From positions 1,293,095 to 1,357,094 of the forward strand of contig CBDFKL010000006.1 of the NCBI GenBank assembly GCA_965248825.1: a DNA stretch of 64,000 bases, read 5' to 3'. The notes beneath the pieces were generated by a model, which was given only the letters and a program-made list of their open reading frames with translations, ran no database searches and was not told the DNA's origin. A program made the position numbers and the translations under genes. Every line of letters begins with the position of its first letter. Positions within the stretch are counted from its first letter, which is position 1. The stretch is from Alphaproteobacteria bacterium. GTDB lineage: Bacteria; Pseudomonadota; Alphaproteobacteria; UBA828. Shown here one piece after another: positions 1 to 64,000 of this stretch.

Positions 1-464
1 CGGTCGCGACCGGCCAGGCGAAGCCCCGCGGCACGGTCATGGTGCTGGACGATCTCTGTGACGTGGTCGCCCCGCTGACCGCGGTTGCCATCAAGGATGG
101 CGGCGCGGATGAAGTCATCCTGGTGACGCGGTGGCCGATGATCGGCATGGAGACCATCCTCGACGTCTATCTCGACTGGATCCTGCCCAAGCTCTATCGC
201 AGCGGCGTGACCATCTGCGTCGACCATTTCGTCCGCGGGATCGAGGGAAACGCCGTGACCCTCTACAACGTGCATCAGGAGGACGCGGAGCGAACGGTGG
301 AGGCGGACTGGATCGTCATGGCGACCGGTCGGCGTTCAGAGAACGCGCTTCGCGACCTGGTCGCGGCACGCGATCTCTCCGTCGAGACCATCGGCGATGC
401 GACCGCGCCCCGCAGCGCCTATGAGGCGGTCTACGAAGGCCACCGCCAGGCGCGCAAGATCTGA
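1..464 (+). CDS. C-terminal FAD/NAD(P)-binding domain of an OYE-type two-domain flavin oxidoreductase (FadH/2,4-dienoyl-CoA reductase-like), 5'-truncated by the window edge
   Basis: The ORF 39..464 reading frame is open back to position 3. The translation (…IVMATGRRSENALRDLVAARDLSVETIGDATAPRSAYEAVYEGHRQA) matches the C-terminal tail of the paralogs at 7040..9001 and 38356..40413. Confidence 0.55.
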   Translation, partial: VATGQAKPRGTVMVLDDLCDVVAPLTAVAIKDGGADEVILVTRWPMIGMETILDVYLDWILPKLYRSGVTICVDHFVRGIEGNAVTLYNVHQEDAERTVEADWIVMATGRRSENALRDLVAARDLSVETIGDATAPRSAYEAVYEGHRQARKI

Positions 465-482
465 CCGGGCGCCGCGCCCCGG

Positions 483-2210
483 TCAGAGCGGCACGACCCC
501 GCGCTCGCGCGGGACCGCGAGAATGTCGAGGTCGCAGCCGCGGTCGGCCTGCTCGACATGGGCGAGGTGGAGGGCGAGGTAGCCGCGTTCCGAGCCGGCA
601 GGCGGCGGAGGCGGGCGCCACGCGGCAGCGCGGGTATCGAGGGTCTCTTGCGGGACCTGCAGCATGAGCGACCGCGCCGCGACGTCCAGCGCGATCGAAT
701 CGCCGGTCTCGACCAGGGCGAGCGGCCCGCCGATGGCGGCTTCGGGGCAGGCGTGAAGCACGATGGTGCCGAAGGCGGTGCCGCTCATGCGGGCATCCGA
801 TAGCCGCACCATGTCCCTGACGCCCGCGGCGGCGAGCTTCTTGGGGATCGGCACGTAGCCGGCCTCCGGCATGCCGGGCGCGCCCTTGGGCCCGGCATTG
901 CGCAGCACCAGAACGTCGTCGGGCGTGACCTCGAGCGCGGGGTCGTCGATCCGCGCCGCGACATCGGCGACGGAGTCGAAGACTACGGCGCGCCCGGTGT
1001 GGCGGCAAAGCGCGGGCGTCGCCGCGGATTGCTTGATGATCGCGCCGGCCGGGGCGAGATTGCCCCGCAAGACGGCGATGCCGCCTTGCGGGTGGATCGG
1101 GTCGTCCGGCCCGCGAACCACCTCTTGCGGCCAGGGAGCGGGTGCGGAGTCAATCTCTTCGCCGAGGGTGCGCCCGGTTACGGTGAGGCAATCGAGATGG
1201 AGTGCGGGCGCGAGCGCGCGCAAGACCGGCATCAAGCCCCCGGCCCTGTTCAGGTCCTCCATGTAATGGCTGCCGGAGGGCTTGAGGTCGACCAGCATCG
1301 GCGTTTCCCGGCTGAGCCGATCGAGGCCGTCGAGGTCGAAGTCGAGGCCGCAGCGCCCGGCGAGCGCCGCGAGATGGATCACCGCATTGGTCGAGCCGCC
1401 GATCGCGAGCATCACCCGAAGCGCGTTGGTGAAGGCGGCGGGCGTGAGGATCCGATCCGGCGTTAGCCCTTCCGCCGCGAGGGCCACGGCACGGGCCCCG
1501 GTCTCGCGCGCGATGCGGAAGCGGTCGGCGAGCACCGCCGGGATCGCGGCGCCGCCCGGCAGCATCATGCCGAGGGCCTCGGTGACGCAGGCCATCGTGC
1601 TCGCCGTGCCCATCACCATGCAGGTCCCGGCCGAGGGCATGAGCCGGCCGCCGATTTCGGCGATCTCCGCCTCGTCGAGCCGCCCGCCCCGATGCTCGCC
1701 CCAATAGCGCCGGCAATCGGTGCAGGCGCCGAGCCGCTCGCCGTGATGGCTACCGGTCAGCATCGGGCCGGTGATCAGATGGATGGCGGGGAGGTTGGCG
1801 CTCGCCGCGGCCATGAGCTGGGCCGGCACGGTCTTGTCGCAGCCGCCGATTAGCACCACGGCGTCGATCGGATGCGCGCGGATCATCTCCTCCGTATCCA
1901 TCGCCATGAGGTTGCGGAAGAGCATCGTCGTCGGGTGCATGAAGGGCTCGCCGAGCGCGATCGTCGGAAAGGCGAGCGGCAGGCCGCCGGCGACCAGCAC
2001 GCCGCGCTTCACCGCCTCGATCAACTGCGGCACCGTGCCGTGACAGCTCACGAGGTCGCCGGCGACGGAGGCGATGCCGATCACCGGCCGCTCCAGTTCG
2101 GAATCGGTGTAGCCCATCGATTTCGCGAAGGCCTTGCGCAGGAAGAGCGAGAAGGCGGGATCGCCGTAGTCGGTGAGCGCGCGCTTCAGCCCGATCGGGT
2201 CTTTCGTCAT
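483..2210 (-). CDS. IlvD/EDD family dehydratase (dihydroxy-acid / sugar-acid dehydratase)
   Basis: Diagnostic IlvD/EDD motifs are present (…LIGGCDKTVPAQLMAAA…, …SAGTCMVMGTASTMAC…, C-terminal …GGPLALVETGDSIALDV…). The first 100 residues of the 675-aa ORF are low-complexity R/S/P-rich and were treated as a spurious extension; the start was set at MTKDPIGLKRAL (about 575 aa, typical for the family). Confidence 0.85.
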   Translation of the reverse strand: MTKDPIGLKRALTDYGDPAFSLFLRKAFAKSMGYTDSELERPVIGIASVAGDLVSCHGTVPQLIEAVKRGVLVAGGLPLAFPTIALGEPFMHPTTMLFRNLMAMDTEEMIRAHPIDAVVLIGGCDKTVPAQLMAAASANLPAIHLITGPMLTGSHHGERLGACTDCRRYWGEHRGGRLDEAEIAEIGGRLMPSAGTCMVMGTASTMACVTEALGMMLPGGAAIPAVLADRFRIARETGARAVALAAEGLTPDRILTPAAFTNALRVMLAIGGSTNAVIHLAALAGRCGLDFDLDGLDRLSRETPMLVDLKPSGSHYMEDLNRAGGLMPVLRALAPALHLDCLTVTGRTLGEEIDSAPAPWPQEVVRGPDDPIHPQGGIAVLRGNLAPAGAIIKQSAATPALCRHTGRAVVFDSVADVAARIDDPALEVTPDDVLVLRNAGPKGAPGMPEAGYVPIPKKLAAAGVRDMVRLSDARMSGTAFGTIVLHACPEAAIGGPLALVETGDSIALDVAARSLMLQVPQETLDTRAAAWRPPPPPAGSERGYLALHLAHVEQADRGCDLDILAVPRERGVVPL

Positions 2211-2253
2211 CGTCTTGTCTGCTGGAACAGCCCTTTGGTCCGCTGGCGGCCCG

Positions 2254-3159
2254 TCACTCGGGAGCCAGCCCGCAACTGACGCCGCCGTCGATCGTGAGCG
2301 CGATGCCGGTGATCCACTGCGCCTCGTCCGAGGCGAGGTAGACGAAGCCGCCGGCGATGGAGGCCGGGTCTCCGATACCGAGGGGATGGAGCTTCTCAAG
2401 CCGCGCCTTGAATCCTTCGGGATCGTCGAGCTGGGACAGGTGGTGGTCGACCATCGGCGTCTGGACCCAGCCGGGGCAGATGCAGTTGACCCGGATCTGG
2501 TCCTTGGCACCGTCGAGCGCCAGGCACTTCGTCAGCATGACGACAGAGCCCTTGGAGGTTCCGTAGGCTACCTGACCGGGGGTTCCGATGAGCCCGGCGA
2601 TCGAGGCGGTATTCAGGATCACGCCGCCGCCGCGCGCGCGCATGTGGCCCCAGATCGCCTTGGCGGCCCGATAGATGCTGGTGACGTTGACGTCGATCTG
2701 ACGGTCCCAGTCCGCGCTCTCGACCTCCTCCACGGTGCCGATCACGGCCTGGCCGGCATTGTTGATCAGGACATCGACATGGCCGAGCGCCTCGATCGCG
2801 CCCTGGACGAGCCCGGTCACGTCGTCGTCGCGCATGACATCGGCCTCGATGGCGATCGCGGTGCCGCCCGCGTCCTCGATCGCACGCACGGTGCCGACAT
2901 TGTCGTCGGCGCTGAGGCCCGCGCACACGACCGCGGCGCCTTCCTGCGCGAAGCGCAGCGCCGTCGCCCGGCCGATGCCGGAGCCCGCGCCGGTGATGAT
3001 CGCGGTCTTGCCGTCGAGCCGGCGCTGCGCGTGCTCGCCCGGCCCGGTCCCGCTTCCGATTTCGGTCACCCTACCCTCATATCCCAAACCGCCGCCAAGG
3101 CTATCAGCGTCCCGCCGAACAAGCACGTCGCAAGCGCGAAGCGCGGGGGCGTGGAACAT
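2254..3159 (-). CDS. Short-chain dehydrogenase/reductase (SDR) family oxidoreductase
   Basis: Rossmann motif GKTAIITGAGSGIGRA, NNAG motif and catalytic YGTSKGSV (YxxxK) are present. It lies immediately upstream of the dehydratase on the same strand (probable operon). The start is uncertain (first Met at aa 46 of the ORF; a GTG nearer the TGxxxG motif is possible). Confidence 0.75.
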   Translation of the reverse strand: MFHAPALRACDVLVRRDADSLGGGLGYEGRVTEIGSGTGPGEHAQRRLDGKTAIITGAGSGIGRATALRFAQEGAAVVCAGLSADDNVGTVRAIEDAGGTAIAIEADVMRDDDVTGLVQGAIEALGHVDVLINNAGQAVIGTVEEVESADWDRQIDVNVTSIYRAAKAIWGHMRARGGGVILNTASIAGLIGTPGQVAYGTSKGSVVMLTKCLALDGAKDQIRVNCICPGWVQTPMVDHHLSQLDDPEGFKARLEKLHPLGIGDPASIAGGFVYLASDEAQWITGIALTIDGGVSCGLAPE

Positions 3160-3364
3160 CGTTGAGACCGGGAGAGAGGAGGCTCGGACCCTGCGGGGCT
3201 GACGGCGGCACGCGGCTTCGTCGCGATCGCGGCGCGTCAGCCGGCTTCCAGCGGGTTCAATATGGTCAGCCCTTCGAAACCGGCCGCTTGGCAAAGACGA
3301 CGATCTGCGCAGACAAATGTCAAAGGCGCCGGCACGCTGTGACGAACCGTCAGACAGCCGGCGA
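3155..3364. repeat. Direct repeat copy A (about 210 bp, about 90% identical to 4061..4272); contains a remnant vapC 3' end
   Basis: Near-identical string to copy B (aacatcgttgag…gcgatcgcgg…ttccagcgggttca…gacaaatgtcaaaggcgccggcacgctgtgacgaaccgtcagacagccggcga). On the minus strand it encodes …VCADRRLCQAAGFEGLTILNPLEAG*, i.e. the VapC C-terminus with one amino-acid change. Confidence 0.8.
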
Positions 3365-3380
3365 TCTCCTCGGTATCCGG

Positions 3381-3728
3381 TCAGTCTTCGAGGAGCCGGG
3401 TCAGCATATGACGGACGTGATCCTGACCACCAAAGAACACCGCCAGAACACGGATAGTCCGACGCGCTTCATCGATATCGAACCAGTAGATCGCCCGGTC
3501 GATCGTCAGATGCCGCAGACCGGGCAGAATGTCGTCATGGCTTTCGCCTCGGTGGGGCGCGGTCAGGATGCGGTTCGCGGCCGCGCGGATGTCCAAAACC
3601 CGCGCCTCGGCATTATCAAACGCGGCTTCCACGCTCTCGCCAAAGCCGAGGTAGTTGTCGAAGAGATGGTCGAAGATCAGTCCGAAATCGCGCTCGGCCT
3701 CCGCCGAGAACTCAAGACGGAAGTCCAT
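3381..3728 (-). CDS. parE: ParE/RelE-family type II toxin
   Basis: 115-aa protein (MDFRLEFSAEAERDFGLIFDHLFDN…RVLAVFFGGQDH…), typical ParE size and fold signature. It overlaps the upstream antitoxin gene by 17 nt. Confidence 0.8.
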   Translation of the reverse strand: MDFRLEFSAEAERDFGLIFDHLFDNYLGFGESVEAAFDNAEARVLDIRAAANRILTAPHRGESHDDILPGLRHLTIDRAIYWFDIDEARRTIRVLAVFFGGQDHVRHMLTRLLED

Positions 3729-3987
3729 GCGAGCGGCGCTTCGCGGCGATCACGTCGGCCAACCGGCTATCCATCCGCTCCCCGCTAATGAACTTGCGCT
3801 CCCGGCGGCGGGCCAGAACCTCGCGCAGCGCCGTGAGTTCCAGCTCCTCGGCTTCTATCCGCTGGCGCAGCAGGTCCATGCCCTGTTGCAATACGGCGCT
3901 GACGCTGGAATAGCGCCCAGCCTCCACCAATGTCCTGGCGAAGGCGTGTTGCTTGTCCGTGAGCGAGACCGAAGATTTGATCGTCAT
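3712..3987 (-). CDS. parD: ParD-family (RHH/CopG-like) type II antitoxin
   Basis: The start was set at MTIKSSVSLTDKQHAFARTLVEAGRYSSVSAVLQQGMDLLRQR…, the characteristic ParD antitoxin N-terminus. It lies upstream of and overlapping parE. Confidence 0.8.
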   Translation of the reverse strand: MTIKSSVSLTDKQHAFARTLVEAGRYSSVSAVLQQGMDLLRQRIEAEELELTALREVLARRRERKFISGERMDSRLADVIAAKRRSHGLPS

Positions 3988-4008
3988 AGGTGCTCTCTTT
4001 GACAGCGA

Positions 4009-4027
4009 GGTAGCACCTGGTAGCACC
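4009..4027. promoter_or_regulatory. Tandem direct repeat GGTAGCACC-T-GGTAGCACC just upstream of parD (candidate ParD operator)
   Basis: A 9-nt unit is repeated twice with a 1-nt spacer, 20-40 nt upstream of the parD start on the minus strand. ParD antitoxins autoregulate through repeat operators. Confidence 0.3.
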
Positions 4028-4060
4028 GACGTCAATATCGACCACCTCGCGAGAGCGTAT

Positions 4061-4272
4061 AACATCGTTGAGTTCGAGAGAGAGGGGGCTTGGACCCTGC
4101 GAGGAGCCGACGGCGGCCCGTGGCTTCGTCGCGATCGCGGCTCGTCAGCCTGCTTCCAGCGGGTTCAGTATGGCCAGCCCTTCGAAACCGGCCGCCTGGC
4201 AAAGACGACGATCGGCGCAGACAAATGTCAAAGGCGCCGGCACGCTGTGACGAACCGTCAGACAGCCGGCGA
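4061..4272. repeat. Direct repeat copy B (about 210 bp); overlaps the authentic 3' end of vapC
   Basis: See copy A. Copy B spans vapC codons for …CADRRLCQAAGFEGLAILNPLEAG* plus about 85 nt downstream. Confidence 0.8.
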
Positions 4273-4597
4273 GCTGGAGGGCGTCATAAGTCCTGAGCGG
4301 GTGGGAGTCGAGCGACCGAGCGGCCTCCTCGATCACCGCCGAGCTTGACGGCTGCACGAGATACAATGATGACCTGTCTTCGTCGATCTGCTTGAGGATT
4401 CGATTGGCGTCCGGCCCCGAGATGTCACCCTCTCGCTCACGCCTGCGGATTGCCGAACGAGCCTCGAGGAGGGAGACGTCCAGGATGATGATGTGGCCGT
4501 CGCCGAGAGCCTCCGTCAGATCGAGCAGCGCCGCGGTTCCCTCTTCCTCGATGTAGAGCTTGATCAGCGCGCTCGTGTCCAAATAGACGCTCGCCAT
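4145..4597 (-). CDS. vapC: PIN-domain VapC-family type II toxin (ribonuclease)
   Basis: 150-aa protein with N-terminal MASVYLDTSALIKLYIEEEG (PIN acidic-residue signature DTSALI) and a size typical of VapC. Confidence 0.8.
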   Translation of the reverse strand: MASVYLDTSALIKLYIEEEGTAALLDLTEALGDGHIIILDVSLLEARSAIRRREREGDISGPDANRILKQIDEDRSSLYLVQPSSSAVIEEAARSLDSHPLRTYDALQLAGCLTVRHSVPAPLTFVCADRRLCQAAGFEGLAILNPLEAG

Positions 4598-4606
4598 AGA
4601 CCTGGA

Positions 4607-5257
4607 TCAGTGCCTGTCGTTGAGGACGGTGTCGGCGATCGAGCCGCCCCGGATGCGTACCGGCTTGAAGCCCGTGCCGCGTCGGCGGGAGTCGGGCTGA
4701 AATCGCGGATGTTTCCGATTGACCCGTATTGCGGTGATCGGGTGCAGCGGCTGATTCGGGTTGGGGACTTGGCTGGTCAGGATCAGGCGCTGTTCCGTCG
4801 CATGGCGCAGCAGGGATCCGCTCGCCCTCGGATCGCGAGCCCAACCGTGGCCGCTTTCGGGAAGAAAGTGATCGCGGAACCATGTCAGGCCGACGAACGG
4901 TCGCACGCCTTCGGCAGTCTTGAGCTCGGCGATGAGTTGGTCCATGGCGGTCTCGACATCGACCGTGTCGGCCGGTCCCTCGAAACGGTTGCCGCCGGAC
5001 TCGCGCTCGGCGGCTTCGTGCTGAGGTGTTTCAAGCGGAACGAATTTGATCATCACGACGCACTTGTCGGGGTCGAAATAGCCGGCAGACGCGTCCTCGC
5101 GGATTTTCCTCTGGGAATCCGCGTTGTGGATGCTGACCTGGGGGTTGCGGTCATCGACGGGCAAATGCCGGAGCCCCTGCAATTCGCTCGGAAGGGTTAG
5201 AGCGGGCAGGCTGGCGAGACTTTCCTCGATGTCCCGCTGCAAGTCGGCAATTTTCAT
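4607..5257 (-). CDS. Uncharacterised 216-aa protein in the antitoxin position upstream of vapC (no recognisable antitoxin fold)
   Basis: It ends 9 nt before the vapC start on the same strand. The coding looks real (GC3-biased, no low-complexity run), but it is three times longer than normal VapB and has no RHH/AbrB/Phd-like N-terminus that I can recognise. Confidence 0.5.
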   Translation of the reverse strand: MKIADLQRDIEESLASLPALTLPSELQGLRHLPVDDRNPQVSIHNADSQRKIREDASAGYFDPDKCVVMIKFVPLETPQHEAAERESGGNRFEGPADTVDVETAMDQLIAELKTAEGVRPFVGLTWFRDHFLPESGHGWARDPRASGSLLRHATEQRLILTSQVPNPNQPLHPITAIRVNRKHPRFQPDSRRRGTGFKPVRIRGGSIADTVLNDRH

Positions 5258-5271
5258 TTTTTCTCCTATTT

Positions 5272-5290
5272 TTCTAGCAAATTACTAGAA
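5272..5290. promoter_or_regulatory. Perfect inverted repeat TTCTAG-N7-CTAGAA in an AT-rich divergent promoter region
   Basis: ttctagcaaattactagaa lies in the about 200-bp AT-rich spacer between the 216-aa/vapC operon (minus) and the SDR gene (plus), directly upstream of the 216-aa gene start. Confidence 0.35.
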
Positions 5291-5456
5291 ATTTATAAGA
5301 TCGCGCAATTTACCAGGTGCCCAGGCCCCTATGTCAAGCTCTTTGCGGCATGCGGTGGTCGGTCCCATGCGCCTCCGCCTGCGCCGATCCGTCGCGATGG
5401 TTGACTCGGTGCCGCGCGAGACGATAGGCCCGGCGGGCGGCATGGGGAGCGGCACC

Positions 5457-6269
5457 ATGAGGTTCCAGGGAAAATACGCGATCGTGACCGGCGGCGGCCG
5501 CGGCATCGGCCGCGAGATCGGGCGCCGGTTCGCGGCCGAGGGGGCGCATGTCGTGCTCGCCGATATCGACGGGAGCCGCGCCGACGAAGCCGCAGCCGAG
5601 ATTGGCGCCGCCGGCGGCCACGCCGCGCCCTGCGCGGCCGATCTCGGCACGCCGGAAGGGGCCGCGCACCTGTTCGAGACGGCACACGCCCGTTTCGACG
5701 GGCGCCTCGACGTCCTGATCAACAATGCCGGGATCGCCCATCACGGCGCCTTCCTGGACCTGACGCTCGAGGATTGGGAGCGGGTCTTGCGCAACAATCT
5801 GACCAGCGCGTTCCTCTGTGCGCAGAGGGCGGCCCGGATCATGGCCGAGCGGGGCGGCGGGCGCATCGTCAATATCGGCTCGATTTCGGGGCAACGCGGC
5901 AGTTATGGCCGCACCGCCTACGGCGTCACCAAGGCGGGCATCCATCAGATGACGCGAATCATGGCGGTCGAGCTCGGCCCGCGGAACATTACCGTCAACG
6001 CGATCGCGCCCGGTCCGATCGATACCGGCATCACCAGCTTCGGGCCGGATCAGGAACGCCGTTACCTGGAACGCATTCCGCTCGAGCGCTTCGGCCAGGC
6101 CCGCGATGTTGCCGGCGCGGCGCTGTTCCTGGCCAGCGACGAGGCGGCCTATGTGACGGGCAGCGTGGTAAATGTCGATGGCGGCTTCGATAGCGCGGGG
6201 CTCATTTTCAGCTACACTGAGCTGACCACGGTCAAGAGCGATATCCGCGACCCAACGAAGAGCGATTGA
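5457..6269 (+). CDS. SDR family oxidoreductase (FabG-like 3-oxoacyl reductase type)
   Basis: Contains GKYAIVTGGGRGIGREIG, NNAG and YGVTKAG (YxxxK). The start was moved to MRFQGKYAIVTGG (aa 43 of the ORF). Confidence 0.8.
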   Translation: MRFQGKYAIVTGGGRGIGREIGRRFAAEGAHVVLADIDGSRADEAAAEIGAAGGHAAPCAADLGTPEGAAHLFETAHARFDGRLDVLINNAGIAHHGAFLDLTLEDWERVLRNNLTSAFLCAQRAARIMAERGGGRIVNIGSISGQRGSYGRTAYGVTKAGIHQMTRIMAVELGPRNITVNAIAPGPIDTGITSFGPDQERRYLERIPLERFGQARDVAGAALFLASDEAAYVTGSVVNVDGGFDSAGLIFSYTELTTVKSDIRDPTKSD

Positions 6270-6273
6270 ACCG

Positions 6274-7026
6274 ATGCGTGTTGATAAAAGCGTCGCCCTC
6301 GTCACCGGCGCGGCCGGCGGGATCGGCGGCGCCCTGGTGGCCGCGCTGGCGGAACGGGGCGCCCGGCGTATCCTTGCCGTCGACCTGCCGGAGCCGCTCG
6401 CTTCGGCCCAATTTCCGCAAGCCGCCGGCGTCGAGCCGCTTGCGCTCGATGTGACCGACGAGGCGGCCATGCAGCGCGCCGCCTCGCGTCACCCCGACGT
6501 CACCCTGGTGATCAACAATGCCGCGATCGTCTTTTTCGAGGGCATCATCGACGCATCGCGTATGACCAATGCGCGTGCGCAGTTCGAGGTTAATTTCTGG
6601 GGTTATCTCCACGTCGCGCGCGCCTTCGCGCCGGTGCTCGCGCAGAATGGCGGCGGCGCCCTGGTCAACGTCCTCTCCGAGGTGGCGCGGGCGAACGCGC
6701 CTTTCGTCGGCGCCTATTCCGCGAGCAAGGCGGCGGCCTGGTCCGCGACCCAGTGCATGCGGGCCGAGCTTCGCGCGCAAGGCACCCATGTGCTCGCCGT
6801 GTTTCCGAGCTCGACCGATACGCCCATGCTCGCCGGCATCGGCGGCGACAAGCAAGCGCCCGAGGCGGTGGCGCGCGGCGTCCTCGATGCGCTGGAGGAA
6901 GGGGCGGAGGACGTCTCGGTCGGCGCCCACTCGGTCCAGATCGAGGCGTTGATGCAACGCGACCCGAAGGAAGTTGAGCGGGAGTTCGCGGCCTTCCTTC
7001 CCGGAGCTCCGTCAATACCCGATTAG
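6274..7026 (+). CDS. SDR family oxidoreductase
   Basis: Contains KSVALVTGAAGGIGGAL, NNAA, YSASKAA. It starts 5 nt after the previous SDR (tandem SDR pair). Confidence 0.8.
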   Translation: MRVDKSVALVTGAAGGIGGALVAALAERGARRILAVDLPEPLASAQFPQAAGVEPLALDVTDEAAMQRAASRHPDVTLVINNAAIVFFEGIIDASRMTNARAQFEVNFWGYLHVARAFAPVLAQNGGGALVNVLSEVARANAPFVGAYSASKAAAWSATQCMRAELRAQGTHVLAVFPSSTDTPMLAGIGGDKQAPEAVARGVLDALEEGAEDVSVGAHSVQIEALMQRDPKEVEREFAAFLPGAPSIPD

Positions 7027-7039
7027 AGTCCGCGCTCCC

Positions 7040-9001
7040 CTACAGCGTGAGGGCGGTCCGGTGCCCGTCGTGAATCGCCGAGGCCGGGTCGCGGGGCAGC
7101 AGGCAGTCGCCGATGAGCCGGGCCGAAATTCCTGCATCTGCCAGCTCGCCTGCGAGTGCATCGCGGGCGAGGCGCGGGGTTGCGTAGGTCAAGAGCGCGA
7201 CCTCCTCGATGATCGTTTCCGCGCCGGTGATCACGTGGCGGCAGATGACGCGGTCCGCCTCTCGGGCGACCGGTTCCGTCAGCCGGTGCACCTCGATCCC
7301 GAGATGGGCTAAGCGCCGCTCGACACCCATGCGCGACATCAGGTTGACGAAGCGGGCGATCTCGGGCGCGGGCGTCAGCAGCGTCACGCGCTCGAAGCGC
7401 TGTGCGAGCAAGTCGACGGCGGCGTAAAAGGCGGGCGTCTGGTCCATGTCGAGCAGAACGGCCCTGCCGCGCGCCGGCGCCGCTGCGGCGCCCGCCCCGA
7501 CCAGGCTCTCGACGGCACGCCGCAGATCGATCGCCTCCGATTCGCCGGCAAGCGCCGGCGGCCGGCGCATAAGGGATCCGGCCGCGAGGATGACCGCGTC
7601 CGGATCGCGGTCTCGCACCGTCGCCACTGTCGCCGCTTCGCCGAACCGGAATTCGGCGCCTGCCTCGACCGCCTGCTCGTACTGGAACGTCGCGGTCTTC
7701 GCCACCTCGGCACGGCCCGGCAGGCATGATTCGAGACGCGAAGCGCCGCCCACTTCCTGGCTCGCCGAGAACACGGTCACCGCGTGGCCGCGGGCCGCCG
7801 CGATCCACGCCGCCTCCAGGCCCGCGAGCCCGGCGCCGATCACCACCACGCGCTTGCGCTGCGCGGCCGCCGGCGGCCGCCAGCCGGCCTCGCCCTCGCT
7901 GGCCAGCACGGGATTCTGGAAACAGCGGATCGGCTTGCCGGCATGAATCTCGCCCCAGCAATAGTTGCAATAGGTGCACAGGCGAACGTCCTTGGAGCGG
8001 CCCTCCCGGGTCTTGCGCGGCCAGGCGGCGTCGGAGATCAACATGCGGCTGAAGCCGATCATGTCGCAGGCCTTCTCGGCGAGCGCGGCGTCCGCCGCCT
8101 CTGCCGATTCGATCCGGCCGAGCCCGATCACCGGGAGCCCGCCTGCGGCGGCGCGGAGCCGCTTGTGGAGCGCCAGGAACGGGCGCGGCGGATAGTGCAT
8201 GTCCGGCAGGTGCGAATCGAAATGCGGGCCGAACGCGCCCTGGCTGAAAGAGAGATAGTCGAGCACCCGCTCGGCCGCGGCGGCCCGGGCGATGCGCGCC
8301 GCCTCGTCCGGCTCGATCCCGCCCGGGAGCCGCTCATCGGCCGGGAGCTTGATGCCGACGATGAAGTCGGGGCCGCAGGCATTGCGAACGGCGGCCAGCA
8401 CCTCGCGCATGAAACGGATGCGGCCCTCGAAACTGCCGCCATAGCCGTCGGTCCGGTCGTTGCAGGCGGGAGAGAGAAATTGGGCAATGAGGTAGCCATG
8501 GGCACCATGCAGCTCGACGCCGCTGAAGCCCGCACGCTTCAAGCGTTCGGCGCTCTCAGCATAGCCTGCGACGATCCCCGGGATCTCTGCTTCGGCGAGG
8601 GGCCGCGCGGCGTTCCAATAGAGCGCCTCCGGCTGCGCGGAAGCGCCGCGCGGCACCGAATCGAGGCCCCAGAGCTGCTGGCGCCCGATATGGCCGAGCT
8701 GGCCGATCAGCCGGCAGCCGGCGCTCTCGACGGCCTCCGCCCATCGCGTGAAGCCCGTGAGGTTGGCCTCGTCATGAGCACTCACCAGGATCGGCGCGCC
8801 GCTGCTGGTCGGATGGACATTGAGGAGCTCGGTCACGATCATCGCGGCGCCGCCCTCGGCGCGCTCTCGGTGGTAAGCAACGAGACGATCCGTCACTTTT
8901 CGTGCCTGCCCGAGGCCGGTCACGGTTGCGGTGTGGACGATCCGATTGCGCAGCTCGTGGCGGCCGATGGTGATCGGGCTGAACAAGCTGTCCAGGGCCA
9001 T
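7040..9001 (-). CDS. OYE-type NADH:flavin oxidoreductase fused to an FAD/NAD(P)-binding domain (2,4-dienoyl-CoA reductase/FadH-like)
   Basis: The N-terminal TIM-barrel OYE region (…LRNRIVHTATVTGL…, …HGAHGYLIAQFLSP…NDRTDGYGGS…) is followed by a GxGxxG dinucleotide-binding domain (VVVIGAGLAGLEAA). Confidence 0.85.
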   Translation of the reverse strand: MALDSLFSPITIGRHELRNRIVHTATVTGLGQARKVTDRLVAYHRERAEGGAAMIVTELLNVHPTSSGAPILVSAHDEANLTGFTRWAEAVESAGCRLIGQLGHIGRQQLWGLDSVPRGASAQPEALYWNAARPLAEAEIPGIVAGYAESAERLKRAGFSGVELHGAHGYLIAQFLSPACNDRTDGYGGSFEGRIRFMREVLAAVRNACGPDFIVGIKLPADERLPGGIEPDEAARIARAAAAERVLDYLSFSQGAFGPHFDSHLPDMHYPPRPFLALHKRLRAAAGGLPVIGLGRIESAEAADAALAEKACDMIGFSRMLISDAAWPRKTREGRSKDVRLCTYCNYCWGEIHAGKPIRCFQNPVLASEGEAGWRPPAAAQRKRVVVIGAGLAGLEAAWIAAARGHAVTVFSASQEVGGASRLESCLPGRAEVAKTATFQYEQAVEAGAEFRFGEAATVATVRDRDPDAVILAAGSLMRRPPALAGESEAIDLRRAVESLVGAGAAAAPARGRAVLLDMDQTPAFYAAVDLLAQRFERVTLLTPAPEIARFVNLMSRMGVERRLAHLGIEVHRLTEPVAREADRVICRHVITGAETIIEEVALLTYATPRLARDALAGELADAGISARLIGDCLLPRDPASAIHDGHRTALTL

Positions 9002-9071
9002 GAGCGGGTCCGTTGCGGAAGTGCCGGGCGGCGCAGTGTAAGCTAGTCACGGCTCGAACGCAGGGAGAAGC

Positions 9072-10694
9072 ATGGCCGACGAAGTTGACTTCATCGTCGT
9101 GGGCGGCGGCACGGCGGGTTGCGTGTTGGCGAACCGGCTCTCGGCCGACCCGGCGAACCGGCTCGCGCTGCTCGAGGCCGACGGCGAGGCGCGCCATCCC
9201 GCGATTCATATCCCGCTGATGGCGGGCTTCGTCTATTTCCTGCGCTCGATCAACTGGAACTACCGGAGCGAGCCCGAGCCTTATCTCGACGGCCGCCGCA
9301 TCCCCTGGCCGCGCGGCAAGCTGCTCGGCGGCACCTCTTCGATCAACGGCATGATGTATATGCGCGGCAATCGCCGCGATTACGACGGCTGGCGCCAGCT
9401 CGGCCTCGAGAGTTGGGGCTACGCGGCGGTGCTCCCCTACTTCAAGCGCGCCGAGGGCCACGAGACGCGCCGCGACGCCTATCACGGCGCCGACGGCCCG
9501 CTCCGCGTCAGCCGCGCCCGATCGGATAACCCGCTCTATGAGGTTTTCCTGCAAGCCTGCGAGGCGCTCGGCATGCCGCGCAATGGTGATTTCAACGGCG
9601 CGACCCAGGAGGGCGTCGGCCGGCAGGATTTCTGCTACCACCGGGGTCGGCGGGTGAACACCGGGCACGCCTTCCTGCTGCCCGTGCGCCGCCGACCCAA
9701 TCTGCGCGTGCTGCTCCGCGCCCACGCCGAGCGCCTGCTGTTCGAGGGCCGGCGTGCCGCCGGTGTCGCCTATCGGCGCGGCGGGCGGCTCAGCGAGCTG
9801 CGGGCGCGGCGCGAGGTGATTCTGTGCGCCGGCGCGGTCAATTCGCCGGCGCTGCTGCAGCTCTCAGGGATCGGCGCGCCGGACCATCTCGGCTCGCTCG
9901 GCATCCCCGTCGTCGCCGAAAGCCCTGATGTGGGGCGCAACCTGCAAGACCATGCAGGGGTCTACGTCCAATATTCCTGCACCCGGCCGGTCACGCTTTA
10001 CGGTCTGATGCGTCCCGACCGCGCGGCGCTCGCCTACCTTCGCGCCTATCTCTTCGGCACCGGCCCCGGCACCTCGATCGCGCTCGAAGCCGGCGGCTTC
10101 GCCCGCACCCGCGATGTTCTCGACGACCCAGATGTTCAGCTCACCTTCCTGCCCGGCCTCACTCTCGACGTGACGCGCAAGAAACAGGGCCGCCACGGCT
10201 TCCTCACCCATTGCTATCAGCTCCGCCCCGAGAGCCGCGGCGAGATCCGTATCGCCACCGCCGATGCCAGCGCCGCGCCGAAGATTCACTCCAACACGCT
10301 CGCCGCGGAAGCCGACCGCCTTGTGGTGCGCGACGGGGTCCGGCTCGCGCGCCAAATCATGAGGCAAGCGCCATTCGATCCCTATCGCGGCCACGAGATC
10401 GCACCGGGCGAGGCGATTCGGTCGGACGACGAGATCGATGCCTGGGTGCGGGCCAATATGACGACCGTCTGGCATCCGGTCGGCACCTGCCGCATGGGCG
10501 CGGACGAGGGCGCCGTGGTCGACGCCGCCCTCAGGGTGCGCGGTATCGAGGGGCTCCGCGTGGCGGATGCCTCCGTCATGCCGCTGATCACCAGCGGCAA
10601 CACCGCCGCGCCCACCGTCATGATCGCCGAGAAGGCCGCCGACATGATCCTCGGCAAGCCGCCGCTCGCCGCTGAGGACCCGGCAACAGCGTGA
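9072..10694 (+). CDS. GMC family oxidoreductase (choline/alcohol dehydrogenase-like flavoprotein)
   Basis: Contains N-terminal DFIVVGGGTAGCVLANRLS, the GMC signature GGTSSINGMMYMRG, and a C-terminal active-site region (…HPVGTCRMG…). Confidence 0.85.
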   Translation: MADEVDFIVVGGGTAGCVLANRLSADPANRLALLEADGEARHPAIHIPLMAGFVYFLRSINWNYRSEPEPYLDGRRIPWPRGKLLGGTSSINGMMYMRGNRRDYDGWRQLGLESWGYAAVLPYFKRAEGHETRRDAYHGADGPLRVSRARSDNPLYEVFLQACEALGMPRNGDFNGATQEGVGRQDFCYHRGRRVNTGHAFLLPVRRRPNLRVLLRAHAERLLFEGRRAAGVAYRRGGRLSELRARREVILCAGAVNSPALLQLSGIGAPDHLGSLGIPVVAESPDVGRNLQDHAGVYVQYSCTRPVTLYGLMRPDRAALAYLRAYLFGTGPGTSIALEAGGFARTRDVLDDPDVQLTFLPGLTLDVTRKKQGRHGFLTHCYQLRPESRGEIRIATADASAAPKIHSNTLAAEADRLVVRDGVRLARQIMRQAPFDPYRGHEIAPGEAIRSDDEIDAWVRANMTTVWHPVGTCRMGADEGAVVDAALRVRGIEGLRVADASVMPLITSGNTAAPTVMIAEKAADMILGKPPLAAEDPATA

Positions 10695-10709
10695 TCCGCC
10701 GGCGCGGCC

Positions 10710-11372
10710 TCAGTTGCAAAGATGGGCGAGCGGCCGAATCACGACACCGCGCATCATCGGCAGGGTGCGGGGCTCGAATTCCTGAACGATCGCGTGTCCC
10801 TGTTCCGCGACCAGGTCGAGGAAGCGGTCGAGGTGGCGCATGGCATGGACGATAGCGCCGTCCGGATAGCCGACGATGTCGTGCAGGATCAGAATGGTCC
10901 ACGGCCGCTCGGCGAGCGCTGCGAGGCCGCGATCGATCCAGCCGTCCGCGTCCTCCCAGTCGCGCGTCACCGCGTCGAACATGACGCAAGTGTAGCCGCC
11001 GTCCACGAGCCGATCGACATGGGCGCGCTTGAAAACGCGGTCGTCGATGATCCCGGCGTTGCAGAACGGCCGGAAATAGCGGTCGGGATGGGCCAGCGGC
11101 CCGATCAGCTCCTGGGTCCGTGTCACTTCGTCGTCGAACGCCGCCGGGTCGTCGCTGTCGCCGAGCGAGAAAGCGTGGCTATAGGAGTGGTTGCCGATCC
11201 AATGGCCCTCGCCATGGGCGCGCTCGACCGCGGCCCGCCCCTCGGCGGTCGCAAGTTTCTTGCCGATCACGAAGAAGGTGGTTTTCACGCCATGGGCCGC
11301 CAGCGTGTCGAGTACGTGATGGGTGACCGCGGGCTCGGGGCCGTTGTCGAAGGTAAGGGTCATTTTTGCCAT
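10710..11372 (-). CDS. Polysaccharide deacetylase (NodB-homology) family protein
   Basis: Contains TFDNGP (NodB motif 1 TFDDG-like), HSYSH (His-His metal site) and further NodB motifs. Confidence 0.75.
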   Translation of the reverse strand: MAKMTLTFDNGPEPAVTHHVLDTLAAHGVKTTFFVIGKKLATAEGRAAVERAHGEGHWIGNHSYSHAFSLGDSDDPAAFDDEVTRTQELIGPLAHPDRYFRPFCNAGIIDDRVFKRAHVDRLVDGGYTCVMFDAVTRDWEDADGWIDRGLAALAERPWTILILHDIVGYPDGAIVHAMRHLDRFLDLVAEQGHAIVQEFEPRTLPMMRGVVIRPLAHLCN

Positions 11373-11396
11373 GGCGTCGCTGCTCCGGGCGCAGGC

Positions 11397-11918
11397 TCAA
11401 CCGCCGCCTTCGGCGTGCAGCTTCTCGCGCAGATAGGGGATCAGCCCGCCGGCCCGCAGGATGCCGAGCTCGGCATTGGAGTAGGGCGCGATCGGCAGCG
11501 CCGCGCCCTGGGTCAGATTGCGGATCTCGGCTGCGCGCCAGTCGATCTCGACCGTGTCCCAGCGCGTGACCAGAGCGGTGATGCCGGGGCAGGCGATTTG
11601 GGGGAAGCCTTCAGCGATCTCCTCCCGCCAATAGCCGGTGGCAAAGGATTCGGCGATCACGGCGCGAATGCCGAGCCGGCGCAACCCGATCATCGGCGCG
11701 AAATGCGGATGGCCGTAGCCGAAATTTTCGGCGCCGACGACGAGGTCGCCGGGCCGCACCGCCTCGGCGAAGTCGGGATCGAAGCGGCGCATGGCGCACG
11801 CCGCGAGCGCATCCGGGTCGGTCAGGCGGATGTTCTCGACCCCGACGATCTGATCGACGTCGAAATCCGCCTCCTCGAAGATATAGGCGATCCGGCCGCG
11901 GAGCGGCTGGAGGCTCAT
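11397..11918 (-). CDS. LeuD-like small subunit (aconitase-family swivel domain) of a hydro-lyase
   Basis: About 174-aa protein after trimming (start MSLQPLRGRIAYIF…), with the GDNIDTDQI-like motif (FDVDQIVG) and the GxGSSRE-equivalent region. It overlaps the stop of the LeuC-like gene (coupled). Confidence 0.75.
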   Translation of the reverse strand: MSLQPLRGRIAYIFEEADFDVDQIVGVENIRLTDPDALAACAMRRFDPDFAEAVRPGDLVVGAENFGYGHPHFAPMIGLRRLGIRAVIAESFATGYWREEIAEGFPQIACPGITALVTRWDTVEIDWRAAEIRNLTQGAALPIAPYSNAELGILRAGGLIPYLREKLHAEGGG

Positions 11919-13189
11919 TCGCCGGTTTCCGCGAGATAGGGGCGCGGGTCGGCGATCCGGCCCTCCAGCGCCGATGCTGCGACCGCCGCGGCGTTGCACA
12001 GATAGATCTCGGAGTCGGGGCTGCCCATGCGGCCCTGCACGTTGAGCGTACCCGTCGAGACCGCGCGCTGGCCCTTGGTCATGGTCGCGATTCGGCCATA
12101 GCAGTAATCGCACGAGGACGAGGTGACGAACGCCCCGGCCTCGATCAGCGTCGTCAGCAGGCCTTCCCGGGCGGCTTCCGCCATGATTGCCTGGCTCGTC
12201 GGCACGATGTGAAGGTGAAACCCCGGCGCGACCCGACGGCCCTTGAGGATCGCCGCGGCGACCCGCAGGTCCTCGAGCCGGCCCGACGCGCAGGAGCCGA
12301 GATAGCCGGACTGGACCTCGATCCCGGCATGGTCCGTGAGATCGGCGGTGCCTGCCGGATTGGGCGGCACTACCACGATCGGAGCGAGGTCGGTGAGGTC
12401 GACCTCGTGCATCGCCGCGTAGGACGCATCGTCATCGCTCGCCAGCGGCTCGAAGGGCTTCGCGGCATGCGCGCGGGCATAGTCCAGGGCCAGCCGGTCC
12501 GGATTGCAGATCGCGGTCAGCGCGCCGGTGAACATCGCAAGGCCGGTGATCGTCTGGCGCCCTTCGAGCGAGATCGCGCCGAGCGCAGGCCCGCCCAGCT
12601 CGAGAACCTGAAAACGGCAGGAACGCGGGCCGAGAACGCGAACCAGATGGTGGAACACGTCGCGGGCCATCACCCCCCGGCTCAGCGTGCCGGTGAGGTT
12701 GACCCGGGTCGTCTCCGGCACGGTGAAGTCGATCCGCTCCCGGACGAAGGCCTCCAGGAGCTGCGTGTGGATGCCGATGGCAAGGGTGCCGAAGGCGCCG
12801 AGCTGCGCAATATGGCCGTCGAAATGCACGACGAAACCGCCCGGCACCGCATAGCCCGCCTCGGCCGCGACTTGGTGGCCGATCCCCTCGCGCTCATGCA
12901 GCGTGACGCCGTTTTCCGCGCACCAGGTGCGGGTGACGATGTGAAGCTCCTCTTCGTCGGGCGTGTTGGCCGGCACCATATGGTCGATGAAGAGGGCGAA
13001 GCGCTCCGGCTCGGCGACCCGATCGATCCCGAACTCTTCCTTCATCTGCTTGAAGATCAGGTCGAGATAGCCGGGAAAGTCGTAACCGAGCACGTAGTCG
13101 GGCTTGACCTCGACCTCGCTGCCGGCGCGCACCGGCGCGCCCGCCTCGGTCGCGCGCCCCAGGATCTTCTCGGCGATCGTGTAGCCCAT
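11915..13189 (-). CDS. LeuC-like large subunit (aconitase family, short about 420-aa HACN/homoaconitase type) of a hydro-lyase
   Basis: Start MGYTIAEKIL…; the Fe-S cluster Cys region (…GSCASGRLEDL…SCDYCYG…) matches the aconitase family. The ORF's 42-aa N-terminal extension was rejected. Confidence 0.75.
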   Translation of the reverse strand: MGYTIAEKILGRATEAGAPVRAGSEVEVKPDYVLGYDFPGYLDLIFKQMKEEFGIDRVAEPERFALFIDHMVPANTPDEEELHIVTRTWCAENGVTLHEREGIGHQVAAEAGYAVPGGFVVHFDGHIAQLGAFGTLAIGIHTQLLEAFVRERIDFTVPETTRVNLTGTLSRGVMARDVFHHLVRVLGPRSCRFQVLELGGPALGAISLEGRQTITGLAMFTGALTAICNPDRLALDYARAHAAKPFEPLASDDDASYAAMHEVDLTDLAPIVVVPPNPAGTADLTDHAGIEVQSGYLGSCASGRLEDLRVAAAILKGRRVAPGFHLHIVPTSQAIMAEAAREGLLTTLIEAGAFVTSSSCDYCYGRIATMTKGQRAVSTGTLNVQGRMGSPDSEIYLCNAAAVAASALEGRIADPRPYLAETGE

Positions 13190-13247
13190 GGCTCCGCACC
13201 CCTGCCTGTGCAAACCGAACCGATGGTAACACCTTATTGCTGCGCCA

Positions 13248-14639
13248 TTACCGCGCCTCGCCGCGCTCGCCGAACAAGAGGGTGATGTTGATCCGCCGGT
13301 TCGCGTAGCCGTCACGAAAGCGGACAGCGCCGCTTTCGTGGATCAGGCTCGAATCGAAGATCACCGCCCGGTTGCAGCGATAGGGCACGCGCACCGGCGC
13401 CCTGCCCTCGCGCGCGACGCGCCGCTCGAGCGGAGCCGGATCGAGATTGTAATCCTCGAAGCGCCAGTCCGGCGGCGCCGCGACATCGTGCACGATGAGG
13501 CCCGTGGCAGCGGGATCGAGGCAGGCATGGTCGGGCGTGATCCAGAGATTGACGTTGATCGCGGCCTTGTCCGCATGCTTGCGCGTGCCGCTGCCGGCCT
13601 GGTCGTATTTGAAGGCCCACATCTGGATCAACCGCTGCCCGCCGATCACCCCCGACAGCCTCTCTCCGAGCTCGCCCGCGAGCGCGACCAGCGCGGGGTG
13701 GTCGAAGCCTTCATGCAGATAGGCGCCCAGATAGCCGCCATGCTCCTTGCAGTCGAACCAGATCGTCGCCTCCAGGCAAAAGCGCTGGAGGGCGGCCAAG
13801 GCCGGCGCGCTGAGCAGATCGTCGACGACAACGACCGACGGCGCGGCAGCCTTATAGCGCCGCTCGATCACGGCCCCGTCGAGGGAGGGGTTGAGCGCCG
13901 GCGAGACGGCCGTCTCCGGCGGGCGGTAGATCACCCGATTGAAGGTCGCGCCGATCCGTCGCCGTTCGGCCGCGCTGAGCGCGCGGGGCGTGCTCAGTGC
14001 CGCCTCGCTGCCGAAACCGGCGAGCACGGCGCGAACGCTGTCGCGCGCCGCCGCGAGCGACGGGTCCAGCCGGCCCGCGTCCAACAGGTGGCTGATCTGA
14101 TCCAGGTCGTGCTCGAGTTTCGCCCGTGAGGCGCTGCGGAAGGTCGCTTGCTGTTCGGGGTCGAGGACGGCGGCATCGGCGGCGGGATCGGTGCCCCACC
14201 AGGCGGAGCCGCGATAGAGCGCGTGCGCCGAACGGAACGAGCCGATGGCCTCGTCCAACCGTCCCTGCCGCTTCAACACCGCGCCGAGATTGGTGTGAGC
14301 GGCGACCGAGCCCGGCGCCCGCGCGAGCGCCGCCCGGAAGCTGCGCTCGGCCGCCCCGTCGTCGCCCTGCCGCAGCGCGAGGTTGCCGAGCGTGATGCGC
14401 AGGCTCGCCTTCTCGGGGGCGAGCGCAACGGCGGCCTCGAACGCGCGCCGCGCCTGATCGAGCACGCCGCGGTCGGCGGCAACCAGGCCGCACACGTAAT
14501 GGGCGCCCGCGTCGCGCGGGTTGCGGGCGAGGACGGCCCGGCCGATCGCCGCCGCCTCGGCGCCCCGGCCCGCTTGATAGGCGGCGAATGCCGCGCCGGT
14601 GTCGGGCCGGTTGTCAGGGGCTGCGCGTGAGCCCGTCAC
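13248..14639 (-). CDS. TPR-repeat protein with a C-terminal putative Fe(II)/2OG-oxygenase-like domain
   Basis: The N-terminal half has multiple 34-aa TPR-like units (…AHYVCGLVAADRGVLDQARRAFEAAVALAP…). The C-terminal half carries HxD…H spacing (TRKHADKAA … IHESG) reminiscent of the 2OG-FeII_Oxy_5 family. The domain assignment is from memory only. Confidence 0.55.
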   Translation of the reverse strand: MTGSRAAPDNRPDTGAAFAAYQAGRGAEAAAIGRAVLARNPRDAGAHYVCGLVAADRGVLDQARRAFEAAVALAPEKASLRITLGNLALRQGDDGAAERSFRAALARAPGSVAAHTNLGAVLKRQGRLDEAIGSFRSAHALYRGSAWWGTDPAADAAVLDPEQQATFRSASRAKLEHDLDQISHLLDAGRLDPSLAAARDSVRAVLAGFGSEAALSTPRALSAAERRRIGATFNRVIYRPPETAVSPALNPSLDGAVIERRYKAAAPSVVVVDDLLSAPALAALQRFCLEATIWFDCKEHGGYLGAYLHEGFDHPALVALAGELGERLSGVIGGQRLIQMWAFKYDQAGSGTRKHADKAAINVNLWITPDHACLDPAATGLIVHDVAAPPDWRFEDYNLDPAPLERRVAREGRAPVRVPYRCNRAVIFDSSLIHESGAVRFRDGYANRRINITLLFGERGEAR

Positions 14640-16239
14640 GGGTCACCTTGAAGTCGGCCGCCTCGCGGTCCCAGGTCGCGGCCGTGATGCCTTCGGCGCG
14701 CAATTCCACCTTGCGCACCTTCTGGGTCGGCGTACGCGGCAGATCGGCCTTGAACTCGATGAAGCGCGGGACCATGAAGTAAGGCATCTCGGCGACGCAA
14801 TGGCGCAATAGCGCTTCCTCACTCAGGGTCGCGCCCGGGTTTCGCACCACCACCACCTTCACCTCGTCCTCGCCGACGTCGGCGGCGACCGCGATCGCCG
14901 CGGTCTCGGCGACGTCAGGGTGCTTGTTGACGATCCGCTCGACCTCGAATGACGAAATGTTCTCGCCGCGGCGTCGGATCGCGTCCTTCATCCGGTCGTG
15001 GAAATAGAGATAGCCCGCCTCGTCGATATGGCCGCGATCGCCGCTGTGGAACCAGAGGTTGCGAAACGCCGCCAGCGTCGCCTCCGGAAGGCCGTCATAG
15101 CCCTCCATCAGAATGTAGGGGTGCTTCGCCCGGACCACGATCTCGCCCGATCTGTCGGGGGGCACCTCCCGATCCATCTCGTCGACGATCCTGATCTCAT
15201 ATTGCGGCGCCGCGCGGCCGGCCGCGCCCTTCGGCGTCGCTTCCTCGGGGCGGGTATAGGCGACGATATTGGCTTCGGTCGAGCCGTAGCCCTCGGTCAA
15301 CTGCAAATCGAAGCGCGCCAGGAAATCCTCGCGCACATCGTGTGGATTGGGCACCGCGTAGATCATGCGCAGCGGATTGTCTGCATCGTCGGGCCGCGGC
15401 GGCGCGGCATAGAGCATGTGGCAGATCCCGCCCACGGCGACCGTCACCGTCGCGCCATGCGCCCGCACGTCCGGCCAGAACTGCGCGACGCTGAAGCGCG
15501 GACGCAACACCATCCGGCAATCGGCGAGCATCGTGCCGAGCAGGATGAATTTGCCGGCGATATGGAAGAAGGGCAGGACGTTGTAGGTCACGTCGCGGGC
15601 ATCAAGCGACACGATCTGGTTGAAGATGACGGCGAACGACAGCTCGAAATGGTTGTTGATAACGACGCCCTTCGACGGTCCGGTGGTGCCCGAGGTGAAC
15701 ATGATGCAGGCCACGGTGGTCGCTTCGACGGTGCGCACAACATCGGCGCCGTCACCGGCAGCGAGTTCGTCGAGCGCGAGCACGGCACCGGGCAGAGCGC
15801 GTCTCGCCTCCTCGAGGCCACCGTCGTCGATGATGAAGGTCGCGAGACCGGGGCATTGACCGGTGATCCGGGCGACCACGGGGACGAATTCCGCATCCAG
15901 GACCATCGCCGTCACGCGCGCGCTGTTGACGATATGAGCCAGAATGTCGCCGCGGTAAGCGGTATTGATCGGCACCTCGACGACGCCGCGCTTCGCCGTC
16001 GCGAACCAGACGAAGACATGAGCCGGCGTGTTTTTTATCATGACGGCGATGCGGGCGCCGGGCTCGATGCCGCGGGCCGCGAGGCTGGCGGCGATACGAT
16101 TGGCCGCTCGATTGATTGCGGTGTAGCTGTAGTCTCGCCCGTCCCAGTGCATCATCGGATGCTCGGGGCGCTCGGCCGCGCGCTTCTCGAGGATGCGGTG
16201 GACCAACCAGGCTTCGGGATTCTCGCCGATCGTCAGCAT
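14614..16239 (-). CDS. AMP-dependent acyl-CoA synthetase/ligase
   Basis: Contains the AMP-binding core motifs FTSGTTGPSKGV and GYGSTE. The start was set at MLTIGENPEAW (aa 76 of the ORF). It overlaps the TPR gene start by about 26 nt, which indicates an uncertain start for one of the two. Confidence 0.8.
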   Translation of the reverse strand: MLTIGENPEAWLVHRILEKRAAERPEHPMMHWDGRDYSYTAINRAANRIAASLAARGIEPGARIAVMIKNTPAHVFVWFATAKRGVVEVPINTAYRGDILAHIVNSARVTAMVLDAEFVPVVARITGQCPGLATFIIDDGGLEEARRALPGAVLALDELAAGDGADVVRTVEATTVACIMFTSGTTGPSKGVVINNHFELSFAVIFNQIVSLDARDVTYNVLPFFHIAGKFILLGTMLADCRMVLRPRFSVAQFWPDVRAHGATVTVAVGGICHMLYAAPPRPDDADNPLRMIYAVPNPHDVREDFLARFDLQLTEGYGSTEANIVAYTRPEEATPKGAAGRAAPQYEIRIVDEMDREVPPDRSGEIVVRAKHPYILMEGYDGLPEATLAAFRNLWFHSGDRGHIDEAGYLYFHDRMKDAIRRRGENISSFEVERIVNKHPDVAETAAIAVAADVGEDEVKVVVVRNPGATLSEEALLRHCVAEMPYFMVPRFIEFKADLPRTPTQKVRKVELRAEGITAATWDREAADFKVTRDGLTRSP

Positions 16240-16406
16240 CGTGCCTGCCGGGCCTCCACCGCCGTCCTCGGGCCGGTCTCCACTATAGCCAAGCATCCGT
16301 CGCGTTGAACGTCGGCGCGCCGACCTCGGTCGAGAGGTGTCGCAGGCTTGACCCCCGGCGATCGGGGGCGTAGCTGTAACGGACCGGGGCATGCGGGGCG
16401 AAGCGC

Positions 16407-18131
16407 ATGGTAGAGAGCGAAGCGCGAAGCGACACCCATCCTTGGGAAAAGTCCTATCCGGCAAACGTGGATTGGCACGCGTCGATCCCGACCGCGCCGC
16501 TCTACCGATTGCTCGACGATGCGGTCGCGCGCTATGGCGACCGTCCGGCCATCGATTTCATGGACCGGGTGACGAGCTATCGGGCGCTGGGTGAGCTGGT
16601 GAATCGAGCGGCCGAAGGGTTCCAGAAGCTCGGCGTCGGCAAGGGCCGCAGGGTCGGCCTCCTCCTGCCCAATTGCACGGCCTTCGTCGTGGCTTATTAC
16701 GGCGTGCTCAAGGCCGGCGGGACGGTCGTCAATTTCAACCCGCTCTACGCGATCGAAGAGATCAAGGCTCAGGTCGAGGATTCCGAGGCCGACATCCTGG
16801 TCACCCTCGATCTCGCGCTCCTCTACGACAAGGCGCGCGCCGCGCTCGAGCAGACGCGGCTCACCCACCTCGTGATCTGCCCCATGGCCGAGATGCTGCC
16901 GGGCCTCAAGAGCCTGCTCTTCCCGCTGGTCAAGCGCCGGGAGCTCGCCAAGGTGGCGCGCGATTCGCGTCATGTCTTCTTCAAGGCGTTGACCGCGAAT
17001 GCCGGCAACCCGGCGCCGGTCGACACCGACGTCGAGAACGACATCGCGGTGCTGCAATATACCGGCGGCACCACCGGCACCTCGAAAGGCGCGATGCTGA
17101 CCCACGCCAATCTCTACGCCAATACGGCGCAGTCGGTGATGATGTTTCCGGATCTCGAGACGGGCTCCGAGGTCATGGTCGGCGTGCTTCCGCTGTTTCA
17201 CGTCTTCGCCATGACCGTGGTGATGAACCTCAGCATCCATACCGGCACGAAGATGATCCTGCTGCCGCGCTTCGAGCTCGACTCCCTGCTCAAGGTGATC
17301 GACAAGAAGCGGCCGACCTTCTTCCCGGCGGTGCCGACGATCTACATCGCGATCAACGGCCATCCGGCGGTCGCGGCCAAGAAGCACGACCTCTCCTCGA
17401 TCAAGCTCTGCCTTTCGGGCGGCGCATCGCTCCCGCGCGAGGTTCAGGAGACATTCCAGACGCTCTCCGGCTGCACGCTGGTGGAGGGCTATGGCCTGAG
17501 CGAGACCGCCCCGGTCGCGACCTGCAACCCGACCACACCCGGCGGCAGCCGGGAGGGCTCCCTTGGTGTTCCGGTCCCGGGCACCGTTGTCGAGATCACC
17601 TCGGTCGACGCCCCGACCAACACGCTCCCGCAGGGCGAGACCGGAGAGATCTGCATTACCGGTCCCCAGGTCATGAAGGGCTACTGGAAGCGCGATGAGG
17701 AAAACGCGAAGACCTTGACCGGCGGCCGATTTCACACGGGCGACGTCGGCTATATCGACGAAGATGGCTATGTCTTCCTCATCGACCGGCTCAAGGAAAT
17801 CATCATCGCGGGCGGCTACAACATCTATCCGCGCCATGTCGAGGAAGCGATCTACAAGCACCCCGCAGTGCTCGAAGTGACCGTCATCGGCGTCGACGAC
17901 GCCCATCGCCAGCAGACCGCCAAGGCCTTCGTTCGGCTGAAAGAAGGCGAAAGCCTGACCGAAGAGGCGCTGACGGATTTCCTCAAGGACAAGCTCTCGC
18001 CGATCGAGATGCCGAAGCAGATCGAGTTTCGCGCCGAGCTGCCGAAGACGATCATCGGCAAGCTCTCCAAGAAGGAGCTGATCGCCGAAGAGGCCGCCAA
18101 ACGGAGCGAGAGCACCGGTGCATCGGCATGA
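16407..18131 (+). CDS. fadD: Long-chain-fatty-acid--CoA ligase (FadD-like)
   Basis: Contains YTGGTTGTSKGAMLTHANL and GYGLSETAP plus the C-terminal PKTIIGKLSKKEL lysine motif. It is divergent from the previous ligase. Confidence 0.85.
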   Translation: MVESEARSDTHPWEKSYPANVDWHASIPTAPLYRLLDDAVARYGDRPAIDFMDRVTSYRALGELVNRAAEGFQKLGVGKGRRVGLLLPNCTAFVVAYYGVLKAGGTVVNFNPLYAIEEIKAQVEDSEADILVTLDLALLYDKARAALEQTRLTHLVICPMAEMLPGLKSLLFPLVKRRELAKVARDSRHVFFKALTANAGNPAPVDTDVENDIAVLQYTGGTTGTSKGAMLTHANLYANTAQSVMMFPDLETGSEVMVGVLPLFHVFAMTVVMNLSIHTGTKMILLPRFELDSLLKVIDKKRPTFFPAVPTIYIAINGHPAVAAKKHDLSSIKLCLSGGASLPREVQETFQTLSGCTLVEGYGLSETAPVATCNPTTPGGSREGSLGVPVPGTVVEITSVDAPTNTLPQGETGEICITGPQVMKGYWKRDEENAKTLTGGRFHTGDVGYIDEDGYVFLIDRLKEIIIAGGYNIYPRHVEEAIYKHPAVLEVTVIGVDDAHRQQTAKAFVRLKEGESLTEEALTDFLKDKLSPIEMPKQIEFRAELPKTIIGKLSKKELIAEEAAKRSESTGASA

Positions 18132-18185
18132 TCGCGGCCTGACGCCGAGCGCCACGACACTCGACGAAACGCGAGGTCACCGCCG

Positions 18186-19322
18186 ATGAAACCTGCCGTC
18201 ATTGCTGGCTACGTCCGCTCGCCCTTTCACTTCGCCCACAAGGGCGCGCTGGTCGAGAAACGGCCGGACGATCTCGCGGCCGATGTCGTGCGCGGCCTGA
18301 TCGCCGAGACCGGTGTCGATCCGCAAGAGATCGAGGACTTGATCATCGGCTGCGCCTTTCCCGAGGGCGAGCAGGGATTCAACCTCGGCCGCATCGTCGC
18401 CATGGTCGCGGATCTGCCGGTCTCGGTTGCCGGTGCGACGATCAATCGTTTCTGCGGCTCTTCGATGCAGGCGATCCATATCGCGGCCGGCGCGATCCAA
18501 ATGGAGGCCGGCGAGGCATTCATCTGCGCCGGTGTCGAATCGATGAGCCGCGTACCCATGGGCGGCTTCAACCCGATGCCGAATCCGGACCTCTACGAGA
18601 AGAACGAGGGCGCCTACATGTCCATGGGCGAGACGGCCGAGAATCTCGCCAGAAAATATCAGATCACCCGGGAGGAGCAGGAGGCGCTGGCAGTCACGAG
18701 CCACAGCCGCGCCGCCGCCGCCTGGGAGGCCGGCAAGTTCGCCGGTGAGGTGATCGCCGTCGAGACCGGCACCGGCACGGTCGAGCGCGATGGCTGCATC
18801 CGCGCGGCCACCGACGCCGAGATCCTGGCCGGCCTCGAGCCCGCGTTCGATGCGGACGGCACCGTCACGGCCGGGACCTCCTCGCCGCTCACCGACGGTG
18901 CGGCGGCGGTGCTGGTCTGCACCGAGGATTTCGCCGCGCGCAACGGGCTCACCGTTCTTGCTCGGATCAAGGCCATCGCGGTGGCCGGCTGCCGGCCCGA
19001 GATCATGGGCTACGGCCCCGTGGTCTCCTCCGAAAAGGCGCTCGGACGGGCCGGGATCAAGATGGCCGACATCGACGTGATCGAGCTCAATGAAGCCTTC
19101 GCGGTGCAGGCGCTCGCCTGCGTGCGTGAGCTCTCGATCGACCTCGAGCGTATGAATCTCGACGGCGGCGCGATCGCCATCGGCCATCCGCTCGGCGCGA
19201 CCGGCGCGCGCATCACCGGCAAGGCCGCGCAACTCCTCAGGCGCGAGGACAAGCGCTACGCGCTCGCCACCCAATGTATCGGCGGCGGGCAGGGCATCTC
19301 GACCGTCCTCGAGGCCGCTTGA
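18186..19322 (+). CDS. fadA: Acetyl-CoA C-acyltransferase (3-ketoacyl-CoA thiolase)
   Basis: Contains the thiolase active-site Cys region NRFCGSSMQA and the C-terminal NLDGGAIAIGHPLGATGAR and CIGGGQG motifs. Confidence 0.9.
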   Translation: MKPAVIAGYVRSPFHFAHKGALVEKRPDDLAADVVRGLIAETGVDPQEIEDLIIGCAFPEGEQGFNLGRIVAMVADLPVSVAGATINRFCGSSMQAIHIAAGAIQMEAGEAFICAGVESMSRVPMGGFNPMPNPDLYEKNEGAYMSMGETAENLARKYQITREEQEALAVTSHSRAAAAWEAGKFAGEVIAVETGTGTVERDGCIRAATDAEILAGLEPAFDADGTVTAGTSSPLTDGAAAVLVCTEDFAARNGLTVLARIKAIAVAGCRPEIMGYGPVVSSEKALGRAGIKMADIDVIELNEAFAVQALACVRELSIDLERMNLDGGAIAIGHPLGATGARITGKAAQLLRREDKRYALATQCIGGGQGISTVLEAA

Positions 19323-21649
19323 TGACAATCGAAAAGGCCGCCGTCATCGGGGCGGGCCTGATGGGCGGCGGCATCGCCGCCCACATTGCCAATGCCGGCC
19401 ACGACGTCGTGTTGCTCGACATCGTGCCCGAGGGTGTCAGGAACCGGAATGCACTGGCCGAGGGTGCGGTCGAGAAGATGCTCAAGACCGAGCCCGCGCC
19501 ATTCATGGATAAGGCGGACGCGAAGCGGATCAAGACCGGCAATTTGGAGGACCATCTCGGCCTCTTGGAGGACGCGGACTGGATCGTCGAGGCGGTGATC
19601 GAGAAGGCCGACATCAAGCAGGCGGTCTATCGCCGGATCGATTCGGTGCGCAAGGCGGGCTCGATCGTCTCGTCCAACACCTCGACGATCCCGAGCCATG
19701 TGCTGTGTCGCGGCATGCCGGAGGCCTTCGTCCGTGATTTCCTGATCACGCATTTCTTCAATCCGCCGCGCTACATGCGGCTCTTGGAAGTGGTGTCGGG
19801 CCCAGCTACCCGGCCGGATGCGGCCGCGGCCGTGTGCGATTTCGCCGACCGCAAGCTCGGCAAGGGCGTCGTCGCGTGCAAGGACACGCCGGGTTTCATC
19901 GCAAACCGCATCGGGACCTATTGGATCATCGCCGCGGTCAAGGAAGCCCTCGACGGTGCGGTCACCATCGAGGAGGCGGATGCCGTGCTGTCCCGCCCGA
20001 TCGGCGTGCCGAAGACCGGCGTCTTCGGGCTGATCGATCTGGTCGGCCTCGACTTGATGCCGCTGGTCGGGCGCAGTCTTTATGAAGCGCTGCCCGAGGG
20101 CGACGCCTTCCGCGCGATCTACAACGAGCCCGCGATCATCGCCTCGATGATCGCGGACGGCTATGTCGGCCGCAAAGGCAAGGGCGGCTTCTATCGGTTG
20201 AAACCGGGATCCGAAAAGAGAGAGAAGGAGGCGCTCGACCTCTCATCGGGCGACTATCGGCTGGCCGAGCGCCCGAAACTGGAGAGCATCTCGCAAGCCG
20301 AAGGCTCGCTCCGGCGGCTCTTCGAGTTTCCGGACGAGACCGGGGCCTATGCATGGCGCGTGATGTCCGGGACGCTGGCCTACGCGGCCGCGTTGGTGCC
20401 CGAGATCGCCGACGAGGTCGACGCGGTCGATCGCGCCATCCGGCTCGGCTACAACTGGAAAGCGGGCCCTTTCGAGCTGATCGACAAGCTCGGCGCGGGC
20501 TGGTTCGCCGAGAAGCTCTCCGGCGAGGGCCGTCCGCTACCGCCGCTGCTCGAAAAGGCCGCCGAGCGCGACGGTTTCTACCGGCTCGCGGACGGCCGCT
20601 ACGAGCAGCTCACTGGCGGGGGCGCCTACGCCTCGATCGAGCGGCCGGCCGGCGTGCTGCTGCTCTCCGACGTCAAGCGCGGGCAGGAGCCGCTCGCACG
20701 CAACGGCTCGGCGAGCCTCTGGGACCTCGGCGACGGGGTCGCTTGCCTCGAGTTCCACACCAAGATGAACGCGCTCGACGCCGAGATCATGGCGCTGATC
20801 GGCCGGTCGATCGAGATCGTCGGCACGGACATGAAGGCGCTCGTGATCTACAACGAGGGCAGCAACTTCTCCGTCGGGATGAATCTCGGCCTCGCGCTCT
20901 TCGTCGTCAATATCGGCGCTTGGCAGATGGTCGAGGACACGGTGAAGCAGGGCCAGGAGGCCTTCAAGGCGCTCAAGTTCGCGCCCTTTCCGGTGGTCGG
21001 CGCGCCGTCCGGCATGGCGCTCGGCGGCGGCTGCGAGGTCTTGCTGCACTGCGACGCCGTCCAAGCGCACGCCGAGAGCTATATCGGCCTGGTCGAGGCC
21101 GGCGTCGGGATCGTGCCCGGTTGGGGCGGCTGCAAGGAGTTGATGCTGCGCGGTCTGAGCGACGGTAAGCGGGGTTTCGGCGGCGCGATGCCGGCGATCT
21201 CCAAGGCGTTCGAGACGATCGGCCTCGCCAAGGTCTCACGCTCGGCGAAACAGGCGCGGCGCCTCGGTTTCCTGCGAGAGGGCGATACCATCACCGCCAA
21301 CCGCGACCGTCTGCTGGCCGACGCCAAGGCGAAGGCGCTGGCGCTTGTCGAGAATTACACGGCGCCCGAGCCCCGGACCGTCAAGCTCCCCGGCAAGACC
21401 GCCCGCGTCGCGCTCAAGATGGCCGTGAGGGGGCTCGCGAAGACGCGCAAGGCCACGCCGCACGATCTGGTCGTGGTCGAGCATCTCGGCACTATTCTGA
21501 CCGGCGGCGACACCGATGCGACCAGGGAGGTTTCAGAGGATCGGCTATCCGCGCTTGAGCGCGATGCGCTGCTCGCCTTGATCCGCACCCCGGAAACCAT
21601 CGCCCGCATGGAGCACATGCTGGAGACCGGCAAGCCGCTCCGGAATTAG
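19322..21649 (+). CDS. Bifunctional 3-hydroxyacyl-CoA dehydrogenase (N-terminal) / enoyl-CoA hydratase (C-terminal) beta-oxidation protein
   Basis: The start MTIEKAAVIGAGLMGGGIA (NAD Rossmann of the 3HCDH domain) overlaps the thiolase stop by 1 nt. The C-terminal half has a crotonase fold (…FSVGMNLG…, …GMALGGGCEV…). Confidence 0.85.
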   Translation: MTIEKAAVIGAGLMGGGIAAHIANAGHDVVLLDIVPEGVRNRNALAEGAVEKMLKTEPAPFMDKADAKRIKTGNLEDHLGLLEDADWIVEAVIEKADIKQAVYRRIDSVRKAGSIVSSNTSTIPSHVLCRGMPEAFVRDFLITHFFNPPRYMRLLEVVSGPATRPDAAAAVCDFADRKLGKGVVACKDTPGFIANRIGTYWIIAAVKEALDGAVTIEEADAVLSRPIGVPKTGVFGLIDLVGLDLMPLVGRSLYEALPEGDAFRAIYNEPAIIASMIADGYVGRKGKGGFYRLKPGSEKREKEALDLSSGDYRLAERPKLESISQAEGSLRRLFEFPDETGAYAWRVMSGTLAYAAALVPEIADEVDAVDRAIRLGYNWKAGPFELIDKLGAGWFAEKLSGEGRPLPPLLEKAAERDGFYRLADGRYEQLTGGGAYASIERPAGVLLLSDVKRGQEPLARNGSASLWDLGDGVACLEFHTKMNALDAEIMALIGRSIEIVGTDMKALVIYNEGSNFSVGMNLGLALFVVNIGAWQMVEDTVKQGQEAFKALKFAPFPVVGAPSGMALGGGCEVLLHCDAVQAHAESYIGLVEAGVGIVPGWGGCKELMLRGLSDGKRGFGGAMPAISKAFETIGLAKVSRSAKQARRLGFLREGDTITANRDRLLADAKAKALALVENYTAPEPRTVKLPGKTARVALKMAVRGLAKTRKATPHDLVVVEHLGTILTGGDTDATREVSEDRLSALERDALLALIRTPETIARMEHMLETGKPLRN

Positions 21650-21679
21650 TCCAACGACGGCGGGCGCGGGAGTGATCGC

Positions 21680-22516
21680 ATGAGCGGTGTGGCCTGGAAC
21701 ATCGGGGTGGTTCAGATGGACTGCGCCGCCGGCGAAACGGAGCGGAACCTCGCGACGATTGCGCAGTTCGCGCGGATGGCGGCTGCCCGCGAAGCCGATC
21801 TGGTCGTCTTCCCGGAATGCGCCACCACCGGCTACTTCCTCGGCAGCCGGCTCGAGGATCTTGCCGAGCCGCCGGACGGGCCGACCGCCCGGCGGCTCGG
21901 CGAGATCGCCCGAGAGAATGCGCTCACCATGGCTGTCGGCGCCTACACGCGAAAGGACGGCGGCATCTACGATTCGCAGTTCCTGTTCGGCCCCGACGGG
22001 CGCTGCCTCGCGGTCTACGACAAGGCTCACCTGTTCGCGAGCGAGCGCGAAAGCTGCCGCCCCGGCGATCGGCCATGCGTGGTCGAGACCGCGCTCGGCA
22101 AGATCGGCATGACGATCTGCTACGACTTCATCTTTCCCGATTACGTGCGCCATCTGGTCGATCTCGGTGCCGACCTGATCGTCAACAGCACCGACTGGAT
22201 CAGCGATGCCTATCAACGGGAGACCTGGGGTTGGACCGGGACGGTGACCCAGAGCCTCGCCGCGACCCGCGCCCTCGAAAATCTTACCTTCGTCGCGATG
22301 GCAAACCGGGTCGGCAGCGAGGACGCGGCCCCCGGCCTCTCCTTCACCAGTCTGGGCCATTCCTGCGTTGCCGGCCCTTCCGGCAAGATCCTCACCTCGA
22401 TTCCGGAGGGTGAGGGGCTCGCGATTGCGCGCATCGACCTCGCGCGGGAGGATCTCGATCGTTGGCGTGCCATCGCAACATACCGCGAGGATCGCCGCCC
22501 CGAGTTGATGACATGA
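21680..22516 (+). CDS. Carbon-nitrogen hydrolase (nitrilase/amidase superfamily)
   Basis: Contains the catalytic triad context …[11 protein letters not shown]… (Glu), …YDKAHLF… (Lys) and …GMTICYD… (Cys). Confidence 0.8.
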
Positions 22517-23574
22517 GTGTTGCGAGCGCCGCCGCGCTGCCCGCGCGCATCGCTGACGAGGCGGCGCTCGAGGATCTGATGACCACGCCGGGCGCGGCGC
22601 TCCGCGCCGCCCTCGCCCGGGTGGCGGGCGACATCGTCGTGCTCGGCGTCGGCGGCAAGATGGGGCCGACCCTGGCCGGCCTCGCCAAGCGTGCGGCTCC
22701 CGACAAGCGTGTCGTCGGCGTCGCCCGCTTCTCGGATCCCACCGTCCGCGAGAAGCTCGCCGCCTGGGATGTCGAGCCGATCGAATGCGATCTCCTGGAT
22801 CGGGACGCCGTGGCCGACCTGCCGAGGCTGCCCAACGTCGTCTTCATGGCAGGCCGCAAGTTCGGTGCGGTCGGCGACGACGACCTGACCTGGGCGATGA
22901 ACGCTCATGTGCCCGCGATCGTCGCCGAGACCTTTCGTGACTCCAGGATCGTCGCCTTCTCGACCGGCTGCGTGTACCCGTTCGTCGACATTCGCCATCA
23001 GGGCGCGACTGAAGAGACGCCGCCGACCCCGCCGCCCGGCGAATACGCCAATTCCTGCGTCGGGCGTGAGCGGTTGATCCAGTATTTCTCGCGCCGTTTC
23101 GACAATCCAGGTCGTCTGGTTCGGCTGAACTACGCGATCGATATGCGCTACGGCGTGCTTCATGACGTGGCCTGCAAGGTCCGCGACGGCACGCCAATCG
23201 ACCTCACCACCGGCCATGTCAACGTCATCTGGCAGGGAGACGCCAACGCCATGGCGCTGCGCTGCCTTGAGCACTGCACCGTGCCGGCCTCGCCCATCAA
23301 TGTGAGTGGTCCTGAAACCGTGAGCGTCCGCGCCCTGGCTCAAGCTTTCGGCCAGCGGCTGGGGAAGGAGCCCGCCTTCCTCGGCGAGGAAGCGCCGAGC
23401 GGATGGCTGGTCAATACGCGGCGCGCCTGCGCCCTCTTCGGCTATCCGAGCGTTCCGCTGGGGCTGATGATCGACTGGGTCGCGGACTGGGTGGCGCGCG
23501 ACATGCCGGGCCTCGCCAAGCCCACCCAGTACGAGGTGCGGGACGGTGTGTTCTCCGCGCCGGTGGCGCCATGA
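22513..23574 (+). CDS. NAD-dependent epimerase/dehydratase family protein
   Basis: The start MSVASAAAL overlaps the previous stop by 4 nt. Contains the Rossmann VLGVGGKMG motif and an extended-SDR fold. The ORF N-terminal extension was rejected. Confidence 0.7.
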
Positions 23575-24632
23575 ACCTCGTCTGGCGCGAGGTGCCGGCG
23601 CCGGTACGGGCGGCACTCGCCCGCGGCGTCGTGATTCCGGCGCATCCGTTGGCCCTCGATGCCGGGCGCCGGCTCGACGAGCGGCGCCAGCGCGCGCTCA
23701 CCCGCTACTACCTCGATGCGGGCGCCAGCGGCCTCGCGGTCGGCGTGCACACGACCCAGTTCGCCATCCGCGAGGCCGGCCTCTACGAGCCGGTGCTCAG
23801 GCTCGCCGCCGAGACCGCCGAGACTTGGACCGAACGGCCGCTGGTGCGGATCGCCGGCCTCGTCGGGCGGACAGAGCAGGCTCTCGCCGAGGCCGATATC
23901 GCCCTCGGCCTCGGCTATCACGCCGGGCTGGTGAGCCTCGCCGCCTTCGCAGGCGCGAGCGAGGACGAGCGAATCGCCCATTGCGCGCGGCTCGCCGAGC
24001 GGATTCCTCTGGTCGGCTTCTATCTACAGCCTGCGGTGGGCGGGGTCGTGCTCGGGCCCTCCTTCTGGCGCCGGTTCGCCGCTCTCGACAATGTGGCGGC
24101 GATCAAGATCGCGCCGTTCAACCGCTACCGCACCCTCGATGTCGTCCGCGGCATCGTCGAAGCCGGTGCGGAAGACCGCATCACCCTCTATACCGGGAAT
24201 GACGACCATATTCTCCTGGACCTGGTCACGCCCTATCGCCTGGTACGCGATGGCGTCGGCGTTACGGTGCGCATAAAGGGCGGGCTGCTGGGGCATTGGA
24301 GCGTCTGGGTCAAGCGCGCCGTGGAATTGCTCGACCATGTCCACGCGGCGGTCGAGGGGGGTGCTGTGGACTCCGGTTTTCTGGCGCTGGATGCCCAGAT
24401 CACCGATTGCAACGCCGCGCTCTTCGACGCAAGGAACGACTTTCGGGGCTGCATTGCCGGCTGTCACGAGGTGCTCCGCCGCCAGCGCCTCCTCCGGGGG
24501 ACTTGGTGCCTCGATCCGGAGGAAGGGCTGAGCCCCGGCCAAGCCGCCGAGATCGACCGCGTCTGCGCCGCCTACCCGGCGCTCACCGACGACGACTATG
24601 TCCGCGCCAATCTCGCGCGCTGGCTTGCCTGA
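23571..24632 (+). CDS. Dihydrodipicolinate synthase (DapA/NAL) family class I aldolase-like protein
   Basis: The start [12 protein letters not shown] overlaps the previous stop (ATGA). DapA-family (beta/alpha)8 signatures are present (…[13 protein letters not shown]…, …LYTGNDD…, K in …AAIKIAPF…). Confidence 0.7.
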
Positions 24633-24648
24633 GGCCGTCGCCCCCGCA
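24496..24648. repeat. Direct repeat copy 1 (about 150 bp): authentic 3' end of the dapA-family gene
   Basis: About 90% identical to 26019..26170. It encodes …[44 protein letters not shown]. Confidence 0.8.
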
Positions 24649-24878
24649 GAACTCCGCCACAAGCGGTCTGAACGGTTCCAAGGACAATTTCATGCTGCGT
24701 CGGACAGGCGCGCGGCTCACTGTGCTTCGCGCGGCACGGCGGTGCCGCGCTGACCGACCAGGAAATCGAGGTCGACGCCGCGGTCGGCCCGATCGATCCG
24801 CACCCCGGGAATCATTTCCGTCCGGTGCCCGCCATTGGCCCCGGCCAGGCGCGGATGACGGGATCCTCGCCGCTAACG

Positions 24879-25217
24879 CTAACTACCGAGAGAGGCGAGG
24901 GCCTCCGTCCGGGAGCCGTGGATCGGGATGATCTTGTCGAAACCGCTGATCTGAAAGACCTCCGTGACTGAATCGGAAAGCGAGCAAAGCGCAATTTCAA
25001 TGTCTCGTTTCCCGAGAGCCTTGGCGATCAGCAGGATGGCGCGGAGGCCTGCGCTGCTGATGTAGGAGAGGTTTTCGCAGTCGATGATCACGGCGCCTTC
25101 GCGTTCGCCGATTGCGGCGTGCATCGCTTTTTCGAAGTCACGCGCGTTGGTGCCGTCTATGCGGCCGTCCGCCTTGGCAATCAGCGTTCCGTTTTCGCTT
25201 TCGATGCTTATTTCCAT
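24879..25217 (-). CDS. STAS-domain protein (anti-sigma-factor antagonist SpoIIAA-like)
   Basis: The start MEISIESENGTLIAKADGRIDGTNARDFEKAM… resembles SpoIIAA/RsbV (alternating beta/alpha, conserved …ENLSYISSAGLRAIL… with the phosphorylatable Ser context). About 112 aa. Confidence 0.65.
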   Translation of the reverse strand: MEISIESENGTLIAKADGRIDGTNARDFEKAMHAAIGEREGAVIIDCENLSYISSAGLRAILLIAKALGKRDIEIALCSLSDSVTEVFQISGFDKIIPIHGSRTEALASLGS

Positions 25218-25275
25218 CGCTCCTGCTTTCCCGCGTCGTGAAATACCGTCCGAGTTCTCGAGTGAGAGATCAGTG

Positions 25276-25887
25276 TCAGTGCACCGGCGCCATTGCGAAG
25301 GCAAGAGAGGCTTTGATGTCCCGGACCGCCTTCGCGACCTCCCGGCCGATCAAGTCCATCTTGCGGATCTGTTCGATGCGTGGAGCCGTACCCTTCAACT
25401 CTCGATTGGAAAGCAGACTCCCGAAAATACCGCATACGTCCGCAAGGGAGATGATGACGATGTCGCGCGCATCCGGAATATCATCGCCGAACAGCACCCC
25501 CATGATCCGCAGCTTCACCTCGCGAATGGTCCGGTCGTCGACGATCGGATAGCGTCGCGTCTGGAACACCCACAGGAAACGGTCGTCCTCCCGGCGCAGA
25601 ATGCCGCGCTCGACGAGACGGGCGAGGGAGCGTTCGCGGATTTCACCGGCCCGCGGAATCGTTTGCTCGATCCAATAGCGGGCGCCGCGCGTCTCCGTCG
25701 ATTGCACGATATGAGCAAGCGTCGGGTCGAGCAGATCGTCCTCGACCGGTGCCGGATCGATCACGAAGAGCCGTTCCGGATCGGTATCGATCCGGAACTC
25801 CAGGGCCAAATCCATCAGAACCGCGCCCGCAAGAGCGTATTCGAGCGATAGCGCGGGAACGTCTGCGAACTTCCCGCCCTTAGTCAT
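25276..25887 (-). CDS. GOLPH3/VPS74 (GPP34)-like protein
   Basis: 203-aa protein containing LSLEYALAGAVLMDLALEFRI, which resembles the GPP34 signature (LxxALxGAxLxELALxGRI). It is immediately upstream of and co-directional with the STAS gene. The assignment is from memory of the family motif. Confidence 0.45.
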   Translation of the reverse strand: MTKGGKFADVPALSLEYALAGAVLMDLALEFRIDTDPERLFVIDPAPVEDDLLDPTLAHIVQSTETRGARYWIEQTIPRAGEIRERSLARLVERGILRREDDRFLWVFQTRRYPIVDDRTIREVKLRIMGVLFGDDIPDARDIVIISLADVCGIFGSLLSNRELKGTAPRIEQIRKMDLIGREVAKAVRDIKASLAFAMAPVH

Positions 25888-26018
25888 CGAGTAGAAGCAG
25901 CATGATCTCTTCGGAAAATCTCAGCACGGATACGTTTCCCGGCCCGAAGGAACGAAGATCATCGCATACGACCGGAGGCAGTTCCATCGCTTCCGGCTCC
26001 GACGCCGAGGACTCCTCC

Positions 26019-26170
26019 GGGGGAATTGGTGCCTCGACCCGGAGGAAGGGCTGAGCCCCGGCCACGCCGCCGAGATCGACCGCGTCTGCGCCGCCTACCT
26101 GGCACTCACCGACGACGACTATGTCCGCGCCGATCTCGCGCGCCGGCCCGCCTGAGGCCGCCGCCCCGCG
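26019..26170. repeat. Direct repeat copy 2 (about 150 bp): diverged, displaced duplicate of the dapA-family 3' end
   Basis: In the same frame it encodes [44 protein letters not shown] with a TGA at the equivalent position. It differs from copy 1 by both synonymous and nonsynonymous changes. Confidence 0.8.
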
Positions 26171-26275
26171 CCCCGCCATTGCCGCGCGGCTCTTGCTGCC
26201 CTACGCTAACCCGTTCCGGCGGCCGTGCGCTCCGAGGATCGCCGCGGCCGTTCAGCGCTGACGGGGAGACGCAGC

Positions 26276-27673
26276 ATGTCGCTCGACCATACCCAGAACA
26301 TCTCGCTCGAGGAGCTCGACAAGCAGGTCCTGCTTCATCCGGTCACGTCGATCGCCGAGCATCAGGATGTCGGACCTGTCGTTTACCAGAAAAGCGGCGG
26401 GGTGAAGGTCTATGACCGGCACGGCAAGGGCTATATCGACGGTGCTGCGGCGCTGTGGTGCGTCAATGTCGGCTATGGCCGAACCAAGCTCGCCGACGTG
26501 GCGGCCGAGGAGATGGCGCGGATCGGCTTCTACCACACCTTCGGCGCCGCTTCGAACGAGCCGCAGATCCGCCTTGCCGAGAAGCTCCTCAATTTGCTTC
26601 ACGAGCACGCCGATTGCCATCATCTCGGCAAGGTGTTCTTCGGGTTGTCGGGCTCGGACGCGAACGACACCCAGTTCAAGCTCGTCCGTTATTACAACAA
26701 TCTCCGCGGCCGGCCGAAGAAGAAGAAGATCATCTCACGGATCGGCGCCTATCATGGCGTGACCGGCGCGGCGGGGAGCCTCACGGGCATTCCGCTTTAC
26801 CACAAGGCGTTCGATCTGCCCTTCGAGGGCGTGCTGCATACGGCATGCCCGCACTATTGGCGCGACGGGAAGGAAGGCGAGAGCGAGGAGCAGTTCGCGC
26901 AGCGCATGGCCGACGAGCTGGAGGCCCTGATCGAGAAGGAAGGCGCGGAGACGATCGCCGCCTTCATCGCCGAACCGGTCATGGGCACCGGCGGCGTGCT
27001 GATTCCAGGCGGCGGCTATTACGACAAGGTGCAGGCGCTTCTCAGGAAGCACGATATCCTGTTCATCGCCGACGAAGTGATCTGCGGCTTCGGGCGCCTG
27101 GGCACCTGGTTCGGTGCCAGCTATTTCGGCCTCAAGCCCGACTTGATGACCTTTGCCAAGGGGCTCACCAGCGCCTATTTCCCGATGTCGGCGGTCGCGA
27201 TCTCGGACGAAATCTGGCAGGTGCTGGCCGATGGCTCGGCCGAGGTCGGCATGTTCGCCCACGGCTTCACCTATTCGGGGCACCCGGTCGGTGGTGCGGT
27301 CGGCGTCGCCAATCTCGAGATCATGGAGGCCGAGGACTTGATCGGGAATGCCGCCGCGGTCGGTCCCTATTTCAAGCAGTCTCTGATCGAGCGCGTGGGC
27401 GACCACCCCAATGTCGGCGACATCCGTGGCGTCGGTCTCATACTCGGGGTCGAATATGTCGGCGACCGCGCGAGCAAGAGCGCGCCGGATATGAACCCGC
27501 CGGCACACAAGCGGGTCTCGGTCGCGGCCCAGGAGCGCGGCCTTCTGACCCGGGCGCTGCCCTTCCTGCCGGTCAACGCCTTCTCGCCGCCGCTGACCTT
27601 CTCGCGGGCAAATGTCGACGAGACGGTCGGGATCTTCGGCGATGCGGTCGAAAGCGTCTTCGGCAAGGGCTAG
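26276..27673 (+). CDS. Class III (omega-) aminotransferase, PLP-dependent
   Basis: The start is MSLDHTQNISLEELDKQVLLHP. Class III signatures are present (…GSDANDTQFK…, …DEVICGFGRLGTWFG…, Schiff-base Lys in …FAKGLTSAYFP…). Confidence 0.85.
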   Translation: MSLDHTQNISLEELDKQVLLHPVTSIAEHQDVGPVVYQKSGGVKVYDRHGKGYIDGAAALWCVNVGYGRTKLADVAAEEMARIGFYHTFGAASNEPQIRLAEKLLNLLHEHADCHHLGKVFFGLSGSDANDTQFKLVRYYNNLRGRPKKKKIISRIGAYHGVTGAAGSLTGIPLYHKAFDLPFEGVLHTACPHYWRDGKEGESEEQFAQRMADELEALIEKEGAETIAAFIAEPVMGTGGVLIPGGGYYDKVQALLRKHDILFIADEVICGFGRLGTWFGASYFGLKPDLMTFAKGLTSAYFPMSAVAISDEIWQVLADGSAEVGMFAHGFTYSGHPVGGAVGVANLEIMEAEDLIGNAAAVGPYFKQSLIERVGDHPNVGDIRGVGLILGVEYVGDRASKSAPDMNPPAHKRVSVAAQERGLLTRALPFLPVNAFSPPLTFSRANVDETVGIFGDAVESVFGKG

Positions 27674-27698
27674 CCGCCGCCCATAGAGAGCCCACGCC

Positions 27699-29774
27699 GT
27701 GGGGCTTCGTATTTCCGTCGATACCGGCGGCACCTTTACCGATGTGGTCGCGGCGACCGGCGAGCGGGAGGTCATCGGCAAGGCGCCGACCACACCCGAT
27801 CGCATCTTCGTCGGGATGCGGAACGCGCTTCAAAACGCGGCCGAGCAACTCGACTGCGACCTCGCGGCGCTGCTCGGTGATACCGACCTTCTGATCTACG
27901 GCACCACGCGCGCCACCAACGCGATCGTCCAAGGCGCCGTCGCTAAGACGGCGTTCCTGGTCACCGCCGGATTCCCCGATATTCTGGTGCTGAAGGAAGG
28001 CGGCAAGCCGCGGGTTCACGATTTCTCGACCGACTATCCGGACCCCTACATCCCGCAGGCCCATACCTTCGAGATCGCCGAGCGGATCGATTCCGAGGGC
28101 GGCGTGGTGGAGCCGCTCGACCGTGAGCAGGCGCGCGCGGTGCTGGAGCGAATCAAGGAGCGCGGCTTCGAGGCGATCGCCGTCTGCCTGCTGTGGGCGG
28201 TGGCGAACCCCGACCATGAGCGTGCGCTCGCCGCGCTGATCGAGGAGGTGCTGCCCGGCGTGCCTCACACGCTCTCGCACCGGCTGATCCCGATCGTGCG
28301 CGAGTATCGGCGCGCATCGGCGACCGCCATCGACGCCTCGCTCAAGCCTCTCATGCAGGCGCATCTGCGCGACATGGAGGGTGATCTGCGCGCCGCCGGC
28401 TGCCGCGGCGAAATTCTGGTGAGCACCACGGTCGGCGGGTGCATGCATGTCGAGGAACTGGCGGAACGGCCCATCCACACGGTCAAGTCCGGTCCGGCCA
28501 TGGCGCCGGTCGCGGCGCTCGCCTATTCGCGGATGGAGGATTTCGGCGACGACGTGATCGTCTGCGATGCCGGCGGCACCACCTTCGATGTCAGCCTGGT
28601 GCGCGACGGCGCGGTCAAGCATACGCGCGAGACCTGGATCGGCGGCCAGTGGGTCGGCCACATCCTCGCGATCTCCTCGGTCGACGTCCGCAGCATCGGC
28701 GCCGGCGGCGGCTCGATCGCCTGGATCGATCCGGGCGGGCTGCTGCGGGTCGGCCCGAAGAGCGCCGGGGCGGTGCCGGGGCCCGCCTGCTACGGCACCG
28801 GCGGCGCCGAGCCGACGGTAACCGACGCGGCGCTGCTCCTCGGCTATCTCGACCCGGATTATTTTCTCGGTGGGCGCATGGCGCTCGACGTCGATGCGGC
28901 GCGGCGCGCCGTCGGCGGGCTGAGCCGCGCCCTCGGCAAGACTCTCGACGACGGCGCGCACGCGGTCATGAGCCTCGCCAACGAGCTGATGATCAAGGCG
29001 ATTCAGGACATTACGGTCACCGAGGGCTTCAACCCGCGGGAGTGCACCCTGGTCGCCGGCGGCGGCGCGGCGGGCCTCGGCATCATGTCGATCGCCGGCG
29101 AGCTCGGCTGCGAGCGGGTCGTCCTGCCGCGCACCGCGAGCGTGCTCAGCGCCTGCGGCATGCAGGTCTCGGACGTGATCTACGAGCACTCGGCGAGCAT
29201 CGTCACGCGCTCGGTCGATTTCGCTTTCGACGCGGTCAACGGCGTGCTCGAGGCGATCGATACGGAACTGGAGCGCTTCGCCGCGACGCTCGAGAACCGC
29301 GGACTCCAGACGATGCGCATCGATCGCTTCGTGGAGGCGCGCTATCTGTTCCAGGTCTGGGAGCTCGACGTGGCGCTCCCGGTCGAGCGCTTTCGGAGCG
29401 AGCGGGACGTTGCCGATCTGGTCGAGCGGTTCCACGCGACTCACGAGCAGGTCTTCGCCGTGCACGACCCTGACAGCTTGCTCGAATGCCTCAATTGGAA
29501 GGGGCGGCTTTCGGTCGGCCTCGGCGGCGCGCCCGCGCGCAAGGCGGGCGCGCCGCCGAGCGCGGGTCCGGGCACGCCGGATCGGCAGCGCGAAGCCTAT
29601 TTCGGCGGCGGCGCGCGGGTCGAGACCCCGATCTATCTCGGTCAGAACCTCCGCCCCGGCGCCGCGATCGAGGGTCCCGCGATCATCGAGGAGCCGACCA
29701 CCACGATCGTGGTCAATCCCGGGACCCGGGCGCGCTTGAGCGGCACCGACAATTTCATCCTGGAGGCCTGTTGA
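27699..29774 (+). CDS. hyuA: Hydantoinase/oxoprolinase family subunit A (HyuA-like, ATP-dependent)
   Basis: The N-terminus ISVDTGGTFTDVV (ASKHA ATPase motif) and a second ATPase-fold repeat (…VCDAGGTTFDVSLV…) are present. 691 aa, typical of the family. Confidence 0.9.
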   Translation: MGLRISVDTGGTFTDVVAATGEREVIGKAPTTPDRIFVGMRNALQNAAEQLDCDLAALLGDTDLLIYGTTRATNAIVQGAVAKTAFLVTAGFPDILVLKEGGKPRVHDFSTDYPDPYIPQAHTFEIAERIDSEGGVVEPLDREQARAVLERIKERGFEAIAVCLLWAVANPDHERALAALIEEVLPGVPHTLSHRLIPIVREYRRASATAIDASLKPLMQAHLRDMEGDLRAAGCRGEILVSTTVGGCMHVEELAERPIHTVKSGPAMAPVAALAYSRMEDFGDDVIVCDAGGTTFDVSLVRDGAVKHTRETWIGGQWVGHILAISSVDVRSIGAGGGSIAWIDPGGLLRVGPKSAGAVPGPACYGTGGAEPTVTDAALLLGYLDPDYFLGGRMALDVDAARRAVGGLSRALGKTLDDGAHAVMSLANELMIKAIQDITVTEGFNPRECTLVAGGGAAGLGIMSIAGELGCERVVLPRTASVLSACGMQVSDVIYEHSASIVTRSVDFAFDAVNGVLEAIDTELERFAATLENRGLQTMRIDRFVEARYLFQVWELDVALPVERFRSERDVADLVERFHATHEQVFAVHDPDSLLECLNWKGRLSVGLGGAPARKAGAPPSAGPGTPDRQREAYFGGGARVETPIYLGQNLRPGAAIEGPAIIEEPTTTIVVNPGTRARLSGTDNFILEAC

Positions 29775-29775
29775 G

Positions 29776-31554
29776 ATGGCGACGACGGAAACTCTCGATC
29801 CGGTCCTGTTATCGGTGCTTTCCAACCGGCTCGACGGCATCGTGCGCGAGATGTCGAACACGCTGCTCAAGGCGGCGCGCTCGGCCGTGATCGCCGTGGC
29901 GCGCGATTTCTCCTGCGCGATCTGCACGGGCGACAACCGGCTCCTCGCGACCGCCGAGGGGCTGCCGGTCCATATCTTCGGCTCCCACCTGCAGACCCGG
30001 GCGATGTGCGAGCTCCATGACGATATCGCCGAGGGCGACGCCTTTCTCCACAACGACCCCTATCTCGGCAACACCCATCCGGCCGATCACGCCGTGCTGG
30101 TGCCGGTGTTCATCGAGGGCGAGCATCTGTTCACGGCCTGCGCCAAGGGCCATCAGGCGGATATCGGCAACAGCATCCCGACCACCTATCACGCCGCGGC
30201 GAAGGACGTGTACGAGGAAGGCTCGCTGATCTTCCCCTGCGTCCGGGTGCAGCGCGATTACGCGATGGTCGATGACGTGATCCGCATGTGCCGCCGTCGG
30301 ATCAGGGTCCCGGAGCAGTGGTATGGCGACTTTCTGGCCGCGCTCGGGGCGGCGCGGATCGCCGAGCGGCGTCTCAAGGAGCTGTGCGGGAAATACGGCA
30401 AGGAGACCATCAAGACCTTCATCCGCGAGTGGTTCGACTATTCGGAGCGCCGCATGGTGCAGGCGATCAAGGAGCTGCCGGAGGCGGATGTTACCGCCGA
30501 GGGTGCTCACGATCCGTTTGAGCCCTTTCTGCCCGACGGCATCCCGATCAAGGTCGAGGTCCAGATCGATCCCGGCGAAGGCATGGTCACGATCGATCTT
30601 CGCGACAATATCGATTGCGTCGACTGCGGCCTCAATGAATCGGAGGCCTGTGCGATCAACAATGTCGTCGCCGGCCTGTTCAACTGCCTCGGGCCGGAGA
30701 TTCCGCATAATGGCGGCTCGTTTCGGCGGATCGCGGTGCTGCTCCGCGACGGCTGCGTCGTGGGCCGCCCGTCGTTCCCGCATTCCACGTCGATGGCGAC
30801 GACCAACGTCGCGGACCGCCTGGTCAACATCACGCATTCGGCGATGGCGAAGCTCGGCGACGGCTATGGTCTGGCGGAGGGCGGCAGCGCCATGGGCGCC
30901 GGCGGCGCGGTCCTGAGCGGCAAGGATTTCCGCCGCGGCGGAAATCCCTACATCAACCAGCTCATGATGCTGGTCAATGGCGGCCCCGCCGGGCCGGAGG
31001 CCGACGGGTGGGTGACCTATGTGCTGCCGGTGGTCTCCGGCCTCATGTACCGCGACAGCGTCGAGCTCGCCGAGGTCAAGCACCCGATGCTGTTCAAGAC
31101 GGTGCGCCTGTTGCCCGGCACCGGCGGCGCGGGGCGCCACCGCGGCGGGCCGGCCTGCGAGGTGATCTACGGGCCGCGCGAGGACCCGATGACGGTGGTC
31201 ATCCCCTCCGATTGCCAGATCAACCCCGCGCGGGGCGCGCAGGGCGGCCGGGACGGCGCGCCGGCCGTGCAATTCAAGGTCGGCGCCAATGGTGGCGAGA
31301 CCAGGCTGCCCAACGTCGTCCAGTTGGATCTGATGCCGTGCGAGCTGATCCGCGGCCACGACGCTGGCGGGGGCGGCTACGGCGATCCCCGCCAGCGCGA
31401 CCCCGAACGGGTGCGGATGGACGTCGCCCGCGGCTGGGAGACGACTGAGCGTGCGCGCGAGATCTACGGCGTCGTGCTCACCGGCGCCCGCGAGACCGAC
31501 ACCCTCGCGGTCGATCGGAAGGCGACCGAGGCTGCGCGGGTAACATCTCGCTAG
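29776..31554 (+). CDS. hyuB: Hydantoinase/oxoprolinase family subunit B (HyuB-like)
   Basis: It starts 2 nt after the hyuA stop. The size (592 aa) and motifs are typical of the HyuB family (…[11 protein letters not shown]…, …GGGGYGDP…). Confidence 0.9.
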
Positions 31555-31660
31555 CGACGTGGGTCGGCCGACGCATCGGCCGAGAGCCTGATACGCACGG
31601 TCGGCTCTCAGGCTCCAGGTGAGTCGCGCGGCAGCGTGACGAGAGTGAGAAGAGCAAGCC

Positions 31661-33271
31661 ATGGCACGAGGGCGAAAGAAGAAACCGAAATCCGATGCCG
31701 GAATGACGCAAGGCGCCCACGGCGCTACGACCGGCCATGAGGCCGAGCTGTGGCGCATGGCCGACGCTCTGCGCGGCTCGATGGATGCAGCCGAATACAA
31801 GCACGTCGTCCTCGGGCTGATCTTCCTGAAATACATCTCCGACGCCTTCGAGGAGCGCCACGCGGCCGTTCTCGCCGAATGGGGTGCGGACGCCGCCGAA
31901 GACTGCGACGAGTACCGCGCCGAGAACATCTTCTGGGTGCCGCCCGAGGCCCGCTGGACGCATCTCAAGGCTCAGGCAAAGCAGCCCATCATCGGCCAGC
32001 TCGTCGACGACGCGATGGCCGGCATCGAGCGCGACAATCCGGCGCTCACGGACGTGCTGCCCAAGGATTACGCCCGCCCCGCGCTCGACAAGCAGCGGCT
32101 CGGCCAGCTCATCGACATGATCAGCAACATCAAGGTGGGCGACGAGGAAGCGCGCTCCAAGGACGTGCTCGGCCGCGTCTACGAATATCTCTTGTCGCAG
32201 TTCGCGAGCGCCGAGGGCAAGAAGGGCGGCGAGTTCTACACCCCGCGTTGCGTCGTCAAGCTCCTGGTCGAGATGCTGGAGCCCTTTCAGGGCCGGGTCT
32301 ACGACCCCTGCTGCGGCTCCTCCGGCATGTTCGTGCAGTCGGTCGAGTTCATCCAGGCGCACGCCACCGGCAACGGCAATGGCGGAAGGGTTCCCAGGGG
32401 CGCCAAGGCCGATATCTCGATCTACGGCCAGGAGTCGAACTACACGACCTGGCGGCTCGCGAAGATGAACCTTGCCATCCGCGGCATCGAGGGCCAGATC
32501 GCCCACGGCGACAGCTTCCACAACGACCGCCACCCTGACCTCAAGGCCGACTTCGTCCTCGCCAATCCGCCGTTCAACGTCTCCGACTGGGGCGGCGAGC
32601 GGCTCGCCGAAGACAAGCGCTGGCAGTACGGTACCCCGCCCAAGGGCAATGCCAACTTCGCCTGGGTGCAGCACATCGTCCACCACATGTCGCCGGCCGG
32701 CGCGGCCGGATTCGTGCTCGCCAACGGCTCAATGTCGTCGAACCAGTCGGGCGAAGGCGAGATCCGGAAGAGCCTGATCGAGGCGGACCTAGTGGACTGC
32801 ATGGTCGCCCTTCCCGGCCAGCTCTTCTATTCCACCCAGATCCCCGCCTGCCTGTGGTTCCTCACCCGCGACCGGCGCGACGGCACGTTCCGAAACCGCC
32901 GTGGCGAGGTACTCTTCCTGGACACCCGCAAGCTCGGCCGCATGGTCGACCGCACTCACCGCGAATTGACCGATGAGGACATCGCCCGCATCGCCGGCAC
33001 CTATCACGCGTGGCGCGGCGAGGAAGGCGCGGGCGAGTACGCCGACATTCCCGGTTTCTGCAAGAGCGCGCCGCTCGACGAGGTACGCAAGCACGGCCAC
33101 GTGCTCACACCCGGCCGCTATGTCGGCGCGGAGGCGCAGGAGGACGACCGCGAGCCGTTCGAGGAGAAGATGAAGCGGCTCGTTGCGCAGTTGAGGGAGC
33201 AGCAGGCCGAGAGCGTAAACCTCGACGCCACCATCGCTGCCAATCTCAAGGAGCTGGGGTATGGCGGCTGA
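31661..33271 (+). CDS. hsdM: Type I restriction-modification system DNA methyltransferase subunit HsdM
   Basis: Contains the N6-adenine MTase catalytic motif NPPF (…[12 protein letters not shown]…), the SAM motif …[12 protein letters not shown]…, and the N-terminal HsdM_N domain (…[32 protein letters not shown]…). Confidence 0.9.
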
Positions 33272-34496
33272 GTGGTACCAAACTACTTTGGATCAGCTCG
33301 GGCGCATAGTGACCGGAAAGACACCGCAATCCCGTCATCCTGAGTATTTCGGAGGCGAGATACCATTTGTTACTCCCACAGACTTCGACGGACGCAGGCG
33401 CATTGAGACCACCAAACGTTGCCTGACCGAGCGAGGCGCATCTGCGGTTCGCGGCGCTCGAATACCGAGGGAGGCGATCATGGTTTCATGCATCGGCTCG
33501 GACATGGGGAAAAGCGCAATTGCCGGCACGGCGTGTGTAACAAATCAACAGATTAATAGCGTTGTCGTGGAATCTCCAAACTGTCCTCTGTTCGTTTACT
33601 ACAACTTGAGTATGCGAAAGGAAGAGATCCGGGCAGCCGCTGGTGGATCAGCTCAACCGATTTTGAATAAATCCACCTTTGGGCAATTGGACATCCTCTT
33701 GCCCCCAATCCCCGAACAGCGGGCCATCGCCCACGTCCTGGGCACGCTGGACGACAAAATCGAGCTGAACCGGCACATGAACGAGACGCTGGAGGCAATG
33801 GCCCGAGCGCTGTTCAAGTCCTGGTTCGTCGATTTCGACCCCGTCCGCGCCAAGATGGAAGGCCGCGACCCCGGTTTGCCCCGACATCTCGCCGATCTGT
33901 TTTCTGATCGGCTTGTTGAGTCCCAGCTTGGGGAGATTCCAAAAGGGTACAAATGGTGTTCCGTTTCGCATTTTGCAGAAATTCGGGGAGGAAAGCAGCT
34001 ATCCAAAAATGATTTCACTCAAGATGGACCATACCCAGTATTTGGAGGTGCTGGACTAATGGGACACACCGACAAGTTCAACGCGGATGGATATGTCATT
34101 TCCGTGGGTCGTGTCGGAGCCTACTGCGGTCAGTTTTTTTCTCACCGTGGAAAGTGTTGGATTAACAACAATGCGTCGTTTCTTCAACAAAACGACGGGG
34201 TTTTTGGAGAGTGGTTTCTGCTAGCGTTGAAACACCTTGATATAGACCTTCTCAAGAAAGGTGCGGCGCAACCCTTCATTTCAAATTCCGATTTGGCAGC
34301 GATGGACGTGATGTATCCTGGAGAAGAAATCCTATTCGCGTTTCATCGCATTGTTTCGAACCTCTTGCGACGCGCGGAAGTTACTGAACGGGAGACAGAG
34401 CGACTCATCGCCCTTCGTGAAGGTCTTCTGCCCAAGCTGATTTCTGGTGACCTCCGCGTGACGGATGTCGACGCCTTCCTCAAATGGACGCTATGA
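33261..34496 (+). CDS. hsdS: Type I restriction-modification system specificity subunit HsdS
   Basis: It overlaps the hsdM stop by 11 nt. There are two target-recognition halves separated by a conserved central helix (…[45 protein letters not shown]…) and a C-terminal helix (…[15 protein letters not shown]…). The second TRD is conspicuously AT-richer than the rest of the locus. Confidence 0.85.
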
Positions 34497-35190
34497 CTGC
34501 CGAAGTCCCGACTGTTCGCTTCGTCATGCATGGCGCACGCGACGCCATGGCAGGCGGTATCGCGCATATCGAGGAACAGGTGAAAGGCATCGAACAGGCC
34601 GTCATTGAAAACCCCAGCCTTGCCTTTGACCTCGCAAAGACGCTGATCGAGAGCGTTTGCCGCACGGTGCTTGGAGAACGAAAGGTATCATATGCCGCGA
34701 CAGACGATCTTCCTAAACTCTTCAAGTCAGCGAGCCAAAACCTTCCTTATCTTCCATCGACGGCCAGCGATGCCGCCGACGCGCGCAAGAGCCTACGCAA
34801 AACGCTGAACGGGCTGGGTACTACCATTCAGGGGATCTGTGAGTTGCGCAACCAGTGCGGATTCGCATCCCACGGTTCTGAATCCTCCCGCCCTGCCATG
34901 GAAGGGGTTCAAGCTTTACTCGCCGCCGGGGCCGCAGATGCGATCGTTGGTTTTCTTCACCGCGTACATCACCAGGACCGTACCCCGCGATTGGTAGCTT
35001 TTGACGACAACGTCGCCTTCAATGAGCATTTGGACGAGACCTTCGGTCCCTTCCGAATCTTTGAAGCTGAGTTCCGTCCGAGCGAAGTTCTGTTTACGCT
35101 GGAGCAAGAAACCTACCGCATCTACCTCGCAGAATTTGATAGCGGCATCGATTCCGAAGGTCGAGCTTCCGCTGATGGAGATGTCCAGCC

Positions 35191-35194
<4 letters not shown>
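34484..35194 (+). CDS. Abortive-infection-like (Abi_C-type) protein embedded in the Type I R-M operon (tentative)
   Basis: 236-aa protein translationally coupled on both sides (overlaps the hsdS stop by 13 nt, and the hsdR start overlaps its stop by 4 nt). The central segment …[23 protein letters not shown]… resembles the conserved E-S-x-x-K/R core of Abi_C-domain proteins, which are commonly found between hsdS and hsdR. The family call is from memory, not a search. Confidence 0.45.
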
Positions 35195-38331
<3,137 letters not shown>

Positions 38332-38355
38332 GCCTTCCTGCTCAGGCGGCCACGA

Positions 38356-40413
38356 TCAGAGCGCGCGGCCGAGCTCCTCGCCGTCATACATGAGCTGGAC
38401 CGGCCGCCGCGGTGCGAGCGCATCGCCGACCCGGTGGAGCGTCTCGACGCGTCCTTCGAGCGCCCGAAAAAGCGCGTCATTGGGAGAACGCAGCATTGAG
38501 ATGACGACGGTCTCGACGCCCTCGATGACACGCGGCTGCCCGCCCCATACCGAGCGGACATGGACCGTGTCGTTCTCGATCTTGTCCACGTTCGTGTGGG
38601 TGCTGCGGACCACGCCGGCCTCTTCCAGGCGTGGCATCACGAACGGGAGATCGAGGGTGCGGGCGACGTCCTCGCCCACCGTTGCCCGTGGCGTCACGAT
38701 CTCGACCGCGGTACCGCCGCGCACCGCCAAGAGCTCGGCGAGGCCCAAGGGCAGGTAGTAGCCGGTTTCTTCCAGGATCACGACCCGCCGGCCAAGCGCA
38801 CCGGGGTCGGCGAGCGCGCGTTCCGTTGCCGCCCCAATGTCGATGACGTTCCCTTGCTCCGTTCCCGCGAGGCGCGGGCGGCCCGGACGGTACTGGCTGC
38901 GGCCGTCGCAGTCCCAGCGCGCCCCGGTGGCCACGATCACCGCGTCGGGTTTTTCGCGCTCGATCAATTCGGGGGTCGCGTCGACCCCGAGCCTCACATC
39001 AACGCCCGCGACGGCCATGGCACGCACCAGATTGTCGATGGCGATGCCCCATTCCTTGCGCGTCGGCAGCCCGAGCAGCAGGTTCAGGTGGCCGCCGAGG
39101 CGATCCTCGCGCTCGAGCAGGACGACACGATGGCCGCGCCGGCCCGCGACCTCGGCGGTCTTCATCCCGGCGAGGCCGCCGCCAACCACGACGAGCGTCT
39201 TCGCCTCATCCGGCGCCACCGGTCGAAGCGTGCCGCTCCCCCAACGCGCCTCGCGGCCGACGCTCGGGTTGACCACGCAGGCAGCCTGCCGGTTGTCGAA
39301 CAGACGCGCGACGCACTCATTGGCGCCCATGCAGCGGCGGATCTCCTGCTCGCGGCCTTCCAGGGTTTTCTTCACGAGGTGCGGTTCGGCCATCTGCGCA
39401 CGGGTCATCGCCACCATGTCGGTTGCGCCGTCGGCGAGCGCCTGCTCCGCCTGCCGGAGGTCGATGATCCGCCCGACGACGAACACCTTTGCCCGGTTGC
39501 CCACCACGGCCTTGGTGCGTTTGCCGAATGGGATCATGAAGCCCTGCTTTCCGCTCATCGGCGGGACGGCGAGGTGCAGCGTGTGGTAGGAGCCGCCCGA
39601 GATGTTGAAGAAGTCGAAGAGACCGGTCGACGAGAGAATCTCGAGCTGCTCCTCGGCTTGATCGGGCGTGATGCCGGCATCGCCGAGGAACTCGTCGAAG
39701 GAGAGGCGGACGCCGACCGTGAGTGCGTCGCCGACCCGCTCGCGGACCGCTTCGCCGATCTCGAGCAGAATCCGGCAGCGGTTGCGAACCGAGCCGCCAT
39801 AGCGGTCGGTCCGGTCGTTGTAGACGGGGCTCAGGAACTGGCCGAGCAGGTAGCTGTGGGCGGCATGCAGCTCGACCCCGTCGCAGCCGGCGACTTTCAC
39901 GTTGAGCGCCGATTCGCCGAACCCCTTGACGAGGTCGTCGATATGCTCCTGCTCCATGATCAGAGGGATCTCGTTGTGCACGACCGAGGGCAGGCTCGAG
40001 ACACCCCAAAGCGGGTGCCACTCGTCCATGATCATGGTGCCCTTGTCGTGCACACCGCAGCCAAAGAGCTGGATGAACTGCCGCGCCCCGTGCTCGTGCA
40101 CCGCATCGGCGAGCTTGGCATATTGGGGTATGGCGCGCTTGTCCCACGCCGAGCAGCCTTCGAAGAACGAGCCCTTGCTCAACCGATGCGCGGCCTGCTG
40201 CTCGCAGATGAACAAGGCCGCACCGCCTTTCGCGCGCTCACGGTAATAGGCGATATGCCGATCGCCGAGAATATTGTCCTTGCCGTAAAGCGTGGTCTGC
40301 GCGGTCATCATGATCCGGTTCTTCACGCGTGTGGGGCCGATCTCGAGCGGCTCCCACACCAGGCTAAGGTCAGACGCAGGATGATCGTTGTCGATTGCCA
40401 ACGCGCTCATCAT
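38356..40413 (-). CDS. OYE-type NADH:flavin oxidoreductase fused to an FAD/NAD(P)-binding domain (third paralog; 2,4-dienoyl-CoA reductase / amine-demethylase-like)
   Basis: The start was set at MMSALAIDNDHP (the ORF's Arg-rich 50-aa extension was rejected). It contains the OYE barrel (…HAAHSYLLGQFLSPVYNDRTDRYGGS…) and then VVVGGGLAGMKTAE Rossmann. It is convergent with hsdR, with only about 24 nt between the stops. Confidence 0.85.
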   Translation of the reverse strand: MMSALAIDNDHPASDLSLVWEPLEIGPTRVKNRIMMTAQTTLYGKDNILGDRHIAYYRERAKGGAALFICEQQAAHRLSKGSFFEGCSAWDKRAIPQYAKLADAVHEHGARQFIQLFGCGVHDKGTMIMDEWHPLWGVSSLPSVVHNEIPLIMEQEHIDDLVKGFGESALNVKVAGCDGVELHAAHSYLLGQFLSPVYNDRTDRYGGSVRNRCRILLEIGEAVRERVGDALTVGVRLSFDEFLGDAGITPDQAEEQLEILSSTGLFDFFNISGGSYHTLHLAVPPMSGKQGFMIPFGKRTKAVVGNRAKVFVVGRIIDLRQAEQALADGATDMVAMTRAQMAEPHLVKKTLEGREQEIRRCMGANECVARLFDNRQAACVVNPSVGREARWGSGTLRPVAPDEAKTLVVVGGGLAGMKTAEVAGRRGHRVVLLEREDRLGGHLNLLLGLPTRKEWGIAIDNLVRAMAVAGVDVRLGVDATPELIEREKPDAVIVATGARWDCDGRSQYRPGRPRLAGTEQGNVIDIGAATERALADPGALGRRVVILEETGYYLPLGLAELLAVRGGTAVEIVTPRATVGEDVARTLDLPFVMPRLEEAGVVRSTHTNVDKIENDTVHVRSVWGGQPRVIEGVETVVISMLRSPNDALFRALEGRVETLHRVGDALAPRRPVQLMYDGEELGRAL

Positions 40414-40436
40414 TCTCCTCCTGCCATCGGCCGGGC

Positions 40437-41345
40437 TCAGAGAGAGCCGATGCCGCCGCCGCGGTCGGACGGATCCGCCGCTTCGGGGGCGAGAGCCTCT
40501 GCCAGACTGGCCCTGCCGCTGCCGCGGCGGGCGGGCCTTTGCTGCGATTCGTGGGGCCGCCATCCCGCGAGATAGAGGATCTGGAACGTCGCCGGGATGC
40601 GACCATCCGATCGGCCGAACATGTCCTGATAGTACACGGCCATCTCGCGGAATGTCCCACGCCGCGCGAAATGCGTGGCGCGTCCCCGCGCCGCATTGGC
40701 CTCTCCCATGGCGCGCAAGTCATGCATGAGCGCGTCGGCGTTCTCATAGGTGACCGTGATCCGGTCGGTGTCGACGACCGGGAGCGCGAAGCCCGTCCGT
40801 TGAAGCAGGGCGCCCAGGTCCCGCACGTCGGGAAAGGGCGAGACATGCGGGCGGACCCCGCCTTCCTGGCCCGCCTCCGCGTGCAGAAACGCCTCGCGAA
40901 GCTCGAACAGGGTATCGCCGCCGAACATCGCCGCGAGCAGCAGGCCGTCGGGCTTGAGCGCGCGTGCGATCTGGACGAAGGCGCCGGGCAGATCGTTCAC
41001 CCAATGCAGGCTGAGCGCGCTGACCACGAGATCGAGCGAGGCGTCGCGAACCGGCAGCCACTCTTCATCGGCGACCACGCGGCACGGACCCGAGGCGCGT
41101 CGCGCCATGGCGTGAGAGAGGTCGGCTTCGACCAGCAGATCGAGCGCGTCGCGCCGGCGCAGCAATGGCCCGAGCTGGCCGGTGTGGCTCCCCAGGTCGA
41201 GCACGCGGGCGAAGCGGCGCTTGACGTCGTCGAGCCGGTTCACCAGCCGCTCGCCGACCTCGCGGACCAGGAAATCGCCGTGAACGTCGAAGCCGGGCGC
41301 GGCGCGGTCACGGTGAGCGCGGACCGCGGCGCGGTCGAAGACCAT
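40437..41345 (-). CDS. Class I SAM-dependent methyltransferase (alphaproteobacterial conserved; NDUFAF5/BioC-like)
   Basis: Contains SAM motif I VLDLGSHTGQLG and an acidic motif II (…LVVSALSLHWVND…). About 300 aa. It is divergent from comF, as in many alphaproteobacteria. Confidence 0.65.
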   Translation of the reverse strand: MVFDRAAVRAHRDRAAPGFDVHGDFLVREVGERLVNRLDDVKRRFARVLDLGSHTGQLGPLLRRRDALDLLVEADLSHAMARRASGPCRVVADEEWLPVRDASLDLVVSALSLHWVNDLPGAFVQIARALKPDGLLLAAMFGGDTLFELREAFLHAEAGQEGGVRPHVSPFPDVRDLGALLQRTGFALPVVDTDRITVTYENADALMHDLRAMGEANAARGRATHFARRGTFREMAVYYQDMFGRSDGRIPATFQILYLAGWRPHESQQRPARRGSGRASLAEALAPEAADPSDRGGGIGSL

Positions 41346-41434
41346 CGCCGGGTCGGCGCGGTCGGGTTGGTGTTCTCGCTGCGCCATCGCGCCGGTTATG
41401 TCATGATGATCGAGGGTCGAAAAGCACCGGGGCC

Positions 41435-42202
41435 ATGCGGGGTCGAGCGATAGCGGGACGGTTGGCGGGCTTTGGACGAACCGTCGCGACGACCGGGATC
41501 CACTTGGTGCTGCCGCCCTCCTGCCTCGCCTGCGACGCGCCAGTCGGCGTGGCCGGGACGCTGTGCCCGGCGTGTTGGACTCGCGTTTCGTTCATCACCC
41601 GGCCGTATTGCGAATGCTGCGGTCTGCCGTTTGAGATCGAGACGGCCGCGGGGGCGATCTGCGGCGCGTGCGCCGGATTGCCGCCGGTCTATGATCGAGC
41701 ACGCGCGGCATTTCTCTATCAAGGGGTCGGGCGCGAGCTGGTTCTTGCATTCAAGATGGCCGATCGCTCCTGGCTCGCGCCGCGGCTTGCGGATTGGTTG
41801 CACCGGGCGGCGGCGCCCCTGCTCCCGGACGCCGAGCTGGTGGTGCCGGTGCCGCTCCATCGCTGGCGGCTTCTGGCAAGGCGGTTCAACCAATCGGCGA
41901 TTCTAGCCGCGCTCGTCGCGCGCCGGGCGGATGCGGTGTTGGCGCCCGACCTGCTGGTGCGGACTCGCCGAACCGCTCCTCAGACCCGGCTTTCCGGCGG
42001 CGAACGGCGGCGCAATGTGCGGGGCGCGTTCTCGGTACGGCGCGGGCGCGAGGATATCGTGGCCGGACGACGTGTCCTTCTGGTGGACGACGTGCTGACC
42101 TCCGGCGCCACCGCCTCGGCCTGCGCCCGCGCCCTGCGCGCGGCGCGGGCTGCCTCGATCGACGTCGTGACCCTTGCGCGGGCGGTGCGCGACCGTCCAT
42201 GA
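41435..42202 (+). CDS. comF: ComF/GntX-family protein (double zinc-ribbon plus phosphoribosyltransferase domain)
   Basis: Contains N-terminal Cys pairs (CLACDAP…CPACW…CECCGLPF…CGAC) and the C-terminal PRTase motif VLLVDDVLTSGATA. Confidence 0.8.
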   Translation: MRGRAIAGRLAGFGRTVATTGIHLVLPPSCLACDAPVGVAGTLCPACWTRVSFITRPYCECCGLPFEIETAAGAICGACAGLPPVYDRARAAFLYQGVGRELVLAFKMADRSWLAPRLADWLHRAAAPLLPDAELVVPVPLHRWRLLARRFNQSAILAALVARRADAVLAPDLLVRTRRTAPQTRLSGGERRRNVRGAFSVRRGREDIVAGRRVLLVDDVLTSGATASACARALRAARAASIDVVTLARAVRDRP

Positions 42203-42226
42203 TGGCCGGACCGTGGAGGCCAGGAC

Positions 42227-43087
42227 ATGACCGAAACCGTTCGAGTCGCCTGCGTTCAGCCTTCGAGCGGCCAAGACCTCGATGAGAACCTCTGTGCCGC
42301 CGGTGCGTTGGTGCGCGAGGCTTGTGCGGATGGCGCCCAATTCGTCGCCTTGCCCGAGAACGTCGCTCTCATGGAGCACCGTACCGCGCTGGTGCAGGCG
42401 AGCGCCGCCCCGCTCACCAGCCATCCTGCGGTCGAGTTCTTCCGGTCTCTCGCGGAGGAAACCGGGGTCTGGATGCTCGCCGGCTCGATGGCGGCGACCG
42501 CCGGCGACGGCCGGGCCGCGAACCGTTCTGTGTTGATCGACCCCGCCGGCGTCATCGTCGCCACCTATGACAAGATCCACATGTTCGACGTCGACCTTCC
42601 GACGGGCGAGAGCTACCGCGAGAGTGAGGTTTTCCGGCCGGGCGGGCAGGCGGTGGTGGCGGAGACGCCCTGGGGCGGCCTCGGCATGACCGTCTGCTAC
42701 GATCTCCGCTTTCCGCAGCTTTATCGGGCGCTCGCGCACGCCGGCGCGCGCCTGATCACGGTCCCTGCCGCGTTTACCAAGCACACCGGGGAGGCCCATT
42801 GGCACGTCCTGCTGCGGGCACGCGCGATCGAGACCGGTTGTTTCGTGATCGCGCCGTGCATGTGGGGCAGCCACTCCGGTGATCGCAAGACCTACGGCCA
42901 CTCCCTGATCGTCGATCCGTGGGGCGAGGTCCTGGCGGACGGCGGCGAGGGCATCGGCATCGCCGCCGCCGATCTCGAGCTCACGCGGGTCGAGCGGGCG
43001 CGGGCGACCATCCCGGCGCTCGACCATGATCGCACGTTCCTCCCGCCGGCCCGGTCATCGCCGAGCGCCCGCCGCGCCGCGGGCTGA
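42227..43087 (+). CDS. Carbon-nitrogen hydrolase (Nit2/omega-amidase-like)
   Basis: Contains the nitrilase-superfamily catalytic context: Glu in …VALPENVALMEH…, Lys in …YDKIHMFD…, Cys in …GMTVCYDLRFPQL…. Confidence 0.8.
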   Translation: MTETVRVACVQPSSGQDLDENLCAAGALVREACADGAQFVALPENVALMEHRTALVQASAAPLTSHPAVEFFRSLAEETGVWMLAGSMAATAGDGRAANRSVLIDPAGVIVATYDKIHMFDVDLPTGESYRESEVFRPGGQAVVAETPWGGLGMTVCYDLRFPQLYRALAHAGARLITVPAAFTKHTGEAHWHVLLRARAIETGCFVIAPCMWGSHSGDRKTYGHSLIVDPWGEVLADGGEGIGIAAADLELTRVERARATIPALDHDRTFLPPARSSPSARRAAG

Positions 43088-43119
43088 CCGATCCGCGATC
43101 GAAGAAAACGGGCACGAAA

Positions 43120-43641
43120 TCATTTCCGTGCGCAGAGGCGCTGCACCATCGCGGGGCCTGGGTTCGAGATCTCGACGTTCTCATAGGCGATGACCGTGAG
43201 CCTCCCGGCTGCGAGCGCGAGCAACTCGCCGCGTTCGAGCAGGTAATCCGGGTTGCGGGGGCGGCCGAAACGCTCATTGCCGACGGCGAAGGTTTCGTAG
43301 AGGAAAATACCGCCCGGCTCGAGGCATTCAACGAGCGGGACGAGAAGTTGGCGAAACAAATAGTTGACTGCCACGACGGCATCGAACCGACGCCCTTCCA
43401 GCGGGTTGTCGGCGCCCTGCTCGAGGTCGGCCTGGACGATCTCGAGCAGGGGATCATCCCCGATGTCGGCCATGCCGGAGGCGTCGATATCGACCGCCAT
43501 GACCCGGTGGCCTCGCCCCCTCAGATAGCGGGCATGGCGGCCGGCGCCGCAAGCCAGATCGAGGACGGTGCCCTCGGTCGCAATCAGCGTTGCGAACCGG
43601 GTAATCCACGGTGAGGGGGTGGTCGATCGATGGCGTTGCAT
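43120..43641 (-). CDS. Small class I SAM-dependent methyltransferase
   Basis: 173-aa protein with motif I VLDLACGAGRHARYL and motif II FDAVVAVNYL. Confidence 0.65.
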   Translation of the reverse strand: MQRHRSTTPSPWITRFATLIATEGTVLDLACGAGRHARYLRGRGHRVMAVDIDASGMADIGDDPLLEIVQADLEQGADNPLEGRRFDAVVAVNYLFRQLLVPLVECLEPGGIFLYETFAVGNERFGRPRNPDYLLERGELLALAAGRLTVIAYENVEISNPGPAMVQRLCARK

Positions 43642-43736
43642 GGCAACCGGGTTCTCGGCGAAATCAAATAATGCGTTTATCTCAAGGACATTATGCTAGG
43701 CTTCGGTGAGTTTCGCAGCTTGCCGGGCGGGGTCCT

Positions 43737-44195
43737 ATGATCGTCTTTGACCTCAGATGCCGAAAGGACCATGTGTTCGAGGCCTATTTCGCCGACTCCG
43801 CGACCTATGAGGCGCAGGTGAAGCGGGGCGAGATCGCCTGTCCGGTCTGCGGCGACAGCAAGATCGCCAAAGCGCCGATGGCGCCGAACATCGCGGTCAG
43901 CGGCAAAGCGAAGGGTGAAACCGTGCCGGCTAAGGCGCCGGATCGCCAACGGACGCCGCCGCCTCCGGCGGAGATGGCCCAAGCGATCGCAACCCTGCGC
44001 AAGATGCGTTCCTTCATCGAGCAGAACTTCGACCATGTCGGCAAACGCTTCCCCGAGGAAGCACGCAAGATCCACTACGGCGACGTCGAGCGCCGCAACA
44101 TCTACGGCGATGCGACCCGGGAAGAAGCCGGTTCACTCGAGGAGGAGGGGATCGAGATCGGCGAGATCCCGTGGGTGCCGAGGCACGACGCCTGA
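43737..44195 (+). CDS. DUF1178-family zinc-ribbon protein (alphaproteobacterial conserved hypothetical)
   Basis: The N-terminus MIVFDLRCRKDHVFEAYFADSATYEAQVKRGEIACPVCGDSKIAKA is the typical DUF1178 CxxC-containing N-terminus. It is located beside ubiG, as usual. Confidence 0.55.
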   Translation: MIVFDLRCRKDHVFEAYFADSATYEAQVKRGEIACPVCGDSKIAKAPMAPNIAVSGKAKGETVPAKAPDRQRTPPPPAEMAQAIATLRKMRSFIEQNFDHVGKRFPEEARKIHYGDVERRNIYGDATREEAGSLEEEGIEIGEIPWVPRHDA

Positions 44196-44217
44196 GCGCG
44201 CATGGGATGGGGCGCGG

Positions 44218-45006
44218 TTAAGCCGGCGGTTTGCGCGCACACACCATGTAGTTCACCGACAGGTTCCGGCTCAGCGACCAGCGGCGTGCCAACGGGTTGT
44301 AGGTGACGCCGCTCATATCGGTGACGCCGAGGTCGCATCGTCGCAGGAGACGGACCATATCGGCCGGGCGAACGAAGCGCGACCAGTCGTGGGTGCCCAC
44401 GGGCAGCCAGCCGAGGATGCGCTCGGCCGCGACCACCGCCAGCGCATAGGCGGCGAGGGTACGGTTCAAGGTCGCGACGAACAGCGACCCGCCGGGCTCG
44501 AGAAGCGCTCCGCAGGCGGCGACGAAGGCATCGAGGTCGGCCACATGCTCCACGACCTCGAGCGCAAGCACGGCATCGAACCGTTCGCCATCCGCGGCGA
44601 GCGCCTCCGCCGTGCCGTGGCGGTAGTCGATCGTGAGCCCCTGCTCGGCCGCGTGGTGCTGCGCCGCTTGGACGTTACGATCCGCTGCATCGATCGCGAC
44701 GACCTCCGCGCCGAGCCGGCACAGGGGTTCGGCCATCAGACCACCGCCGCAGCCGACATCCAGAAGCCTGAGGCCGACCAGGGGCCGCAACGACGTCGCG
44801 TCACGATCATGGGCGGCGATCAACGCGTCCCGGACATAGGCAATGCGCACCGGATTCAGCGCATGCAGGGGCCGAAACGTCCCATTGGGATCCCACCAGC
44901 GGTCCGCGAGCGCCGCGAATCGCTCGATCTCTGCCGGATCGACACTGGCCGCGGGGGTCGGTTTCGCGGCATTCGGCGACGTCCGGTCATGCGACCCTTC
45001 AGCCAT
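44218..45006 (-). CDS. ubiG: Bifunctional 3-demethylubiquinol 3-O-methyltransferase / 2-polyprenyl-6-hydroxyphenol methylase
   Basis: Contains the UbiG N-terminal signature (…EIERFAALADRWWDPNGTFRPLHALNPVRIAYVRD…), SAM motif LLDVGCGGGLMAE, and the C-terminus …HDWSRF…. Confidence 0.85.
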   Translation of the reverse strand: MAEGSHDRTSPNAAKPTPAASVDPAEIERFAALADRWWDPNGTFRPLHALNPVRIAYVRDALIAAHDRDATSLRPLVGLRLLDVGCGGGLMAEPLCRLGAEVVAIDAADRNVQAAQHHAAEQGLTIDYRHGTAEALAADGERFDAVLALEVVEHVADLDAFVAACGALLEPGGSLFVATLNRTLAAYALAVVAAERILGWLPVGTHDWSRFVRPADMVRLLRRCDLGVTDMSGVTYNPLARRWSLSRNLSVNYMVCARKPPA

Positions 45007-45125
45007 TAACCCGTCCTTCCCATGGGCCGGCCGACCCCTTGCACGGTTGGAATCGAGCCAGTATGTAGGGGCAATTCCATGACCGGCAAGCGTCGCCTCC
45101 TCGACGCGCGGGCCGATCTCGTCCC

Positions 45126-46349
45126 ATGACCCTGATCGTTCACAAATACGGCGGCACGTCGCTGGCCGATCTCGATCGCATCAACACCGTCGCTGACCGG
45201 GTCAAGGCGGCGGCCGGTGGTGGCGATCGCGTGGCCGTGGTCGTCTCGGCCATGGCCGGCGTTACCGACCAGCTTGTTTCCTGGGTGCGCGCGGCGGGCC
45301 CGCTCCACGATGCCCGGGAATACGACACCGTGGCGGCGTCGGGAGAGCAGGTCACGGCCGGTCTGTTGGCCCTTGCCCTGCAAAAGCGCGGCGTCGCCGC
45401 CCGCTCGTGGTTGGGGTGGCAGATCCCGATACACACCGACGACGGACACGGGCGCGCCCGGATCGAGGAGATCGAAACGGCGGAATTGCATCGGCGCCTC
45501 GAACGTCGGGAAATCCCGGTCGTCGCCGGTTTTCAAGGCATTGGGCCGCTCGGTCGGATCACGACCCTCGGCCGGGGCGGCACCGACACCTCGGCCGTCG
45601 CGCTCGCCGCCGCACTCGGCGCGGATCGCTGCGACATCTTTACCGATGTCGAAGGCGTCTTCACCGCCGATCCGAGGATCGTTGCGAGCGCGCGCAAGCT
45701 GACTAAGATCACCTACGAGGAGATGCTCGAGCTTGCCTCGCTCGGCGCCAAGGTCTTGCAGACCCGCGCGGTCGAGTTGGCGATGAAGCAGCGGGTGCCG
45801 CTGCAGGTCGCTTCGAGTTTTTCCGATACCTCTGGGACATTCGTAGTCGATGAGGACGACATCGTGGAACAGGAGCGCGTCAGCGGAATCGCGTACAGCC
45901 GGGACGAAGCGAAGATCACCGTGGTCGGCGTGGCCGACCGCCCCGGCGTGGCGGCGCGGATTTTTGGGCCATTGGCGGACGGCAGCATCAATGTCGACAT
46001 GATCGTGCAGAACGTGTCCGCTGAAGGCACGACGGACCTCACCTTCACGGTCACGGAGGCCGATCTGGAGCGCTCGATCGCCGTCCTGGAGGACGCGAAG
46101 AGCGACGTGACGTTCGATCGTCTTATGGCCGACCCGAATGTGGTAAAGGTCTCGGTGATCGGGGTCGGCATGCGCAGCCATGCCGGGGTGGCACAGACCA
46201 TGTTCGCGGCGCTCGCCGACAAAGGCATCAATATCCAGGTGATCTCGACCTCGGAGATCAAGATCAGTGTGCTGGTCGCGGAGGAGTATACCGAGCTCGC
46301 CGTGCGAGCGCTGCACGCGGCCTATGGACTGGACGATCGTGAGCCCTGA
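45126..46349 (+). CDS. lysC: Aspartate kinase
   Basis: Contains the N-terminus LIVHKYGGTSLAD (amino-acid kinase family), two C-terminal ACT domains, and the alpha/beta internal start region. 407 aa. Confidence 0.9.
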   Translation: MTLIVHKYGGTSLADLDRINTVADRVKAAAGGGDRVAVVVSAMAGVTDQLVSWVRAAGPLHDAREYDTVAASGEQVTAGLLALALQKRGVAARSWLGWQIPIHTDDGHGRARIEEIETAELHRRLERREIPVVAGFQGIGPLGRITTLGRGGTDTSAVALAAALGADRCDIFTDVEGVFTADPRIVASARKLTKITYEEMLELASLGAKVLQTRAVELAMKQRVPLQVASSFSDTSGTFVVDEDDIVEQERVSGIAYSRDEAKITVVGVADRPGVAARIFGPLADGSINVDMIVQNVSAEGTTDLTFTVTEADLERSIAVLEDAKSDVTFDRLMADPNVVKVSVIGVGMRSHAGVAQTMFAALADKGINIQVISTSEIKISVLVAEEYTELAVRALHAAYGLDDREP

Positions 46350-47433
46350 AGCCCGTGCGCGCGCGCGCCGGCAGCTCGACTCCTACTGGGCGCGGGGGCG
46401 GGCGTTCCTCGGGACCCGATACGCGATCATGGGCGGCGCGATGTCGTGGGTCTCCGAGCGGAACTTGGTCGCCGCAATTTCCAACGCCGGCGGTTTCGGC
46501 GTCGTTGCAACGGGTTCGCTGAGCCCCGATCAGCTCGGGGCGGAAATTGACGGCGTTTATGAATGCTGCGACGAGCCGTTCGGCGTCAACATCATCGTCA
46601 TGCACCCTGAGCTCGACGCGCTGATCGCCACCTGTATCGAGCGGGACGTCGGACATGTGGTGCTGGCTGGGGGGATTCCGCCGCGCAACGCGATCGAGCG
46701 CCTGAAACGCGCCGACACTCGGGTGATCGCGTTCGCGCCCACGCTTCCGTTAGCGCGGCGGCTCGCCAGGCAGGGCATCGACGCGCTTATCATCGAGGGC
46801 ATGGAGGCGGGCGGTCATATCGGCCCGGTCTCGACCAATGTGCTGGCGCAGGAGGTGCTTCCCCATCTCGATGAGGTGCCGGTCTTCGTCGGAGGCGGGA
46901 TTGGGCGGGGGGATGCCGTGGCCTTGTACCTGGCGATGGGCGCCGCCGGCTGTCAGCTCGGAACGCGCTTCGTCTGTGCGACGGAATCAATCGCTCACCC
47001 CCGGTTCAAACAGGCGATGATCCGAGCCAATGCGCGCGACGCGCGGCTCTCTCTGCAGGTCGACCCCGATTTCCCGGTGATTCCCGTGCGCGCAATCAGC
47101 AACAGCGCGACCCACCGATTTGAAGAATTTCAACGGGAAACGATCGCGCGCTTTCGCGGCGGAGAGCTCGACCATAAGGAGGCGCAGCTCGCCATCGAGC
47201 ATTTCTGGGCCGGGGCGCTGCGCCGGGCCGCGATCGACGGGGATGTCGAGAGCGGCTCGTTGATGGCCGGCCAGAGTGTCGGCATGGTGACCACGGAGCA
47301 GCCGACAGGCGAGATCATCGCCGAGCTCGTCGATCAGGCTGTGGAGGTGATCGCGGCGAGCATGAATCTCGGGACGGCGGGAGGTCAACGGCCGCCGGCG
47401 CGCCGCCCAGGCCGGGCAGGCGTGGCGGACTGA
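46327..47433 (+). CDS. Nitronate monooxygenase (NMO / 2-nitropropane dioxygenase-like) family FMN protein
   Basis: Contains the TIM-barrel FMN motifs …IMGGAMSWVSERNLVAAISNAGGFGVVA… and …IEGMEAGGHIGP…. The start was set at MDWTIV, overlapping the lysC end by about 23 nt (uncertain; a later start is possible). Confidence 0.75.
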   Translation, partial: DWTIVSPEARARARRQLDSYWARGRAFLGTRYAIMGGAMSWVSERNLVAAISNAGGFGVVATGSLSPDQLGAEIDGVYECCDEPFGVNIIVMHPELDALIATCIERDVGHVVLAGGIPPRNAIERLKRADTRVIAFAPTLPLARRLARQGIDALIIEGMEAGGHIGPVSTNVLAQEVLPHLDEVPVFVGGGIGRGDAVALYLAMGAAGCQLGTRFVCATESIAHPRFKQAMIRANARDARLSLQVDPDFPVIPVRAISNSATHRFEEFQRETIARFRGGELDHKEAQLAIEHFWAGALRRAAIDGDVESGSLMAGQSVGMVTTEQPTGEIIAELVDQAVEVIAASMNLGTAGGQRPPARRPGRAGVAD

Positions 47434-47650
47434 CCGATTCAACCCCTGCGGCTGCGTGACAACGGGCGCTGATGAGCGCGTTCGGCCCCGATTGCCGGGG
47501 CTTGGCCGTTCGATGATGAGACGCCGCCCGAGATCGACGTCCTGTTGGAGCGGCTGAGGGACGAAGACGCGCTTGTTTCCCGTCTAGGAGTAAGCCGCCG
47601 CTGCGGTCGATCGCGCTCCGCCAAGGAGGCGCCTCACGGCCATTACCGTT

Positions 47651-49042
47651 GTCGAGAACAATGTGAACTGACCGGTTTATGTACCATATGAATTGACCGC
47701 TTCAGTTGTGGTTGCCGTGGCCCTGTGGGCAAGGCGCGTAGCGGCTTACCCACAGGGCCACGGCCGGTCGCGTCGAAGCGGATCACGCGGCCTGTCTGTG
47801 GCTTGTGTTGATGGGCGACCCGTCGGCCTGGTATCGGGCCAGGCAGCGCGGCCCATGGAAGACGGCGAGGGTGCGGTCGGGGTATTCGTGGACCCGGACC
47901 CTTGCCTTGACGTAGTGGCGGCGATGGCGGTCGGGCGGGATCGCCAGCACCAAGCGTTTGTAGCGCACGGTGTTGTCGTTGGAGACGGTGCGCTCCTGCT
48001 GCACGCAGAGGATGTCGTCGAGGGCACCGGCGAAGGGCACGAAGGCCGAACCCTCGGCTTCCGGCGGCACCGCGAAGCGGGCGTTGTGGCCTGGCAGGTA
48101 GAGCTCCTTGAGGAAGCGGTTGGCCTCGGCCATGTCTGTGATGCCGGCGAGCCTGAGCTCCTGGGGCAGGCGCTTCTGCAGGGTGGCGAACATGCGTTCC
48201 GAGCGCCCCCTTGCCTCGGGCGAGTAGGCCGGGATCAGCTCGATGCCGAGCTGGACCAAGGCGCGGCCGAACTGGGTCGGATTGTCCTTGTCGACCGTGC
48301 CGCCGGCCTCAGGCGTGTGCCAGTAGTGGCCGGCGCGGTCGGCATAGAGCGAGCAGAACAGCCCGCGCTCCCGGATCACCTCGTCCAGGGCGGTAAAGCT
48401 GCTCATGGTGCCCTCTTCGGCGACGAAGAAGGCCGAGTAGATCTCGCTGGTGGCGTCGTCCATGGTGACGATCAGATCCCACCACTGATCGGGGACCCAC
48501 GCGTGGCTCGAGCCGTCTTGATGCAGCATCATGCCGGGCAGCGCGCGGCGCGGCCGCTTGCGCCGGTGCGCCCCGCGCCTCGGCGCCGCCCGTCTTCGCC
48601 CGTGCGCCTGCAAGCTCAGCCGCACCCAGTTGTAGCTGCGCTTGAAGGCATGGTCCGCGACCAGCTTCTCGTGGAAATGCTTGGCCGTGAAGTCCCAGTA
48701 GCGGGTGTCGAACAGCGCCAACAGCGCCGTCACCTCGTCCACTGCCGCGCGCCGCGCCGAGACCCGGCCGAGACGGCGATCGTAGAGCCCTTCCGCGCCG
48801 TCCGCCTGGTAGCGGTCACGCCAGCGCCGGAAGGTGCGCTCTGAAACGCCGAGAACCTCCGCCGCCTCGGCCTGGCTCAAGCCACCCCGATGGGTGCGGC
48901 CGTAAATCTCCTCGAACTTCATCAATCTCAGTCCCTGCAACTGCTCTGTCCGGCGCATCCAAACCCTCCATAGCCTGGAGAGCTTCTAATTCCGGACAGA
49001 TCATCTGGTACATAAACCGGACATACCGTGTGTTAGCGACAC
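47651..49042. mobile_element. Insertion sequence, about 1392 bp, ISNCY-like (IS1202-group-type transposase), with imperfect about 45-bp terminal inverted repeats and a 17-bp flanking direct repeat TCACGGCCATTACCGTT
   Basis: Left inner end …gtgaactgaccggtttatgtaccatatgaattgacc… and the reverse complement of the right inner end …ccggtttatgtaccagatgatctg… share the core CCGGTTTATGTACCA. An identical 17-mer occurs at 47634-47650 and 49043-49059 immediately outside both ends. A single transposase ORF lies inside. Confidence 0.75.
47783..48958 (-). CDS. ISNCY-family (IS1202-like) DDE transposase
   Basis: 391-aa protein. It has an N-terminal HTH (…GGLSQAEAAEVLGVSERTFRRWRDRYQADGAEGLYDRRLG…) followed by an integrase-core DDE region (…LHQDGSSHAWVP…DDATSEIYSAFFVAEEGT…YADRAGHY…SPEARGRSERMF…). 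The family naming is from memory. Confidence 0.8.
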   Translation of the reverse strand: MRRTEQLQGLRLMKFEEIYGRTHRGGLSQAEAAEVLGVSERTFRRWRDRYQADGAEGLYDRRLGRVSARRAAVDEVTALLALFDTRYWDFTAKHFHEKLVADHAFKRSYNWVRLSLQAHGRRRAAPRRGAHRRKRPRRALPGMMLHQDGSSHAWVPDQWWDLIVTMDDATSEIYSAFFVAEEGTMSSFTALDEVIRERGLFCSLYADRAGHYWHTPEAGGTVDKDNPTQFGRALVQLGIELIPAYSPEARGRSERMFATLQKRLPQELRLAGITDMAEANRFLKELYLPGHNARFAVPPEAEGSAFVPFAGALDDILCVQQERTVSNDNTVRYKRLVLAIPPDRHRRHYVKARVRVHEYPDRTLAVFHGPRCLARYQADGSPINTSHRQAA

Positions 49043-49245
49043 TCACGGCCATTACCGTTTGCGCAAGAGAATGGTCAGTGATAGCTTCTTGAATTGCGGG
49101 AACATTTTGAGCAACATACCGGTCCGTGCCCTGGCCTCAAGACGCTGGAAAGTAATAAGCGAGGCGAAACGGAGGTGGGAGTAGGGCACGGAGCACGGCG
49201 GAAAACTGCAAGTGGTCGCCTAAGCGTGCGACGCCGGTAGCAGGC

Positions 49246-50694
49246 GTGGCGCGTGCGCGCGTCGGCTATGAGACACGGGTCATGGAAAAGCCTCGGCAAG
49301 CGCCGTTCGAGCCGATTGAACCGGATTTGACCGGGCAACCGTTCCTGCACGAAGTGGGCGAGCATGAGCCGCGTCCAATCCAGAGCGTCTGTGCTGCGCT
49401 GCACGAAGCGAGGCTCAGAGCGGGATACGATCTGACCGACGTCGCCAATGTGCTTCGTATCCAGATGGTTTACCTCGAGGCGTTGGAAGACGGACGCTTC
49501 GACGCGCTTCCCGGCACGACCTACGCGGTCGGGTTCCTGCGCAGCTATGCAGGCTTTCTCGGTCTTGACGCCGACGAAATCGTGGGCGCCTACAAGCGCG
49601 AGATTGCGCTCGATACGGGCCGGCAGCGGCTCGCCTTTCCGGCGCCTACGAAGGAGGGCCCGAGACCGAAATTCTGGCTCATTCTCGTCGTCCTCGTGTT
49701 GGCCGGTCTCGCCTATGGCGGCTGGCAGTATTATGCGAGTGAAGGCCAGCTTGCCATCGATTTGGTCGCCGATGTGTCGAATCGACTGACCGAAGCGGCC
49801 GGTCTCGGCGCGGAAGAAGCGCCGGCCCGCGACAGCGTGCCGGAAGAGGGAACCATCGAGCTTCCGCCGGCCCCGGCCGGGGCCGGCCCCGACGCCGGGT
49901 CGACTCCGGCGGACCCGGCGGCAACGACGGCGGCCGACGACGCACGGGATTGGGCCGGGCGAGACGAGGCGGTGGATGGTGTATCGCCCGACGAATCGCC
50001 GGTCGACACCGAGGATGTTCTGCCTCTGCCGCCCAGCAGGAGCAGAGCGGTTGCCGACGTCCCGCCCGCGCTGTCAGAACCGATTGCCGCCACTGCGGAC
50101 GCCGGCCAACTCTCGACAATGGAAGACGGGCCGATCCGGACCGGTGAGCCGAGTGATGTTGTGCTGCTGGAGGCGCCGCAATCCACCGGCGCGCCGGTTG
50201 GGGAAACGGCCCTGCGGCCGGTCGCGACGAACCTGGCCGAGACGCCATCCGAGCCGGCGCTTGAGACCCTCGCCCCGGCGGAGACGCTAACCCTCGGGAG
50301 CGAGGGAACCATAGAACTCGTGCCACCGGTCGATGTCGTGCGCGGAGGAACTGCGCCCGTGGACGCCGGCTCGACCGCGGCTCTGGACTATGTTCCCACA
50401 GTGTTCGGGCGAAGCAACCTCGATTCCCGCGTGGTCATCACGGCGCGTGCAGACAGTTGGGTCCAGGTTCAGGGACCGGACAACGAGCTGCTCCTGACCC
50501 GAATTCTACGTTCGGGTGAATCCTATCGTGTGCCCGACCGTCCCGGCCTCATGATGGTGACCGGCAATGCGGGCGGCCTCGAGATTCGTGTCGATGACAA
50601 GCTGGCGCCGGCGATCGGCCCCGTCGGGGTGGTTCGCCGGAATATCGCCCTCGACCCGGATCGCTTGATGGTCGGCAACGCCGTCGGCAACTGA
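49246..50694 (+). CDS. rodZ: RodZ-like cytoskeleton protein (XRE-type HTH, transmembrane segment, Pro/Ala/Glu-rich linker, C-terminal DUF4115)
   Basis: Contains the HTH region …LHEARLRAGYDLTDVANVLRIQMVYLEALEDGRFDALPGTTYAVGFLRSYAGFLGLD…, one TM helix (FWLILVVLVLAGLAYGGW), a long low-complexity linker, and a conserved C-terminal beta domain (…VVITARADSWVQV…LLLTRILRSGESYRVP…). It is adjacent to hisS, as is typical. The true start may be the internal MEKPRQ (49282). Confidence 0.65.
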   Translation: MARARVGYETRVMEKPRQAPFEPIEPDLTGQPFLHEVGEHEPRPIQSVCAALHEARLRAGYDLTDVANVLRIQMVYLEALEDGRFDALPGTTYAVGFLRSYAGFLGLDADEIVGAYKREIALDTGRQRLAFPAPTKEGPRPKFWLILVVLVLAGLAYGGWQYYASEGQLAIDLVADVSNRLTEAAGLGAEEAPARDSVPEEGTIELPPAPAGAGPDAGSTPADPAATTAADDARDWAGRDEAVDGVSPDESPVDTEDVLPLPPSRSRAVADVPPALSEPIAATADAGQLSTMEDGPIRTGEPSDVVLLEAPQSTGAPVGETALRPVATNLAETPSEPALETLAPAETLTLGSEGTIELVPPVDVVRGGTAPVDAGSTAALDYVPTVFGRSNLDSRVVITARADSWVQVQGPDNELLLTRILRSGESYRVPDRPGLMMVTGNAGGLEIRVDDKLAPAIGPVGVVRRNIALDPDRLMVGNAVGN

Positions 50695-50797
50695 CCGCGG
50701 CTGCGATCGGCTTCGCTTGCCGAGATCATCGAATTGAGTCGGTAGAACCGCCACTATCGGGCCGGCCGGCGCGCCGGCGTCGTTCAGGGACCTGCCC

Positions 50798-52051
50798 GTG
50801 CGCAAATTGCAGCCGGTTCGTGGAACCCATGACCTCGCGGTGGACGACATGCGTCGCCACCGCCACGTCACGACGCATGCGCGCACGCTTGCCGAGCGTT
50901 ACGGGTTCGCGGAGGTCGCAACGCCGATCTTCGAGTTTAGCGACGTGTTTCGGCGCACCCTGGGCGGCACCTCCGACGTGGTGACCAAAGAAATGTACAC
51001 CTTCACGGATCGTGGCGGCGCCGAGATCACGCTCCGGCCGGAGAATACCGCAGGAGTAGCGCGTGCGTTGATCAGTGGAGCGCTTGGTCAGCGTTTACCC
51101 GTCAAATGCTTCTATGCCGGGCCGATGTTTCGATACGAGCGGCCGCAGAAGGGCCGGCTGCGGCAGTTCCATCAGATCGGTGTCGAGTTGATCGGAGTCG
51201 CCGAGCCGCTCGCCGACGTCGAGGTGATCGCGCTCGGCGCGCATCTCCTCTCGGAGCTTGGTGTGCTCGACAAGGTCACCCTCGAGCTCAATACGCTTGC
51301 CGATGAACCGAGCCGGCTGGCCTATCGCGCGGCACTCGTTGCCTATCTGCAGGCTCACGAAGACGCGCTGTCCAAGGAAAGCCGAGAGCGCCTCCGGCGC
51401 AATCCGCTGCGTATCCTCGATTCCAAGGACGAGGGTGATCGGGCGGTTCTGGCCGATGCGCCGGAGATCGATGCGCATTTGAGCGAGCCGGCGGCGTCAT
51501 TCTTCGATGCCGTCTGCGAAGGCTTGAGCCGGATCGGCATTGACTTCGCCCGAAACACAAAGCTCGTGCGCGGCCTGGATTATTATTGCCACACGGCGTT
51601 CGAGTTCACGACTGAGGCGCTCGGGGCCCAGGGCGCAGTCCTTGCCGGCGGCCGCTACGACGGTCTGGTGGAGACGATGGGCGGGCCGCCGACGCCCGGT
51701 GTCGGCTGGGCCGGCGGCATCGAGCGTCTGGCCTCTCTCGTCGGGGCGGTTTCCGCGCCCGTCCGTCCGATCGCCGTCGTTCCGCTTGGCCCGCGGGCGG
51801 AGACCGTCGCTTTCGGGATAGCCCATCAGCTCCGCCACGAGGGCTTTACGGTGGAACTCACCTATCGCGGCAATTTGTCGAAGCGTATGAAGCGGGCCGA
51901 CCAGGCGCGCGCGATCGCGGCGGTCATCGTGGGCGAGGATGAGATCGATCGGGACGTGGTGACGGTCCGCGATCTCGAGCAGGGCGAACAAGTCGAGACC
52001 CCTCGCGCGCGGCTCGGCGACTATCTGGCCCGCTACGAGGGTGCTCGATGA
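50798..52051 (+). CDS. hisS: Histidine--tRNA ligase
   Basis: Contains class II aaRS motif 1/HisS signature (…[10 protein letters not shown]…), motif 2 (…[21 protein letters not shown]…), motif 3 (…[10 protein letters not shown]…) and the anticodon-binding domain. Confidence 0.85.
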
Positions 52052-53142
52052 GCACGGCTGCCGCCGCGGGGTTCGGGGAGCGCCTGGATCAGATGCTCGG
52101 CCGCCATCTCGAACTCGGTCGAATGCTTTCGGGCGAACAAGTGATGCCGCGGGACGAGCTGGCGCGACTTTCGCGGGAATATGCCGAGCTCTCGCCGATC
52201 GTCGAGGCGATCACGGCGCTGCGTGATGCGCGCAAGGAGGCCGATGAGCTTCGCGCAATGGCCGAAGATCCCGAAAGCGAGCCGGAGATGCGGGCGCTGG
52301 CGGAAGCGGAGCATGATGCGCTGAGGGCGACAATGCCCGCGAAGGAGGAGGCGCTCAAACTGCTTCTTCTTCCGAAGGACAAGGCGGACGAACGCAACGC
52401 GATTCTCGAAATCCGCGCCGGGACCGGCGGCGAAGAGGCCGCGCTGTTCGCCGGTGACCTGCTGCGGATGTATCAGCGCTACGCCGAAGCGAAGCGCTGG
52501 AAATTCGAGCTGATGTCGATGTCGGAGACCGGCCTCGGCGGGGTCAAGGAGGCGGTCGGATCGATTGACGGGCGCGGCGTTTATGCGCGGCTCAAGTTCG
52601 AATCCGGCGTGCACCGGGTGCAACGGGTGCCTGAGACCGAGGCGAGCGGCCGCATTCACACCTCCGCGGCGACCGTTGCCGTTCTGCCCGAGGCGGAAGA
52701 CGTCGATATCGCGGTGGATGAGAAGGAACTTCGGATCGACGTCTACCGGTCGAGTGGTCCGGGCGGCCAGAGCGTCAATACGACCGATAGCGCGGTGCGC
52801 ATCACCCATCTCCCGACCGGGATCGTGGTCACCCAGCAGGACGAGAAGTCACAGCACAAGAACAAGGCCAAGGCCATGAGGGTACTGCGCGCGCGGCTCT
52901 ACGACCGGGAGCGCGCGCTCCGGGAGGCCGAACGAGCCGCCACGCGGCGTGATCAGGTCGGCTCCGGCGATCGCTCCGAGCGGATTCGCACTTACAATTT
53001 CCCGCAGGGTCGGGTGAGTGATCATCGTATCAACCTCACCCTCTATAAGCTCGACAAGGTGCTGAGCGGCGAGGCGCTCGACGAGGTCATCGATCAGTTG
53101 ATCACGGCAGATCACGCTGCCCGCCTTGCGGAGCCGGGATGA
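52048..53142 (+). CDS. prfA: Peptide chain release factor 1
   Basis: Contains the GGQ motif ([27 protein letters not shown]) and the RF1-specific tripeptide context (…[16 protein letters not shown]… PxT-region equivalent). It overlaps the hisS stop by 4 nt. Confidence 0.9.
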
Positions 53143-54050
53143 GCGAGTGGGCCGCGACGCGCGCTGGCGCGATGCGCGCGGCGACGCGGTGTCTTCAGGC
53201 TGCGGGCATCGGCGAGCCGCGCCGCGAGACCCACCTCCTGATGCAGCATGTGTTGGGCCTGACGCGCGAAGCCCTGTTTGTGGAACCGAACCTCTTGCTC
53301 GACGAGAAGGAAGCCGAGCAGTTGGCGTCGCTCATACGCCGTCGCGTAGATCGTGAGCCGATCGCCTATCTTACGGGCAAGCGCGAGTTCTGGAGTCTCG
53401 ATCTTGCCGTCGACCGCTCGACACTCGTGCCGCGGCCCGAAACCGAAACTGTCGTCGAGGCGGTCTTGGCGAGGGCCGATTGGCTTGTGGAGCGTCCCCT
53501 CTTGCTCGACCTCGGGACCGGCTCGGGCTGCTTGCTCATCGCTCTTCTCAGCGAGTTGCCCGGCGCCGTCGGGGTCGGTGTCGATTCCAGCATCGACGCC
53601 GTCTTGCTCGCCCATGCCAACGCCCGCAGCCATGGCCTCGAGGATCGGGCGTGGTTTGTCGCTGCCGACTGGGGAGAGCCGCTCGCCGGCCAGTTTCACG
53701 TCGTGGTGGGCAACCCGCCCTATGTCGCCGCTGCGGAGTTGCCGTCATTGGCGCCGGATGTCGTCCGGTACGAGCCGCCGAGTGCGCTTGTCGGCGGTGT
53801 CGACGGGCGCGATTGCTACCGGCGGTTGGCACCTCATATCGCTCGTTTGCTCGCGCCGAAGGGCCTCGCCGCCATCGAGCTCGGCGCCGGGATGGCGGAT
53901 GGCGTCGCGGCATTGTTCGGCGCTGCCGGCCTCGTGAAAATCGGCTGCCGACGAGATCTAGCGGGTGTTGACCGGTGCGCGCTGTTCGCACGCGAAGCCG
54001 ACTTCGGGTTCTTTTCCAAACAATCGGTTAACCCGTTATCGGCGCCATGA
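53139..54050 (+). CDS. prmC: Release-factor glutamine N5-methyltransferase
   Basis: Contains the NPPY catalytic motif ([14 protein letters not shown]) and the SAM motif [15 protein letters not shown]. It overlaps the prfA stop by 4 nt. Confidence 0.85.
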
Positions 54051-54229
54051 GTCGGAGAAAAAAAGGTTGCAAACTGTGCCATCCCGGTTAGGTTCTACGG
54101 GACTCTCGAAACGTGACCGATCGGACGGTCTCGTTGAGTTTCTCAGCGACAGATGCTGACAAGCGTGACCGGAACCAACGCTATCGGGGCTTGGCACGTG
54201 GCCGCATGTGAGAACAGAAGGCAATCGGC

Positions 54230-54640
54230 ATGAAGAGTCAGAATAGCAAACGCTCACGCGGGCACCGAGGCAACGGGCGGCGGGCCGGATTCCATGGACG
54301 CGGCTCGACCTTCGAGAGTAACGGTCCCGAGGGGAAGATCCGGGGGACCGCCTTCCAGGTCATCGAGAAATATCAGGCTCTGGCGCGAGATGCGCTTTCG
54401 GCCGGAGATCGGATCGGCGCGGAGAATTTCTTCCAGCACGCCGAGCACTACTACCGCGTGGTTGGGGCCAATGGCTGGGACCAGCGGGGGCCGCGTGCTC
54501 CGGGCCAGTCGAATCACGTTCAGCACCGTGACGAGCAGCAGCCGAGTGAGGAACGGGAGCCGGCTGAGCGCGCCGAGCACCAGACGACGGGGGACGAAGC
54601 GTCAAGTCCGTCCGAGGAGCACGCGCCACAAGCGTCCTGA
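54230..54640 (+). CDS. DUF4167-family protein (alphaproteobacterial, between prmC and clpB)
   Basis: 136-aa basic N-terminus followed by the conserved core …IRGTAFQVIEKYQALARDALSAGDRIGAENFFQHAEHYYRV… and an acidic tail. The synteny prmC-DUF4167-clpB is the standard arrangement. The family call is from memory. Confidence 0.55.
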   Translation: MKSQNSKRSRGHRGNGRRAGFHGRGSTFESNGPEGKIRGTAFQVIEKYQALARDALSAGDRIGAENFFQHAEHYYRVVGANGWDQRGPRAPGQSNHVQHRDEQQPSEEREPAERAEHQTTGDEASSPSEEHAPQAS

Positions 54641-54732
54641 TCGCCTCTGGCGCCATTCTGGCGCGTATCCATCGGCGTTCTCGATAGCGGCGCTACGGCT
54701 CATCGCACGTCGCGCCGGGCGGTCCTCACGCC

Positions 54733-54760
54733 CTTGCCGCCCCTCCGCCACACCCCATAT
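54733..54760 (+). promoter_or_regulatory. sigma32 (RpoH)-type heat-shock promoter upstream of clpB: CTTGCC-N14-CCCCATAT
   Basis: The -35-like CTTGCC (consensus CTTGAA) and -10-like CCCCATAT (consensus CCCCATnT) are separated by 14 nt, about 110 nt upstream of the clpB ATG. clpB is a canonical RpoH regulon member. Confidence 0.55.
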
Positions 54761-54869
54761 AGAGATCGGTTGCTTCGACACCCGGCATTCGGCTGTGGGC
54801 CTCGCATGAGGTCAAGAGGGCGCGGTTCGATTCGGCTCTCGACAGCGGATGGCCAACGAGGGATAGAGC

Positions 54870-57473
54870 ATGGATTTCGACAAGTTCACCGAGCGTTCGC
54901 GCGGTTTTGTGCAGGCGGCCCAGGGACTCGCGGTCGCGCGTGGCCACCAGCGCATCACCCCGGAACACTTGCTCAAGGTTTTGCTTGACGACGAGGAGGG
55001 CCTCGCCGGCAATCTGATCCGAGCGGCTGGCGGGCGTCCTGACGAGGCGCTGGAGAAGACCCGGGCGGCGCTCGACAAGCAGCCGAAGGTGGAAGGCGAA
55101 GGCGCCGGACAGATCTATCTCGCACCCGAGACGGCGAGGCTCTTCGAGGCTGCCGCGGGAATCGCAGGAAAGGCCGGCGACAGCTACGTCACCGTCGAGC
55201 GTCTCCTGCTCGCACTCGCGTTGGCGAAAGGGACGCCTGCTGCCCGCATCCTCGCCGATAGCGGTGTCACCCCCCAGACCCTCAATGCTGTCATCAACGA
55301 GCTGCGCAAGGGACGAAAGGCCGAGACCGCCTCGGCCGAGGGCGGCTATGACGCACTCAAGAAATATGCCCGCGATCTGACCGAGGCGGCGCGCGAAGGC
55401 AAGGTCGACCCGGTGATCGGGCGGGACGAGGAGATTCGCCGCATCATGCAGGTCTTGTCGCGGCGCACGAAGAACAACCCGGTCATTATCGGAGAGCCGG
55501 GTGTCGGCAAGACGGCCATCGTCGAGGGTCTCGCTCAGCGCATCGTCAACGGCGATGTTCCCGAATCGCTCCGGGACAAGCGGCTGCTGGCTCTCGATCT
55601 TGGTGCCATGGTCGCCGGCGCGAAATTCCGCGGCGAGTTCGAGGAGCGCCTTAAAGCCGTCCTGGCCGAGATCAACGCAGCGGCGGGCGAGGTTGTGCTG
55701 TTCATCGACGAGTTGCATACGCTGGTCGGTGCCGGGGCAGCCGAAGGAGCGATGGACGCCTCGAACCTGCTTAAACCGGCACTCGCCCGCGGCGAATTGC
55801 ATTGCGTCGGCGCAACGACGCTCGATGAGTACCGCAAGCGTGTCGAGAAAGACGCGGCACTCGCGCGCCGCTTTCAGCCCGTCTACGTGTCGGAGCCCAC
55901 CGTCGACGACACGGTGTCGATCCTGCGCGGCCTCAAGGAGAAATACGAGGTGCATCACGGCGTGGCTATCACCGACAACGCGATCGTCTCGGCCGCTACG
56001 CTTTCCAACCGCTATATCACGGATCGCTTCTTGCCCGACAAAGCGATCGATCTCGTCGACGAAGCGGCCAGCCGGCTCAGGATGGAGATCGATTCCAAGC
56101 CCGAGGAGCTCGACGAGCTCGATCGGCGAATCATTCAGCTCAAGATCGAGCGCGAAGCGCTCAAGAAGGAGACGGACGACCGATCCCGAGACCGGCTCCA
56201 GGGGCTCGGCGAAGAGCTTTCCTCACTTGAGAAGCAGTCGGCGGATCAGACCGCCGTCTGGCGGGCCGAGAAGGAACGCCTCGCGGGCGGGCAGAGAATC
56301 AAGGAGCGGCTGGACGCGGCACGGGGCGAACTCGAAATCGCGCAACGCGATGGCGATCTCGCGCGCGCCGGCGAGCTCGCCTATGGCGTCATCCCCGCGC
56401 TCGAGAGGGAGCTCGGCGGGCTCGAAAAGCCGGAGCACGAACGCGTCCTCGACGAGGCCGTGCAGTCCTCCCACATCGCCGGTGTCGTCTCGCGCTGGAC
56501 GGGAATACCCGTGGACAAGATGCTTGAGGGCGAGCGCGATAAACTACTGCATATGGAGCAGACGCTGGGCGAGCGGGTGGTCGGCCAGGAGGAGGCGGTG
56601 GTCGCCGTAAGCAACGCGGTACGCCGCGCGCGCGCGGGGCTGCAGGATGCGGATCGGCCGACCGGATCGTTCCTGTTCCTCGGCCCGACCGGCGTTGGGA
56701 AGACCGAGCTCGCCAAGGCGCTCGCGTCGTTCCTGTTCGATGACGAGGCGGCGATGGTCCGGGTCGACATGTCGGAATATATGGAAAAACATGCCGTCGC
56801 TCGCCTCATTGGCGCGCCGCCGGGCTATGTCGGGTATGAAGAGGGTGGTGCCCTCACCGAAGCGGTGCGGCGCCGGCCTTATCAGCTGATCCTGTTCGAC
56901 GAGATCGAGAAGGCGCACAACGACGTTTTCAACGTGTTGCTCCAGCTGCTGGACGACGGGCGTTTGACCGACGGGCACGGCCGCACGGTCGATTTCCGCA
57001 ACACGGTGATCATCATCACGTCCAATCTCGGAAGCGAGATTCTGGCGGCACAGCCCGAGGGGGAGGATTCGAGCGCCGTGCACGAGCCGGTCATGGAGCT
57101 GGTCAGGGCGAGCTTCCGGCCCGAGTTTCTCAACCGTCTGGACGAGATCATCTTGTTCCATCGGCTGGACCGCCGACATATGGATGCCATCGTCGAAATC
57201 CAGATCGCGCGCCTCGCCCGAAGGTTGGCCGACCGCAAGATCGCCCTGGAGCTTGACGGCGCGGCGCGCGCCTGGCTTGGCGAGGCGGGCTACGACCCGA
57301 CCTACGGTGCGCGGCCGCTGAAGCGAGCCATTCAGCGCAACCTGCAAGACCCGCTCGCCGGCATGATCCTCGCCGGCCGTATAGGCGATGGCGAGGCGGT
57401 GCGGATTTCCGCGAGTCAGGGTGGCCTCGTCATCAATGGGGAATCGATCGGCCCCCTCGCCAGCGCGGCGTAA
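54870..57473 (+). CDS. clpB: ATP-dependent chaperone ClpB
   Basis: 867-aa protein. The N-terminal Clp_N repeats, two AAA+ modules (Walker A GEPGVGKT and GPTGVGKT) and the long middle coiled-coil are unmistakable. Confidence 0.95.
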
Positions 57474-57551
57474 CGGCTCGAAGGGGAAGGCTTGGGGAGC
57501 CGGATATAACCGCTTCGCACGCACAAGGCGGTTGCAAGAAGCCAGCCGTGA

Positions 57552-60500
57552 CTACTGGCGTGCGACCCGCGTTATCGTGGGCACCTCGGCGAGCAGCACC
57601 CTGATCTTTTGCATTTGCTCCTGAAAGGCGGCGAGTTCTTGGCCTTTCAGCTTCCGGCCGGTCGGCAGTTCGAGCTTCATCGGGTTGATCCGTTTACGGT
57701 TCTGGATCACCTCGTAGTGGAGATGCGATCCGGTCGAGAACCCGGTGGAGCCGACATAGCCGATGACTTGGCCTTGTCGGACTCGCTTGCCCGTTTTCAT
57801 CCCTTTCGCGTAGCCGGCGAGGTGGGCATATGCGGTGTTGTAGGCGCCGTTGTGCCGAATGCGAATATATTTCCCGTAATTCCCGACGCGACCGATCCGT
57901 TCGATTGTTCCGTCTCCCGCAGCGAGAACCGGCGTACCCTTCGGTGCGGCGAAATCGAGCCCGAGATGCTTTCGCGAATAGCCGAGGATCGGGTGTTTGC
58001 GCATGCCGTAGCCCGAAGAAAGGCGGGCACCGTTGATCGGGGTACGCATCAGGGCTTTGCGCGCGCTTTCGCCTCGCCCGTCGAGATAGTCCGCCGGTCC
58101 TTCGTCGGGTTCATAGCGATAGAGTTGGAACGCGCGTTTGCCGGCTTCGAGCGCGGCGTAGAGAAGAGGACCATGCTCCACGAAATTTCCTGCCAGGTCG
58201 TAAGCGGACTCGTAGAGAATCTCGAAGCCGTCCCCCGGCTGGATATCACGTTGGAAGTCGACGTCGTAGCTGAAGATATGCAGCATCTCCATGAAGGCTT
58301 GGATCGGCACGCCTGCCGCGAGCGCCGCGTCGTACAGGCTGGTCTCAACGACACCGACCGTTCTGTGCAAGACGCGATCGAGCGGGCGATCCACCGCGCG
58401 CGAGAGGAAGGTGCCGTCATCACCGCGCGTGACGACCACGTCGTGATCCGGTGCGACGTCGAGGGCGATCTCGGTGAGTCGTAGGGCGCTGTCCGACTCG
58501 CGCTCCGGCTCGAACGAGAGGGAGAGCGTTTGGCCGATCTGCAGCCGGCGCGGATTGTGAACTTTGCGAAAGGCGACGATCGCCGCTTCTGCGTCCTCGC
58601 GGCCACTGCCCGCTAGCGTCAATGCAACGGAAAGCGTGTCGCCTTTGCCGATGACGACCGCTTTCCGTACTAGACCGTCGTCCTCGTCGCCCGTCATCCC
58701 GGCTGGGATCGTAGACGCCGCGCTCGCTGGGGCTGCCGCGGTTCCGTCACGCGGCTCGCCGGCAGACGCGATCGGCGCGGCGCCGGCGACCAAGGCACCA
58801 TTCATGACCTGTCCGTGTCCGACCCGGTCCGCCCGCTCGACCTGCGGCTTGTCGTCCGCCGGCGCCCCAATCGCGGCCGTGAGGCTTGGTTGATCAACCC
58901 CCAGATCGAGCGTCGTCACGCGGGCCGCTTCGAAATTCTTACCGGATGCGCGGGTCACCTTGACGAACCGGTCTTTGTCAATTTGGATCGCGACGGCCTC
59001 GAGGGAATCCGCGCCTGTCGGATCGACGCCCGTCACAAGGGTGATCTCCTGCCCGATCCGCAAACGCCTTAGATTGAAGAGCTTGCGTGTCGCGCGAATC
59101 GCTCGATCCGCCTCCCGGCGATCGATCCCGTGTCGTCTGAGGATGGCCATCAAGGTATCGCCCGCTCGTACCTCGATGCGTATTGCAAACGGTGGGAGAG
59201 GCTCCGGCAGAGGCGACGTCATCCCCGTCATCGCCGGGGTTTCAACTTGAGCGCTTGCCGTGTCACCGTCAGGTGTCGGGCGAGGCACAGGAGACGGCGT
59301 CGGTTTGGCAGGTGAGGCGGTCGGTTTCGCGATCGGAACCACGCCGTGGTCCTTCACCGCTCCGGCCACAGGGCGCTGTTTACCGGCGTGGCGTGGCTCA
59401 CGCACGATTTGACTGGGGGAGCGCCCTTTGTTGGCTCGCTCCGCCTGAATGCGGTTGTGTGGTGCCTCGATATCGAGCCGCGCGAGACGCGGCTCCGAAC
59501 TGCGCGCCGGCCTCTTCGTGATCTGCACGGTGACGCCGGAGGGACGGCGCCGCGGGTGGAAAACGCGGCGCACGCTCGGCACGGCGGCATCCGCCTCGGT
59601 CCTGCGAACATCGGCATCGAGCTGGGGATCCATCAAGGTGCCCCCGCTCTGCAGCGTGCTGCGGTACTCGAGAGGTTCGGGAGCACCGGCTGTTCGAGGC
59701 TCTGCATCGGGTTGAAGGTCGGCCATCGGCCGAGCGGTATTCGGGGGCACGCTTCTGACGGTCTGGCGGGCCGGTTTTTCCGCCGGCGTGGTGATCGTGC
59801 GCACCGAAGGGGCGGTTTGGAGCGCGTCCTCGGTCGTCCGGCGCGCTACGAAGCCGCCGCCCTCCGCCTGCACCACCGCAACGACCGAATCGCCGTCGAG
59901 ATGCACGGCGAAGCCGCTCAGCACCGGTGCGCCCTTGGCGTCGCGGCCTACCGCGATCGAGATGGATTGGCCCGCCATCAAGGTGCGCGGATCGAAATAG
60001 GCGCGCAGCGCCCTGACGGCGGCATCGATAGTGTATGCGGTGATGCCGTGGCGGAGCAGAATCCCTCCGATCGTTTCATTGCGCCCTACCGTCAGAACAC
60101 GCCCGTCACGGCCGAACGCGACCTCGGAAATCGGCGCGGCGCGGGTGAGAGGGAGCGCAGTGCGGTGGGCCCGGTAGCCGCTGTTGGCGGTCCGCGTCGC
60201 TTCGACGAATCGGCCACGTCCGGTCTCGACGCTCACCGCGAGCAGGGCTCGTTTCTCGGCGTCGTCGGTTCCAAAAAGAAGCCTGACATGGCGGCCGACC
60301 GACAGGCGCCGCAGGTTCATTTTTCGTTGGATTGCCTTACCGACCTTGTCGGCGTCGATCGCTCCCACCCCGGCCGCGGCCAACATGCCGGACAGCGTAT
60401 CGCCGCGCTCGACGCGGAGCGTCTCGAGTTCGGTTTGCCTGTCGAGCGCGGCCTGCGCCTCTGATATGCGCAGCGAGGGGCCCGTTGCCACGGCGGCCGC

Positions 60501-60554
60501 CACGATCAGCGCGAGGCCGACCATTACGCAAATCCAGCGACCAGACCGATGACG
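57552..60554 (-). CDS. Large M23-family metallopeptidase (LytM/LysM-type murein endopeptidase-like) with an N-terminal membrane anchor
   Basis: The C-terminal M23 domain carries HxxxD and HxH (…HLGLDFAAPKGTPVLAAGDGTI…, …GSHLHYEV…). It has a long low-complexity Pro/Ala-rich middle, and an N-terminal TM helix after start MRHRSGRWICVMVGLALIV. Confidence 0.8.
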   Translation of the reverse strand, partial: RHRSGRWICVMVGLALIVAAAVATGPSLRISEAQAALDRQTELETLRVERGDTLSGMLAAAGVGAIDADKVGKAIQRKMNLRRLSVGRHVRLLFGTDDAEKRALLAVSVETGRGRFVEATRTANSGYRAHRTALPLTRAAPISEVAFGRDGRVLTVGRNETIGGILLRHGITAYTIDAAVRALRAYFDPRTLMAGQSISIAVGRDAKGAPVLSGFAVHLDGDSVVAVVQAEGGGFVARRTTEDALQTAPSVRTITTPAEKPARQTVRSVPPNTARPMADLQPDAEPRTAGAPEPLEYRSTLQSGGTLMDPQLDADVRRTEADAAVPSVRRVFHPRRRPSGVTVQITKRPARSSEPRLARLDIEAPHNRIQAERANKGRSPSQIVREPRHAGKQRPVAGAVKDHGVVPIAKPTASPAKPTPSPVPRPTPDGDTASAQVETPAMTGMTSPLPEPLPPFAIRIEVRAGDTLMAILRRHGIDRREADRAIRATRKLFNLRRLRIGQEITLVTGVDPTGADSLEAVAIQIDKDRFVKVTRASGKNFEAARVTTLDLGVDQPSLTAAIGAPADDKPQVERADRVGHGQVMNGALVAGAAPIASAGEPRDGTAAAPASAASTIPAGMTGDEDDGLVRKAVVIGKGDTLSVALTLAGSGREDAEAAIVAFRKVHNPRRLQIGQTLSLSFEPERESDSALRLTEIALDVAPDHDVVVTRGDDGTFLSRAVDRPLDRVLHRTVGVVETSLYDAALAAGVPIQAFMEMLHIFSYDVDFQRDIQPGDGFEILYESAYDLAGNFVEHGPLLYAALEAGKRAFQLYRYEPDEGPADYLDGRGESARKALMRTPINGARLSSGYGMRKHPILGYSRKHLGLDFAAPKGTPVLAAGDGTIERIGRVGNYGKYIRIRHNGAYNTAYAHLAGYAKGMKTGKRVRQGQVIGYVGSTGFSTGSHLHYEVIQNRKRINPMKLELPTGRKLKGQELAAFQEQMQKIRVLLAEVPTITRVARQ

Positions 60555-60859
60555 CATATCCGAGAGCGATCCCTGAATGGCGAGAGCGTTGGTAGGACCG
60601 TTTACCAAGGAGCAGCAAACGATCGCTAAAATCGGCGCCTATGCCGGAAAATCCGATGCTGAAACGGCTTCCCGGGCGCCAACCATGATGGCGCTGAGGG
60701 GCTTTGTCAATCGCCGGTCAGGATGAGGAAGTTCTTTGTTTTCGGGCTCTTGGACGTCTTGGGCGCGGCGCCGCGTGATGACCAGAGGAGCGTTTGCGAC
60801 ACGCGCGTGGCCGGAGTCGGCCGTGGCTCGCGGCTGCACTTTCCTCGAATTGTGACGCC

Positions 60860-61108
60860 CTAATGCCGGCTGCTGGTGCCGGACCGACGGATCGTGCCCA
60901 CCGCCTCCATCCGTAGCCGTGCGATCTCGTCCTTGACCTTGAGCTTCCGGCGCTTCAAATCAGTCAGCGAAAGCCCATCCGGCGCGGGTCGGCCAGCCTC
61001 CTCTTCGATCGCTTTTTCGAGTCCGGCGTGCCTCGCGGCGAGAGTGGCAACATAATCATCGATCCCAATCTCGAAGATCAGTACGAGAGGGTCGAGCCGC
61101 GAATACAT
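60860..61108 (-). CDS. DUF465-family small protein
   Basis: 82-aa protein with the …LEKAIEEEAGRPAPDGLSLTDLKRRKLKVKDEIARL… pattern typical of DUF465 (YdcH-like). Family call from memory. Confidence 0.5.
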   Translation of the reverse strand: MYSRLDPLVLIFEIGIDDYVATLAARHAGLEKAIEEEAGRPAPDGLSLTDLKRRKLKVKDEIARLRMEAVGTIRRSGTSSRH

Positions 61109-61276
61109 CTGTGGGTGAGTCTCTCTAACCTATCTCGAGATCGACGTTCGGCGGGAGTTTCCAGAAGGATCGTTCGCGAGCCTATCATCAATGTGCCACA
61201 TCATGCGCGCCATTGCCACCGCGACTCGAGGCTTTTACCGAATCCGCTCGTGCCTGTCGGCCGCGCCGGGCCAGGC

Positions 61277-62311
61277 GCCGTGAGCCTGACGGCTTCCCTC
61301 GCGGCGGGCGGATCAAGTTTGGTGGCGACCGCGGCCCTGACCGGCGTCGTGCTGCACTTGCTGCGGCGCTATGATGTGATGGATCGACCAACCGAGCGAT
61401 CGAGCCATGCGGCGGCGGTTCCGCGCGGCGGCGGTATTGCCGTCGTTGGCGTGCTGGTGGCCGCCTGGCTCACGCTCTGGCTGTCGGACGCATGCACCGG
61501 ATGCGGGAGCCTTTTCTGGGTGCCGCTGGCGGGCGCACTATTGCTCGCGGCGATCTCCTGGCTCGACGATCTCCGCGGCGGCCTGCCGGCCTTGTCGCGT
61601 CTGCTCGGGCAGGCGGCGGCGGTCGGTGCCGGGATCCTGGCGCTGCCCGGCGACGGTCTGATTTTTCAAGGCCTTCTTCCCGCCATCATCGATCACGCGC
61701 TCGCTGCGGTGGTCTGGCTCTGGTTCGTCAACCTGTTCAATTTCATGGACGGGATCGACGGGATCAGCGGCGCCGAAGCCGCGAGCCTTGGCCTAGGCGC
61801 GTTCCTCCTTGCGTTGCTGGGCGCCGGAGCGCCCGGACTGGGCCCTCTCGGGCTCTCCTTGGTCGGCGTATCGGTGGGTTTTCTAGTTTGGAATTGGCAT
61901 CCGGCGAAGATCTTCCTTGGCGATGTCGGTAGCGTGCCGCTCGGTTACCTGGCTGGCTGGCTCATGCTGGCGCTGGCCGTGGAAGGGGCGTGGCAGGCTG
62001 CATTGCTGCTGCCCAGCTACTATCTCGCGGATGCAACGCTGACCCTTTTCCGCCGGCTAATTCGCGGACGGCGCATCTGGGAGGCGCATCGTGAGCATTT
62101 CTACCAGCGCGTCGTAGCGGCGGGTTGGAGCCACGCGCGAACGACCGCGGTGATCGCCAGCCATAATCTCTTGCTGGTTGGATTGGCGCTCGTGCCGCAA
62201 TTCGGCGTTGTTGCCGGAGGGGCGGCGCTCGCGGTGGGGATGATTCTTGTGGTGGCCTTGCTGTGGTATTTTCATATTGTGGCTCGGGCATCATGCAACG
62301 CATCGGACTAG
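61277..62311 (+). CDS. Glycosyl-1-phosphate transferase of the MraY/WecA (GT4) family (undecaprenyl-phosphate HexNAc-1-P transferase-like)
   Basis: Multi-TM protein with DRPTERSSH (WecA DxxD/ERS region), NLFNFMDGIDG and GDVGS motifs. The ORF's first about 80 codons overlap the convergent DUF465 gene and look non-coding, so a GTG start near 61277 is assumed (uncertain). Confidence 0.7.
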   Translation, partial: AVSLTASLAAGGSSLVATAALTGVVLHLLRRYDVMDRPTERSSHAAAVPRGGGIAVVGVLVAAWLTLWLSDACTGCGSLFWVPLAGALLLAAISWLDDLRGGLPALSRLLGQAAAVGAGILALPGDGLIFQGLLPAIIDHALAAVVWLWFVNLFNFMDGIDGISGAEAASLGLGAFLLALLGAGAPGLGPLGLSLVGVSVGFLVWNWHPAKIFLGDVGSVPLGYLAGWLMLALAVEGAWQAALLLPSYYLADATLTLFRRLIRGRRIWEAHREHFYQRVVAAGWSHARTTAVIASHNLLLVGLALVPQFGVVAGGAALAVGMILVVALLWYFHIVARASCNASD

Positions 62312-64000
62312 GCTTCACCATCAGCCGTGCTCACACGGTGGCGGCCCATGACGTGGTCATGGCGGGCGGGACATTCGTGCTCGCCTTGCTGCTCCGTCAC
62401 GGGTTCGACTCATTTTGGGCGGCGTCGAGCGGCTTCATCGTCGAGGGGCTGCTATTGTTTTCGGCTGTTTCCGCGCTCGTCTTCTGGCGTATGCGGCTCT
62501 ATCGCGGGTTCTGGCGCTACACCGCACCACGCGACGTCGTGCTCGTCATCCAGGCCGCGAGCCTTGCGATACTGATTTTCCTGCCGTTCCTGTTTGCGTT
62601 GAACCGGCTCGATGCTTATCCGCGCTCGGCTCTTTTCATCAATTGGTTCATCTTGATCGCGCTCCTTCTCGGGCCGCGGGTGCTTTACCGGGTCGTCCTC
62701 GACGGCAGTCTGGGTGGCGTCCTTCGGCGAGGCGGTGGCGGCGTTGCGCAGCGCATTCCGGTCTTGCTGCTTGGGGCGGGTGATAATGCCGAGCTTTTCA
62801 TCAGCGCGACCACACGCGGCGCTTCTTCGAGCTATCGCGTTGTCGGGATCGTGGATGATGACGCCAGCAAGACCAAGCGCCACATTCACGGGATTCGGAT
62901 TCAAGGAACGACGGCCGAGCTACCGGCCATCGTTCGAGAACTCCGCGCCCGTGGGGCGAGTCCGCACCGATTGATCTTGACGGCGCAGGATCCGGACCCG
63001 GCCCGTGTCCGCGCCCTGCTTGCGACCTGCGAGGAGCTCGGCTTGCCGCTCTCCCGCTTGCCGGAGCTGACGGATTTTCGCGCTGGCGATTCGCGTGAAA
63101 TCGACATCCGGCCGGTTCGCTTGGAGGATTTGCTCGGCCGTCCACAGACCGTGCTCGACCGCACCGCAATGCGCGCCCTGGTGAACGGCAAGCGTGTGTG
63201 CATCACCGGTGCCGGCGGCACCATAGGCGCCGAGCTCGCGCGTCAGATCGCTGACGATGCCCCCGCGCACCTAACCCTGATTGACAACGCCGAATACAAC
63301 CTCTACCGGATCGATCTTGAGCTCGGCGAGACCCATCCCGATCTGCCGCGCAGCACCGTCCTCGGCGATGTGCGGGATCCCGGGCGTCTCGAATCGACCT
63401 TTGCCCGCGAGCGGCCCGAACTGGTTTTCCATGCGGCAGCGCTCAAACATGTGCACATGGTCGAGACCAATCCCAATGAGGGCGTGCTCACCAACGCTAT
63501 CGGGACTCGGAATGTTGCCGATGCCTGCGTCGCTGCGGGCGCCGCGGTGTTGGTGCTGATCTCGACCGATAAAGCGGTCAACCCGGCGAGCGTGATGGGC
63601 GCGACGAAGCGCATCGCCGAGAGTTACTGTCAGGCGCTCGCCGAGTCGCCGGTGGCCAAAGGCCTGCACGTCGTGACGGTGCGCTTCGGCAATGTACTCG
63701 GTTCCTCAGGCTCAGCCGTGGCGCTCTTCCAGCGTCAAATCGCCGCGGGTGGTCCGGTGACCGTGACCGACCCCGATGTCGCGCGCTACTTCATGACGAC
63801 GCGCGAGGCGGTGCAGCTCCTGCTTCAGGCGTCGACGCTCGGCGCCAAGGAGGAAGGTGGCCGGATCTACGTGCTCGACATGGGCAAGCCGATCAAGATT
63901 GTTGATCTTGCACAGCAAATGATCCGGCTCGCCGGTCTCACGCCGAATAAGGATATCGAGATCGTGTTCACTGGGCTGCGCGCCGGCGAGAAAAAGGGTG
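62293..64000 (+). CDS. Polysaccharide biosynthesis protein CapD/WbpM/PglF-like (membrane-anchored NDP-sugar 4,6-dehydratase/epimerase), 3'-truncated by the window edge
   Basis: It is not in the ORF track because no stop is reached. Frame-1 translation from ATG 62293 gives MQRIGLGFTISRAHTVAAHDVVMAGGTFVLALLL… (4 TM helices), then the CoA-binding-like linker, then KRVCITGAGGTIGAELARQI (Rossmann TGxxGxxG) and …ISTDKAVNPASVMGATKR… (YxxxK-equivalent region). Confidence 0.8.
   Translation, partial: MQRIGLGFTISRAHTVAAHDVVMAGGTFVLALLLRHGFDSFWAASSGFIVEGLLLFSAVSALVFWRMRLYRGFWRYTAPRDVVLVIQAASLAILIFLPFLFALNRLDAYPRSALFINWFILIALLLGPRVLYRVVLDGSLGGVLRRGGGGVAQRIPVLLLGAGDNAELFISATTRGASSSYRVVGIVDDDASKTKRHIHGIRIQGTTAELPAIVRELRARGASPHRLILTAQDPDPARVRALLATCEELGLPLSRLPELTDFRAGDSREIDIRPVRLEDLLGRPQTVLDRTAMRALVNGKRVCITGAGGTIGAELARQIADDAPAHLTLIDNAEYNLYRIDLELGETHPDLPRSTVLGDVRDPGRLESTFARERPELVFHAAALKHVHMVETNPNEGVLTNAIGTRNVADACVAAGAAVLVLISTDKAVNPASVMGATKRIAESYCQALAESPVAKGLHVVTVRFGNVLGSSGSAVALFQRQIAAGGPVTVTDPDVARYFMTTREAVQLLLQASTLGAKEEGGRIYVLDMGKPIKIVDLAQQMIRLAGLTPNKDIEIVFTGLRAGEKKG

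Follow-up and report, generated by a model that had tools for sequence, protein, structure and literature searches.

The routes by which toxin-antitoxin (TA) pairs spread into chromosomes without a transposase, integrase or integron are poorly understood. Integron gene cassettes in chromosomal superintegrons carry parDE and other TA pairs. In single-crossover insertion-duplication and in homology-facilitated illegitimate recombination, foreign DNA is bracketed by, or joined to, host homology with no dedicated recombinase, and both of these routes require a donor in which the cassette is already joined to host-like sequence. Among 80 parDE loci, no donor context was found that joins the cassette examined here to host-like vapC sequence.

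Insertion with long target duplication has been defined for restriction-modification (RM) gene complexes (Nobusato 2000 Gene 259:99; Furuta 2010 NAR 38:2428, PMC2853133), in which the repeats are locus-specific, range from 46 to about 420 bp, and in several cases overlap the 3′ end of a neighboring gene (PMC2853133). This mode of insertion is recognized by a complete addiction module without a mobility gene, an insert of <20 kb, direct repeats of >30 bp, a related genome with one copy of the repeat and no insert, and a repeat that is not a tRNA, not a site-specific att sequence and not dispersed (Furuta 2010; PMC2853133). Each of these features is found at a parDE locus in the window, by which we mean the whole 64-kb stretch of DNA that was analyzed: the insert is 680 nt long, the repeats measure 226 and 228 nt and occur as two copies in the 64 kb, and two relatives (L002 and L103) carry the empty site. 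The likeness to RM insertions extends to a module that is, by analogy, of the post-segregational-killing type and complete, to the lack of a mobility gene, and to long direct repeats that are locus-specific, variable in length (here 38-226 bp) and single-copy in genomes that lack the insert. Such single-copy empty alleles are seen both for the window relative to L002 and for a second locus, L077, relative to L090, L096 and L097. Unlike the RM cases, the cargo is a type II TA pair in a far smaller unit (about 0.68 kb), and it is found mostly in uncultured soil and marine lineages rather than mainly in naturally competent pathogens. When the literature was searched for target duplications or flanking direct repeats at TA cassettes, the only papers recovered dealt with RM systems or were unrelated reports on mobile genetic elements. 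We found no report of the target-duplication mode for type II TA cassettes; in the literature found, it is stated for RM systems only.

Other described systems share part of this architecture. Islands and prophages that target the 3′ ends of tRNA, tmRNA or protein genes likewise have repeats that hold a gene 3′ end, an intact gene, and an empty site in relatives, but here there is no integrase, att core or conserved target gene, and both the length and the sequence of the repeats differ at each locus. As with integron cassettes, a TA unit made of a promoter and two genes, and well below 1 kb in size, is transferred from genome to genome, whereas the flanks here are ordinary host sequence (coding 3′ ends and terminators), with two copies per locus and no array. 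An intI gene was not seen in the syntenic loci of two relatives (L001 and L002), and integron attC sites were rejected as an identity for the repeats because these are host coding or terminator sequence that is single-copy at empty sites. Finally, relBE is described as inserted in the 3′ part of hokD in the Qin prophage of E. coli (Ramisetty & Santhosh 2016, as reported in PMC6379469). From that report, the two cases appear alike in that one TA module came to lie within the 3′ region of a toxin gene belonging to another, and unlike in that hokD is given as truncated (51 versus about 70 codons) whereas vapC is full length here through the 226-bp duplication.

The parDE cassette and its flanking repeats

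The direct repeats, copy A (3142-3367) and copy B (4048-4275), form one 228-nt blastn alignment with 90.4% identity (E=8e-87). A repeat search of the window divides the pair into blocks 3195-3367/4103-4275 (94%) and 3142-3198/4048-4104 (82%), separated by a 2-nt indel. No third copy was detected by blastn in the 64-kb window, where the next best match has E=0.49. The repeat is not a recognizable tRNA or Rfam element, as a tRNA scan found no tRNA in the window and no Rfam match was obtained, and a consensus promoter and terminator scan of the region was also negative. The initial annotation had already reported direct repeats of approximately 90% identity around parDE, at 3155-3364 and 4061-4272. 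The true bounds reach slightly beyond these positions, and 3364 and 4272 are correct as the points where perfect identity ends on the vapC-internal side. The pair is indeed bracketed as that annotation proposed, but the repeats do not abut the open reading frames: 60 nt separate copy B from the parD ATG, and 13 nt separate the parE stop codon from copy A.

Copy B, the proximal repeat, lies on the minus strand and is the true, functional 3′ end of vapC. It comprises the last 42 codons and the stop codon (4145-4275) followed by a 97-nt tail (4048-4144), and so is correctly read as a vapC 3′ end with downstream sequence, although its extent had been put at only 25 codons and 85 nt. Copy A, the distal repeat on the same strand, is a dead vapC stub. 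Its coding remnant (3240-3367; translation IAGCL...LTILNPLEAG) and stop codon (3237-3239) are followed by a 95-nt tail (3142-3236) that is the original downstream sequence and continues into the upstream region of a short-chain dehydrogenase (SDR) gene. The single amino-acid change previously attributed to copy A is present internally as Ala142Thr; the matching stretch is 42 rather than 25 codons, and a Leu>Ile difference exists besides at the junction codon. Similarly, the synonymous differences that had been listed are all present, and the list was one short of the five coding differences in total (GCC/GCA, CAG/CAA, GCC/ACC, CTG/TTG and GCA/GCC), of which four are synonymous and one is non-synonymous.

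The 680-nt insert between the repeats (3368-4047) contains only parD, parE and their promoter; as first noted, it has no integrase. Its GC content is lower than that of the window (61.5% for the cassette versus 66.3%). The parD gene (3712-3987, minus strand) overlaps parE by 17 nt and encodes a 91-aa antitoxin that matches PF03693 at 31.3 bits (cut-off 21) and TIGR02606 with E=8.9e-10, but at 38.5 bits, below the 46.2-bit cut-off of the latter model. The parE-like gene (3381-3728, minus strand) is an open reading frame for a predicted 115-aa toxin. This protein itself has no Pfam or NCBIfam match, and is assigned through its homologues as a putative divergent member of the RelE/ParE superfamily. 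Specifically, 18 of 21 homologues match PF05016 (best E=2.9e-5), and the family profile matches the ParE1 structures 8c24 (E=1.2e-4) and 3kxe (E=7.5e-3). Plasmid homologues in PLSDB are annotated as RelE/ParE family toxins, with identities of 47-59%; because all are <60% identical, no plasmid donor of the cassette was identified among them.

The interrupted region belongs to what we presume, from gene order, to be a TA module in its own right. The vapC gene (4145-4597, minus strand) encodes a 150-aa PIN-domain toxin (PF01850, 35.8 bits) whose homologues are also 150 aa long, and after the duplication it retains the same length and end as in L002. Starting 9 nt upstream of vapC is a gene for a 216-aa protein, U216 (4607-5257, minus strand), which has no family match in Pfam, NCBIfam, PADLOC or a sequence search of the PDB; PADLOC recognized none of the four proteins. 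In four further genomic contexts a gene for 216-230 aa lies ahead of the PIN gene, and U216 is presumably the antitoxin partner of the VapC family, making this pair the host module of the insertion. No flanking repeats of the U216-vapC module itself were found in seven loci tested. On the other side of the insert, the SDR gene (2254-3072, minus strand; adh_short match) forms the downstream flank. SDR, parE, parD and vapC are all encoded on the minus strand. The vapC stub is in frame with parE for read-through, a match that by itself is a 1-in-3 coincidence, and a parE-vapC-stub fusion was dropped as a candidate since nothing supports it.

Filled and empty sites in relatives

An exact-protein look-up of the window VapC and ParE, and of the 100%-identical P0001, returned no contig, and relatives were instead reached through P0002 to P0006 and P0121. 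The locus L001, whose VapC is 94% identical, has a filled site with the order PIN-ParD-ParE-SDR and junction sequences identical to those of the window. L002 (VapC 87% identical) and L103 have the same synteny with no insert: vapC is followed by a single repeat copy, which is identical in sequence in these two, and then by the SDR gene, which adjoins vapC directly. The upstream flank of the single copy in L002 matches the vapC side of the window, whereas its downstream tail matches the copy A/SDR side. The parDE locus is therefore an insertion and not an old tandem duplication, because L002 and L103 carry vapC, a single copy and SDR in the same synteny, and it was filled by a single event common to two lineages. 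An empty site in which vapC directly precedes the downstream flank, of the kind that the initial annotation had suggested looking for, was thus found; that annotation had considered as its opposite a duplication present in all relatives. The empty site of L002 could in principle be the product of secondary excision between copies B and A, which would give the same hybrid with B on the left and A on the right.

No recombinase gene was found in the insert, nor did the genes called in the syntenic loci L001 and L002 include one within about 6 kb. L002 and L103 are also the closest outgroup available for polarizing the repeats; a search of JGI metagenomes with a degenerate 49-nt vapC 3′ pattern yielded no match. 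More distant VapC relatives (L083-L087, 73-79% identity) sit in other genomic contexts and are therefore useless for polarizing the tail.

Cassette limits and repeats at other parDE loci

Alignment of cassettes from Vicinamibacterales, Alpha- and Gammaproteobacteria, Binatia and others defines a conserved mobile unit of 655 bp that runs from a putative -35 box (window position 4035) to the parE stop codon (3381). DNA homology begins at 4035 in most aligned cassettes and at the parD start in the rest, and ends at 3381; no conserved att-like ends were found among them beyond this promoter-to-stop core. The left end of the unit is a conserved putative promoter/operator region (3988-4035, minus strand) with a candidate -35 box, TTGACG, at 4030-4035 and the tandem element GGTGCTACC-A-GGTGCTACC at 4010-4028. 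Across cassettes the pattern gTTGAC..GGTGCTACC..AGTnnTACC is kept in the upstream region, and nothing farther upstream is kept.

Short filler sequences separate this core from the repeats. The 12-nt left filler (aggtggtcgata; 4036-4047, minus strand), located between copy B and the conserved cassette, has no homology to copy A, L002 or other cassettes. The 13-nt right filler (3368-3380, minus strand) lies between the parE stop codon and copy A, and directly after the stop codon it reads ccggataccgag in the window and ccggatactgag in L009, with 11 of 12 positions matching and the L009 alignment reaching window position 3369. Judged by this match, the right filler is probably the 3′ flank of the donor.

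Duplications of local sequence recur in the parDE family. Flanking direct repeats of 38-91 nt were found at 8 of 74 other parDE loci, compared with 5 of 409 shifted control positions, which are mostly genic (Fisher p=1.4e-4). Among the positives, the repeat in L049 looks REP-like, and the upstream repeat in L008 overlaps the cassette promoter. These repeats show no relationship from one locus to the next, and none is a tRNA; they consist of the 3′ ends of neighboring genes in L064, L017, L072 and L014, and of a terminator region in L077. From a reading of the sequences, the remnant and intact copies in L064 and L017 differ mostly by non-synonymous changes. A second empty site was identified in Thalassospira, where L077 has the arrangement leftflank-S77-cassette-S77-sdhB and the metagenome contigs L090, L096 and L097 have leftflank-S-sdhB. 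An empty-site comparison thus exists for only two of roughly ten loci. The data show no recombinase in the insert, no conserved ends, no specificity for vapC and, in this parDE family, recurrent flanking duplications that are specific to each locus.

Origin of the duplicated vapC end

Differences between copies A and B are unevenly distributed, with 5 of 128 positions in the coding part versus 14 of 95, plus indels, in the tail (p=0.006). Considering fixed differences, the B tail carries 9/95 and the coding stub of A carries 2/128 (p=0.01), such that the tail is ~4-5x more diverged. Only two of the five coding differences are common to the window and L001, and in both the derived state is on the non-functional copy A, whereas all of the polarizable fixed tail differences (7/7) are derived in B. 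At every polarizable site the A tail agrees with the single copy of L002, and it shows 0/108 differences between the window and L001. After the split of these two lineages, the B tail again changed ~4-5x faster (7/184) than the A coding half (2/256; p=0.04). Because divergence of the tail is faster both before and after this split, no diverged donor is needed. The excess of changes in the B tail over the A stub is not what simple neutral drift of two copies made in situ would give; gene conversion, constraint on A or a diverged donor is required.

The explanation that we regard as probable is a single insertion of parDE, neither site-specific nor dependent on a recombinase, with in-situ duplication of 226 bp of the target. 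A minimal parD-parE cassette would have entered on one occasion, in an ancestor shared by the window genome and the L001 lineage. The incoming DNA would have been the 655-bp core with 12-13 nt of flanking donor sequence at either end, and the duplicated target the last 42 codons of vapC and about 100 nt downstream. In this way the promoter-proximal copy B would keep vapC whole, while the distal copy A would be left as a stub that retains the original upstream region of SDR. Later drift would then have affected the unconstrained halves (A coding sequence and B tail) and left the constrained halves (B coding sequence and A tail) unchanged, probably with occasional gene conversion between the copies. 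We infer that the duplication was made in situ at the time of insertion, perhaps by capture of a linear molecule at a break with overlapping ends, or perhaps by a replication template switch to the cassette and then back upstream. The structure may persist because its excision is counter-selected: a crossover between the repeats would remove parDE and free the stable ParE toxin.

A different origin for the same structure is the import of a circle, consisting of the repeat and parDE, from a diverged relative in which the cassette already lay beside vapC. A single RecA-dependent (Campbell-type) crossover within the 226-bp homology would leave copy B with a resident left and a donor right part, and copy A with a donor left and a resident right part, which amounts to the "replacement 3′ end" of the initial annotation without an integrase. 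The partition of fixed coding differences to A and of polarizable fixed tail differences to B fits a crossover near the vapC stop codon, but the same split is expected from in-situ duplication, in which A coding sequence and the B tail are exactly the halves free of constraint. Import would also agree with the lower divergence of the coding part and with the 4:1 ratio of synonymous to non-synonymous differences in the window (p=0.02-0.06), as expected for two functional alleles. The initial annotation had taken this bias as a sign that both copies evolved as functional coding sequence in different lineages. That conclusion is not supported: the bias comes from five sites, the two that are fixed are both on the dead copy, and the changes in the A lineage number three synonymous and two non-synonymous (p=0.13-0.26 versus the neutral expectation). 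Moreover, L001 carries a Cys>Arg change in its copy A, and the Ala/Thr site is common to the functional copy of L001. Circles of this kind are expected once a repeat-cassette-repeat structure is present, but a donor cannot account for the faster change of the B tail after the split from L001, a vapC gene beside parDE was not found among 80 genomes, and the first insertion beside vapC would be left unexplained. On these grounds we consider import by a circle unlikely.

Two further explanations seem far less credible. One is the site-specific element of the initial annotation, in which a trans-acting integrase would act on an attP carrying a substitute vapC 3′ end. The repeats do include and restore the gene 3′ end, with the geometry of attL and attR at tRNA genes, and an empty site exists. 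Set against this are the lack of a recombinase gene in the insert or nearby in L001 and L002, of anything conserved outside the promoter-to-stop core among the aligned cassettes, and of any tRNA or Rfam match. Targeting of the vapC 3′ end is not borne out either, as 0 of 80 homologous parDE loci from other genomes have a VapC of the same family within 4 kb, and an imported replacement end finds no support in loci elsewhere, which duplicate their own, differing local sequences of 38-91 nt. Such an element is already contradicted on three defining features and is very improbable. The other explanation starts from tandem paralogues (U216-vapC, parDE and a second U216-vapC), with later deletion of the last of these to its final 42 codons. 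TA loci often cluster, and copy A is a clean in-frame 3′ fragment. Yet copy A begins 13 nt past the parE stop codon, neither U216 nor the 5′ part of vapC has left a trace there, and other parDE loci have short flanking duplications of unrelated sequences. A paralogue remnant was rejected because the one resident vapC of L002 and L103 accounts for both flanks, and we give this origin hardly any weight.

The probable account, insertion with in-situ duplication, places a signature defined ~25 years ago for RM genes on a parDE cassette of 0.68 kb, as seen in two empty-site cases (the window locus and Thalassospira sdhB) and in about eight further loci with locus-specific repeats, in different phyla. 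For annotation, short "orphan" 3′ gene fragments beside TA pairs would be insertion scars rather than pseudogenized paralogues. Counter-selection of excision points to a simple explanation for the retention of unstable repeat-flanked structures by addiction modules in particular. In addition, the parDE cassette is a very small, easily synthesized and selectable cargo for tests of the mechanism, including the roles of RecA, Ku/LigD, gyrase and toxin activity.

It is tempting to extend this account to the parDE family, and perhaps to type II TA cassettes generally, as a recombinase-free mobile unit that would enter chromosomes across phyla by insertion with long target duplication driven by the toxin. 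Gyrase cleavage stabilized by ParE, and the resulting double-strand breaks, might promote illegitimate joining, and post-segregational poisoning might then block repeat-mediated excision. We view this extension as quite unlikely. If true, however, TA cassettes would gain the "virus-like life cycle" that has been proposed, but never demonstrated, for RM systems.

A parDE cassette between two copies of a vapC 3′ end

Reading of both strands places every gene of interest on the minus strand. A short-chain dehydrogenase (SDR) gene (2254-3072) is preceded by genes for a 115-aa ParE-like protein (3381-3728) and a 91-aa ParD protein (3712-3987; PF03693), then by a gene for a 150-aa PIN/VapC protein (4145-4597; PF01850) and, 9 nt upstream of vapC, by a gene for a 216-aa protein without family match (4607-5257). 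ParD is a clear member of its family, and the toxin is best classified as a divergent ParE. Specifically, a direct Pfam search with the window ParE-like protein yields no match, the ParE family profile matches the ParE1 structures 8c24 (E=1.2e-4) and 3kxe, 18 of 21 homologues match PF05016, and plasmid homologues carry the annotation RelE/ParE. The GC content of the cassette is 61.5% and that of vapC is 62.5%, versus 66.3% for the window. Across 3200-5400, values are 57-63% over both toxin-antitoxin (TA) modules versus 68-72% in the flanking SDR genes. The two modules form a low-GC nested islet of roughly 2 kb between two SDR genes, and both were horizontally acquired.

A direct-repeat search finds two adjoining blocks, 3195-3367/4103-4275 (94% identity) and 3142-3198/4048-4104 (82%), which blastn merges into a single 228-nt alignment (90.4%, E=8e-87); no third copy is present by blastn in the 64-kb window. 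These searches confirm the repeat pair flanking parDE reported in the initial annotation. Its vapC-internal limit of 3364/4272 is exact, with perfect identity ending there, and the intergenic end reaches slightly further than proposed. The proximal copy B (4048-4275) consists of the final 42 vapC codons with their stop codon, followed by a further 97 nt, such that the earlier figure of 25 VapC residues is an undercount. The distal copy A (3142-3367), a dead vapC stub, encodes these residues too, apart from one internal substitution (Ala142Thr) and a Leu to Ile change at the junction codon. Divergence between the copies is uneven, with no differences in the first 59 nt, 5/128 across the whole coding part, and 14/95 plus two indels in the tail. 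The stub continues the reading frame that ends at the parE stop codon TGA (3237-3383, minus strand), as it also does in the relative L001, and read-through would append five linker residues and 42 VapC C-terminal residues. This frame match is probably a coincidence.

Empty sites, cassette limits and the choice of target

VapC homologues were gathered, and their contigs were retrieved for synteny comparison. L001 (VapC 94% identical) has the order PIN-ParD-ParE-SDR, both repeats, and junction sequences exactly as in the window; the insertion is therefore older than the split of these two lineages. L002 (VapC 87% identical) and L103 share the synteny (SDR, ILVD etc.), but there the SDR gene comes straight after vapC and the repeated segment is present once. 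The initial annotation had named the lack of any empty site as refuting evidence; these relatives do have one, and insertion, targeted or untargeted, is supported.

A search with a degenerate sdhB 3′-end pattern yielded 15 Thalassospira-like metagenome contigs, 13 of which carry a single 77-nt element (S) beside sdhB. In L090, L096 and L097 the order is left flank-S-sdhB, with the left flank as in the Thalassospira locus L077, where two 100% identical 77-nt copies of S enclose 29 nt, the cassette and 22 nt. This comparison provides a second empty-site proof. Two Thalassospira-like contigs, L094 and L102, carry parDE genes (L094:1493-2236; L102:9996-10748) only about 75% identical to those of L077 and adjoining the same S element beside sdhB. 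Their left flank differs from that of L077 and S is not repeated, which suggests an insertion hotspot or cassette replacement.

The limits of the mobile unit emerge from blastn comparison of the window region with 80 homologous parDE loci from other genomes, including Vicinamibacterales, Alpha- and Gammaproteobacteria, Binatia, and MAGs labelled Spirochaetia. DNA homology between cassettes (70-86%) starts at 4035 in most aligned loci and at the parD start in the remainder, and stops at the parE stop codon (3381), giving a 655-bp core. Position 4035 marks the -35 hexamer TTGACG, which precedes the parD ATG by 48 nt. Conservation upstream of parD sets in abruptly at this box and covers a promoter and a tandem GGTGCTACC-like operator, with none further out in the aligned upstream regions. 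At 4010-4035 (minus strand) and equivalent positions in L003-L077, a TTGAC -35 box is followed by two GGTGCTACC-like half-sites that are conserved across phyla and are likely the ParD operator. Filler of 12 nt on the left and 13 nt on the right separates the core from the repeats. The right filler, ccggataccgag, is probably donor flank because it shares 11/12 positions with the sequence 3′ of the L009 cassette. The cassette has no terminal inverted repeats or att-like ends, and the insert has no space for a recombinase gene.

A VapC of the window family lies within 4 kb of none of the 80 parDE loci (0/80), and thus the proposal that the element targets the vapC 3′ end is unsupported. The 216-aa/PIN pair occurs in at least four unrelated contexts and is itself a mobile two-gene module, for which no flanking repeats of its own were found. 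The 216-230-aa partner (window 4607-5257, minus strand; L002:5342-6034; L083:3341-3991; L085:3300-3992; L086:3326-3991) always lies 9-10 nt upstream of the VapC/PIN gene (overlapping in L002). It has no match in Pfam, NCBIfam, PADLOC or PDB, and is presumably an undescribed large antitoxin or partner. The window and L001 differ at five codons over the 624 nt of parDE, and at nine non-synonymous and one synonymous codon in vapC. Because the vapC changes are mostly non-synonymous and the partner is internally deleted by ~100 aa in L001 (called as 108 aa; L001:3062-3850 versus window 4145-5257), the host vapC module appears to be decaying in the L001 lineage while the nested parDE stays conserved.

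In-situ duplication or an imported 3′ end

We aligned copies A and B from the window and L001 with the single copy from L002. In the coding half, only two A/B differences are fixed in both genomes (CAG to CAA and CTG to TTG), both derived on the dead copy A. The remaining coding differences are lineage-specific, namely GCA once in window A and once in window B, Cys to Arg in L001 A, and a further two changes in L001 B. At the Ala/Thr site, window B has the L002 state and L001 B has the state of both A copies, which suggests gene conversion or recurrent mutation. A synonymous bias had been taken as a sign of two functional lineages. This reading finds no support, since the A lineage has three synonymous versus two non-synonymous changes, no different from the neutral expectation of 0.27-0.37 synonymous (p=0.13-0.26); the earlier 4:1 ratio reaches a nominal p=0.02-0.06 but pools changes from both copies. 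In the tail half, 7/7 polarisable fixed differences are derived in B. The A tail shows 0/108 differences between the window and L001, is near L002, and presumably still serves as the SDR upstream region.

The diverged halves are exactly the two that lost function. This partition is predicted alike by in-situ target duplication and by its main rival, Campbell-type import through a single crossover. The feature that separates these readings is the B tail, with 4-5 times the divergence of the A coding half; the contrast is seen both before the window/L001 split (9/95 versus 2/128, p=0.01) and after it (7/184 versus 2/256, p=0.04). Because the ratio is the same in both periods, no diverged donor is needed to explain it. 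The contrast suggests conversion or constraint acting on A, or else a hypervariable tail in B. Conversion between such flanking repeats is plausible because the 38-nt copies at L014 (3453-3490/4247-4284) are 100% identical, whereas the upstream copy in the orthologous L045, from a related genome sharing that parDE insertion, has decayed, with a 26-nt deletion. Repeat identity is therefore unreliable as a clock, and gene conversion is likely. Given the unchanged divergence ratio without a donor, together with plausible conversion, in-situ target duplication is the favoured reading.

Recurrence in the parDE family and possible routes to duplication

In each locus, the 800 nt preceding parD were compared with the 800 nt following parE. 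Direct repeats of 38-91 nt (77-100% identical) occur in L008, L014, L017, L049, L062, L064, L070, L072 and L077. They are mutually unrelated, include no tRNA, and are present in two copies per 8-kb locus (three in L062, with shorter partial copies also in L049). In a fixed 500-nt design, 8/74 parDE loci score at least 50 bits versus 5/409 shifted, mostly genic, control positions in the same loci (Fisher p=1.4e-4); the five control hits come from paralogues that match over long stretches of 200-460 nt. GC3-guided frame analysis identifies the duplicated parts. L064 repeats the final 23 codons of a co-directional 319-aa gene, L017 the final 22 codons of a 175-aa gene together with 18 nt, L072 the 3′ end of a 236-aa gene, and L014 the final 12 codons of a convergent 822-aa gene; in L077 the duplicated part is the terminator region of convergent sdhB. 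On reading the L064 and L017 sequences, the detached and intact copies differ mostly at non-synonymous positions. The L049 repeat looks REP-like, and the L008 upstream repeat overlaps part of the cassette promoter. In L008 (3640-3723/4650-4740) and L062 (3629-3694, 4465-4520 and 4617-4679), the downstream repeat lies ~120-300 nt past parE, and these repeats may have been left by partial tandem amplification instead of a simple duplication of the target.

Insertion with long target duplication has been described for restriction-modification (RM) systems (Nobusato et al., 2000; Furuta et al., 2010, PMC2853133). The window structure has every operational hallmark of such events (PMC2853133): the addiction module is complete and lacks mobility genes, the repeats exceed 30 bp and are neither tRNA nor att site, and a relative holds a single copy. 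Repeats in the RM cases vary from 46 to about 420 bp, and several cover the 3′ ends of neighbouring genes; the authors suggested that double-strand breaks play a part and sketched a life cycle running from invasion through amplification to release, but had no mechanism (PMC2853133). A later review repeats long target duplication for RM systems only (PMC3874152), and our literature searches found no description of it for type II TA cassettes. A loosely related case is that of relBE in the Qin prophage, which is inserted within the 3′ part of hokD and leaves that host ORF truncated (PMC6379469).

A site-specific island model fails on integrase, conserved target and conserved ends, and an integron model is rejected because the repeats are host sequence, present in single copy at empty sites. 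Thus, of the initial interpretation, the insertion, the empty site and the lack of an integrase stand, and the targeting and the imported 3′ end are not supported. The duplication would be a by-product of the joining reaction, arising through overlapping break ends or template switching, and the repeat-flanked structure may be kept because ParE would be set free by excision across the repeats. As an explanation of the duplication itself, survivorship selection is weak, since a truncated toxin gene would do no harm, and a direct role for ParE-induced gyrase breaks is speculative. The sequences themselves show that a minimal parDE cassette was inserted once, free of any recombinase and with duplication of 226 bp of the target, and that flanking duplication is a recurrent feature of this parDE family.

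Follow-up and report, generated by a model that had tools for sequence, protein, structure and literature searches.

The window analysed here, a stretch of 64 kb from a genome of about 4.06 Mb, carries two small gene cassettes, each wedged between the true end of a host gene and a residual duplicate of it. Set against relatives, these structures look like scars of gene gain and loss driven by recombination and not like a new kind of mobile element. Capture of both cassettes independently of any recombinase is the best reading, and one in which our confidence is evenly divided. On this reading the two loci are instances of a type of event that is already known.

In each case the first copy consists of the genuine 3' end of an intact gene with some sequence downstream of it, and the second is a start-less fragment beyond the cassette. 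Both host genes are complete and end in C-termini typical of their families, and the G+C content of both cassettes is lower than that of their flanks. These are the only two gene-end repeats of such kind in the window. A blastn self-comparison of 170 other loci (about 1.6 Mb) returned no comparable gene-end repeat apart from orthologous copies; the structure is thus beyond what chance would produce. The features of locus 1 are as follows.

2254–3069, minus strand: short-chain dehydrogenase (SDR) gene (Pfam adh_short), lying next to the locus on its downstream side whether the allele is occupied or empty (synteny in L083 and L084)
3142–3367, minus strand: repeat copy A, a start-less relic of the vapC 3' end (3237–3367) with spacer, running into the SDR upstream region (repeat comparison)
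3368–4047, minus strand: cassette 1, a bare module of parD (3712–3987; ParD, PF03693) and a parE-like gene (3381–3728) with its own promoter region
4048–4275, minus strand: repeat copy B, the last 131 nt of vapC and about 97 nt of downstream spacer (repeat comparison)
4145–4597, minus strand: host gene of locus 1, an intact toxin gene of VapC type with a PIN domain (Pfam PF01850, E 1.4e-8)
4607–5257, minus strand: partner gene of 216 aa, a putative antitoxin directly upstream of the PIN gene (ORF with no Pfam family match)

The direct repeat of locus 1 (3142–3367 against 4048–4275) measures 226 and 228 nt with a 2-nt indel and is 90% identical, its ungapped core (3195–3367 and 4103–4275) reaching 94%. 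At the 5' edge of the repeat the two copies in the window are perfectly identical over 58 nt, where L083 carries changes. The cassette has a G+C content of about 0.62, against 0.66–0.72 in the flanks. Its parE-like gene belongs to a family named RelE/ParE by the sources, and outside the lineage the nearest ParE shares 85% identity. With the module in L085, DNA homology is confined to 4035–3384, the cassette consisting of parDE and its promoter with about 13–20 nt to spare at each end. The same parDE module is found in L085 and L172 in unrelated contexts and without flanking repeats, so that the architecture belongs to the locus and not to the module. The PIN gene has homologues of 94% (L083) and 87% (L084) identity, and a pair made of a 216–221-aa gene and a PIN gene also occurs in unrelated contexts in L166–L169.

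Locus 2, some 20 kb away, is arranged as follows.

23571–24632, plus strand: host gene of locus 2, an intact member of the DHDPS family (PF00701)
24473–24665, plus strand: repeat copy c1, made up of the final 157 nt of the DHDPS-family gene, its stop codon and about 30 nt of sequence beyond (repeat comparison)
24717–24790, minus strand: relic, within cassette 2, of an IlvD/Edd-family dehydratase 3' end (final ~24 codons with the stop; about 80% nucleotide identity to annotated IlvD/Edd 3' ends)
24879–25217, minus strand: STAS-domain gene of cassette 2 (PF01740, E 4e-21), also present in L001 and L002
25276–25887, minus strand: GPP34-family gene of cassette 2 (PF05719, E 4e-40)
25996–26170, plus strand: repeat copy c2, a relic DHDPS-family 3' end in decay, with the upstream region of the aminotransferase gene after it (repeat comparison)
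26276–27673, plus strand: class-III aminotransferase gene, the right-hand neighbour (PF00202; 99% identical in L002)

Here the direct repeat (24473–24644 against 25996–26167) spans 172 nt at 91% identity, and it extends to 188 nt in the relatives L001 and L002. At its 5' edge the copies agree over 11 nt, and 4 of the next 5 positions are mismatched. DHDPS-family homologues throughout the Proteobacteria share the same C-terminus as the intact gene. Of the 11 codon differences between the copies, 8 are non-synonymous and fall on residues that the family conserves (Q>H, P>L, N>D, WL>RP), so the second copy is regarded as a decaying relic. Of 8 polarised sites, 7 show c1 in an ancestral-like state, and c2 is derived at 7, mostly by non-synonymous changes. 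Cassette 2 has a G+C content of 0.59–0.62. The IlvD/Edd relic within it, whose peptide ADRGVDLDFLVGQRGTAVPREAQ (up to the stop codon) aligns with the C-terminus of a Skermanella protein, is kept in L001 and L002.

The order described in the earlier note, of a host gene, its 3' end, a cassette and a second diverged 3' end, was thus found at both loci once the repeats had been measured, and both insertions are indeed bracketed by a duplicated gene end. The note's identity of about 90% stands (90–91% at the two loci), and its description of the divergence as synonymous fits locus 1, where 4 of the 5 coding differences are synonymous and 1 is not, but fails at locus 2. The measured lengths of the repeats are 226–228 nt at locus 1 and 172–190 nt at locus 2. 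The payload sizes that it gave, 0.9 and 1.4 kb, correspond to the repeat periods (906–908 and 1523 nt); the real payloads are 687 bp and about 1.33 kb.

Comparison with relatives partly supplies the contrast between occupied and empty sites that the note had called for. Locus 1 is occupied in the window and in L083 and empty in L084, within the shared synteny SDR-SDR-X-PIN-[parDE]-SDR-ILVD. The empty site reads as the left flank of copy B, a single repeat and the right flank of copy A. Where the coding parts show fixed differences (alignment columns 107 and 135, with 129 added in the window), its sequence agrees with copy B; at the polarised spacer differences it agrees with copy A throughout (6–7 of 6–7), the copy B spacer departing from it at 6–7 fixed positions. 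In the alignment the empty allele therefore looks like a chimera of the two repeats, as would be expected from reciprocal exchange near the stop codon, a pattern carried by few sites, no more than 2–3 of them coding (Fisher test, p ~0.01–0.03). At these coding sites the relic could have acquired G:C>A:T changes at a later time. The copy B spacer has undergone 6 changes and an 8-nt indel since the split of the window and L083, and the copy A spacer none, so the 'foreign' look of the former may reflect fast drift and not descent from a donor.

The divergence between the relatives is mosaic. The window differs from L083 by about 0.5% from position 483 to about 4054 and by 2–4% above 4054, which is the left edge of the cassette; from L001 and L002 it differs by less than 1% in the flanks and by 2–7% from inside the DHDPS gene (about 23,500–24,250) to 26,250. 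Such jumps at cassette edges and inside the DHDPS gene point to homologous exchange, and as judged from the alignments the steps are breakpoints of homologous recombination in the anchor gene and at the relic. Among L001, L002, the outgroups and the metagenome collection searched no empty site for locus 2 was found, nor did the collection yield a close orthologue of the aminotransferase; in the nearest outgroups, L003 and L004 (85–86%), synteny is lost exactly at the DHDPS stop. None of the relatives searched has a donor allele, that is, the gene and then the cassette with no relic.

The hallmarks of mobile elements were sought at the boundaries and in the payloads. Neither a Pfam search of the cassette genes nor a scan of the window ORFs detected a recombinase or integrase, which upholds the earlier description of the payloads as free of recombinases, and the annotations of L002 and L083 contain no recombinase domain. 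Terminal inverted repeats are absent from the cassette ends, and the boundaries of the two loci have only chance-level 8–10-mers in common. The search for a shared boundary motif that the note had suggested gave a single 10–13-nt motif, ATYGCCGGCTGTC, which lies near both 5' edges with borderline significance; its 10-nt core, GCCGGCTGTC, occurs 4 times in the window against 0.44 expected. At locus 2 this motif lies outside the repeat, by 8 nt, and c2 lacks it, which rules it out as a common core. A transposon, IS or MITE was rejected because the duplications are 172–228 nt and not 2–15 bp long, with no terminal inverted repeats and no transposase in the cassettes. An integron gene cassette was likewise rejected, as judged by palindromes and ORFs, there being no palindromic element at either cassette end and no integrase nearby. 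Integration by an element's own tyrosine or serine recombinase does not agree with the cassette genes, which encode ParD, a RelE/ParE-family toxin, STAS and GPP34 proteins, and a CIME or trans-mobilised satellite family defined by shared att core or arm motifs finds no support, none being consistent between the two loci. One trait expected of an integrative element is present at both loci: a replacement 3' end keeps the target gene intact and the displaced end lies on the far side.

How the joint was made, what the donor was and which way the locus 1 polymorphism ran (gain or loss) are inferred along the following lines. A relative already carrying the cassette beside the same conserved gene would supply DNA that pairs with the recipient through this gene as a RecA-dependent anchor, while its non-homologous far end would be joined illegitimately inside the recipient's own gene copy, 130–160 nt before the stop. 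The joining step would be homology-facilitated illegitimate recombination (HFIR), for which the second junction is expected to lie at microhomology; the same product could result from a Campbell-type single crossover of a circularised fragment with a homology patch of about 200 bp. The working 3' end would come from the incoming copy, and the recipient's old 3' end would be moved beyond the cassette and decay there. Later exchange between the two repeats of about 200 bp could excise the cassette or bring it back in, the whole block may spread in the population through ordinary homologous exchange of flanking genes, and the parDE toxin–antitoxin pair would penalise loss of cassette 1. As in HFIR, the cassettes directly follow an intact gene, and one junction, marked by the divergence breakpoints, lies within homology to the conserved anchor. 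The relics of 3' ends come from three unrelated genes (vapC, the DHDPS-family gene and IlvD/Edd), which fits repeated anchoring with illegitimate joining and not the action of one site-specific enzyme. Of the two mechanisms that the earlier note had offered, homology-dependent cassette capture is accordingly the better fit, but it cannot be called undescribed, since HFIR, Campbell-type insertion-duplication and displaced gene ends are all known.

The other mechanism, a family of trans-mobilised mini-elements with att sites, is not supported, given the lack of a consistent core and of terminal inverted repeats, the three different targets and the occurrence of the same parDE elsewhere with no such flanks. 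In the broader form of decayed site-specific integrative elements (CIME-like or trans-mobilised satellites), in which the repeats are attL and attR, the replacement end was brought in as by e14 or phage 21 at icd and the integrase was lost or resides elsewhere, we consider this explanation rather unlikely. The geometry does resemble that of e14 at icd/icdC, where the intact gene reaches into the element, at whose far end a C-terminal pseudogene is found (PMC13626634), and CIMEs by definition keep attL and attR without integration and transfer genes (PMC5704250). The perfectly identical 58 nt with which the locus 1 repeat starts at its 5' edge and the placement of the motif near both 5' edges would suit such elements, and since the IlvD/Edd relic bears witness to deletions inside cassette 2, an integrase may have been lost as well. 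However, cassette 1 is trimmed so closely to parDE that decay would have needed implausible precision, the 5' edge of locus 2 gives way to mismatches after 11 nt, the position of the motif at locus 2 leaves no common core, and no integrase is seen in the cassettes or the scanned ORFs. In its coding part the empty allele matches copy B and not copy A, which is the opposite of what a crossover at the 5' edge predicts, and three unrelated targets would require three enzymes.

We regard duplication of the target in situ as unlikely. It supposes that insertion at a staggered break or template switching produced two identical copies of about 200 bp which then drifted, the gene copy being constrained and the other decaying. 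At locus 2 the two copies share 91% identity, against about 80–82% between either of them and the nearest outgroup, and their differences are nearly all derived and non-synonymous in c2, as decay of an identical copy would leave them; the copy B spacer is still changing fast, and a rough comparison of rates between relic and spacer does not speak firmly against drift from identity. Nevertheless, near-identical repeats at the start are also given by the conspecific donor of our preferred explanation, the mosaic divergence blocks are not accounted for, and the locus 1 differences, mostly synonymous in the coding part and all on one copy in the spacer, fit alleles that diverged while functional better than symmetric drift. 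To our knowledge no bacterial insertion process makes target duplications of 170–230 bp. Very improbable, and more laborious in the number of steps, is an origin from a second full copy of the gene or TA module, most of which was deleted after a cassette had come to lie between the copies. The 216-aa and PIN pair does behave as a mobile two-gene module in several contexts and TA genes are often arrayed (L172), but the locus 1 repeat includes about 100 nt of locus-specific spacer, whereas the PIN module homology in L166 and L168 stops about 20 nt after the stop codon, and in 80 other species neither a second copy of the DHDPS-family gene nor a DHDPS–aminotransferase adjacency occurs. An assembly artefact or chance similarity can practically be dismissed: repeats carry a general risk for assemblies, yet the same structures recur in four independent contigs, among them separate metagenome contigs of another assembly (L001, L002, L083), with copies that cluster by position and not by contig, and similarity of 90–91% over 172–228 nt is not fortuitous.

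Two events 20 kb apart, with none in 1.6 Mb elsewhere, hint at something lineage-specific beyond plain HFIR. It is conceivable, and in our estimate distinctly unlikely, that the lineage has enzyme-less 'homology-patch' mini-elements, circles of about 1–1.5 kb with a small payload and about 200 bp of a host 3' end, which would be freed by repeat recombination, transferred between relatives (e.g., in fragments of gene-transfer-agent size) and re-integrated by single crossover into the same gene of naive genomes, a toxin–antitoxin payload enforcing retention; or that the same cassettes are moved by an unseen resident recombinase.

Campbell-type insertion-duplication is the single crossover of a circular molecule, and its product is a target segment, the insert and a target segment again. 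Both repeats should then be chimeric around the crossover, as they seem to be, on few sites, in the comparison of the empty and occupied alleles of locus 1, where later mutation in the relic and fast drift of the copy B spacer offer another explanation; on the other hand, the route needs a circular intermediate with a gene-end patch of about 200 bp, and none was observed at these loci.

Among integrated elements, e14 and phage 21 integrate into icd and leave the icdC pseudogene (PMC13626634, citing Hill et al. 1989). As in our loci, the intact gene ends in element-borne sequence, the displaced C-terminal fragment has few and mostly conservative differences, and the copies recombine to a chimeric gene. 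In contrast, e14, a prophage of 15 kb, encodes its own integrase and undergoes site-specific excision upon SOS induction, and the cassettes described here, of 0.7 and 1.3 kb, have no recombinase. CIMEs are likewise small integrated segments between direct repeats that take in a target gene's end, without integration or transfer genes (PMC5704250), but they keep functional attL and attR of a known ICE or IME family, whereas neither a cognate integrase nor a conserved core nor a related full-length element was found here.

Displaced 'orphan' 3' ends and immunity genes are known from Rhs, CDI and T6SS effector loci (PMC5361080). There too the incoming module recombines via the conserved 5' part of the gene, the old 3' end is moved downstream as a relic, and successive events stack relics, for which the IlvD/Edd relic may be a counterpart. 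What arrives as the new 3' end there is a different toxin domain, while here the ends are 90–94% identical, the genes are ordinary (a PIN toxin and an aldolase-family enzyme) and the payload is an unrelated cassette. HFIR, the combination of one homologous anchor with an illegitimate join, has been described in Acinetobacter, S. pneumoniae, P. stutzeri, and E. coli conjugation (PMC3240628; references in PMC5361080). Laboratory events are usually insertions with deletion of recipient DNA, whereas at our loci the predicted joint would lie upstream of the end of homology, so that the gene end is duplicated. What both have in common is foreign DNA beside a conserved anchor gene with no element-borne enzyme, a small payload, one junction in homology and the other abrupt inside the gene.

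The window is a chromosomal segment of 66% G+C from an uncultured alphaproteobacterium; its nearest relatives at species level are MAGs under the label Alphaproteobacteria or Rhodospirillales. At two of its loci the same order, already described in the earlier note, was confirmed: a gene, its 3' end, a short cassette and a second copy of that end. At locus 1 the direct repeats lie at 3142–3367 and 4048–4275 (226 and 228 nt, one 2-nt indel, 90% identity) and enclose a payload of 687 bp; at locus 2 they lie at 24473–24644 and 25996–26167 (172 nt, 91% identity) and enclose ~1.33 kb. Both repeats exceed chance. The same structures are found in separate contigs of another assembly, in relatives occupied at locus 2 (L001 and L002) and at locus 1 (L083), and the repeat copies group by position, not by contig. 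The repeats are therefore real and predate the split of these lineages, and an assembly artefact, which the earlier note had wished to see checked, has a negligible probability.

The scan for further gene-end repeats proposed in that note was run on the window and, by self-comparison, on 170 other fetched loci (~1.6 Mb). No other repeat of this kind was present in the rest of the 64-kb window, and the other loci yielded only orthologous copies. Why two such events lie within 20 kb of each other, when 1.6 Mb of other loci contain none, is not explained. One look-alike, beside the DHDPS-family gene of another species (L038), was rejected as a REP-like palindromic intergenic element; its G+C-rich, REP/RIME-like copies (7105–7213 and 8907–9019 of that locus) surround a 1.7-kb segment just downstream of the gene. 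A 99-nt, 78% repeat within the window (8435–8533 and 39793–39891) belongs to paralogous Oxidored_FMN-family genes (7040–9001 and 38356–40563) and is unrelated to the gene-end repeats.

All features of locus 1 are on the minus strand:

4607–5257, minus strand: 216-aa gene, family unknown
4145–4597, minus strand: PIN/VapC gene, intact
4048–4275, minus strand: copy B, the final 131 nt of vapC plus ~97 nt of spacer
3712–3987, minus strand: parD
3381–3728, minus strand: RelE/ParE-family toxin
3142–3367, minus strand: copy A, the end of vapC without a start, plus spacer, starting 14 nt past the parE stop
after copy A, minus strand: short-chain dehydrogenase (SDR)

The B-type spacer contains CTCAACGATGTTATACGC. 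The coding parts of the two copies differ at five codons, four synonymously and one not. The cassette is the parDE module with its promoter and nothing more. Its DNA homology to the parDE of L085, a genome carrying the module in an unrelated context, runs from 4035 to 3384 of the window, i.e., the payload minus ~13–20 nt per end. Neither in L085 nor in L172, a further genome carrying the module elsewhere, is it flanked by gene-end repeats, so the architecture belongs to the locus and not to the parDE module. The toxin family is widespread at 75–85% identity. The toxin itself has no Pfam match, and some sources give its family the name RelE/ParE; more than 800 clusters match at E ≤ 1e-10, the best 120 at 74–99% identity. 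A plasmid search with this cassette returned only distant parDE homologues (64% identity) and a scan of viral contigs a single ParE relative, also at 64%.

The 216-aa gene and the PIN gene form a mobile two-gene module that also occurs in other contexts (L166–L169), where homology stops ~20 nt past the PIN stop. The duplicated spacer of ~100 nt is specific to locus 1 and lies beyond this module homology, so the PIN module cannot have been inserted here twice independently. The protein of 216–221 aa, without a Pfam family, and the PIN toxin (4145–5257, minus strand, in the window) are a conserved pair in at least three unrelated genomic contexts, and the partner may represent an undescribed antitoxin type. 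In L083 the counterpart of the 216-aa gene is called at only 108 aa, with a deletion of ~390 nt in its 5' part.

Locus 2 is arranged as follows:

23571–24632, plus strand: DHDPS-family gene, intact
at the end of that gene: copy c1, its final 157 nt, the stop and ~30 nt downstream
24717–24790, minus strand: relic of an IlvD/Edd-family dehydratase gene (final ~24 codons and stop), between c1 (DHDPS stop) and STAS
24879–25217, minus strand: STAS
25276–25887, minus strand: GPP34
25996–26170: copy c2
after c2: class-III aminotransferase

The earlier note had called the gene ends synonymously diverged, which holds for locus 1 but not here, where eight of the 11 codon differences between c2 and c1 are non-synonymous and fall at family-invariant residues (Q>H, P>L, N>D, WL>RP). 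When the fixed differences were polarised by the nearest outgroups, L003 and L004, seven were derived in c2 and one in c1. Taken together, these two observations identify c2 as a decaying relic. The nearest outgroup is more distant from c1 and c2 than these two are from one another. L003 and L004 (85–86% protein identity) keep the upstream genes, and synteny is lost exactly at the DHDPS stop, with a different gene starting within ~10 nt of it; none of their downstream genes is present in the window. Annotated IlvD/Edd genes match the relic at their 3' ends with ~80% nucleotide identity. The relic is kept in L001 and L002; among 80 other species no IlvD/Edd gene stands beside the DHDPS-family gene. 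It is a third displaced gene end, a remainder of the surroundings in which the STAS/GPP34 pair stood before. No second IlvD/Edd end, which would have revealed the same geometry in nested form, was found upstream of GPP34.

The search of genome contigs of 80 species with the DHDPS-family protein revealed no cassette, second gene end or adjacent orthologous aminotransferase, and in the metagenome collection the locus 2 aminotransferase had no close orthologue (best match 61% identity) and no DHDPS adjacency. The plasmid search with this cassette matched only the IlvD/Edd relic and not STAS/GPP34, and the viral contig scan contained no GPP34 relative. In L001, a contig of 3x coverage, GPP34 (9465–10174) reads as two ORFs of 97 and 156 aa; either the cassette is decaying by a frameshift or the sequence is in error. 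Both cassettes have a G+C content below that of their flanks, and promoter and terminator scans of the two loci returned nothing.

The comparison of occupied and empty sites suggested in the earlier note was successful at locus 1 only: no empty locus 2 was found in the genome contigs of 80 species, the metagenome collection or L001–L004. At locus 1 the window and L083 are occupied and L084 (VapC 87% identical) is empty. L084 has the synteny of the window, SDR-SDR-X-PIN-SDR-ILVD, but lacks parDE and the repeat; the left flank of B is followed by a single repeat and then by the right flank of A. This single copy agrees with B at the coding sites that differ between A and B (alignment columns 107 and 135, also 129 for the window) and with A at all of the 6–7 differing spacer positions, and the split is supported by a Fisher test at p ~0.01–0.03. 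A reciprocal exchange of the two repeats close to the stop codon would leave this pattern, in the direction of integration or of excision, whereas a crossover fixed at the 5' edge of the repeat would not yield it. The coding evidence comprises only 2–3 sites, all of them G:C>A:T changes in the relic. Fast drift of copy B may also account for the pattern, since its spacer kept changing after the split of the window and L083 (six substitutions and an 8-nt indel) and that of copy A underwent no such change.

The divergence between lineages is mosaic at both loci. The window differs from L083 by ~0.5% from 483 to ~4054 (downstream genes, copy A and cassette) and by 2–4% above this point up to 7026 (copy B, vapC and upstream genes), so that the break coincides with the left cassette edge. 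Compared with L001 and L002 over 18000–31500, the flanks differ by <1% and a block running from inside the DHDPS-family gene (~23500–24250) via the cassette to 26250 by 2–7%; the elevated block ends at the relic. Mosaic divergence with breaks at the cassette edges demonstrates that cassette-bearing blocks have been swapped between lineages via crossovers in conserved neighbours, and indicates frequent homologous exchange. The window also contains a type I restriction-modification island (31661–38331, plus strand: HsdM, HsdS, an Abi_C-domain protein and a probable HsdR of 1046 aa), in which parts of hsdM/hsdS are only 62–79% identical to L002 in translation and the flanking genes ~98–99%; this is typical specificity-subunit turnover.

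The hallmarks of mobile elements are missing. As stated in the earlier note, neither cassette encodes a recombinase, and none was detected among the scanned ORFs of the window or among the annotated genes of L002 and L083. The sole mobility-like gene of the window, ~20 kb away (47783–48958, minus strand), encodes a 391-aa protein with HTH_23/HTH_28/HTH_29/HTH_32 matches that resembles a transposase N-terminus and has no catalytic domain at E ≤ 1e-5. Cassette ends carry no terminal inverted repeats; on this ground, on the length of the duplications and on the lack of a transposase in the cassettes, IS elements or MITEs were rejected. Integron cassettes were rejected as well, since neither cassette end has a palindromic element and no integrase lies nearby. 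In the sequence comparison of the two loci, shared 8–10-mers were at chance level with the single exception of GCCGGCTGTC (ATYGCCGGCTGTC), found close to the 5' edge of the repeats of both; its local p is ~0.01–0.03 before correction. It occurs four times in the window versus 0.44 expected, at 3353–3362, 4261–4270 and 24456–24465, all near repeat 5' edges, and at 46945–46954, inside a nitronate monooxygenase gene without repeat structure. In both vapC and the DHDPS-family gene it encodes Ala-Gly-Cys. At locus 2 it lies 8 nt outside the repeat and is missing from c2, and an upstream extension of the repeat meant to take it in aligned no better than shuffled sequence did (p ~0.8); it is therefore not a consistent core. 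As the three targets are unrelated genes, one trans-acting integrase for all three relics is unlikely.

The best-supported account, to which we give an about even chance of being correct, is cassette capture independent of any recombinase. Donor DNA of a relative would pair with the recipient at the conserved gene, and the end of this DNA that lacks homology would be joined within the gene copy that the recipient carries. Such an event is homology-facilitated illegitimate recombination (PMC3240628; see also the references in PMC5361080). The same product would come from one crossover of a circular fragment bearing a patch of ~200 bp. The working gene end would then be the donor's, and the recipient's end would be displaced and decay. 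Recombination of one repeat with the other can follow, and the cassette block can spread by homologous exchange from flank to flank. The duplications, the cassette contents, the empty site, the mosaic divergence and the lack of element hallmarks are observed, whereas how the ends were joined, which donor was involved and which way the change went are inferred.

Integrative elements that have decayed, in the manner of CIMEs, or satellites mobilised in trans, the att-site reading of the earlier note, would explain the paired gene ends, but they are not supported, given the lack of an integrase, of terminal inverted repeats and of a consistent core and the three unrelated targets, and are unlikely. 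In-situ duplication followed by drift is similarly improbable, being more credible for locus 2. Self-propagating mini-circles carrying a homology patch, or cassettes moved by an unseen recombinase, are slightly less probable again, and remnants of a second full gene copy, rejected because the repeat of locus 1 takes in locus-specific spacer and none of 80 other species has a second DHDPS-family copy, are very improbable.

How toxin–antitoxin modules and one- or two-gene cassettes move without visible mobility genes is an unsolved practical question of microbial genomics. The two loci are unusually clean snapshots, in which the boundaries are intact, an empty site is there to match, relics of gene ends are stacked and recombination breakpoints lie at the edges, and they illustrate that homology to a neighbouring conserved gene may suffice for both gain and loss of a cassette. 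For annotation, imperfect direct repeats of a gene end of ~200 bp need not signal an integrative element, and short gene-end pseudogenes can be used as markers of past acquisition. Should the architecture prove frequent genome-wide in this lineage, it would suggest an unusually active route of short-fragment exchange.

The geometry of both loci is shared by e14 at icd/icdC (PMC13626634), by CIMEs (PMC5704250) and by the orphan 3' ends of Rhs, CDI and T6SS loci (PMC5361080). Unlike e14 and the CIMEs, both loci are without an integrase, a conserved core and a related full-length element. Unlike in the Rhs, CDI and T6SS orphan arrays, the displaced and incoming ends are near-identical here and the payload has no relation to the gene beside it. 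The suggestion of an undescribed homology-dependent capture was right in that capture by homology fits best; the process is of a known kind, and the two loci are a tidy natural example of it.

Follow-up and report, generated by a model that had tools for sequence, protein, structure and literature searches.

Characterised VapB antitoxins are ~70–90 aa long and carry an N-terminal RHH, AbrB, Phd/YefM or HTH domain (PMC4803016). What, then, is the 216-aa protein that is encoded immediately upstream of a VapC-type PIN toxin gene in the window, the whole 64,000-nucleotide stretch of alphaproteobacterial DNA analysed here? The two genes and the spacer that separates them are the following:

4145–4597, minus strand: vapC-type PIN toxin gene, 150 aa, intact, with a match to PF01850 and residues D7, E45, D105 and D128
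4598–4606, minus strand: spacer of 9 nt, TGA-TCCAGGTCT-ATG, 9 nt being the modal spacing of the family
4607–5257, minus strand: the complete 216-aa gene, its stop codon at 4607–4609 included; the product is a putative antitoxin whose family is unclassified

Both open reading frames are present as originally predicted, the 216-aa ORF lying directly upstream of the PIN ORF on the same strand with a 9-nt gap, and the two are in the same frame. The upstream ORF starts at the ATG at 5255–5257 and is preceded by a Shine-Dalgarno sequence (AGGAG, 5263–5267); the 9-nt spacer has no clear Shine-Dalgarno sequence, and translational coupling of the PIN gene is therefore likely. The reading that we favour, to which we assign a probability of roughly 0.7, is that the pair is a two-gene type II toxin-antitoxin (TA) module in which a VapC-type PIN ribonuclease is matched with a cognate 216-aa antitoxin of a new, modular family.

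The gene pair and its distribution

The 150-aa protein matches the Pfam PIN model PF01850 with an E value of 1.4e-8 (35.8 bits, cut-off 23.6), and the four canonical acidic residues (D7, E45, D105 and D128) are all present, so that it has the PIN domain with conserved acidic active-site residues that characterises the toxin of a VapBC pair. It has about 518 homologues, and for some of them, close ones, the NCBI name is “type II toxin-antitoxin system VapC family toxin”; sequence searches detected no solved relative.

The 216-aa protein gave no Pfam or NCBIfam match at E ≤ 1 and no match among PDB sequences, and a profile made from 103 diverse relatives did not match any PDB sequence either. 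A big-database search returned at least 186 homologues, nearly all of them 211–223 aa long, none with a Pfam domain and all of the named ones called “hypothetical”; an exhaustive profile search placed the family at 525 clusters at 50% identity. The 216-aa gene, originally described as well coded, is a real gene, with homologues of near-constant length and a confident predicted fold (below). The family would be an uncharacterised antitoxin family of about 525 clusters that has neither a Pfam nor an NCBIfam model, and its recognition would improve annotation, since the VapC genes that it accompanies currently look like orphan toxins. It would overturn no concept, as new antitoxin families that act with known toxins are expected.

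Scanning one genome per species yielded 57 loci, all of them in metagenome-assembled genomes, which span Dehalococcoidia, Bryobacterales/Terriglobia (Acidobacteriota), Binatia, Thermodesulfobacteriota, and Alpha- and Gammaproteobacteria. A PIN gene of the same clade follows the 216-aa homologue in 53 of these 57 loci (a number that includes one PIN gene truncated by a contig end), and nearly all of these PIN genes begin 2–11 nt from the partner's stop codon; the other four consist of fragments and a decayed copy. The spacing is exactly 9 nt in 25 of 52 loci and 2–11 nt in most of the others. Programmed readthrough joining the in-frame 216-aa and PIN genes was considered, but in roughly one third of the loci the length of the gap is not divisible by three, and the idea was rejected on that ground.

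When the distance matrices of the two proteins were compared for about 50 protein pairs they were found to correlate with r = 0.90, and none of 2000 Mantel permutations gave a value as high. Judged from these sequence comparisons, the 216-aa and PIN proteins co-evolve, and the 216-aa gene is no chance neighbour of the PIN gene, the pairing being far beyond chance. A survey of gene neighbourhoods had been proposed as a check when the locus was first noted, and its outcome, a conserved pair with the antitoxin-type gene immediately upstream as in VapBC loci, refutes the suggestion made at that time that the partner might be unrelated.

The genomic contexts of the module vary among the loci. One copy (L031) is on a record labelled plasmid and another (L054) is on a 24-kb record, and in the window the GC content of the region 3200–5400 is 57–65% versus 68–74% in the flanks, with a ParD-like module adjoining the 216-aa/PIN module. 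From such comparisons of sequence and context, the module appears to behave as a mobile two-gene element, as is typical for TA loci, and the family appears to be dedicated to one VapC clade and to have spread horizontally over at least six groups of bacteria that are only distantly related and mostly uncultured. A phage-borne origin was also considered and was rejected, as the viral contig collection contained no copy of the module.

Domain architecture of the partner family

An AlphaFold2 model of the full 216-aa protein was built with 105 homologues, and residues 97–216 were modelled separately with a more diverse alignment. Together with the alignments, these models divide the protein as follows:

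5030–5257, minus strand: N-domain, residues 1–76, two helices and a beta-hairpin (pLDDT 82–92)
4964–5029, minus strand: acidic linker, residues 77–98, variable alignment columns, predicted disordered (pLDDT <50)
4700–4963, minus strand: predicted winged-helix domain, residues ~99–186, helix-helix-helix-beta-beta (pLDDT >90), with invariant R128 and N166
4610–4699, minus strand: C-terminal tail, residues 187–216 (pLDDT 51–59), proposed toxin-binding segment, with invariant R215

In the N-domain the predicted helices are residues 3–15 and 24–31 and the hairpin is formed by residues 37–45 and 66–74; its conserved residues are E11, R50, R53, A56, P63 and F72. The full-length model has a domain of three helices and a beta-hairpin at residues 99–180 that is followed by a low-confidence tail, and in the separate model of residues 97–216 the helix-helix-helix-beta-beta core has a pLDDT above 90 and the last ~30 residues have values of 51–59. 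Foldseek found the best matches to residues ~99–186 among PadR/MarR/LmrR/VanR winged helices (TA0346, VanR, LmrR, Rv3488 and ZitR; rmsd 2.3–3.5 Å over about 80–90 aligned columns) with probabilities of 0.99–1.0, but with E values of 0.046 or more, which are not significant. These models predict that the 216-aa protein contains a fold of the DNA-binding type, a winged helix that lies in its C-terminal half and not at its N-terminus. The original statement that no RHH, AbrB, Phd or HTH domain could be recognised therefore stands as far as sequence searches are concerned, but does not hold at the level of predicted structure.

R128, N166 and R215 are the only residues that never vary in the diverse family, and the nearly invariant columns are concentrated in the winged helix and the tail. 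The tail motif in the window is F197-x-P-V-x-I-R-G-G-x-I-A-x-T-V-L-x-D-R215-H, and across the family it is F197-x-P-[VI]-x-I-R-G-[GE]-x-[IL]-[SA]-x-T-V-[LI]-x-x-R215-R.

Five architectures precede the same PIN clade, and all of them end in the same C-terminal tail (PIN E values of 1e-58 to 1e-72 with the clade HMM). The first is that of the window (N-domain, linker, winged helix, tail). The second is an N-domain joined to a tail (P0237 in L065 and L066, and also the L058 form described below), the third has two N-domains and a tail (P0272 in L063), the fourth has a winged helix and a tail (P0247 in L067), and in the fifth a winged helix and a tail follow an extended N-terminal region with DUF7662 and a weak GIY-YIG-like match (P0233 in L068 and L069). 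The PIN gene of the same clade begins 1–24 nt downstream of P0237, P0272, P0247 and P0233. The N-domain is thus an accessory module in these relatives, where it can be single, tandem, free-standing or absent; in both L065 and L066, P0237 is directly preceded by a separate gene that encodes an N-domain alone (74 aa). A Pfam scan of 103 diverse members found extra domains in two longer proteins only, namely DUF7662 in P0233 and a weak 2_5_RNA_ligase2 match in one member, and a literature search for DUF7662 gave no paper. Two further short forms are orphans: P0236 has no PIN gene beside it, and P0153 adjoins an unrelated AbrB-type VapBC pair.

The tail is the only protein segment that is common to all of the PIN-linked architectures. 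Since the segment with which type II antitoxins typically neutralise their toxins acquires structure only on binding the toxin, and often covers the active site (PMC4803016), we infer by analogy that it is the tail that binds the PIN protein, with its invariant R215 as a candidate active-site blocker. The tail's pLDDT of 51–59 fits the antitoxin reading, because toxin-binding regions are usually unstructured before binding (PMC4803016). The natural architectural variants amount to a deletion series that points to this ~30-residue C-terminal peptide as the putative PIN-neutralising element, and such a peptide would give a simple design for a PIN inhibitor peptide.

The upstream region and the proposed mode of action

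Two features upstream of the 216-aa gene are candidates for its control:

5271–5291: perfect palindrome TTTCTAG-N7-CTAGAAA, candidate operator, between the TTGACA hexamer and the Shine-Dalgarno sequence
5332–5337, minus strand: TTGACA, a −35-like hexamer; of the related loci listed, many have a TTGAC-type hexamer upstream as well

The −10 candidate that goes with this hexamer (TAAATT, 5307–5312) is weak, and a strict sigma-70 scan found no full promoter upstream of the window's 216-aa gene. The stretch upstream of this gene is AT-rich, which is unusual in a genome of about 70% GC. In many of the related loci listed, a TTGAC-type hexamer is followed by GATAAT/ATTATC, TATCTA/TAGATA and ATCTAG repeats that are often palindromic; the palindromes upstream of L006 and L016 have 12-nt arms, and the arms of the window's palindrome are 7 nt long. 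Of 35 non-redundant upstream regions, 20 contain TATCTA/TAGATA (shuffle mean 3.3, maximum 9) and 13 contain ATCTAG (shuffle mean 1.4, maximum 5), where the shuffles ignore shared ancestry; ATTATC is also enriched upstream of the homologues. Several of the enriched words resemble −10 boxes.

The architectural variants bear on which part of the protein might read these words. L063 and L065, whose partner proteins have no winged helix, keep operator-like words after TTGACA, and of the two loci whose partners have no N-domain, L068 has none of these words upstream and L067 has one within 61 nt of upstream sequence. Because the words are kept in the loci that lack the winged helix and are absent from L068, the N-domain may contribute to, or be responsible for, recognition of the candidate operator.

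The suggestion made from the sequence of the window that the 216-aa protein could be a novel or fused antitoxin is supported by several lines of evidence, namely the conservation of the pair, the co-evolution of its members, the upstream slot, the predicted winged helix, the disordered but conserved tail, and the upstream palindromes. On the favoured reading, the module would act as follows. Both genes would be transcribed together from the AT-rich promoter, with translation probably coupled over the 9-nt spacer. The last ~30 residues of the antitoxin (F-x-P-V-x-I-R-G-G-x-I-x-x-T-V-L-x-D-R-R/H), unstructured alone, would fold onto the PIN domain, and the folded tail would block the acidic active site of the latter, plausibly through the invariant penultimate arginine R215. 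The winged helix, the N-domain or both would bind TTTCTAG-N7-CTAGAAA, which has the −35 hexamer on one side and the ribosome-binding site on the other, and would in this way repress the operon. Once the antitoxin was lost or degraded, the RNase would be free. The toxicity of the PIN protein, its neutralisation, the physical binding of the two proteins, the DNA binding and the lability of the antitoxin are all steps that we infer.

The best-supported reading is thus that the module works like VapBC, with an antitoxin that lies outside the recognised VapB classes and sizes. Like the module in the window, VapBC systems (FitAB, the Shigella and Rickettsia VapBC, and the M. tuberculosis pairs) have a stand-alone PIN toxin of about 150 aa with four acidic residues, a partner gene immediately upstream on the same strand whose product has folded domains and a disordered C-terminal segment, and palindromes in the promoter (in the window, a candidate promoter), and they are mobile, patchy in distribution and found beside other TA genes. 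The window's partner is unlike VapB in its length of 216 aa and in having no match to an antitoxin family by sequence, so that it falls in none of the recognised classes (RHH, AbrB/SpoVT, Phd/YefM or HTH-Xre, ~70–90 aa), and its predicted winged helix is C-terminal and follows an N-domain and an acidic linker.

The concept of a winged-helix antitoxin is not new: Makarova 2009 (PMC2701414) already pointed out, in COG2442/DUF433, PIN toxins whose partners have a winged helix, as well as longer fused antitoxins (for example Rv2018–Rv2019). These antitoxins share with the module in the window a PIN toxin, a predicted winged-helix antitoxin and multi-domain fusions. The window's partner nevertheless has no Pfam match at the threshold given above (Pfam includes a DUF433 model), and its tail motif and N-domain are specific to the 216-aa family; any kinship with COG2442/DUF433 would be at the level of the fold only. 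Similarly, PadR/MarR repressors provide the best structural matches to residues ~99–186, but these have 8–19% identity to the window's protein, which has no Pfam PadR/MarR match and does not share the PadR dimer architecture, the disordered tail standing in place of the PadR-type C-terminal dimerisation helix. AbiEi-type antitoxins are ~200–290 aa long and have an N-terminal winged HTH that serves in autoregulation and a second domain, and their toxin partner is the nucleotidyltransferase AbiEii. They resemble the putative 216-aa antitoxin in their large size, multi-domain make-up and winged HTH, and antitoxins of ~200 aa are accordingly not unprecedented; however, the window's toxin is a PIN protein and not a nucleotidyltransferase, its partner's predicted winged helix is C-terminal, and no AbiEi match was found in Pfam or PADLOC.

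Damaged copies and other readings of the pair

A sensor-effector module for defence or stress would use the same neutralisation mechanism as the TA module and would differ from it in biological role only: the tail would hold the PIN protein inactive, and the N-domain or winged helix would sense a phage component, foreign nucleic acid or another trigger and free the nuclease, in the manner of recently described phage-sensing antitoxins. The partner is more than twice the usual size of VapB and has exchangeable extra domains (including the DUF7662 and weak GIY-YIG-like region of P0233), the module is horizontally mobile and lies within a small island of TA genes, and TA systems are increasingly tied to phage defence (PMC10440598), all of which would suit such a role. 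Against it, neither the 216-aa nor the PIN protein matches a defence model in PADLOC-DB v2 at E ≤ 1, no defence gene recurs as a neighbour in the 57 loci, no copy was present in the viral collection, and nothing points to a ligand or trigger. We consider this reading unlikely.

We judge rather unlikely a broader variant in which the family is a modular, tail-tethered regulator of one PIN clade, with a universal PIN-blocking C-terminal peptide and interchangeable sensor or DNA-binding modules (N-domain, tandem N-domains, winged helix or DUF7662 region) through which phage infection, DNA damage, a metabolite or some other input would release the nuclease. Were it true, sensor antitoxins or defence systems of a new family would be commonplace among uncultured bacteria.

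Two metagenomic contigs share synteny with the window, including its SDR and dihydroxy-acid dehydratase genes as neighbours; they carry damaged partner genes and bear on a different reading. In L058, whose DNA is 96–98% identical to that of the window and whose PIN protein is 94% identical, the partner has an in-frame deletion of residues 80–187 at a TCAGC microhomology that fuses the N-domain to the tail and leaves a protein of 108 aa; the PIN gene is intact and the upstream palindrome is degraded. This form fits the tail model. In L059, which is 87–92% identical to the window, a +1 frameshift interrupts the partner gene near codon 143, and the PIN gene is intact. The PIN genes of both are full-length and have kept their catalytic residues. 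Provided that the frameshift in L059 is genuine and no artefact of assembly, it shows an intact PIN gene that is tolerated without the tail, which would suggest weak toxicity, decay, silencing or rescue in trans, and this is the main evidence against strong toxicity.

The 216-aa protein could instead be a transcription factor or a nucleic-acid-binding specificity subunit beside a non-toxic housekeeping or RNA-processing PIN RNase to which it has no TA relationship. Its predicted winged-helix fold would agree with this, as would the intact PIN genes beside a frameshifted (L059) or internally deleted (L058) partner, which suggest tolerance in the absence of a full-length partner, and the orphan partner copies that have no PIN gene in L060, L064 and L013. 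However, it is typical of TA loci to decay and to leave orphan remnants, and the patchy distribution over phyla, which resembles horizontal transfer, and the varied contexts are ill-suited to a housekeeping function. Moreover, the single feature kept across the architectures is the disordered tail and not the DNA-binding fold, and the PIN protein, which consists of one small VapC-type domain by itself, keeps all of its catalytic acids. We therefore hold such a non-toxic pairing to be decidedly unlikely.

That the true antitoxin is elsewhere (a small ORF that was missed, an RNA, or a further gene of the chaperone type) and that the 216-aa gene is a bystander is effectively refuted already, as the genes are just 9 nt apart, the partner co-evolves with the PIN protein, no third gene recurs, and no evidence in its favour was found. 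A search of the other frames and strand at 4560–4950 for a conventional vapB returned only Pro/Arg/Gly-rich shadow ORFs that have no Pfam match, so that the short vapB that might have been overlooked between 4598 and 4900, which the original prediction named as a finding that would count against it, did not appear there, and the region 2900–5600 gave no Rfam match at E ≤ 1. The earlier idea of a third component of the chaperone-addiction type likewise receives no support, there being no small antitoxin ORF, no SecB-like chaperone gene conserved beside the pair and no other third gene family recurrent beside it among the 57 loci. The next commonest family in the flanks occurs at 12 loci and appears to reflect synteny among close relatives.

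A second toxin-antitoxin-like pair between repeats

The PIN (VapC-type) toxin gene of the module is directly followed downstream by another toxin-antitoxin-like pair (3381-4065, minus strand), and this ParD-like cassette is flanked on both sides by the copies of a direct repeat, as follows:

3142-3367 and 4048-4275: direct repeat of ~226 nt, two copies
3381-3728, minus strand: 115-aa ORF, overlapping the ParD-family ORF
3712-4065, minus strand: ParD-family antitoxin ORF (PF03693, E 5.9e-7; TIGR02606, E 1.8e-9)

The true start of the ParD-family ORF is probably near 3987. A Pfam search with the 115-aa ORF gave no match and its only likeness is a weak one to ParE1 (PDB 8c24, E 0.48); it probably encodes a divergent ParE/RelE-type toxin. 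The two repeat copies are ~91% identical with one 2-nt indel, and each contains the final ~43 codons of vapC and ~95 nt 3' of that gene; there is therefore a truncated vapC 3' remnant at 3237-3367, whose translation is IAGCLTVRHSVPAPLTFVCADRRLCQAAGFEGLTILNPLEAG*.

Variation of the site in syntenic relatives

Two metagenomic contigs that are syntenic with the window bear on the history of this arrangement. L058 has two repeat copies, as in the window; L059 has one copy and is without the ParD-like cassette. The cassette was either gained together with a duplication or removed in L059 through recombination between the repeats. In both contigs the gene for the 216-aa putative antitoxin, which lies at 4607-5257 in the window, is damaged:

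L058:3062-3388: counterpart with an in-frame internal deletion of residues 80-187
L059:3342-4034: counterpart with a +1 frameshift at about codon 143

Despite this damage at the same chromosomal site, the PIN gene is full-length in both and keeps its catalytic residues. The damaged genes may reflect ongoing decay of the toxin-antitoxin module or, in L059, an assembly error.

Variant partners, promoter region and host genomes

The N-domain of the family (residues 1-76 in the 216-aa protein) takes other forms, or gives way to another region, in genes upstream of the same PIN clade:

L065:2258-2482: free-standing 74-aa gene consisting of the N-domain
L063:2501-3172: N-domain tandemly duplicated within a single protein
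L068:2501-3646: in place of the N-domain, an N-terminal region that carries DUF7662 and weakly matches a GIY-YIG-like sequence

On its upstream side, the module in the window is divergent from the following gene:

5331-6269, plus strand: short-chain dehydrogenase gene, longest ORF

The -35-like TTGACA (5332-5337) of the module's putative promoter overlaps the dehydrogenase ATG at 5331, and if this longest ORF is the one used, then the 73-nt intergenic region is common to both genes.

The window's own 216-aa protein is known from a single database record, a contig of 4.06 Mb. All of the genome matches to the 216-aa protein (L001-L057) are, by their record titles, metagenome-assembled genomes, and the bin names RHO1, RHO3, APA and SB0661 among them resemble those of sponge-microbiome projects.

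Follow-up and report, generated by a model that had tools for sequence, protein, structure and literature searches.

Partner switching by STAS proteins outside sigma factor control has been described for PA3346/PA3347 (HsbR/HsbA) of P. aeruginosa, which acts on FlgM, for SypE/SypA of V. fischeri, for BtrU/V/W of Bordetella and for RbaV/W/Y of R. capsulatus, and the identity of the phosphorylated serine is known from SpoIIAA, RsbV and SypA. In eukaryotic GOLPH3 the pocket for PI4P comprises W81, R90, R171 and R174, which correspond to W88, R97, K178 and R181 of Vps74, and the Vps74 binding pocket was tested with two pairs of alanine substitutions, one of them W88A/R97A (PMC2806290). Bacterial GPP34, the GOLPH3-like family, was recognised as widespread and enriched in sponge symbionts only in 2025, and its function is speculative. 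Ferreira et al. (Microbiome, 2025) reported that a short bacterial form, GPP34_S, is enriched in sponge symbionts, linked GPP34 to cytochrome P450 through both fusions and neighbouring genes, and proposed that it binds host PI4P and interferes with the phagosome. The GOLPH3-like protein SCO4440 of S. coelicolor has a cell-wall phenotype and is paired with a D-Ala-D-Ala carboxypeptidase; together with the sponge-symbiont work, this phenotype qualifies the statement of the initial annotation that bacterial GPP34 proteins have no established function. With regard to insertion sites in protein-coding genes, the e14 prophage in E. coli icd provides the icd/icdC architecture (PMC13626634).

The locus described here lies in a stretch of 64,000 nucleotides of alphaproteobacterial DNA, the whole of which is referred to as the window. 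It comprises a GPP34 gene and a STAS gene, both on the minus strand, enclosed by two copies of the tail of a DHDPS-family gene. On balance we lean toward the view that the pair is a mobile module forming the output of a partner-switching pathway, one that was inserted with a duplicated gene tail and may now be decaying in this genome.

The two copies form a direct repeat of 172 nt (24473-24644 and 25996-26167, both on the plus strand), with 91% identity and a spacing of 1523 nt. Each spans the final ~160 nt of the DHDPS-family gene together with the stop codon and a few bases 3' of it. The initial annotation had described a duplicated dapA tail whose second copy is in frame and has a TGA at the equivalent position; alignment and translation bear out both points, with the repeat beginning ~23 nt further 5' than was given there. 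In two conspecific contigs (L001 and L006) the repeat extends ~30-33 nt past the stop codon, for a total of ~188-190 nt, and relative to these copy B of the window has a small deletion past the stop. No third copy or tandem island array is present in the 64-kb window, and no tRNA genes were found.

The DHDPS-family gene (23571-24632, plus strand; 353 aa; PF00701, E 1e-5, just above the cut-off), whose product is 100% identical to a protein, P0121, on a 4.06-Mb contig, serves at its 3' end as the insertion target. Copy A supplies the functional end of this gene, followed by ~12 nt, and retains the residues of outgroup orthologues. Copy B, in comparison with the outgroups, carries the derived changes N->D, W->R, L->P and Q->H, and about six of the eight coding differences between the copies alter the amino acid. 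Because the derived, mostly non-synonymous changes sit in copy B, this copy is a displaced and non-functional relic, like icdC beside the e14 prophage. It abuts the native region upstream of a class-III aminotransferase gene (26276-27673, plus strand; PF00202, E 2e-85), which constitutes the native right flank and lies outside the cassette; this region has 84.7% nucleotide identity to positions 7874-9379 of the related contig L008.

The segment between the copies holds the STAS gene, the GPP34 gene and a spacer of 234 nt. Its GC content of 0.609, against a window mean of 0.663, falls within the lowest 3% of windows of the same size, and its GC3 is 0.74, against 0.83-0.88 in the neighbouring genes; the AT-richness noted at the outset is therefore real but moderate. 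The spacer (24645-24878), between copy A and the STAS stop codon, is GC-rich (0.68); neither its nucleotide sequence nor its translation matches any fetched locus, and it corresponds to no Rfam family. At the opposite end, the region upstream of GPP34 (25928-25995, minus strand) includes ~30-40 nt adjoining the start codon that are conserved in GPP34 loci of other phyla, with blastn matches extending to window positions 25955-25965 in eight loci (L002-L005, L013, L015, L039 and L095). Scans of the insert for promoters, terminators and Rfam families gave nothing above chance, and its termini lack terminal inverted repeats. Since the insert contains no integrase or recombinase, it would be either a remnant or a segment mobilised in trans. 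Among the ORFs scanned at 31-62 kb of the window there is no recombinase; the sole mobility-like gene there is an HTH transposase-like ORF (47783-48958).

Comparison with relatives shows that the duplication accompanies the pair. L001 (97.3% nucleotide identity over 18 kb) and L006 carry the pair and both repeat copies, as the window does, while five relatives (L007, L008, L009, L011 and L012) have a single gene tail and no STAS-GPP34 pair. With both copies in three of three pair-bearing contigs and one copy in five of five pairless relatives, the duplication is tied to the insertion, as had been proposed. Furthermore, synteny with L008 ends at the stop codon (24636) and restarts at 26176, directly past copy B. 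A foreign origin had likewise been suggested for the segment, and it is supported both by composition and by the GPP34 DNA, which shares 80-83% identity with its counterparts in Binatia, Trueperaceae and other Alphaproteobacteria. Carriage by phage or plasmid was considered and rejected, as no relatives were found in viral contigs and plasmids gave only distant matches (27-35% identity).

One element of the initial annotation, namely that the cassette interrupts a continuous operon running from the dapA-family gene through the aminotransferase to hyuAB, does not hold. The conserved block comprises genes for an acyl-CoA ligase, a thiolase, 3HCDH/ECH, a CN-hydrolase, an epimerase and, last, the DHDPS-like protein, and is kept in L001, L006, L007, L008, L011 and L012. 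Everything downstream of the DHDPS-family gene varies among close relatives, and the contents differ in every relative examined: creatinase/GT4, YDMC/SGL, DUF4139 or, in L008, a HigB-like toxin with an HTH antitoxin (HigBA) followed by the aminotransferase and then petABC. The aminotransferase is thus common to one relative only, and hyuAB to none of those examined. In no contig examined is the DHDPS gene directly followed by the aminotransferase; the slot of the pairless relatives holds other genes.

The STAS gene (24879-25217, minus strand; GC3 0.735), whose start codon was placed by alignment with orthologues, encodes a STAS-only protein of 112 aa of the RsbV/SpoIIAA anti-sigma-factor antagonist type. 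Its matches to PF01740 (E 9e-21) and TIGR00377 (E 2e-22; 79.4 bits against a cut-off of 53.45) both exceed the family thresholds, in agreement with its first identification. The protein carries YISSAGLR, the motif with the phosphorylatable serine. In eight aligned orthologues Y-I-S-S-A, L and R are invariant and the glycine is replaced by serine in L016; the serines of Y-I-S-S are retained in 25 of 25 orthologues. At 58 of 80 metagenome loci belonging to the wider STAS clade, an RsbW-like kinase adjoins the STAS gene, which indicates that the clade is truly of the RsbV type, and GPP34 is found at only 3 of those 80. Neither a HATPase_c_2 kinase nor a PP2C phosphatase is encoded in the 64-kb window, and no sigma factor gene occurs among the called genes of L001 and L005.

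To what extent STAS and GPP34 genes are paired elsewhere can be judged from species-representative GPP34 loci. Those compared, the best-scoring 80 of at least 577, derive for the most part from MAGs associated with sponges and therefore are not independent samples. With adjacency defined as a STAS orthologue within 500 nt of GPP34, the pair is present at 24 of these best-scoring 80 loci (22 of 38 in Alphaproteobacteria, one in Trueperaceae and one in Spirochaetia), and 24 of the 25 STAS matches within 10 kb on either side of GPP34 in the same best 80 of at least 577 are adjacent. No STAS gene is adjacent at the remaining 56 of the best 80, among them every one of the 22 loci from Chloroflexota, so GPP34 is able to function without this partner. 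In other metagenomes, distant GPP34s (38-43% identity) are likewise paired with STAS. The association is more than a chance feature of this locus, and the searchable literature yielded no paper linking the two, in keeping with the initial view of the pairing as undescribed.

The neighbourhoods of these loci contain further partner-switching components. At 10 of the 80 best-scoring loci (from at least 577), an RsbW-like or SpoIIE gene is found no more than 10 kb from GPP34; the assignments were confirmed with Pfam in L022, L023, L049, L050 and L054, and rest on precomputed Pfam calls in L005. In Spirochaetia, a dCache-HAMP-SpoIIE-HATPase_c_2 protein is encoded directly upstream of GPP34 (by Pfam in L050 and L054, by our own HMMs in L055), and among the pairs with distant GPP34s from other metagenomes, L162 has an RsbW-STAS-GPP34 operon, in which HATPase_c_2, STAS and GPP34 genes are co-directional, with a spacing of 9 nt. 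Kinase or phosphatase genes stand beside orthologous pairs in L005/L013, L016, L022, L023, L032, L049, L050 and L162. Homology clustering of the ORFs near GPP34 recovered mostly lineage-specific synteny, the largest cluster covering 15 loci. Apparent GPP34-STAS fusions in L045, L052, L058 and L087 were discarded, the long ORFs being out-of-frame, stop-free stretches of high-GC sequence. A uniform flanking-repeat signature was also rejected: repeats flank GPP34 at 14 of the best 80 of at least 577 loci and are of mixed kinds, including IS copies, a 133-nt inverted repeat (L018) and a 277-nt direct repeat (L023), and no common repeat mechanism can thus be assigned.

The alternative that survives best is that adjacency reflects co-transfer of one mobile fragment whose genes are functionally uncoupled, with the duplication a by-product of illegitimate recombination rather than of element integration. 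Adjacent pairs do occur mostly in related Alphaproteobacteria from similar habitats, and neither the insert nor the ORFs scanned at 31-62 kb provide a recombinase. The pairwise divergences of STAS and GPP34 correlate (Mantel r 0.82, reached in 0 of 2000 permutations), in favour of a functional link, yet physical linkage alone would also predict strong co-divergence. However, adjacency persists through four arrangements of order and orientation (15, 11, 2 and 1 loci), with spacers from 9 to 449 nt, and it recurs with the distant GPP34s in unrelated contigs. Nucleotide homology between the loci, as determined by blastn, is confined to the two coding regions, which argues that no single conserved fragment is being copied, and GPP34 proteins without a STAS partner directly adjoin PP2C-kinase fusion proteins. 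We regard uncoupled co-transfer as unlikely, and retain the partner-switching module as the better account of the pair.

The GPP34 gene (25276-25927, minus strand; GTG start) encodes 216 aa in relatives. In the window the ORF is 203 aa and represents only the downstream portion of the gene, which is broken by an extra T at 25882 relative to L001 and all homologues: the first 15 codons terminate at a TAA, and the 203-aa ORF opens at an overlapping ATG (25887). This 1-nt frameshift had been missed by the initial annotation. The 15 codons that are cut off hold eight invariant residues. Programmed frameshifting at 25882 was rejected because there is no slippery sequence and L001 is plainly in frame.

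The GOLPH3-like fold first suggested for this protein is upheld by several comparisons. The 203-aa ORF matches PF05719 with an E-value of 4e-40 (138 bits against a cut-off of 29.1), and the subfamily profile matches Vps74 (2ZIH, 1e-11) and GOLPH3 (3KN1, 2e-10) in the PDB. An AF2 model of P0001, a protein 94% identical to the window GPP34, has a pTM of 0.75, a mean pLDDT of 75 and a predicted beta-hairpin; a Foldseek search of the PDB with this model returned GOLPH3 (9qpq_B; E 9e-6, probability 1.00, TM 0.61) and no further match below E 0.4. In the alignment of the profile with Vps74, W88 is replaced by an invariant proline and R97 by an invariant alanine, K178 falls at a variable position (glycine in the window) and R181 corresponds to a mostly conserved arginine. 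Judged from this alignment, the PI4P-binding pocket is not conserved in this GPP34 subfamily.

These observations bear on the proposal that GPP34 is a eukaryote-like effector, which would bind PI4P of the sponge host and disturb phagosome maturation, with STAS regulating its expression or export or being incidental. The enrichment of GPP34 in sponge symbionts fits such a role, as does the concentration of this subfamily in sponge-microbiome MAGs, judged by record name (Spongia_Bin9, SB0661, CAR2, COS2 and RHO1-3), and its spread across phyla by transfer. STAS regulation of an exported effector also has a precedent, because BtrV of Bordetella controls type III secretion. Against it, two of the four pocket residues are invariantly replaced and a third is variable; the N-terminus of GPP34 (MLRFSEEIMLLLLDD) forms a conserved acidic helix within the fold rather than a signal peptide; no secretion genes recur near GPP34 loci; and GPP34-STAS pairs with distant GPP34s are found on other JGI metagenome contigs. 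This proposal appears slightly less probable still than uncoupled co-transfer.

That the pair is a selfish addiction or defence module, akin to a toxin-antitoxin system, in a cassette hotspot is very improbable: although the same slot holds HigBA in L008, P0010-type GPP34 copies lie amid IS21, IS110 and DDE transposases, a serine recombinase and UvrD-like helicases, and a type I R-M system with an Abi_C gene is located 6 kb downstream, PADLOC models gave no match at E 0.01 to P0001, P0018 or the STAS protein of the window, neither family is known to be toxic, pN/pS values of 0.23-0.31 against L001 are unremarkable, the recurrent neighbours are signalling proteins and not nucleases or other effectors, and a frameshift in one partner, GPP34, is tolerated here.

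For the favoured reading, that of a partner-switching output module, we envisage the following course. A foreign segment of ~1.35 kb, with GPP34 followed by STAS on the minus strand, entered the DHDPS-family gene at its 3' end not long before the species-level lineage diversified. Integration left the last ~190 nt in two copies, of which copy A completes the working gene and copy B decays. This corresponds to the architecture of elements that target a protein gene at its 3' end and either carry in or restore a substitute for that end, as in e14 and icd/icdC. The pair may then lie at the output of a partner-switching pathway: an RsbW-type HATPase_c_2 kinase would phosphorylate the STAS serine, and a sensor PP2C phosphatase of the SpoIIE family would remove the phosphate. 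Genes for these enzymes stand next to the pair in some genomes and would be located elsewhere or be absent in this one. In one phosphorylation state, either STAS or the kinase might bind GPP34 and so control its availability, GPP34 itself being a putative cytoplasmic adaptor that would not read PI4P. The module probably has no activity in this genome, and the pair may do nothing in the window, because the frameshifted GPP34 has lost its conserved first helix and the 64-kb window has neither kinase nor phosphatase.

A broader form of this reading is advanced more tentatively, as a possibility to which we give somewhat less than even weight. Bacterial GPP34 may be a hitherto unrecognised output class of partner switching, bound by STAS or RsbW according to phosphorylation state, and the pair may be a self-contained, recombinase-less plug-in, moving between phyla to gene 3' ends, that would tap the resident kinase and phosphatase. 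Such an output would couple membrane-sensor PP2C signalling to the role of GPP34, plausibly the positioning of envelope or membrane proteins, as hinted by SCO4440.

Genomic context thus places one large, horizontally mobile GPP34 subfamily in partner-switching signalling with STAS, RsbW-type kinases and PP2C phosphatases, and provides the first testable regulatory context for bacterial GOLPH3-like proteins. Since the pocket is not conserved, it also makes a case, at least for this subfamily, against host PI4P binding, the only published mechanistic proposal. If correct, the reading would add a new kind of non-sigma output to partner switching, whose targets are mostly unknown outside Firmicutes. 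The insertion, for its part, is a compact, integrase-less example of the e14/icd type of architecture at a recombination-prone gene end.

Among known systems, non-canonical partner switching likewise relies on a single-domain STAS protein with a conserved phosphorylatable serine and on a HATPase_c_2 serine kinase with a PP2C phosphatase, fused in PA3346 and SypE as they are in L050 and L054, and likewise no gene for a sigma factor was seen in the neighbourhoods examined. Unlike in this locus, where a GPP34/GOLPH3-fold protein is the candidate partner, such a partner is reported in none of those systems; the window, moreover, lacks the kinase and phosphatase, and STAS-GPP34 travels as a separate two-gene unit. 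GPP34_S of sponge symbionts has the same single PF05719 domain, ~216 aa in length, and comes from many phyla in mostly sponge-associated MAGs, but cytochrome P450 neighbours and PI4P binding were put forward there, while STAS, RsbW and PP2C neighbours and a non-conserved pocket are seen here. The case of SCO4440 demonstrates that an intracellular role related to the cell envelope is possible for a bacterial GPP34, albeit with a D-Ala-D-Ala carboxypeptidase as its partner in place of STAS. Eukaryotic GOLPH3 and Vps74 have the fold in common with bacterial GPP34 (TM 0.61 by Foldseek; profile E-values of 1e-11 to 2e-10), whereas the bacterial proteins are shorter, ~20% identical, carry proline and alanine as the equivalents of W81 and R90, and operate in cells without a Golgi or PI4P context.

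With respect to insertion, CIME-type elements of streptococcal ICEs are integrase-less island remnants flanked by att repeats. Compared with e14, the insert here is just 1.35 kb and has no integrase, excisionase or phage genes, its 91% identical repeat has no recognisable identical core, and neither an excised form nor an empty site was observed. Nevertheless, this locus and e14/icd have in common the 3' end of a protein gene as target, an intact working end, and a diverged C-terminal pseudogene fragment beside the native flank.

Between the DHDPS-family (dapA-like) gene (23571-24632; 353 aa, PF00701 just over threshold) and an aminotransferase gene lies an insert of two minus-strand genes, encoding a STAS and a GPP34 protein, bracketed by a direct repeat. 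Copy A of the repeat (24473-24644) is the 3' end of the DHDPS-family gene itself and aligns with copy B (25996-26167), offset by 1523 nt, along 172 nt that are 91% identical; the whole 64-kb window holds no third copy or other resembling segment. Copy B retains the frame of copy A and a TGA at the equivalent position, and its translation is as given in the initial annotation, whose duplication of the gene tail is thus real. When outgroups are taken as reference, the informative differences place the derived state in copy B (N->D, W->R, L->P and Q->H), and about six of the eight coding differences between the copies change the amino acid. Copy B is thus an unconstrained relic, and copy A the working gene end. 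In L001 and L006, two conspecific contigs, the similarity extends about 30 nt further beyond the stop codon, reaching 188 nt at 91.5% in L006; in the window, copy B has lost a short part of this region.

Comparison with related loci shows that the duplication is associated with the insertion. L001 is collinear with the window over 15276-33278 at 97.3% identity and, like L006, carries the pair and both repeat copies. Conversely, in five relatives whose DHDPS-family orthologues are 79-87% identical (L007, L008, L009, L011 and L012), the gene tail is single-copy and STAS and GPP34 are absent, while the core of CN-hydrolase, epimerase and DHDPS-like genes is kept, together with the upstream acyl-CoA ligase, thiolase and 3HCDH/ECH genes in the four loci at 84-87%. 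Synteny between L008 and the window breaks at 24636 and restarts at 26176, directly after copy B. Past the DHDPS-family stop, gene content differs in each relative examined: a HigB-like toxin and HTH antitoxin, then the aminotransferase and petABC in L008; creatinase/M24, GT4 glycosyltransferase and acyl-CoA ligase genes in L011; YDMC and SGL proteins in L012; and a convergent DUF4139 gene in L009. Since synteny with L008 resumes after copy B and the downstream genes vary, the end of the DHDPS-family gene is a recurrent breakpoint, with the aminotransferase native to the locus and hyuAB outside any conserved operon. The earlier proposal that the cassette interrupts a continuous DapA-aminotransferase-hyuAB operon does not survive this comparison.

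Several further features of these junctions were observed. The L008 toxin and HTH_3 antitoxin genes (7365-7840) fill the exact slot of the STAS-GPP34 pair and have no flanking repeat, and the 107-kb contig of L007 ends 154 nt past the DHDPS-family stop (7063-7216), consistent with an assembly break at a variable junction. A second break in synteny follows the aminotransferase (~27682), where the window and L001 continue into hyuA/hyuB and a restriction-modification system, and L008 (an 86% relative) into petABC and formate-tetrahydrofolate ligase (9380-13062). The restriction-modification system is a type I hsdM-hsdS-hsdR operon (31661-38331) in which an Abi_C (abortive infection C-terminus) gene separates hsdS from hsdR; the hsdS-Abi_C stretch (33261-35194) has the lowest GC in the window (0.53-0.56; GC3 0.56-0.59), a sign that a specificity/defence segment may have been exchanged here.

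The insert differs in composition from its surroundings, as initially noted from its lower GC, albeit only moderately: its GC is 0.609, in the lowest 3% of same-size windows, where the whole window averages 0.663 (sd 0.029), and the GC3 of its genes is 0.735-0.745, as against 0.83-0.88 in flanking genes. For the GC-rich spacer of 234 nt between copy A and the STAS stop codon (24645-24878), none of the fetched loci gave a homologue and no RNA family matched; the STAS stop is overlapped by a short hairpin (24865-24900). As no recombinase was found in the insert or among the ORFs scanned at 31-62 kb, the insert is most plausibly a remnant, or else a passenger that was mobilised in trans. Neither tRNA genes in the window nor terminal inverted repeats of the insert were found. 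The sole mobility-like gene is a transposase-like ORF (HTH_28/HTH_23/HTH_29; 47783-48958, minus strand) 22 kb from the cassette, and two nearby ORFs, 43915-45009 (plus) and 45006-46316 (minus), encode proteins of 364 and 436 aa with no Pfam match. The nearest parallel is the e14 element of E. coli: icd, its target, runs on into the element, and the opposite end carries icdC, a pseudogene made of a C-terminal fragment (PMC13626634). The insert likewise has a displaced C-terminal fragment at its far end but, unlike e14, no recombinase.

Both protein identifications in the initial annotation were correct. The STAS protein (24879-25217, minus; 112 aa) matches PF01740 (E 9e-21) and TIGR00377, 'anti-sigma factor antagonist' (79 bits against a 53-bit cut-off), and the GPP34 gene (25276-25927, minus) matches PF05719 (E 4e-40). 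Among solved structures, a profile of the GPP34 subfamily recovers Vps74 (2ZII/2ZIH/4TU3, E 1e-11 to 2e-11) and GOLPH3 (3KN1, 2e-10). Furthermore, the AlphaFold model of P0001, a homologue 94% identical to the window protein, has a pTM of 0.75, and its sole significant Foldseek match in the PDB is GOLPH3 (9qpq_B, E 9e-6, TM 0.61). Profile and structure searches thus agree on the proposed GOLPH3-like fold, and the window protein is a relative of GOLPH3. PI4P is bound by W81/R90/R171/R174 in GOLPH3 and W88/R97/K178/R181 in Vps74, where the pocket was probed through the alanine pairs W88A/R97A and K178A/R181A (PMC2806290). In a profile alignment whose numbering was checked by finding W, R and K at Vps74 W88, R97 and K178, the subfamily has Pro and Ala, both invariant, at the first two pocket positions, a variable residue at the third (Gly in the window's protein) and an Arg, conserved for the most part, at the fourth. 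The lipid pocket is thus unconserved in this subfamily.

The window's GPP34 gene is itself damaged. Homologues are 216 aa long and start MLRF[AS]EEIMLLLLDDKGGKF; in the window the first 15 codons are present (GTG at 25927) but run into a TAA created by an additional T at 25882 (GATGAC-T-AAGGGC), outside any homopolymer run. The 203-aa ORF initially described begins at an overlapping ATG; its assignment to GPP34 stands, but the frameshift had been overlooked. The segment cut off is the first helix of the fold, with 8 invariant residues. The gene is intact in L001; L006, a 3x-coverage assembly, has two different indels. Compared with L001, the window's STAS gene has a pN/pS of 0.23 and its GPP34 gene one of 0.31. 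Both values fall within the range of neighbouring genes (0.13-0.52), so the pair was under purifying selection until recently, though the counts behind them are small. The window instance is a decaying copy, and given the frameshift and the lack of any partner-switching kinase or phosphatase gene in the 64-kb window, the module here is probably inactive.

Elsewhere the GPP34 subfamily is widespread, with protein identities of 60-79% across Alphaproteobacteria, Gammaproteobacteria, Chloroflexota, Spirochaetia, Binatia, Entotheonella/Tectimicrobiota and Trueperaceae; most members come from MAGs whose record names indicate sponge microbiomes. The window's GPP34 DNA is 80-83% identical to copies from Binatia, Trueperaceae and other Alphaproteobacteria, and nucleotide homology across loci is confined to the two coding regions and a GPP34 leader of ~30-40 nt. 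Together with the compositional shift, the high identity to copies in other phyla supports a foreign origin of the insert. Viral contigs yielded no relatives and plasmids only distant ones. A GPP34 protein, P0010, is identical in L002, L003 and L004 (each 8001-8651), where a small GIY-YIG-like ORF lies ahead of the gene and IS21 istA/istB at its flanks, with genes for IS110 and DDE transposases, a serine recombinase and UvrD-like helicases nearby and STAS absent; it looks like a multi-copy, IS-associated form. Inverted repeats of 133 nt (80% identity; 9760-9892 and 11199-11330, with a third copy at 14248-14370) bracket the pair in L018, and direct repeats of 277 nt (79%; 8772-9048 and 10684-10960) bracket GPP34 in L023; these may be insertion scars of other kinds.

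Co-occurrence was surveyed in 80 species-representative GPP34 loci with ±10 kb flanks, using HMMs derived from proteins of the window and of L005. In 25 loci a close orthologue of STAS (155-196 bits) is present, and in 24 of these it lies <500 nt from GPP34, when random placement in the flanks would put ~5% of hits this close, as estimated from interval lengths. Adjacent STAS genes occur in 22/38 alphaproteobacterial loci, 1/1 from Trueperaceae, 1/7 from Spirochaetia and 0/22 from Chloroflexota. Over 29 loci in which both genes were recovered, four arrangements are found: STAS shares the strand of GPP34 and lies downstream of it in 15 or upstream in 11 (at a distance of 4.2 kb in one), and has the opposite strand in the remainder, upstream in 2 and downstream in 1; the spacers of adjacent pairs measure 9-449 nt. 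Divergence between loci in one protein correlates with that in the other (Mantel r 0.82, matched by 0/2000 permutations). Apparent STAS-GPP34 gene fusions were rejected as open out-of-frame stretches.

The STAS orthologues all retain the YISSAGLR motif with its predicted phosphorylatable serine. In a reciprocal scan of JGI metagenomes with the STAS-clade alignment (80 loci, 35-71% identity), the STAS gene adjoins an RsbW-like kinase gene in 58, a PP2C gene in 18 and GPP34 in only 3, two of the three GPP34s being distant (38% and 43% identity). Because RsbW-like kinases accompany so many members, the STAS protein can be assigned as a genuine RsbV-type protein. One of the three loci, L162, carries co-directional HATPase_c_2 (3526-3975), STAS (4001-4300) and GPP34 (4309-4959) genes. 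Around GPP34, RsbW-like (HATPase_c_2) and SpoIIE/PP2C genes each occur within 10 kb in 9 of the 80 loci. HAMP-SpoIIE proteins with separate kinases are Pfam-confirmed in L022, L023 and L049, and precomputed Pfam calls place a response-regulator-SpoIIE protein beside a HATPase_c_2 kinase in L005. In the Spirochaetia loci L050 (7465-9981) and L054 (7325-9973), single dCache-HAMP-SpoIIE(PP2C)-HATPase_c_2 proteins, also Pfam-confirmed, lie directly upstream of GPP34; L055 (7419-9935) seems to encode a similar fusion, matched by our own HMMs only. In L054 the gene after GPP34 encodes a Na+/H+ exchanger that has a CBS domain.

The simplest reading of these observations is that STAS-GPP34 forms the output end of a partner-switching pathway, in which a sensor PP2C and an RsbW-type kinase would determine whether STAS is phosphorylated, and GPP34 would be bound in one of the two states, either by STAS or by the kinase. 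Direct STAS-GPP34 contact is favoured because STAS adjacency (24 loci) is commoner than kinase proximity (9 loci). Kinase-GPP34 contact is a possible alternative in view of the Spirochaetia loci that combine a PP2C-kinase fusion with GPP34 and have no STAS orthologue. Either contact would provide partner switching with a new candidate output, and the general STAS-GPP34 association is open to experiment.

Ferreira et al. (2025) reported GPP34 to be widespread in sponge symbionts, as short forms and GPP34-P450 fusions, noted that GPP34_S has P450 genes in its vicinity in two actinobacterial clades, and proposed host PI4P binding as its role; STAS and partner switching go unmentioned there (PMC11706023). 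No work joining GPP34 or PF05719 with partner switching was found in the full texts searched, most subscription journals lying outside them. A mobile STAS-GPP34 pair in partner-switching contexts, with an unconserved PI4P pocket, appears to be undescribed. The closest known analogues are the non-canonical systems in which a STAS-only protein acts on non-sigma or unknown targets, namely PA3346/PA3347, which acts on FlgM, SypE/SypA, BtrUVW and RbaV (PMC8256260).
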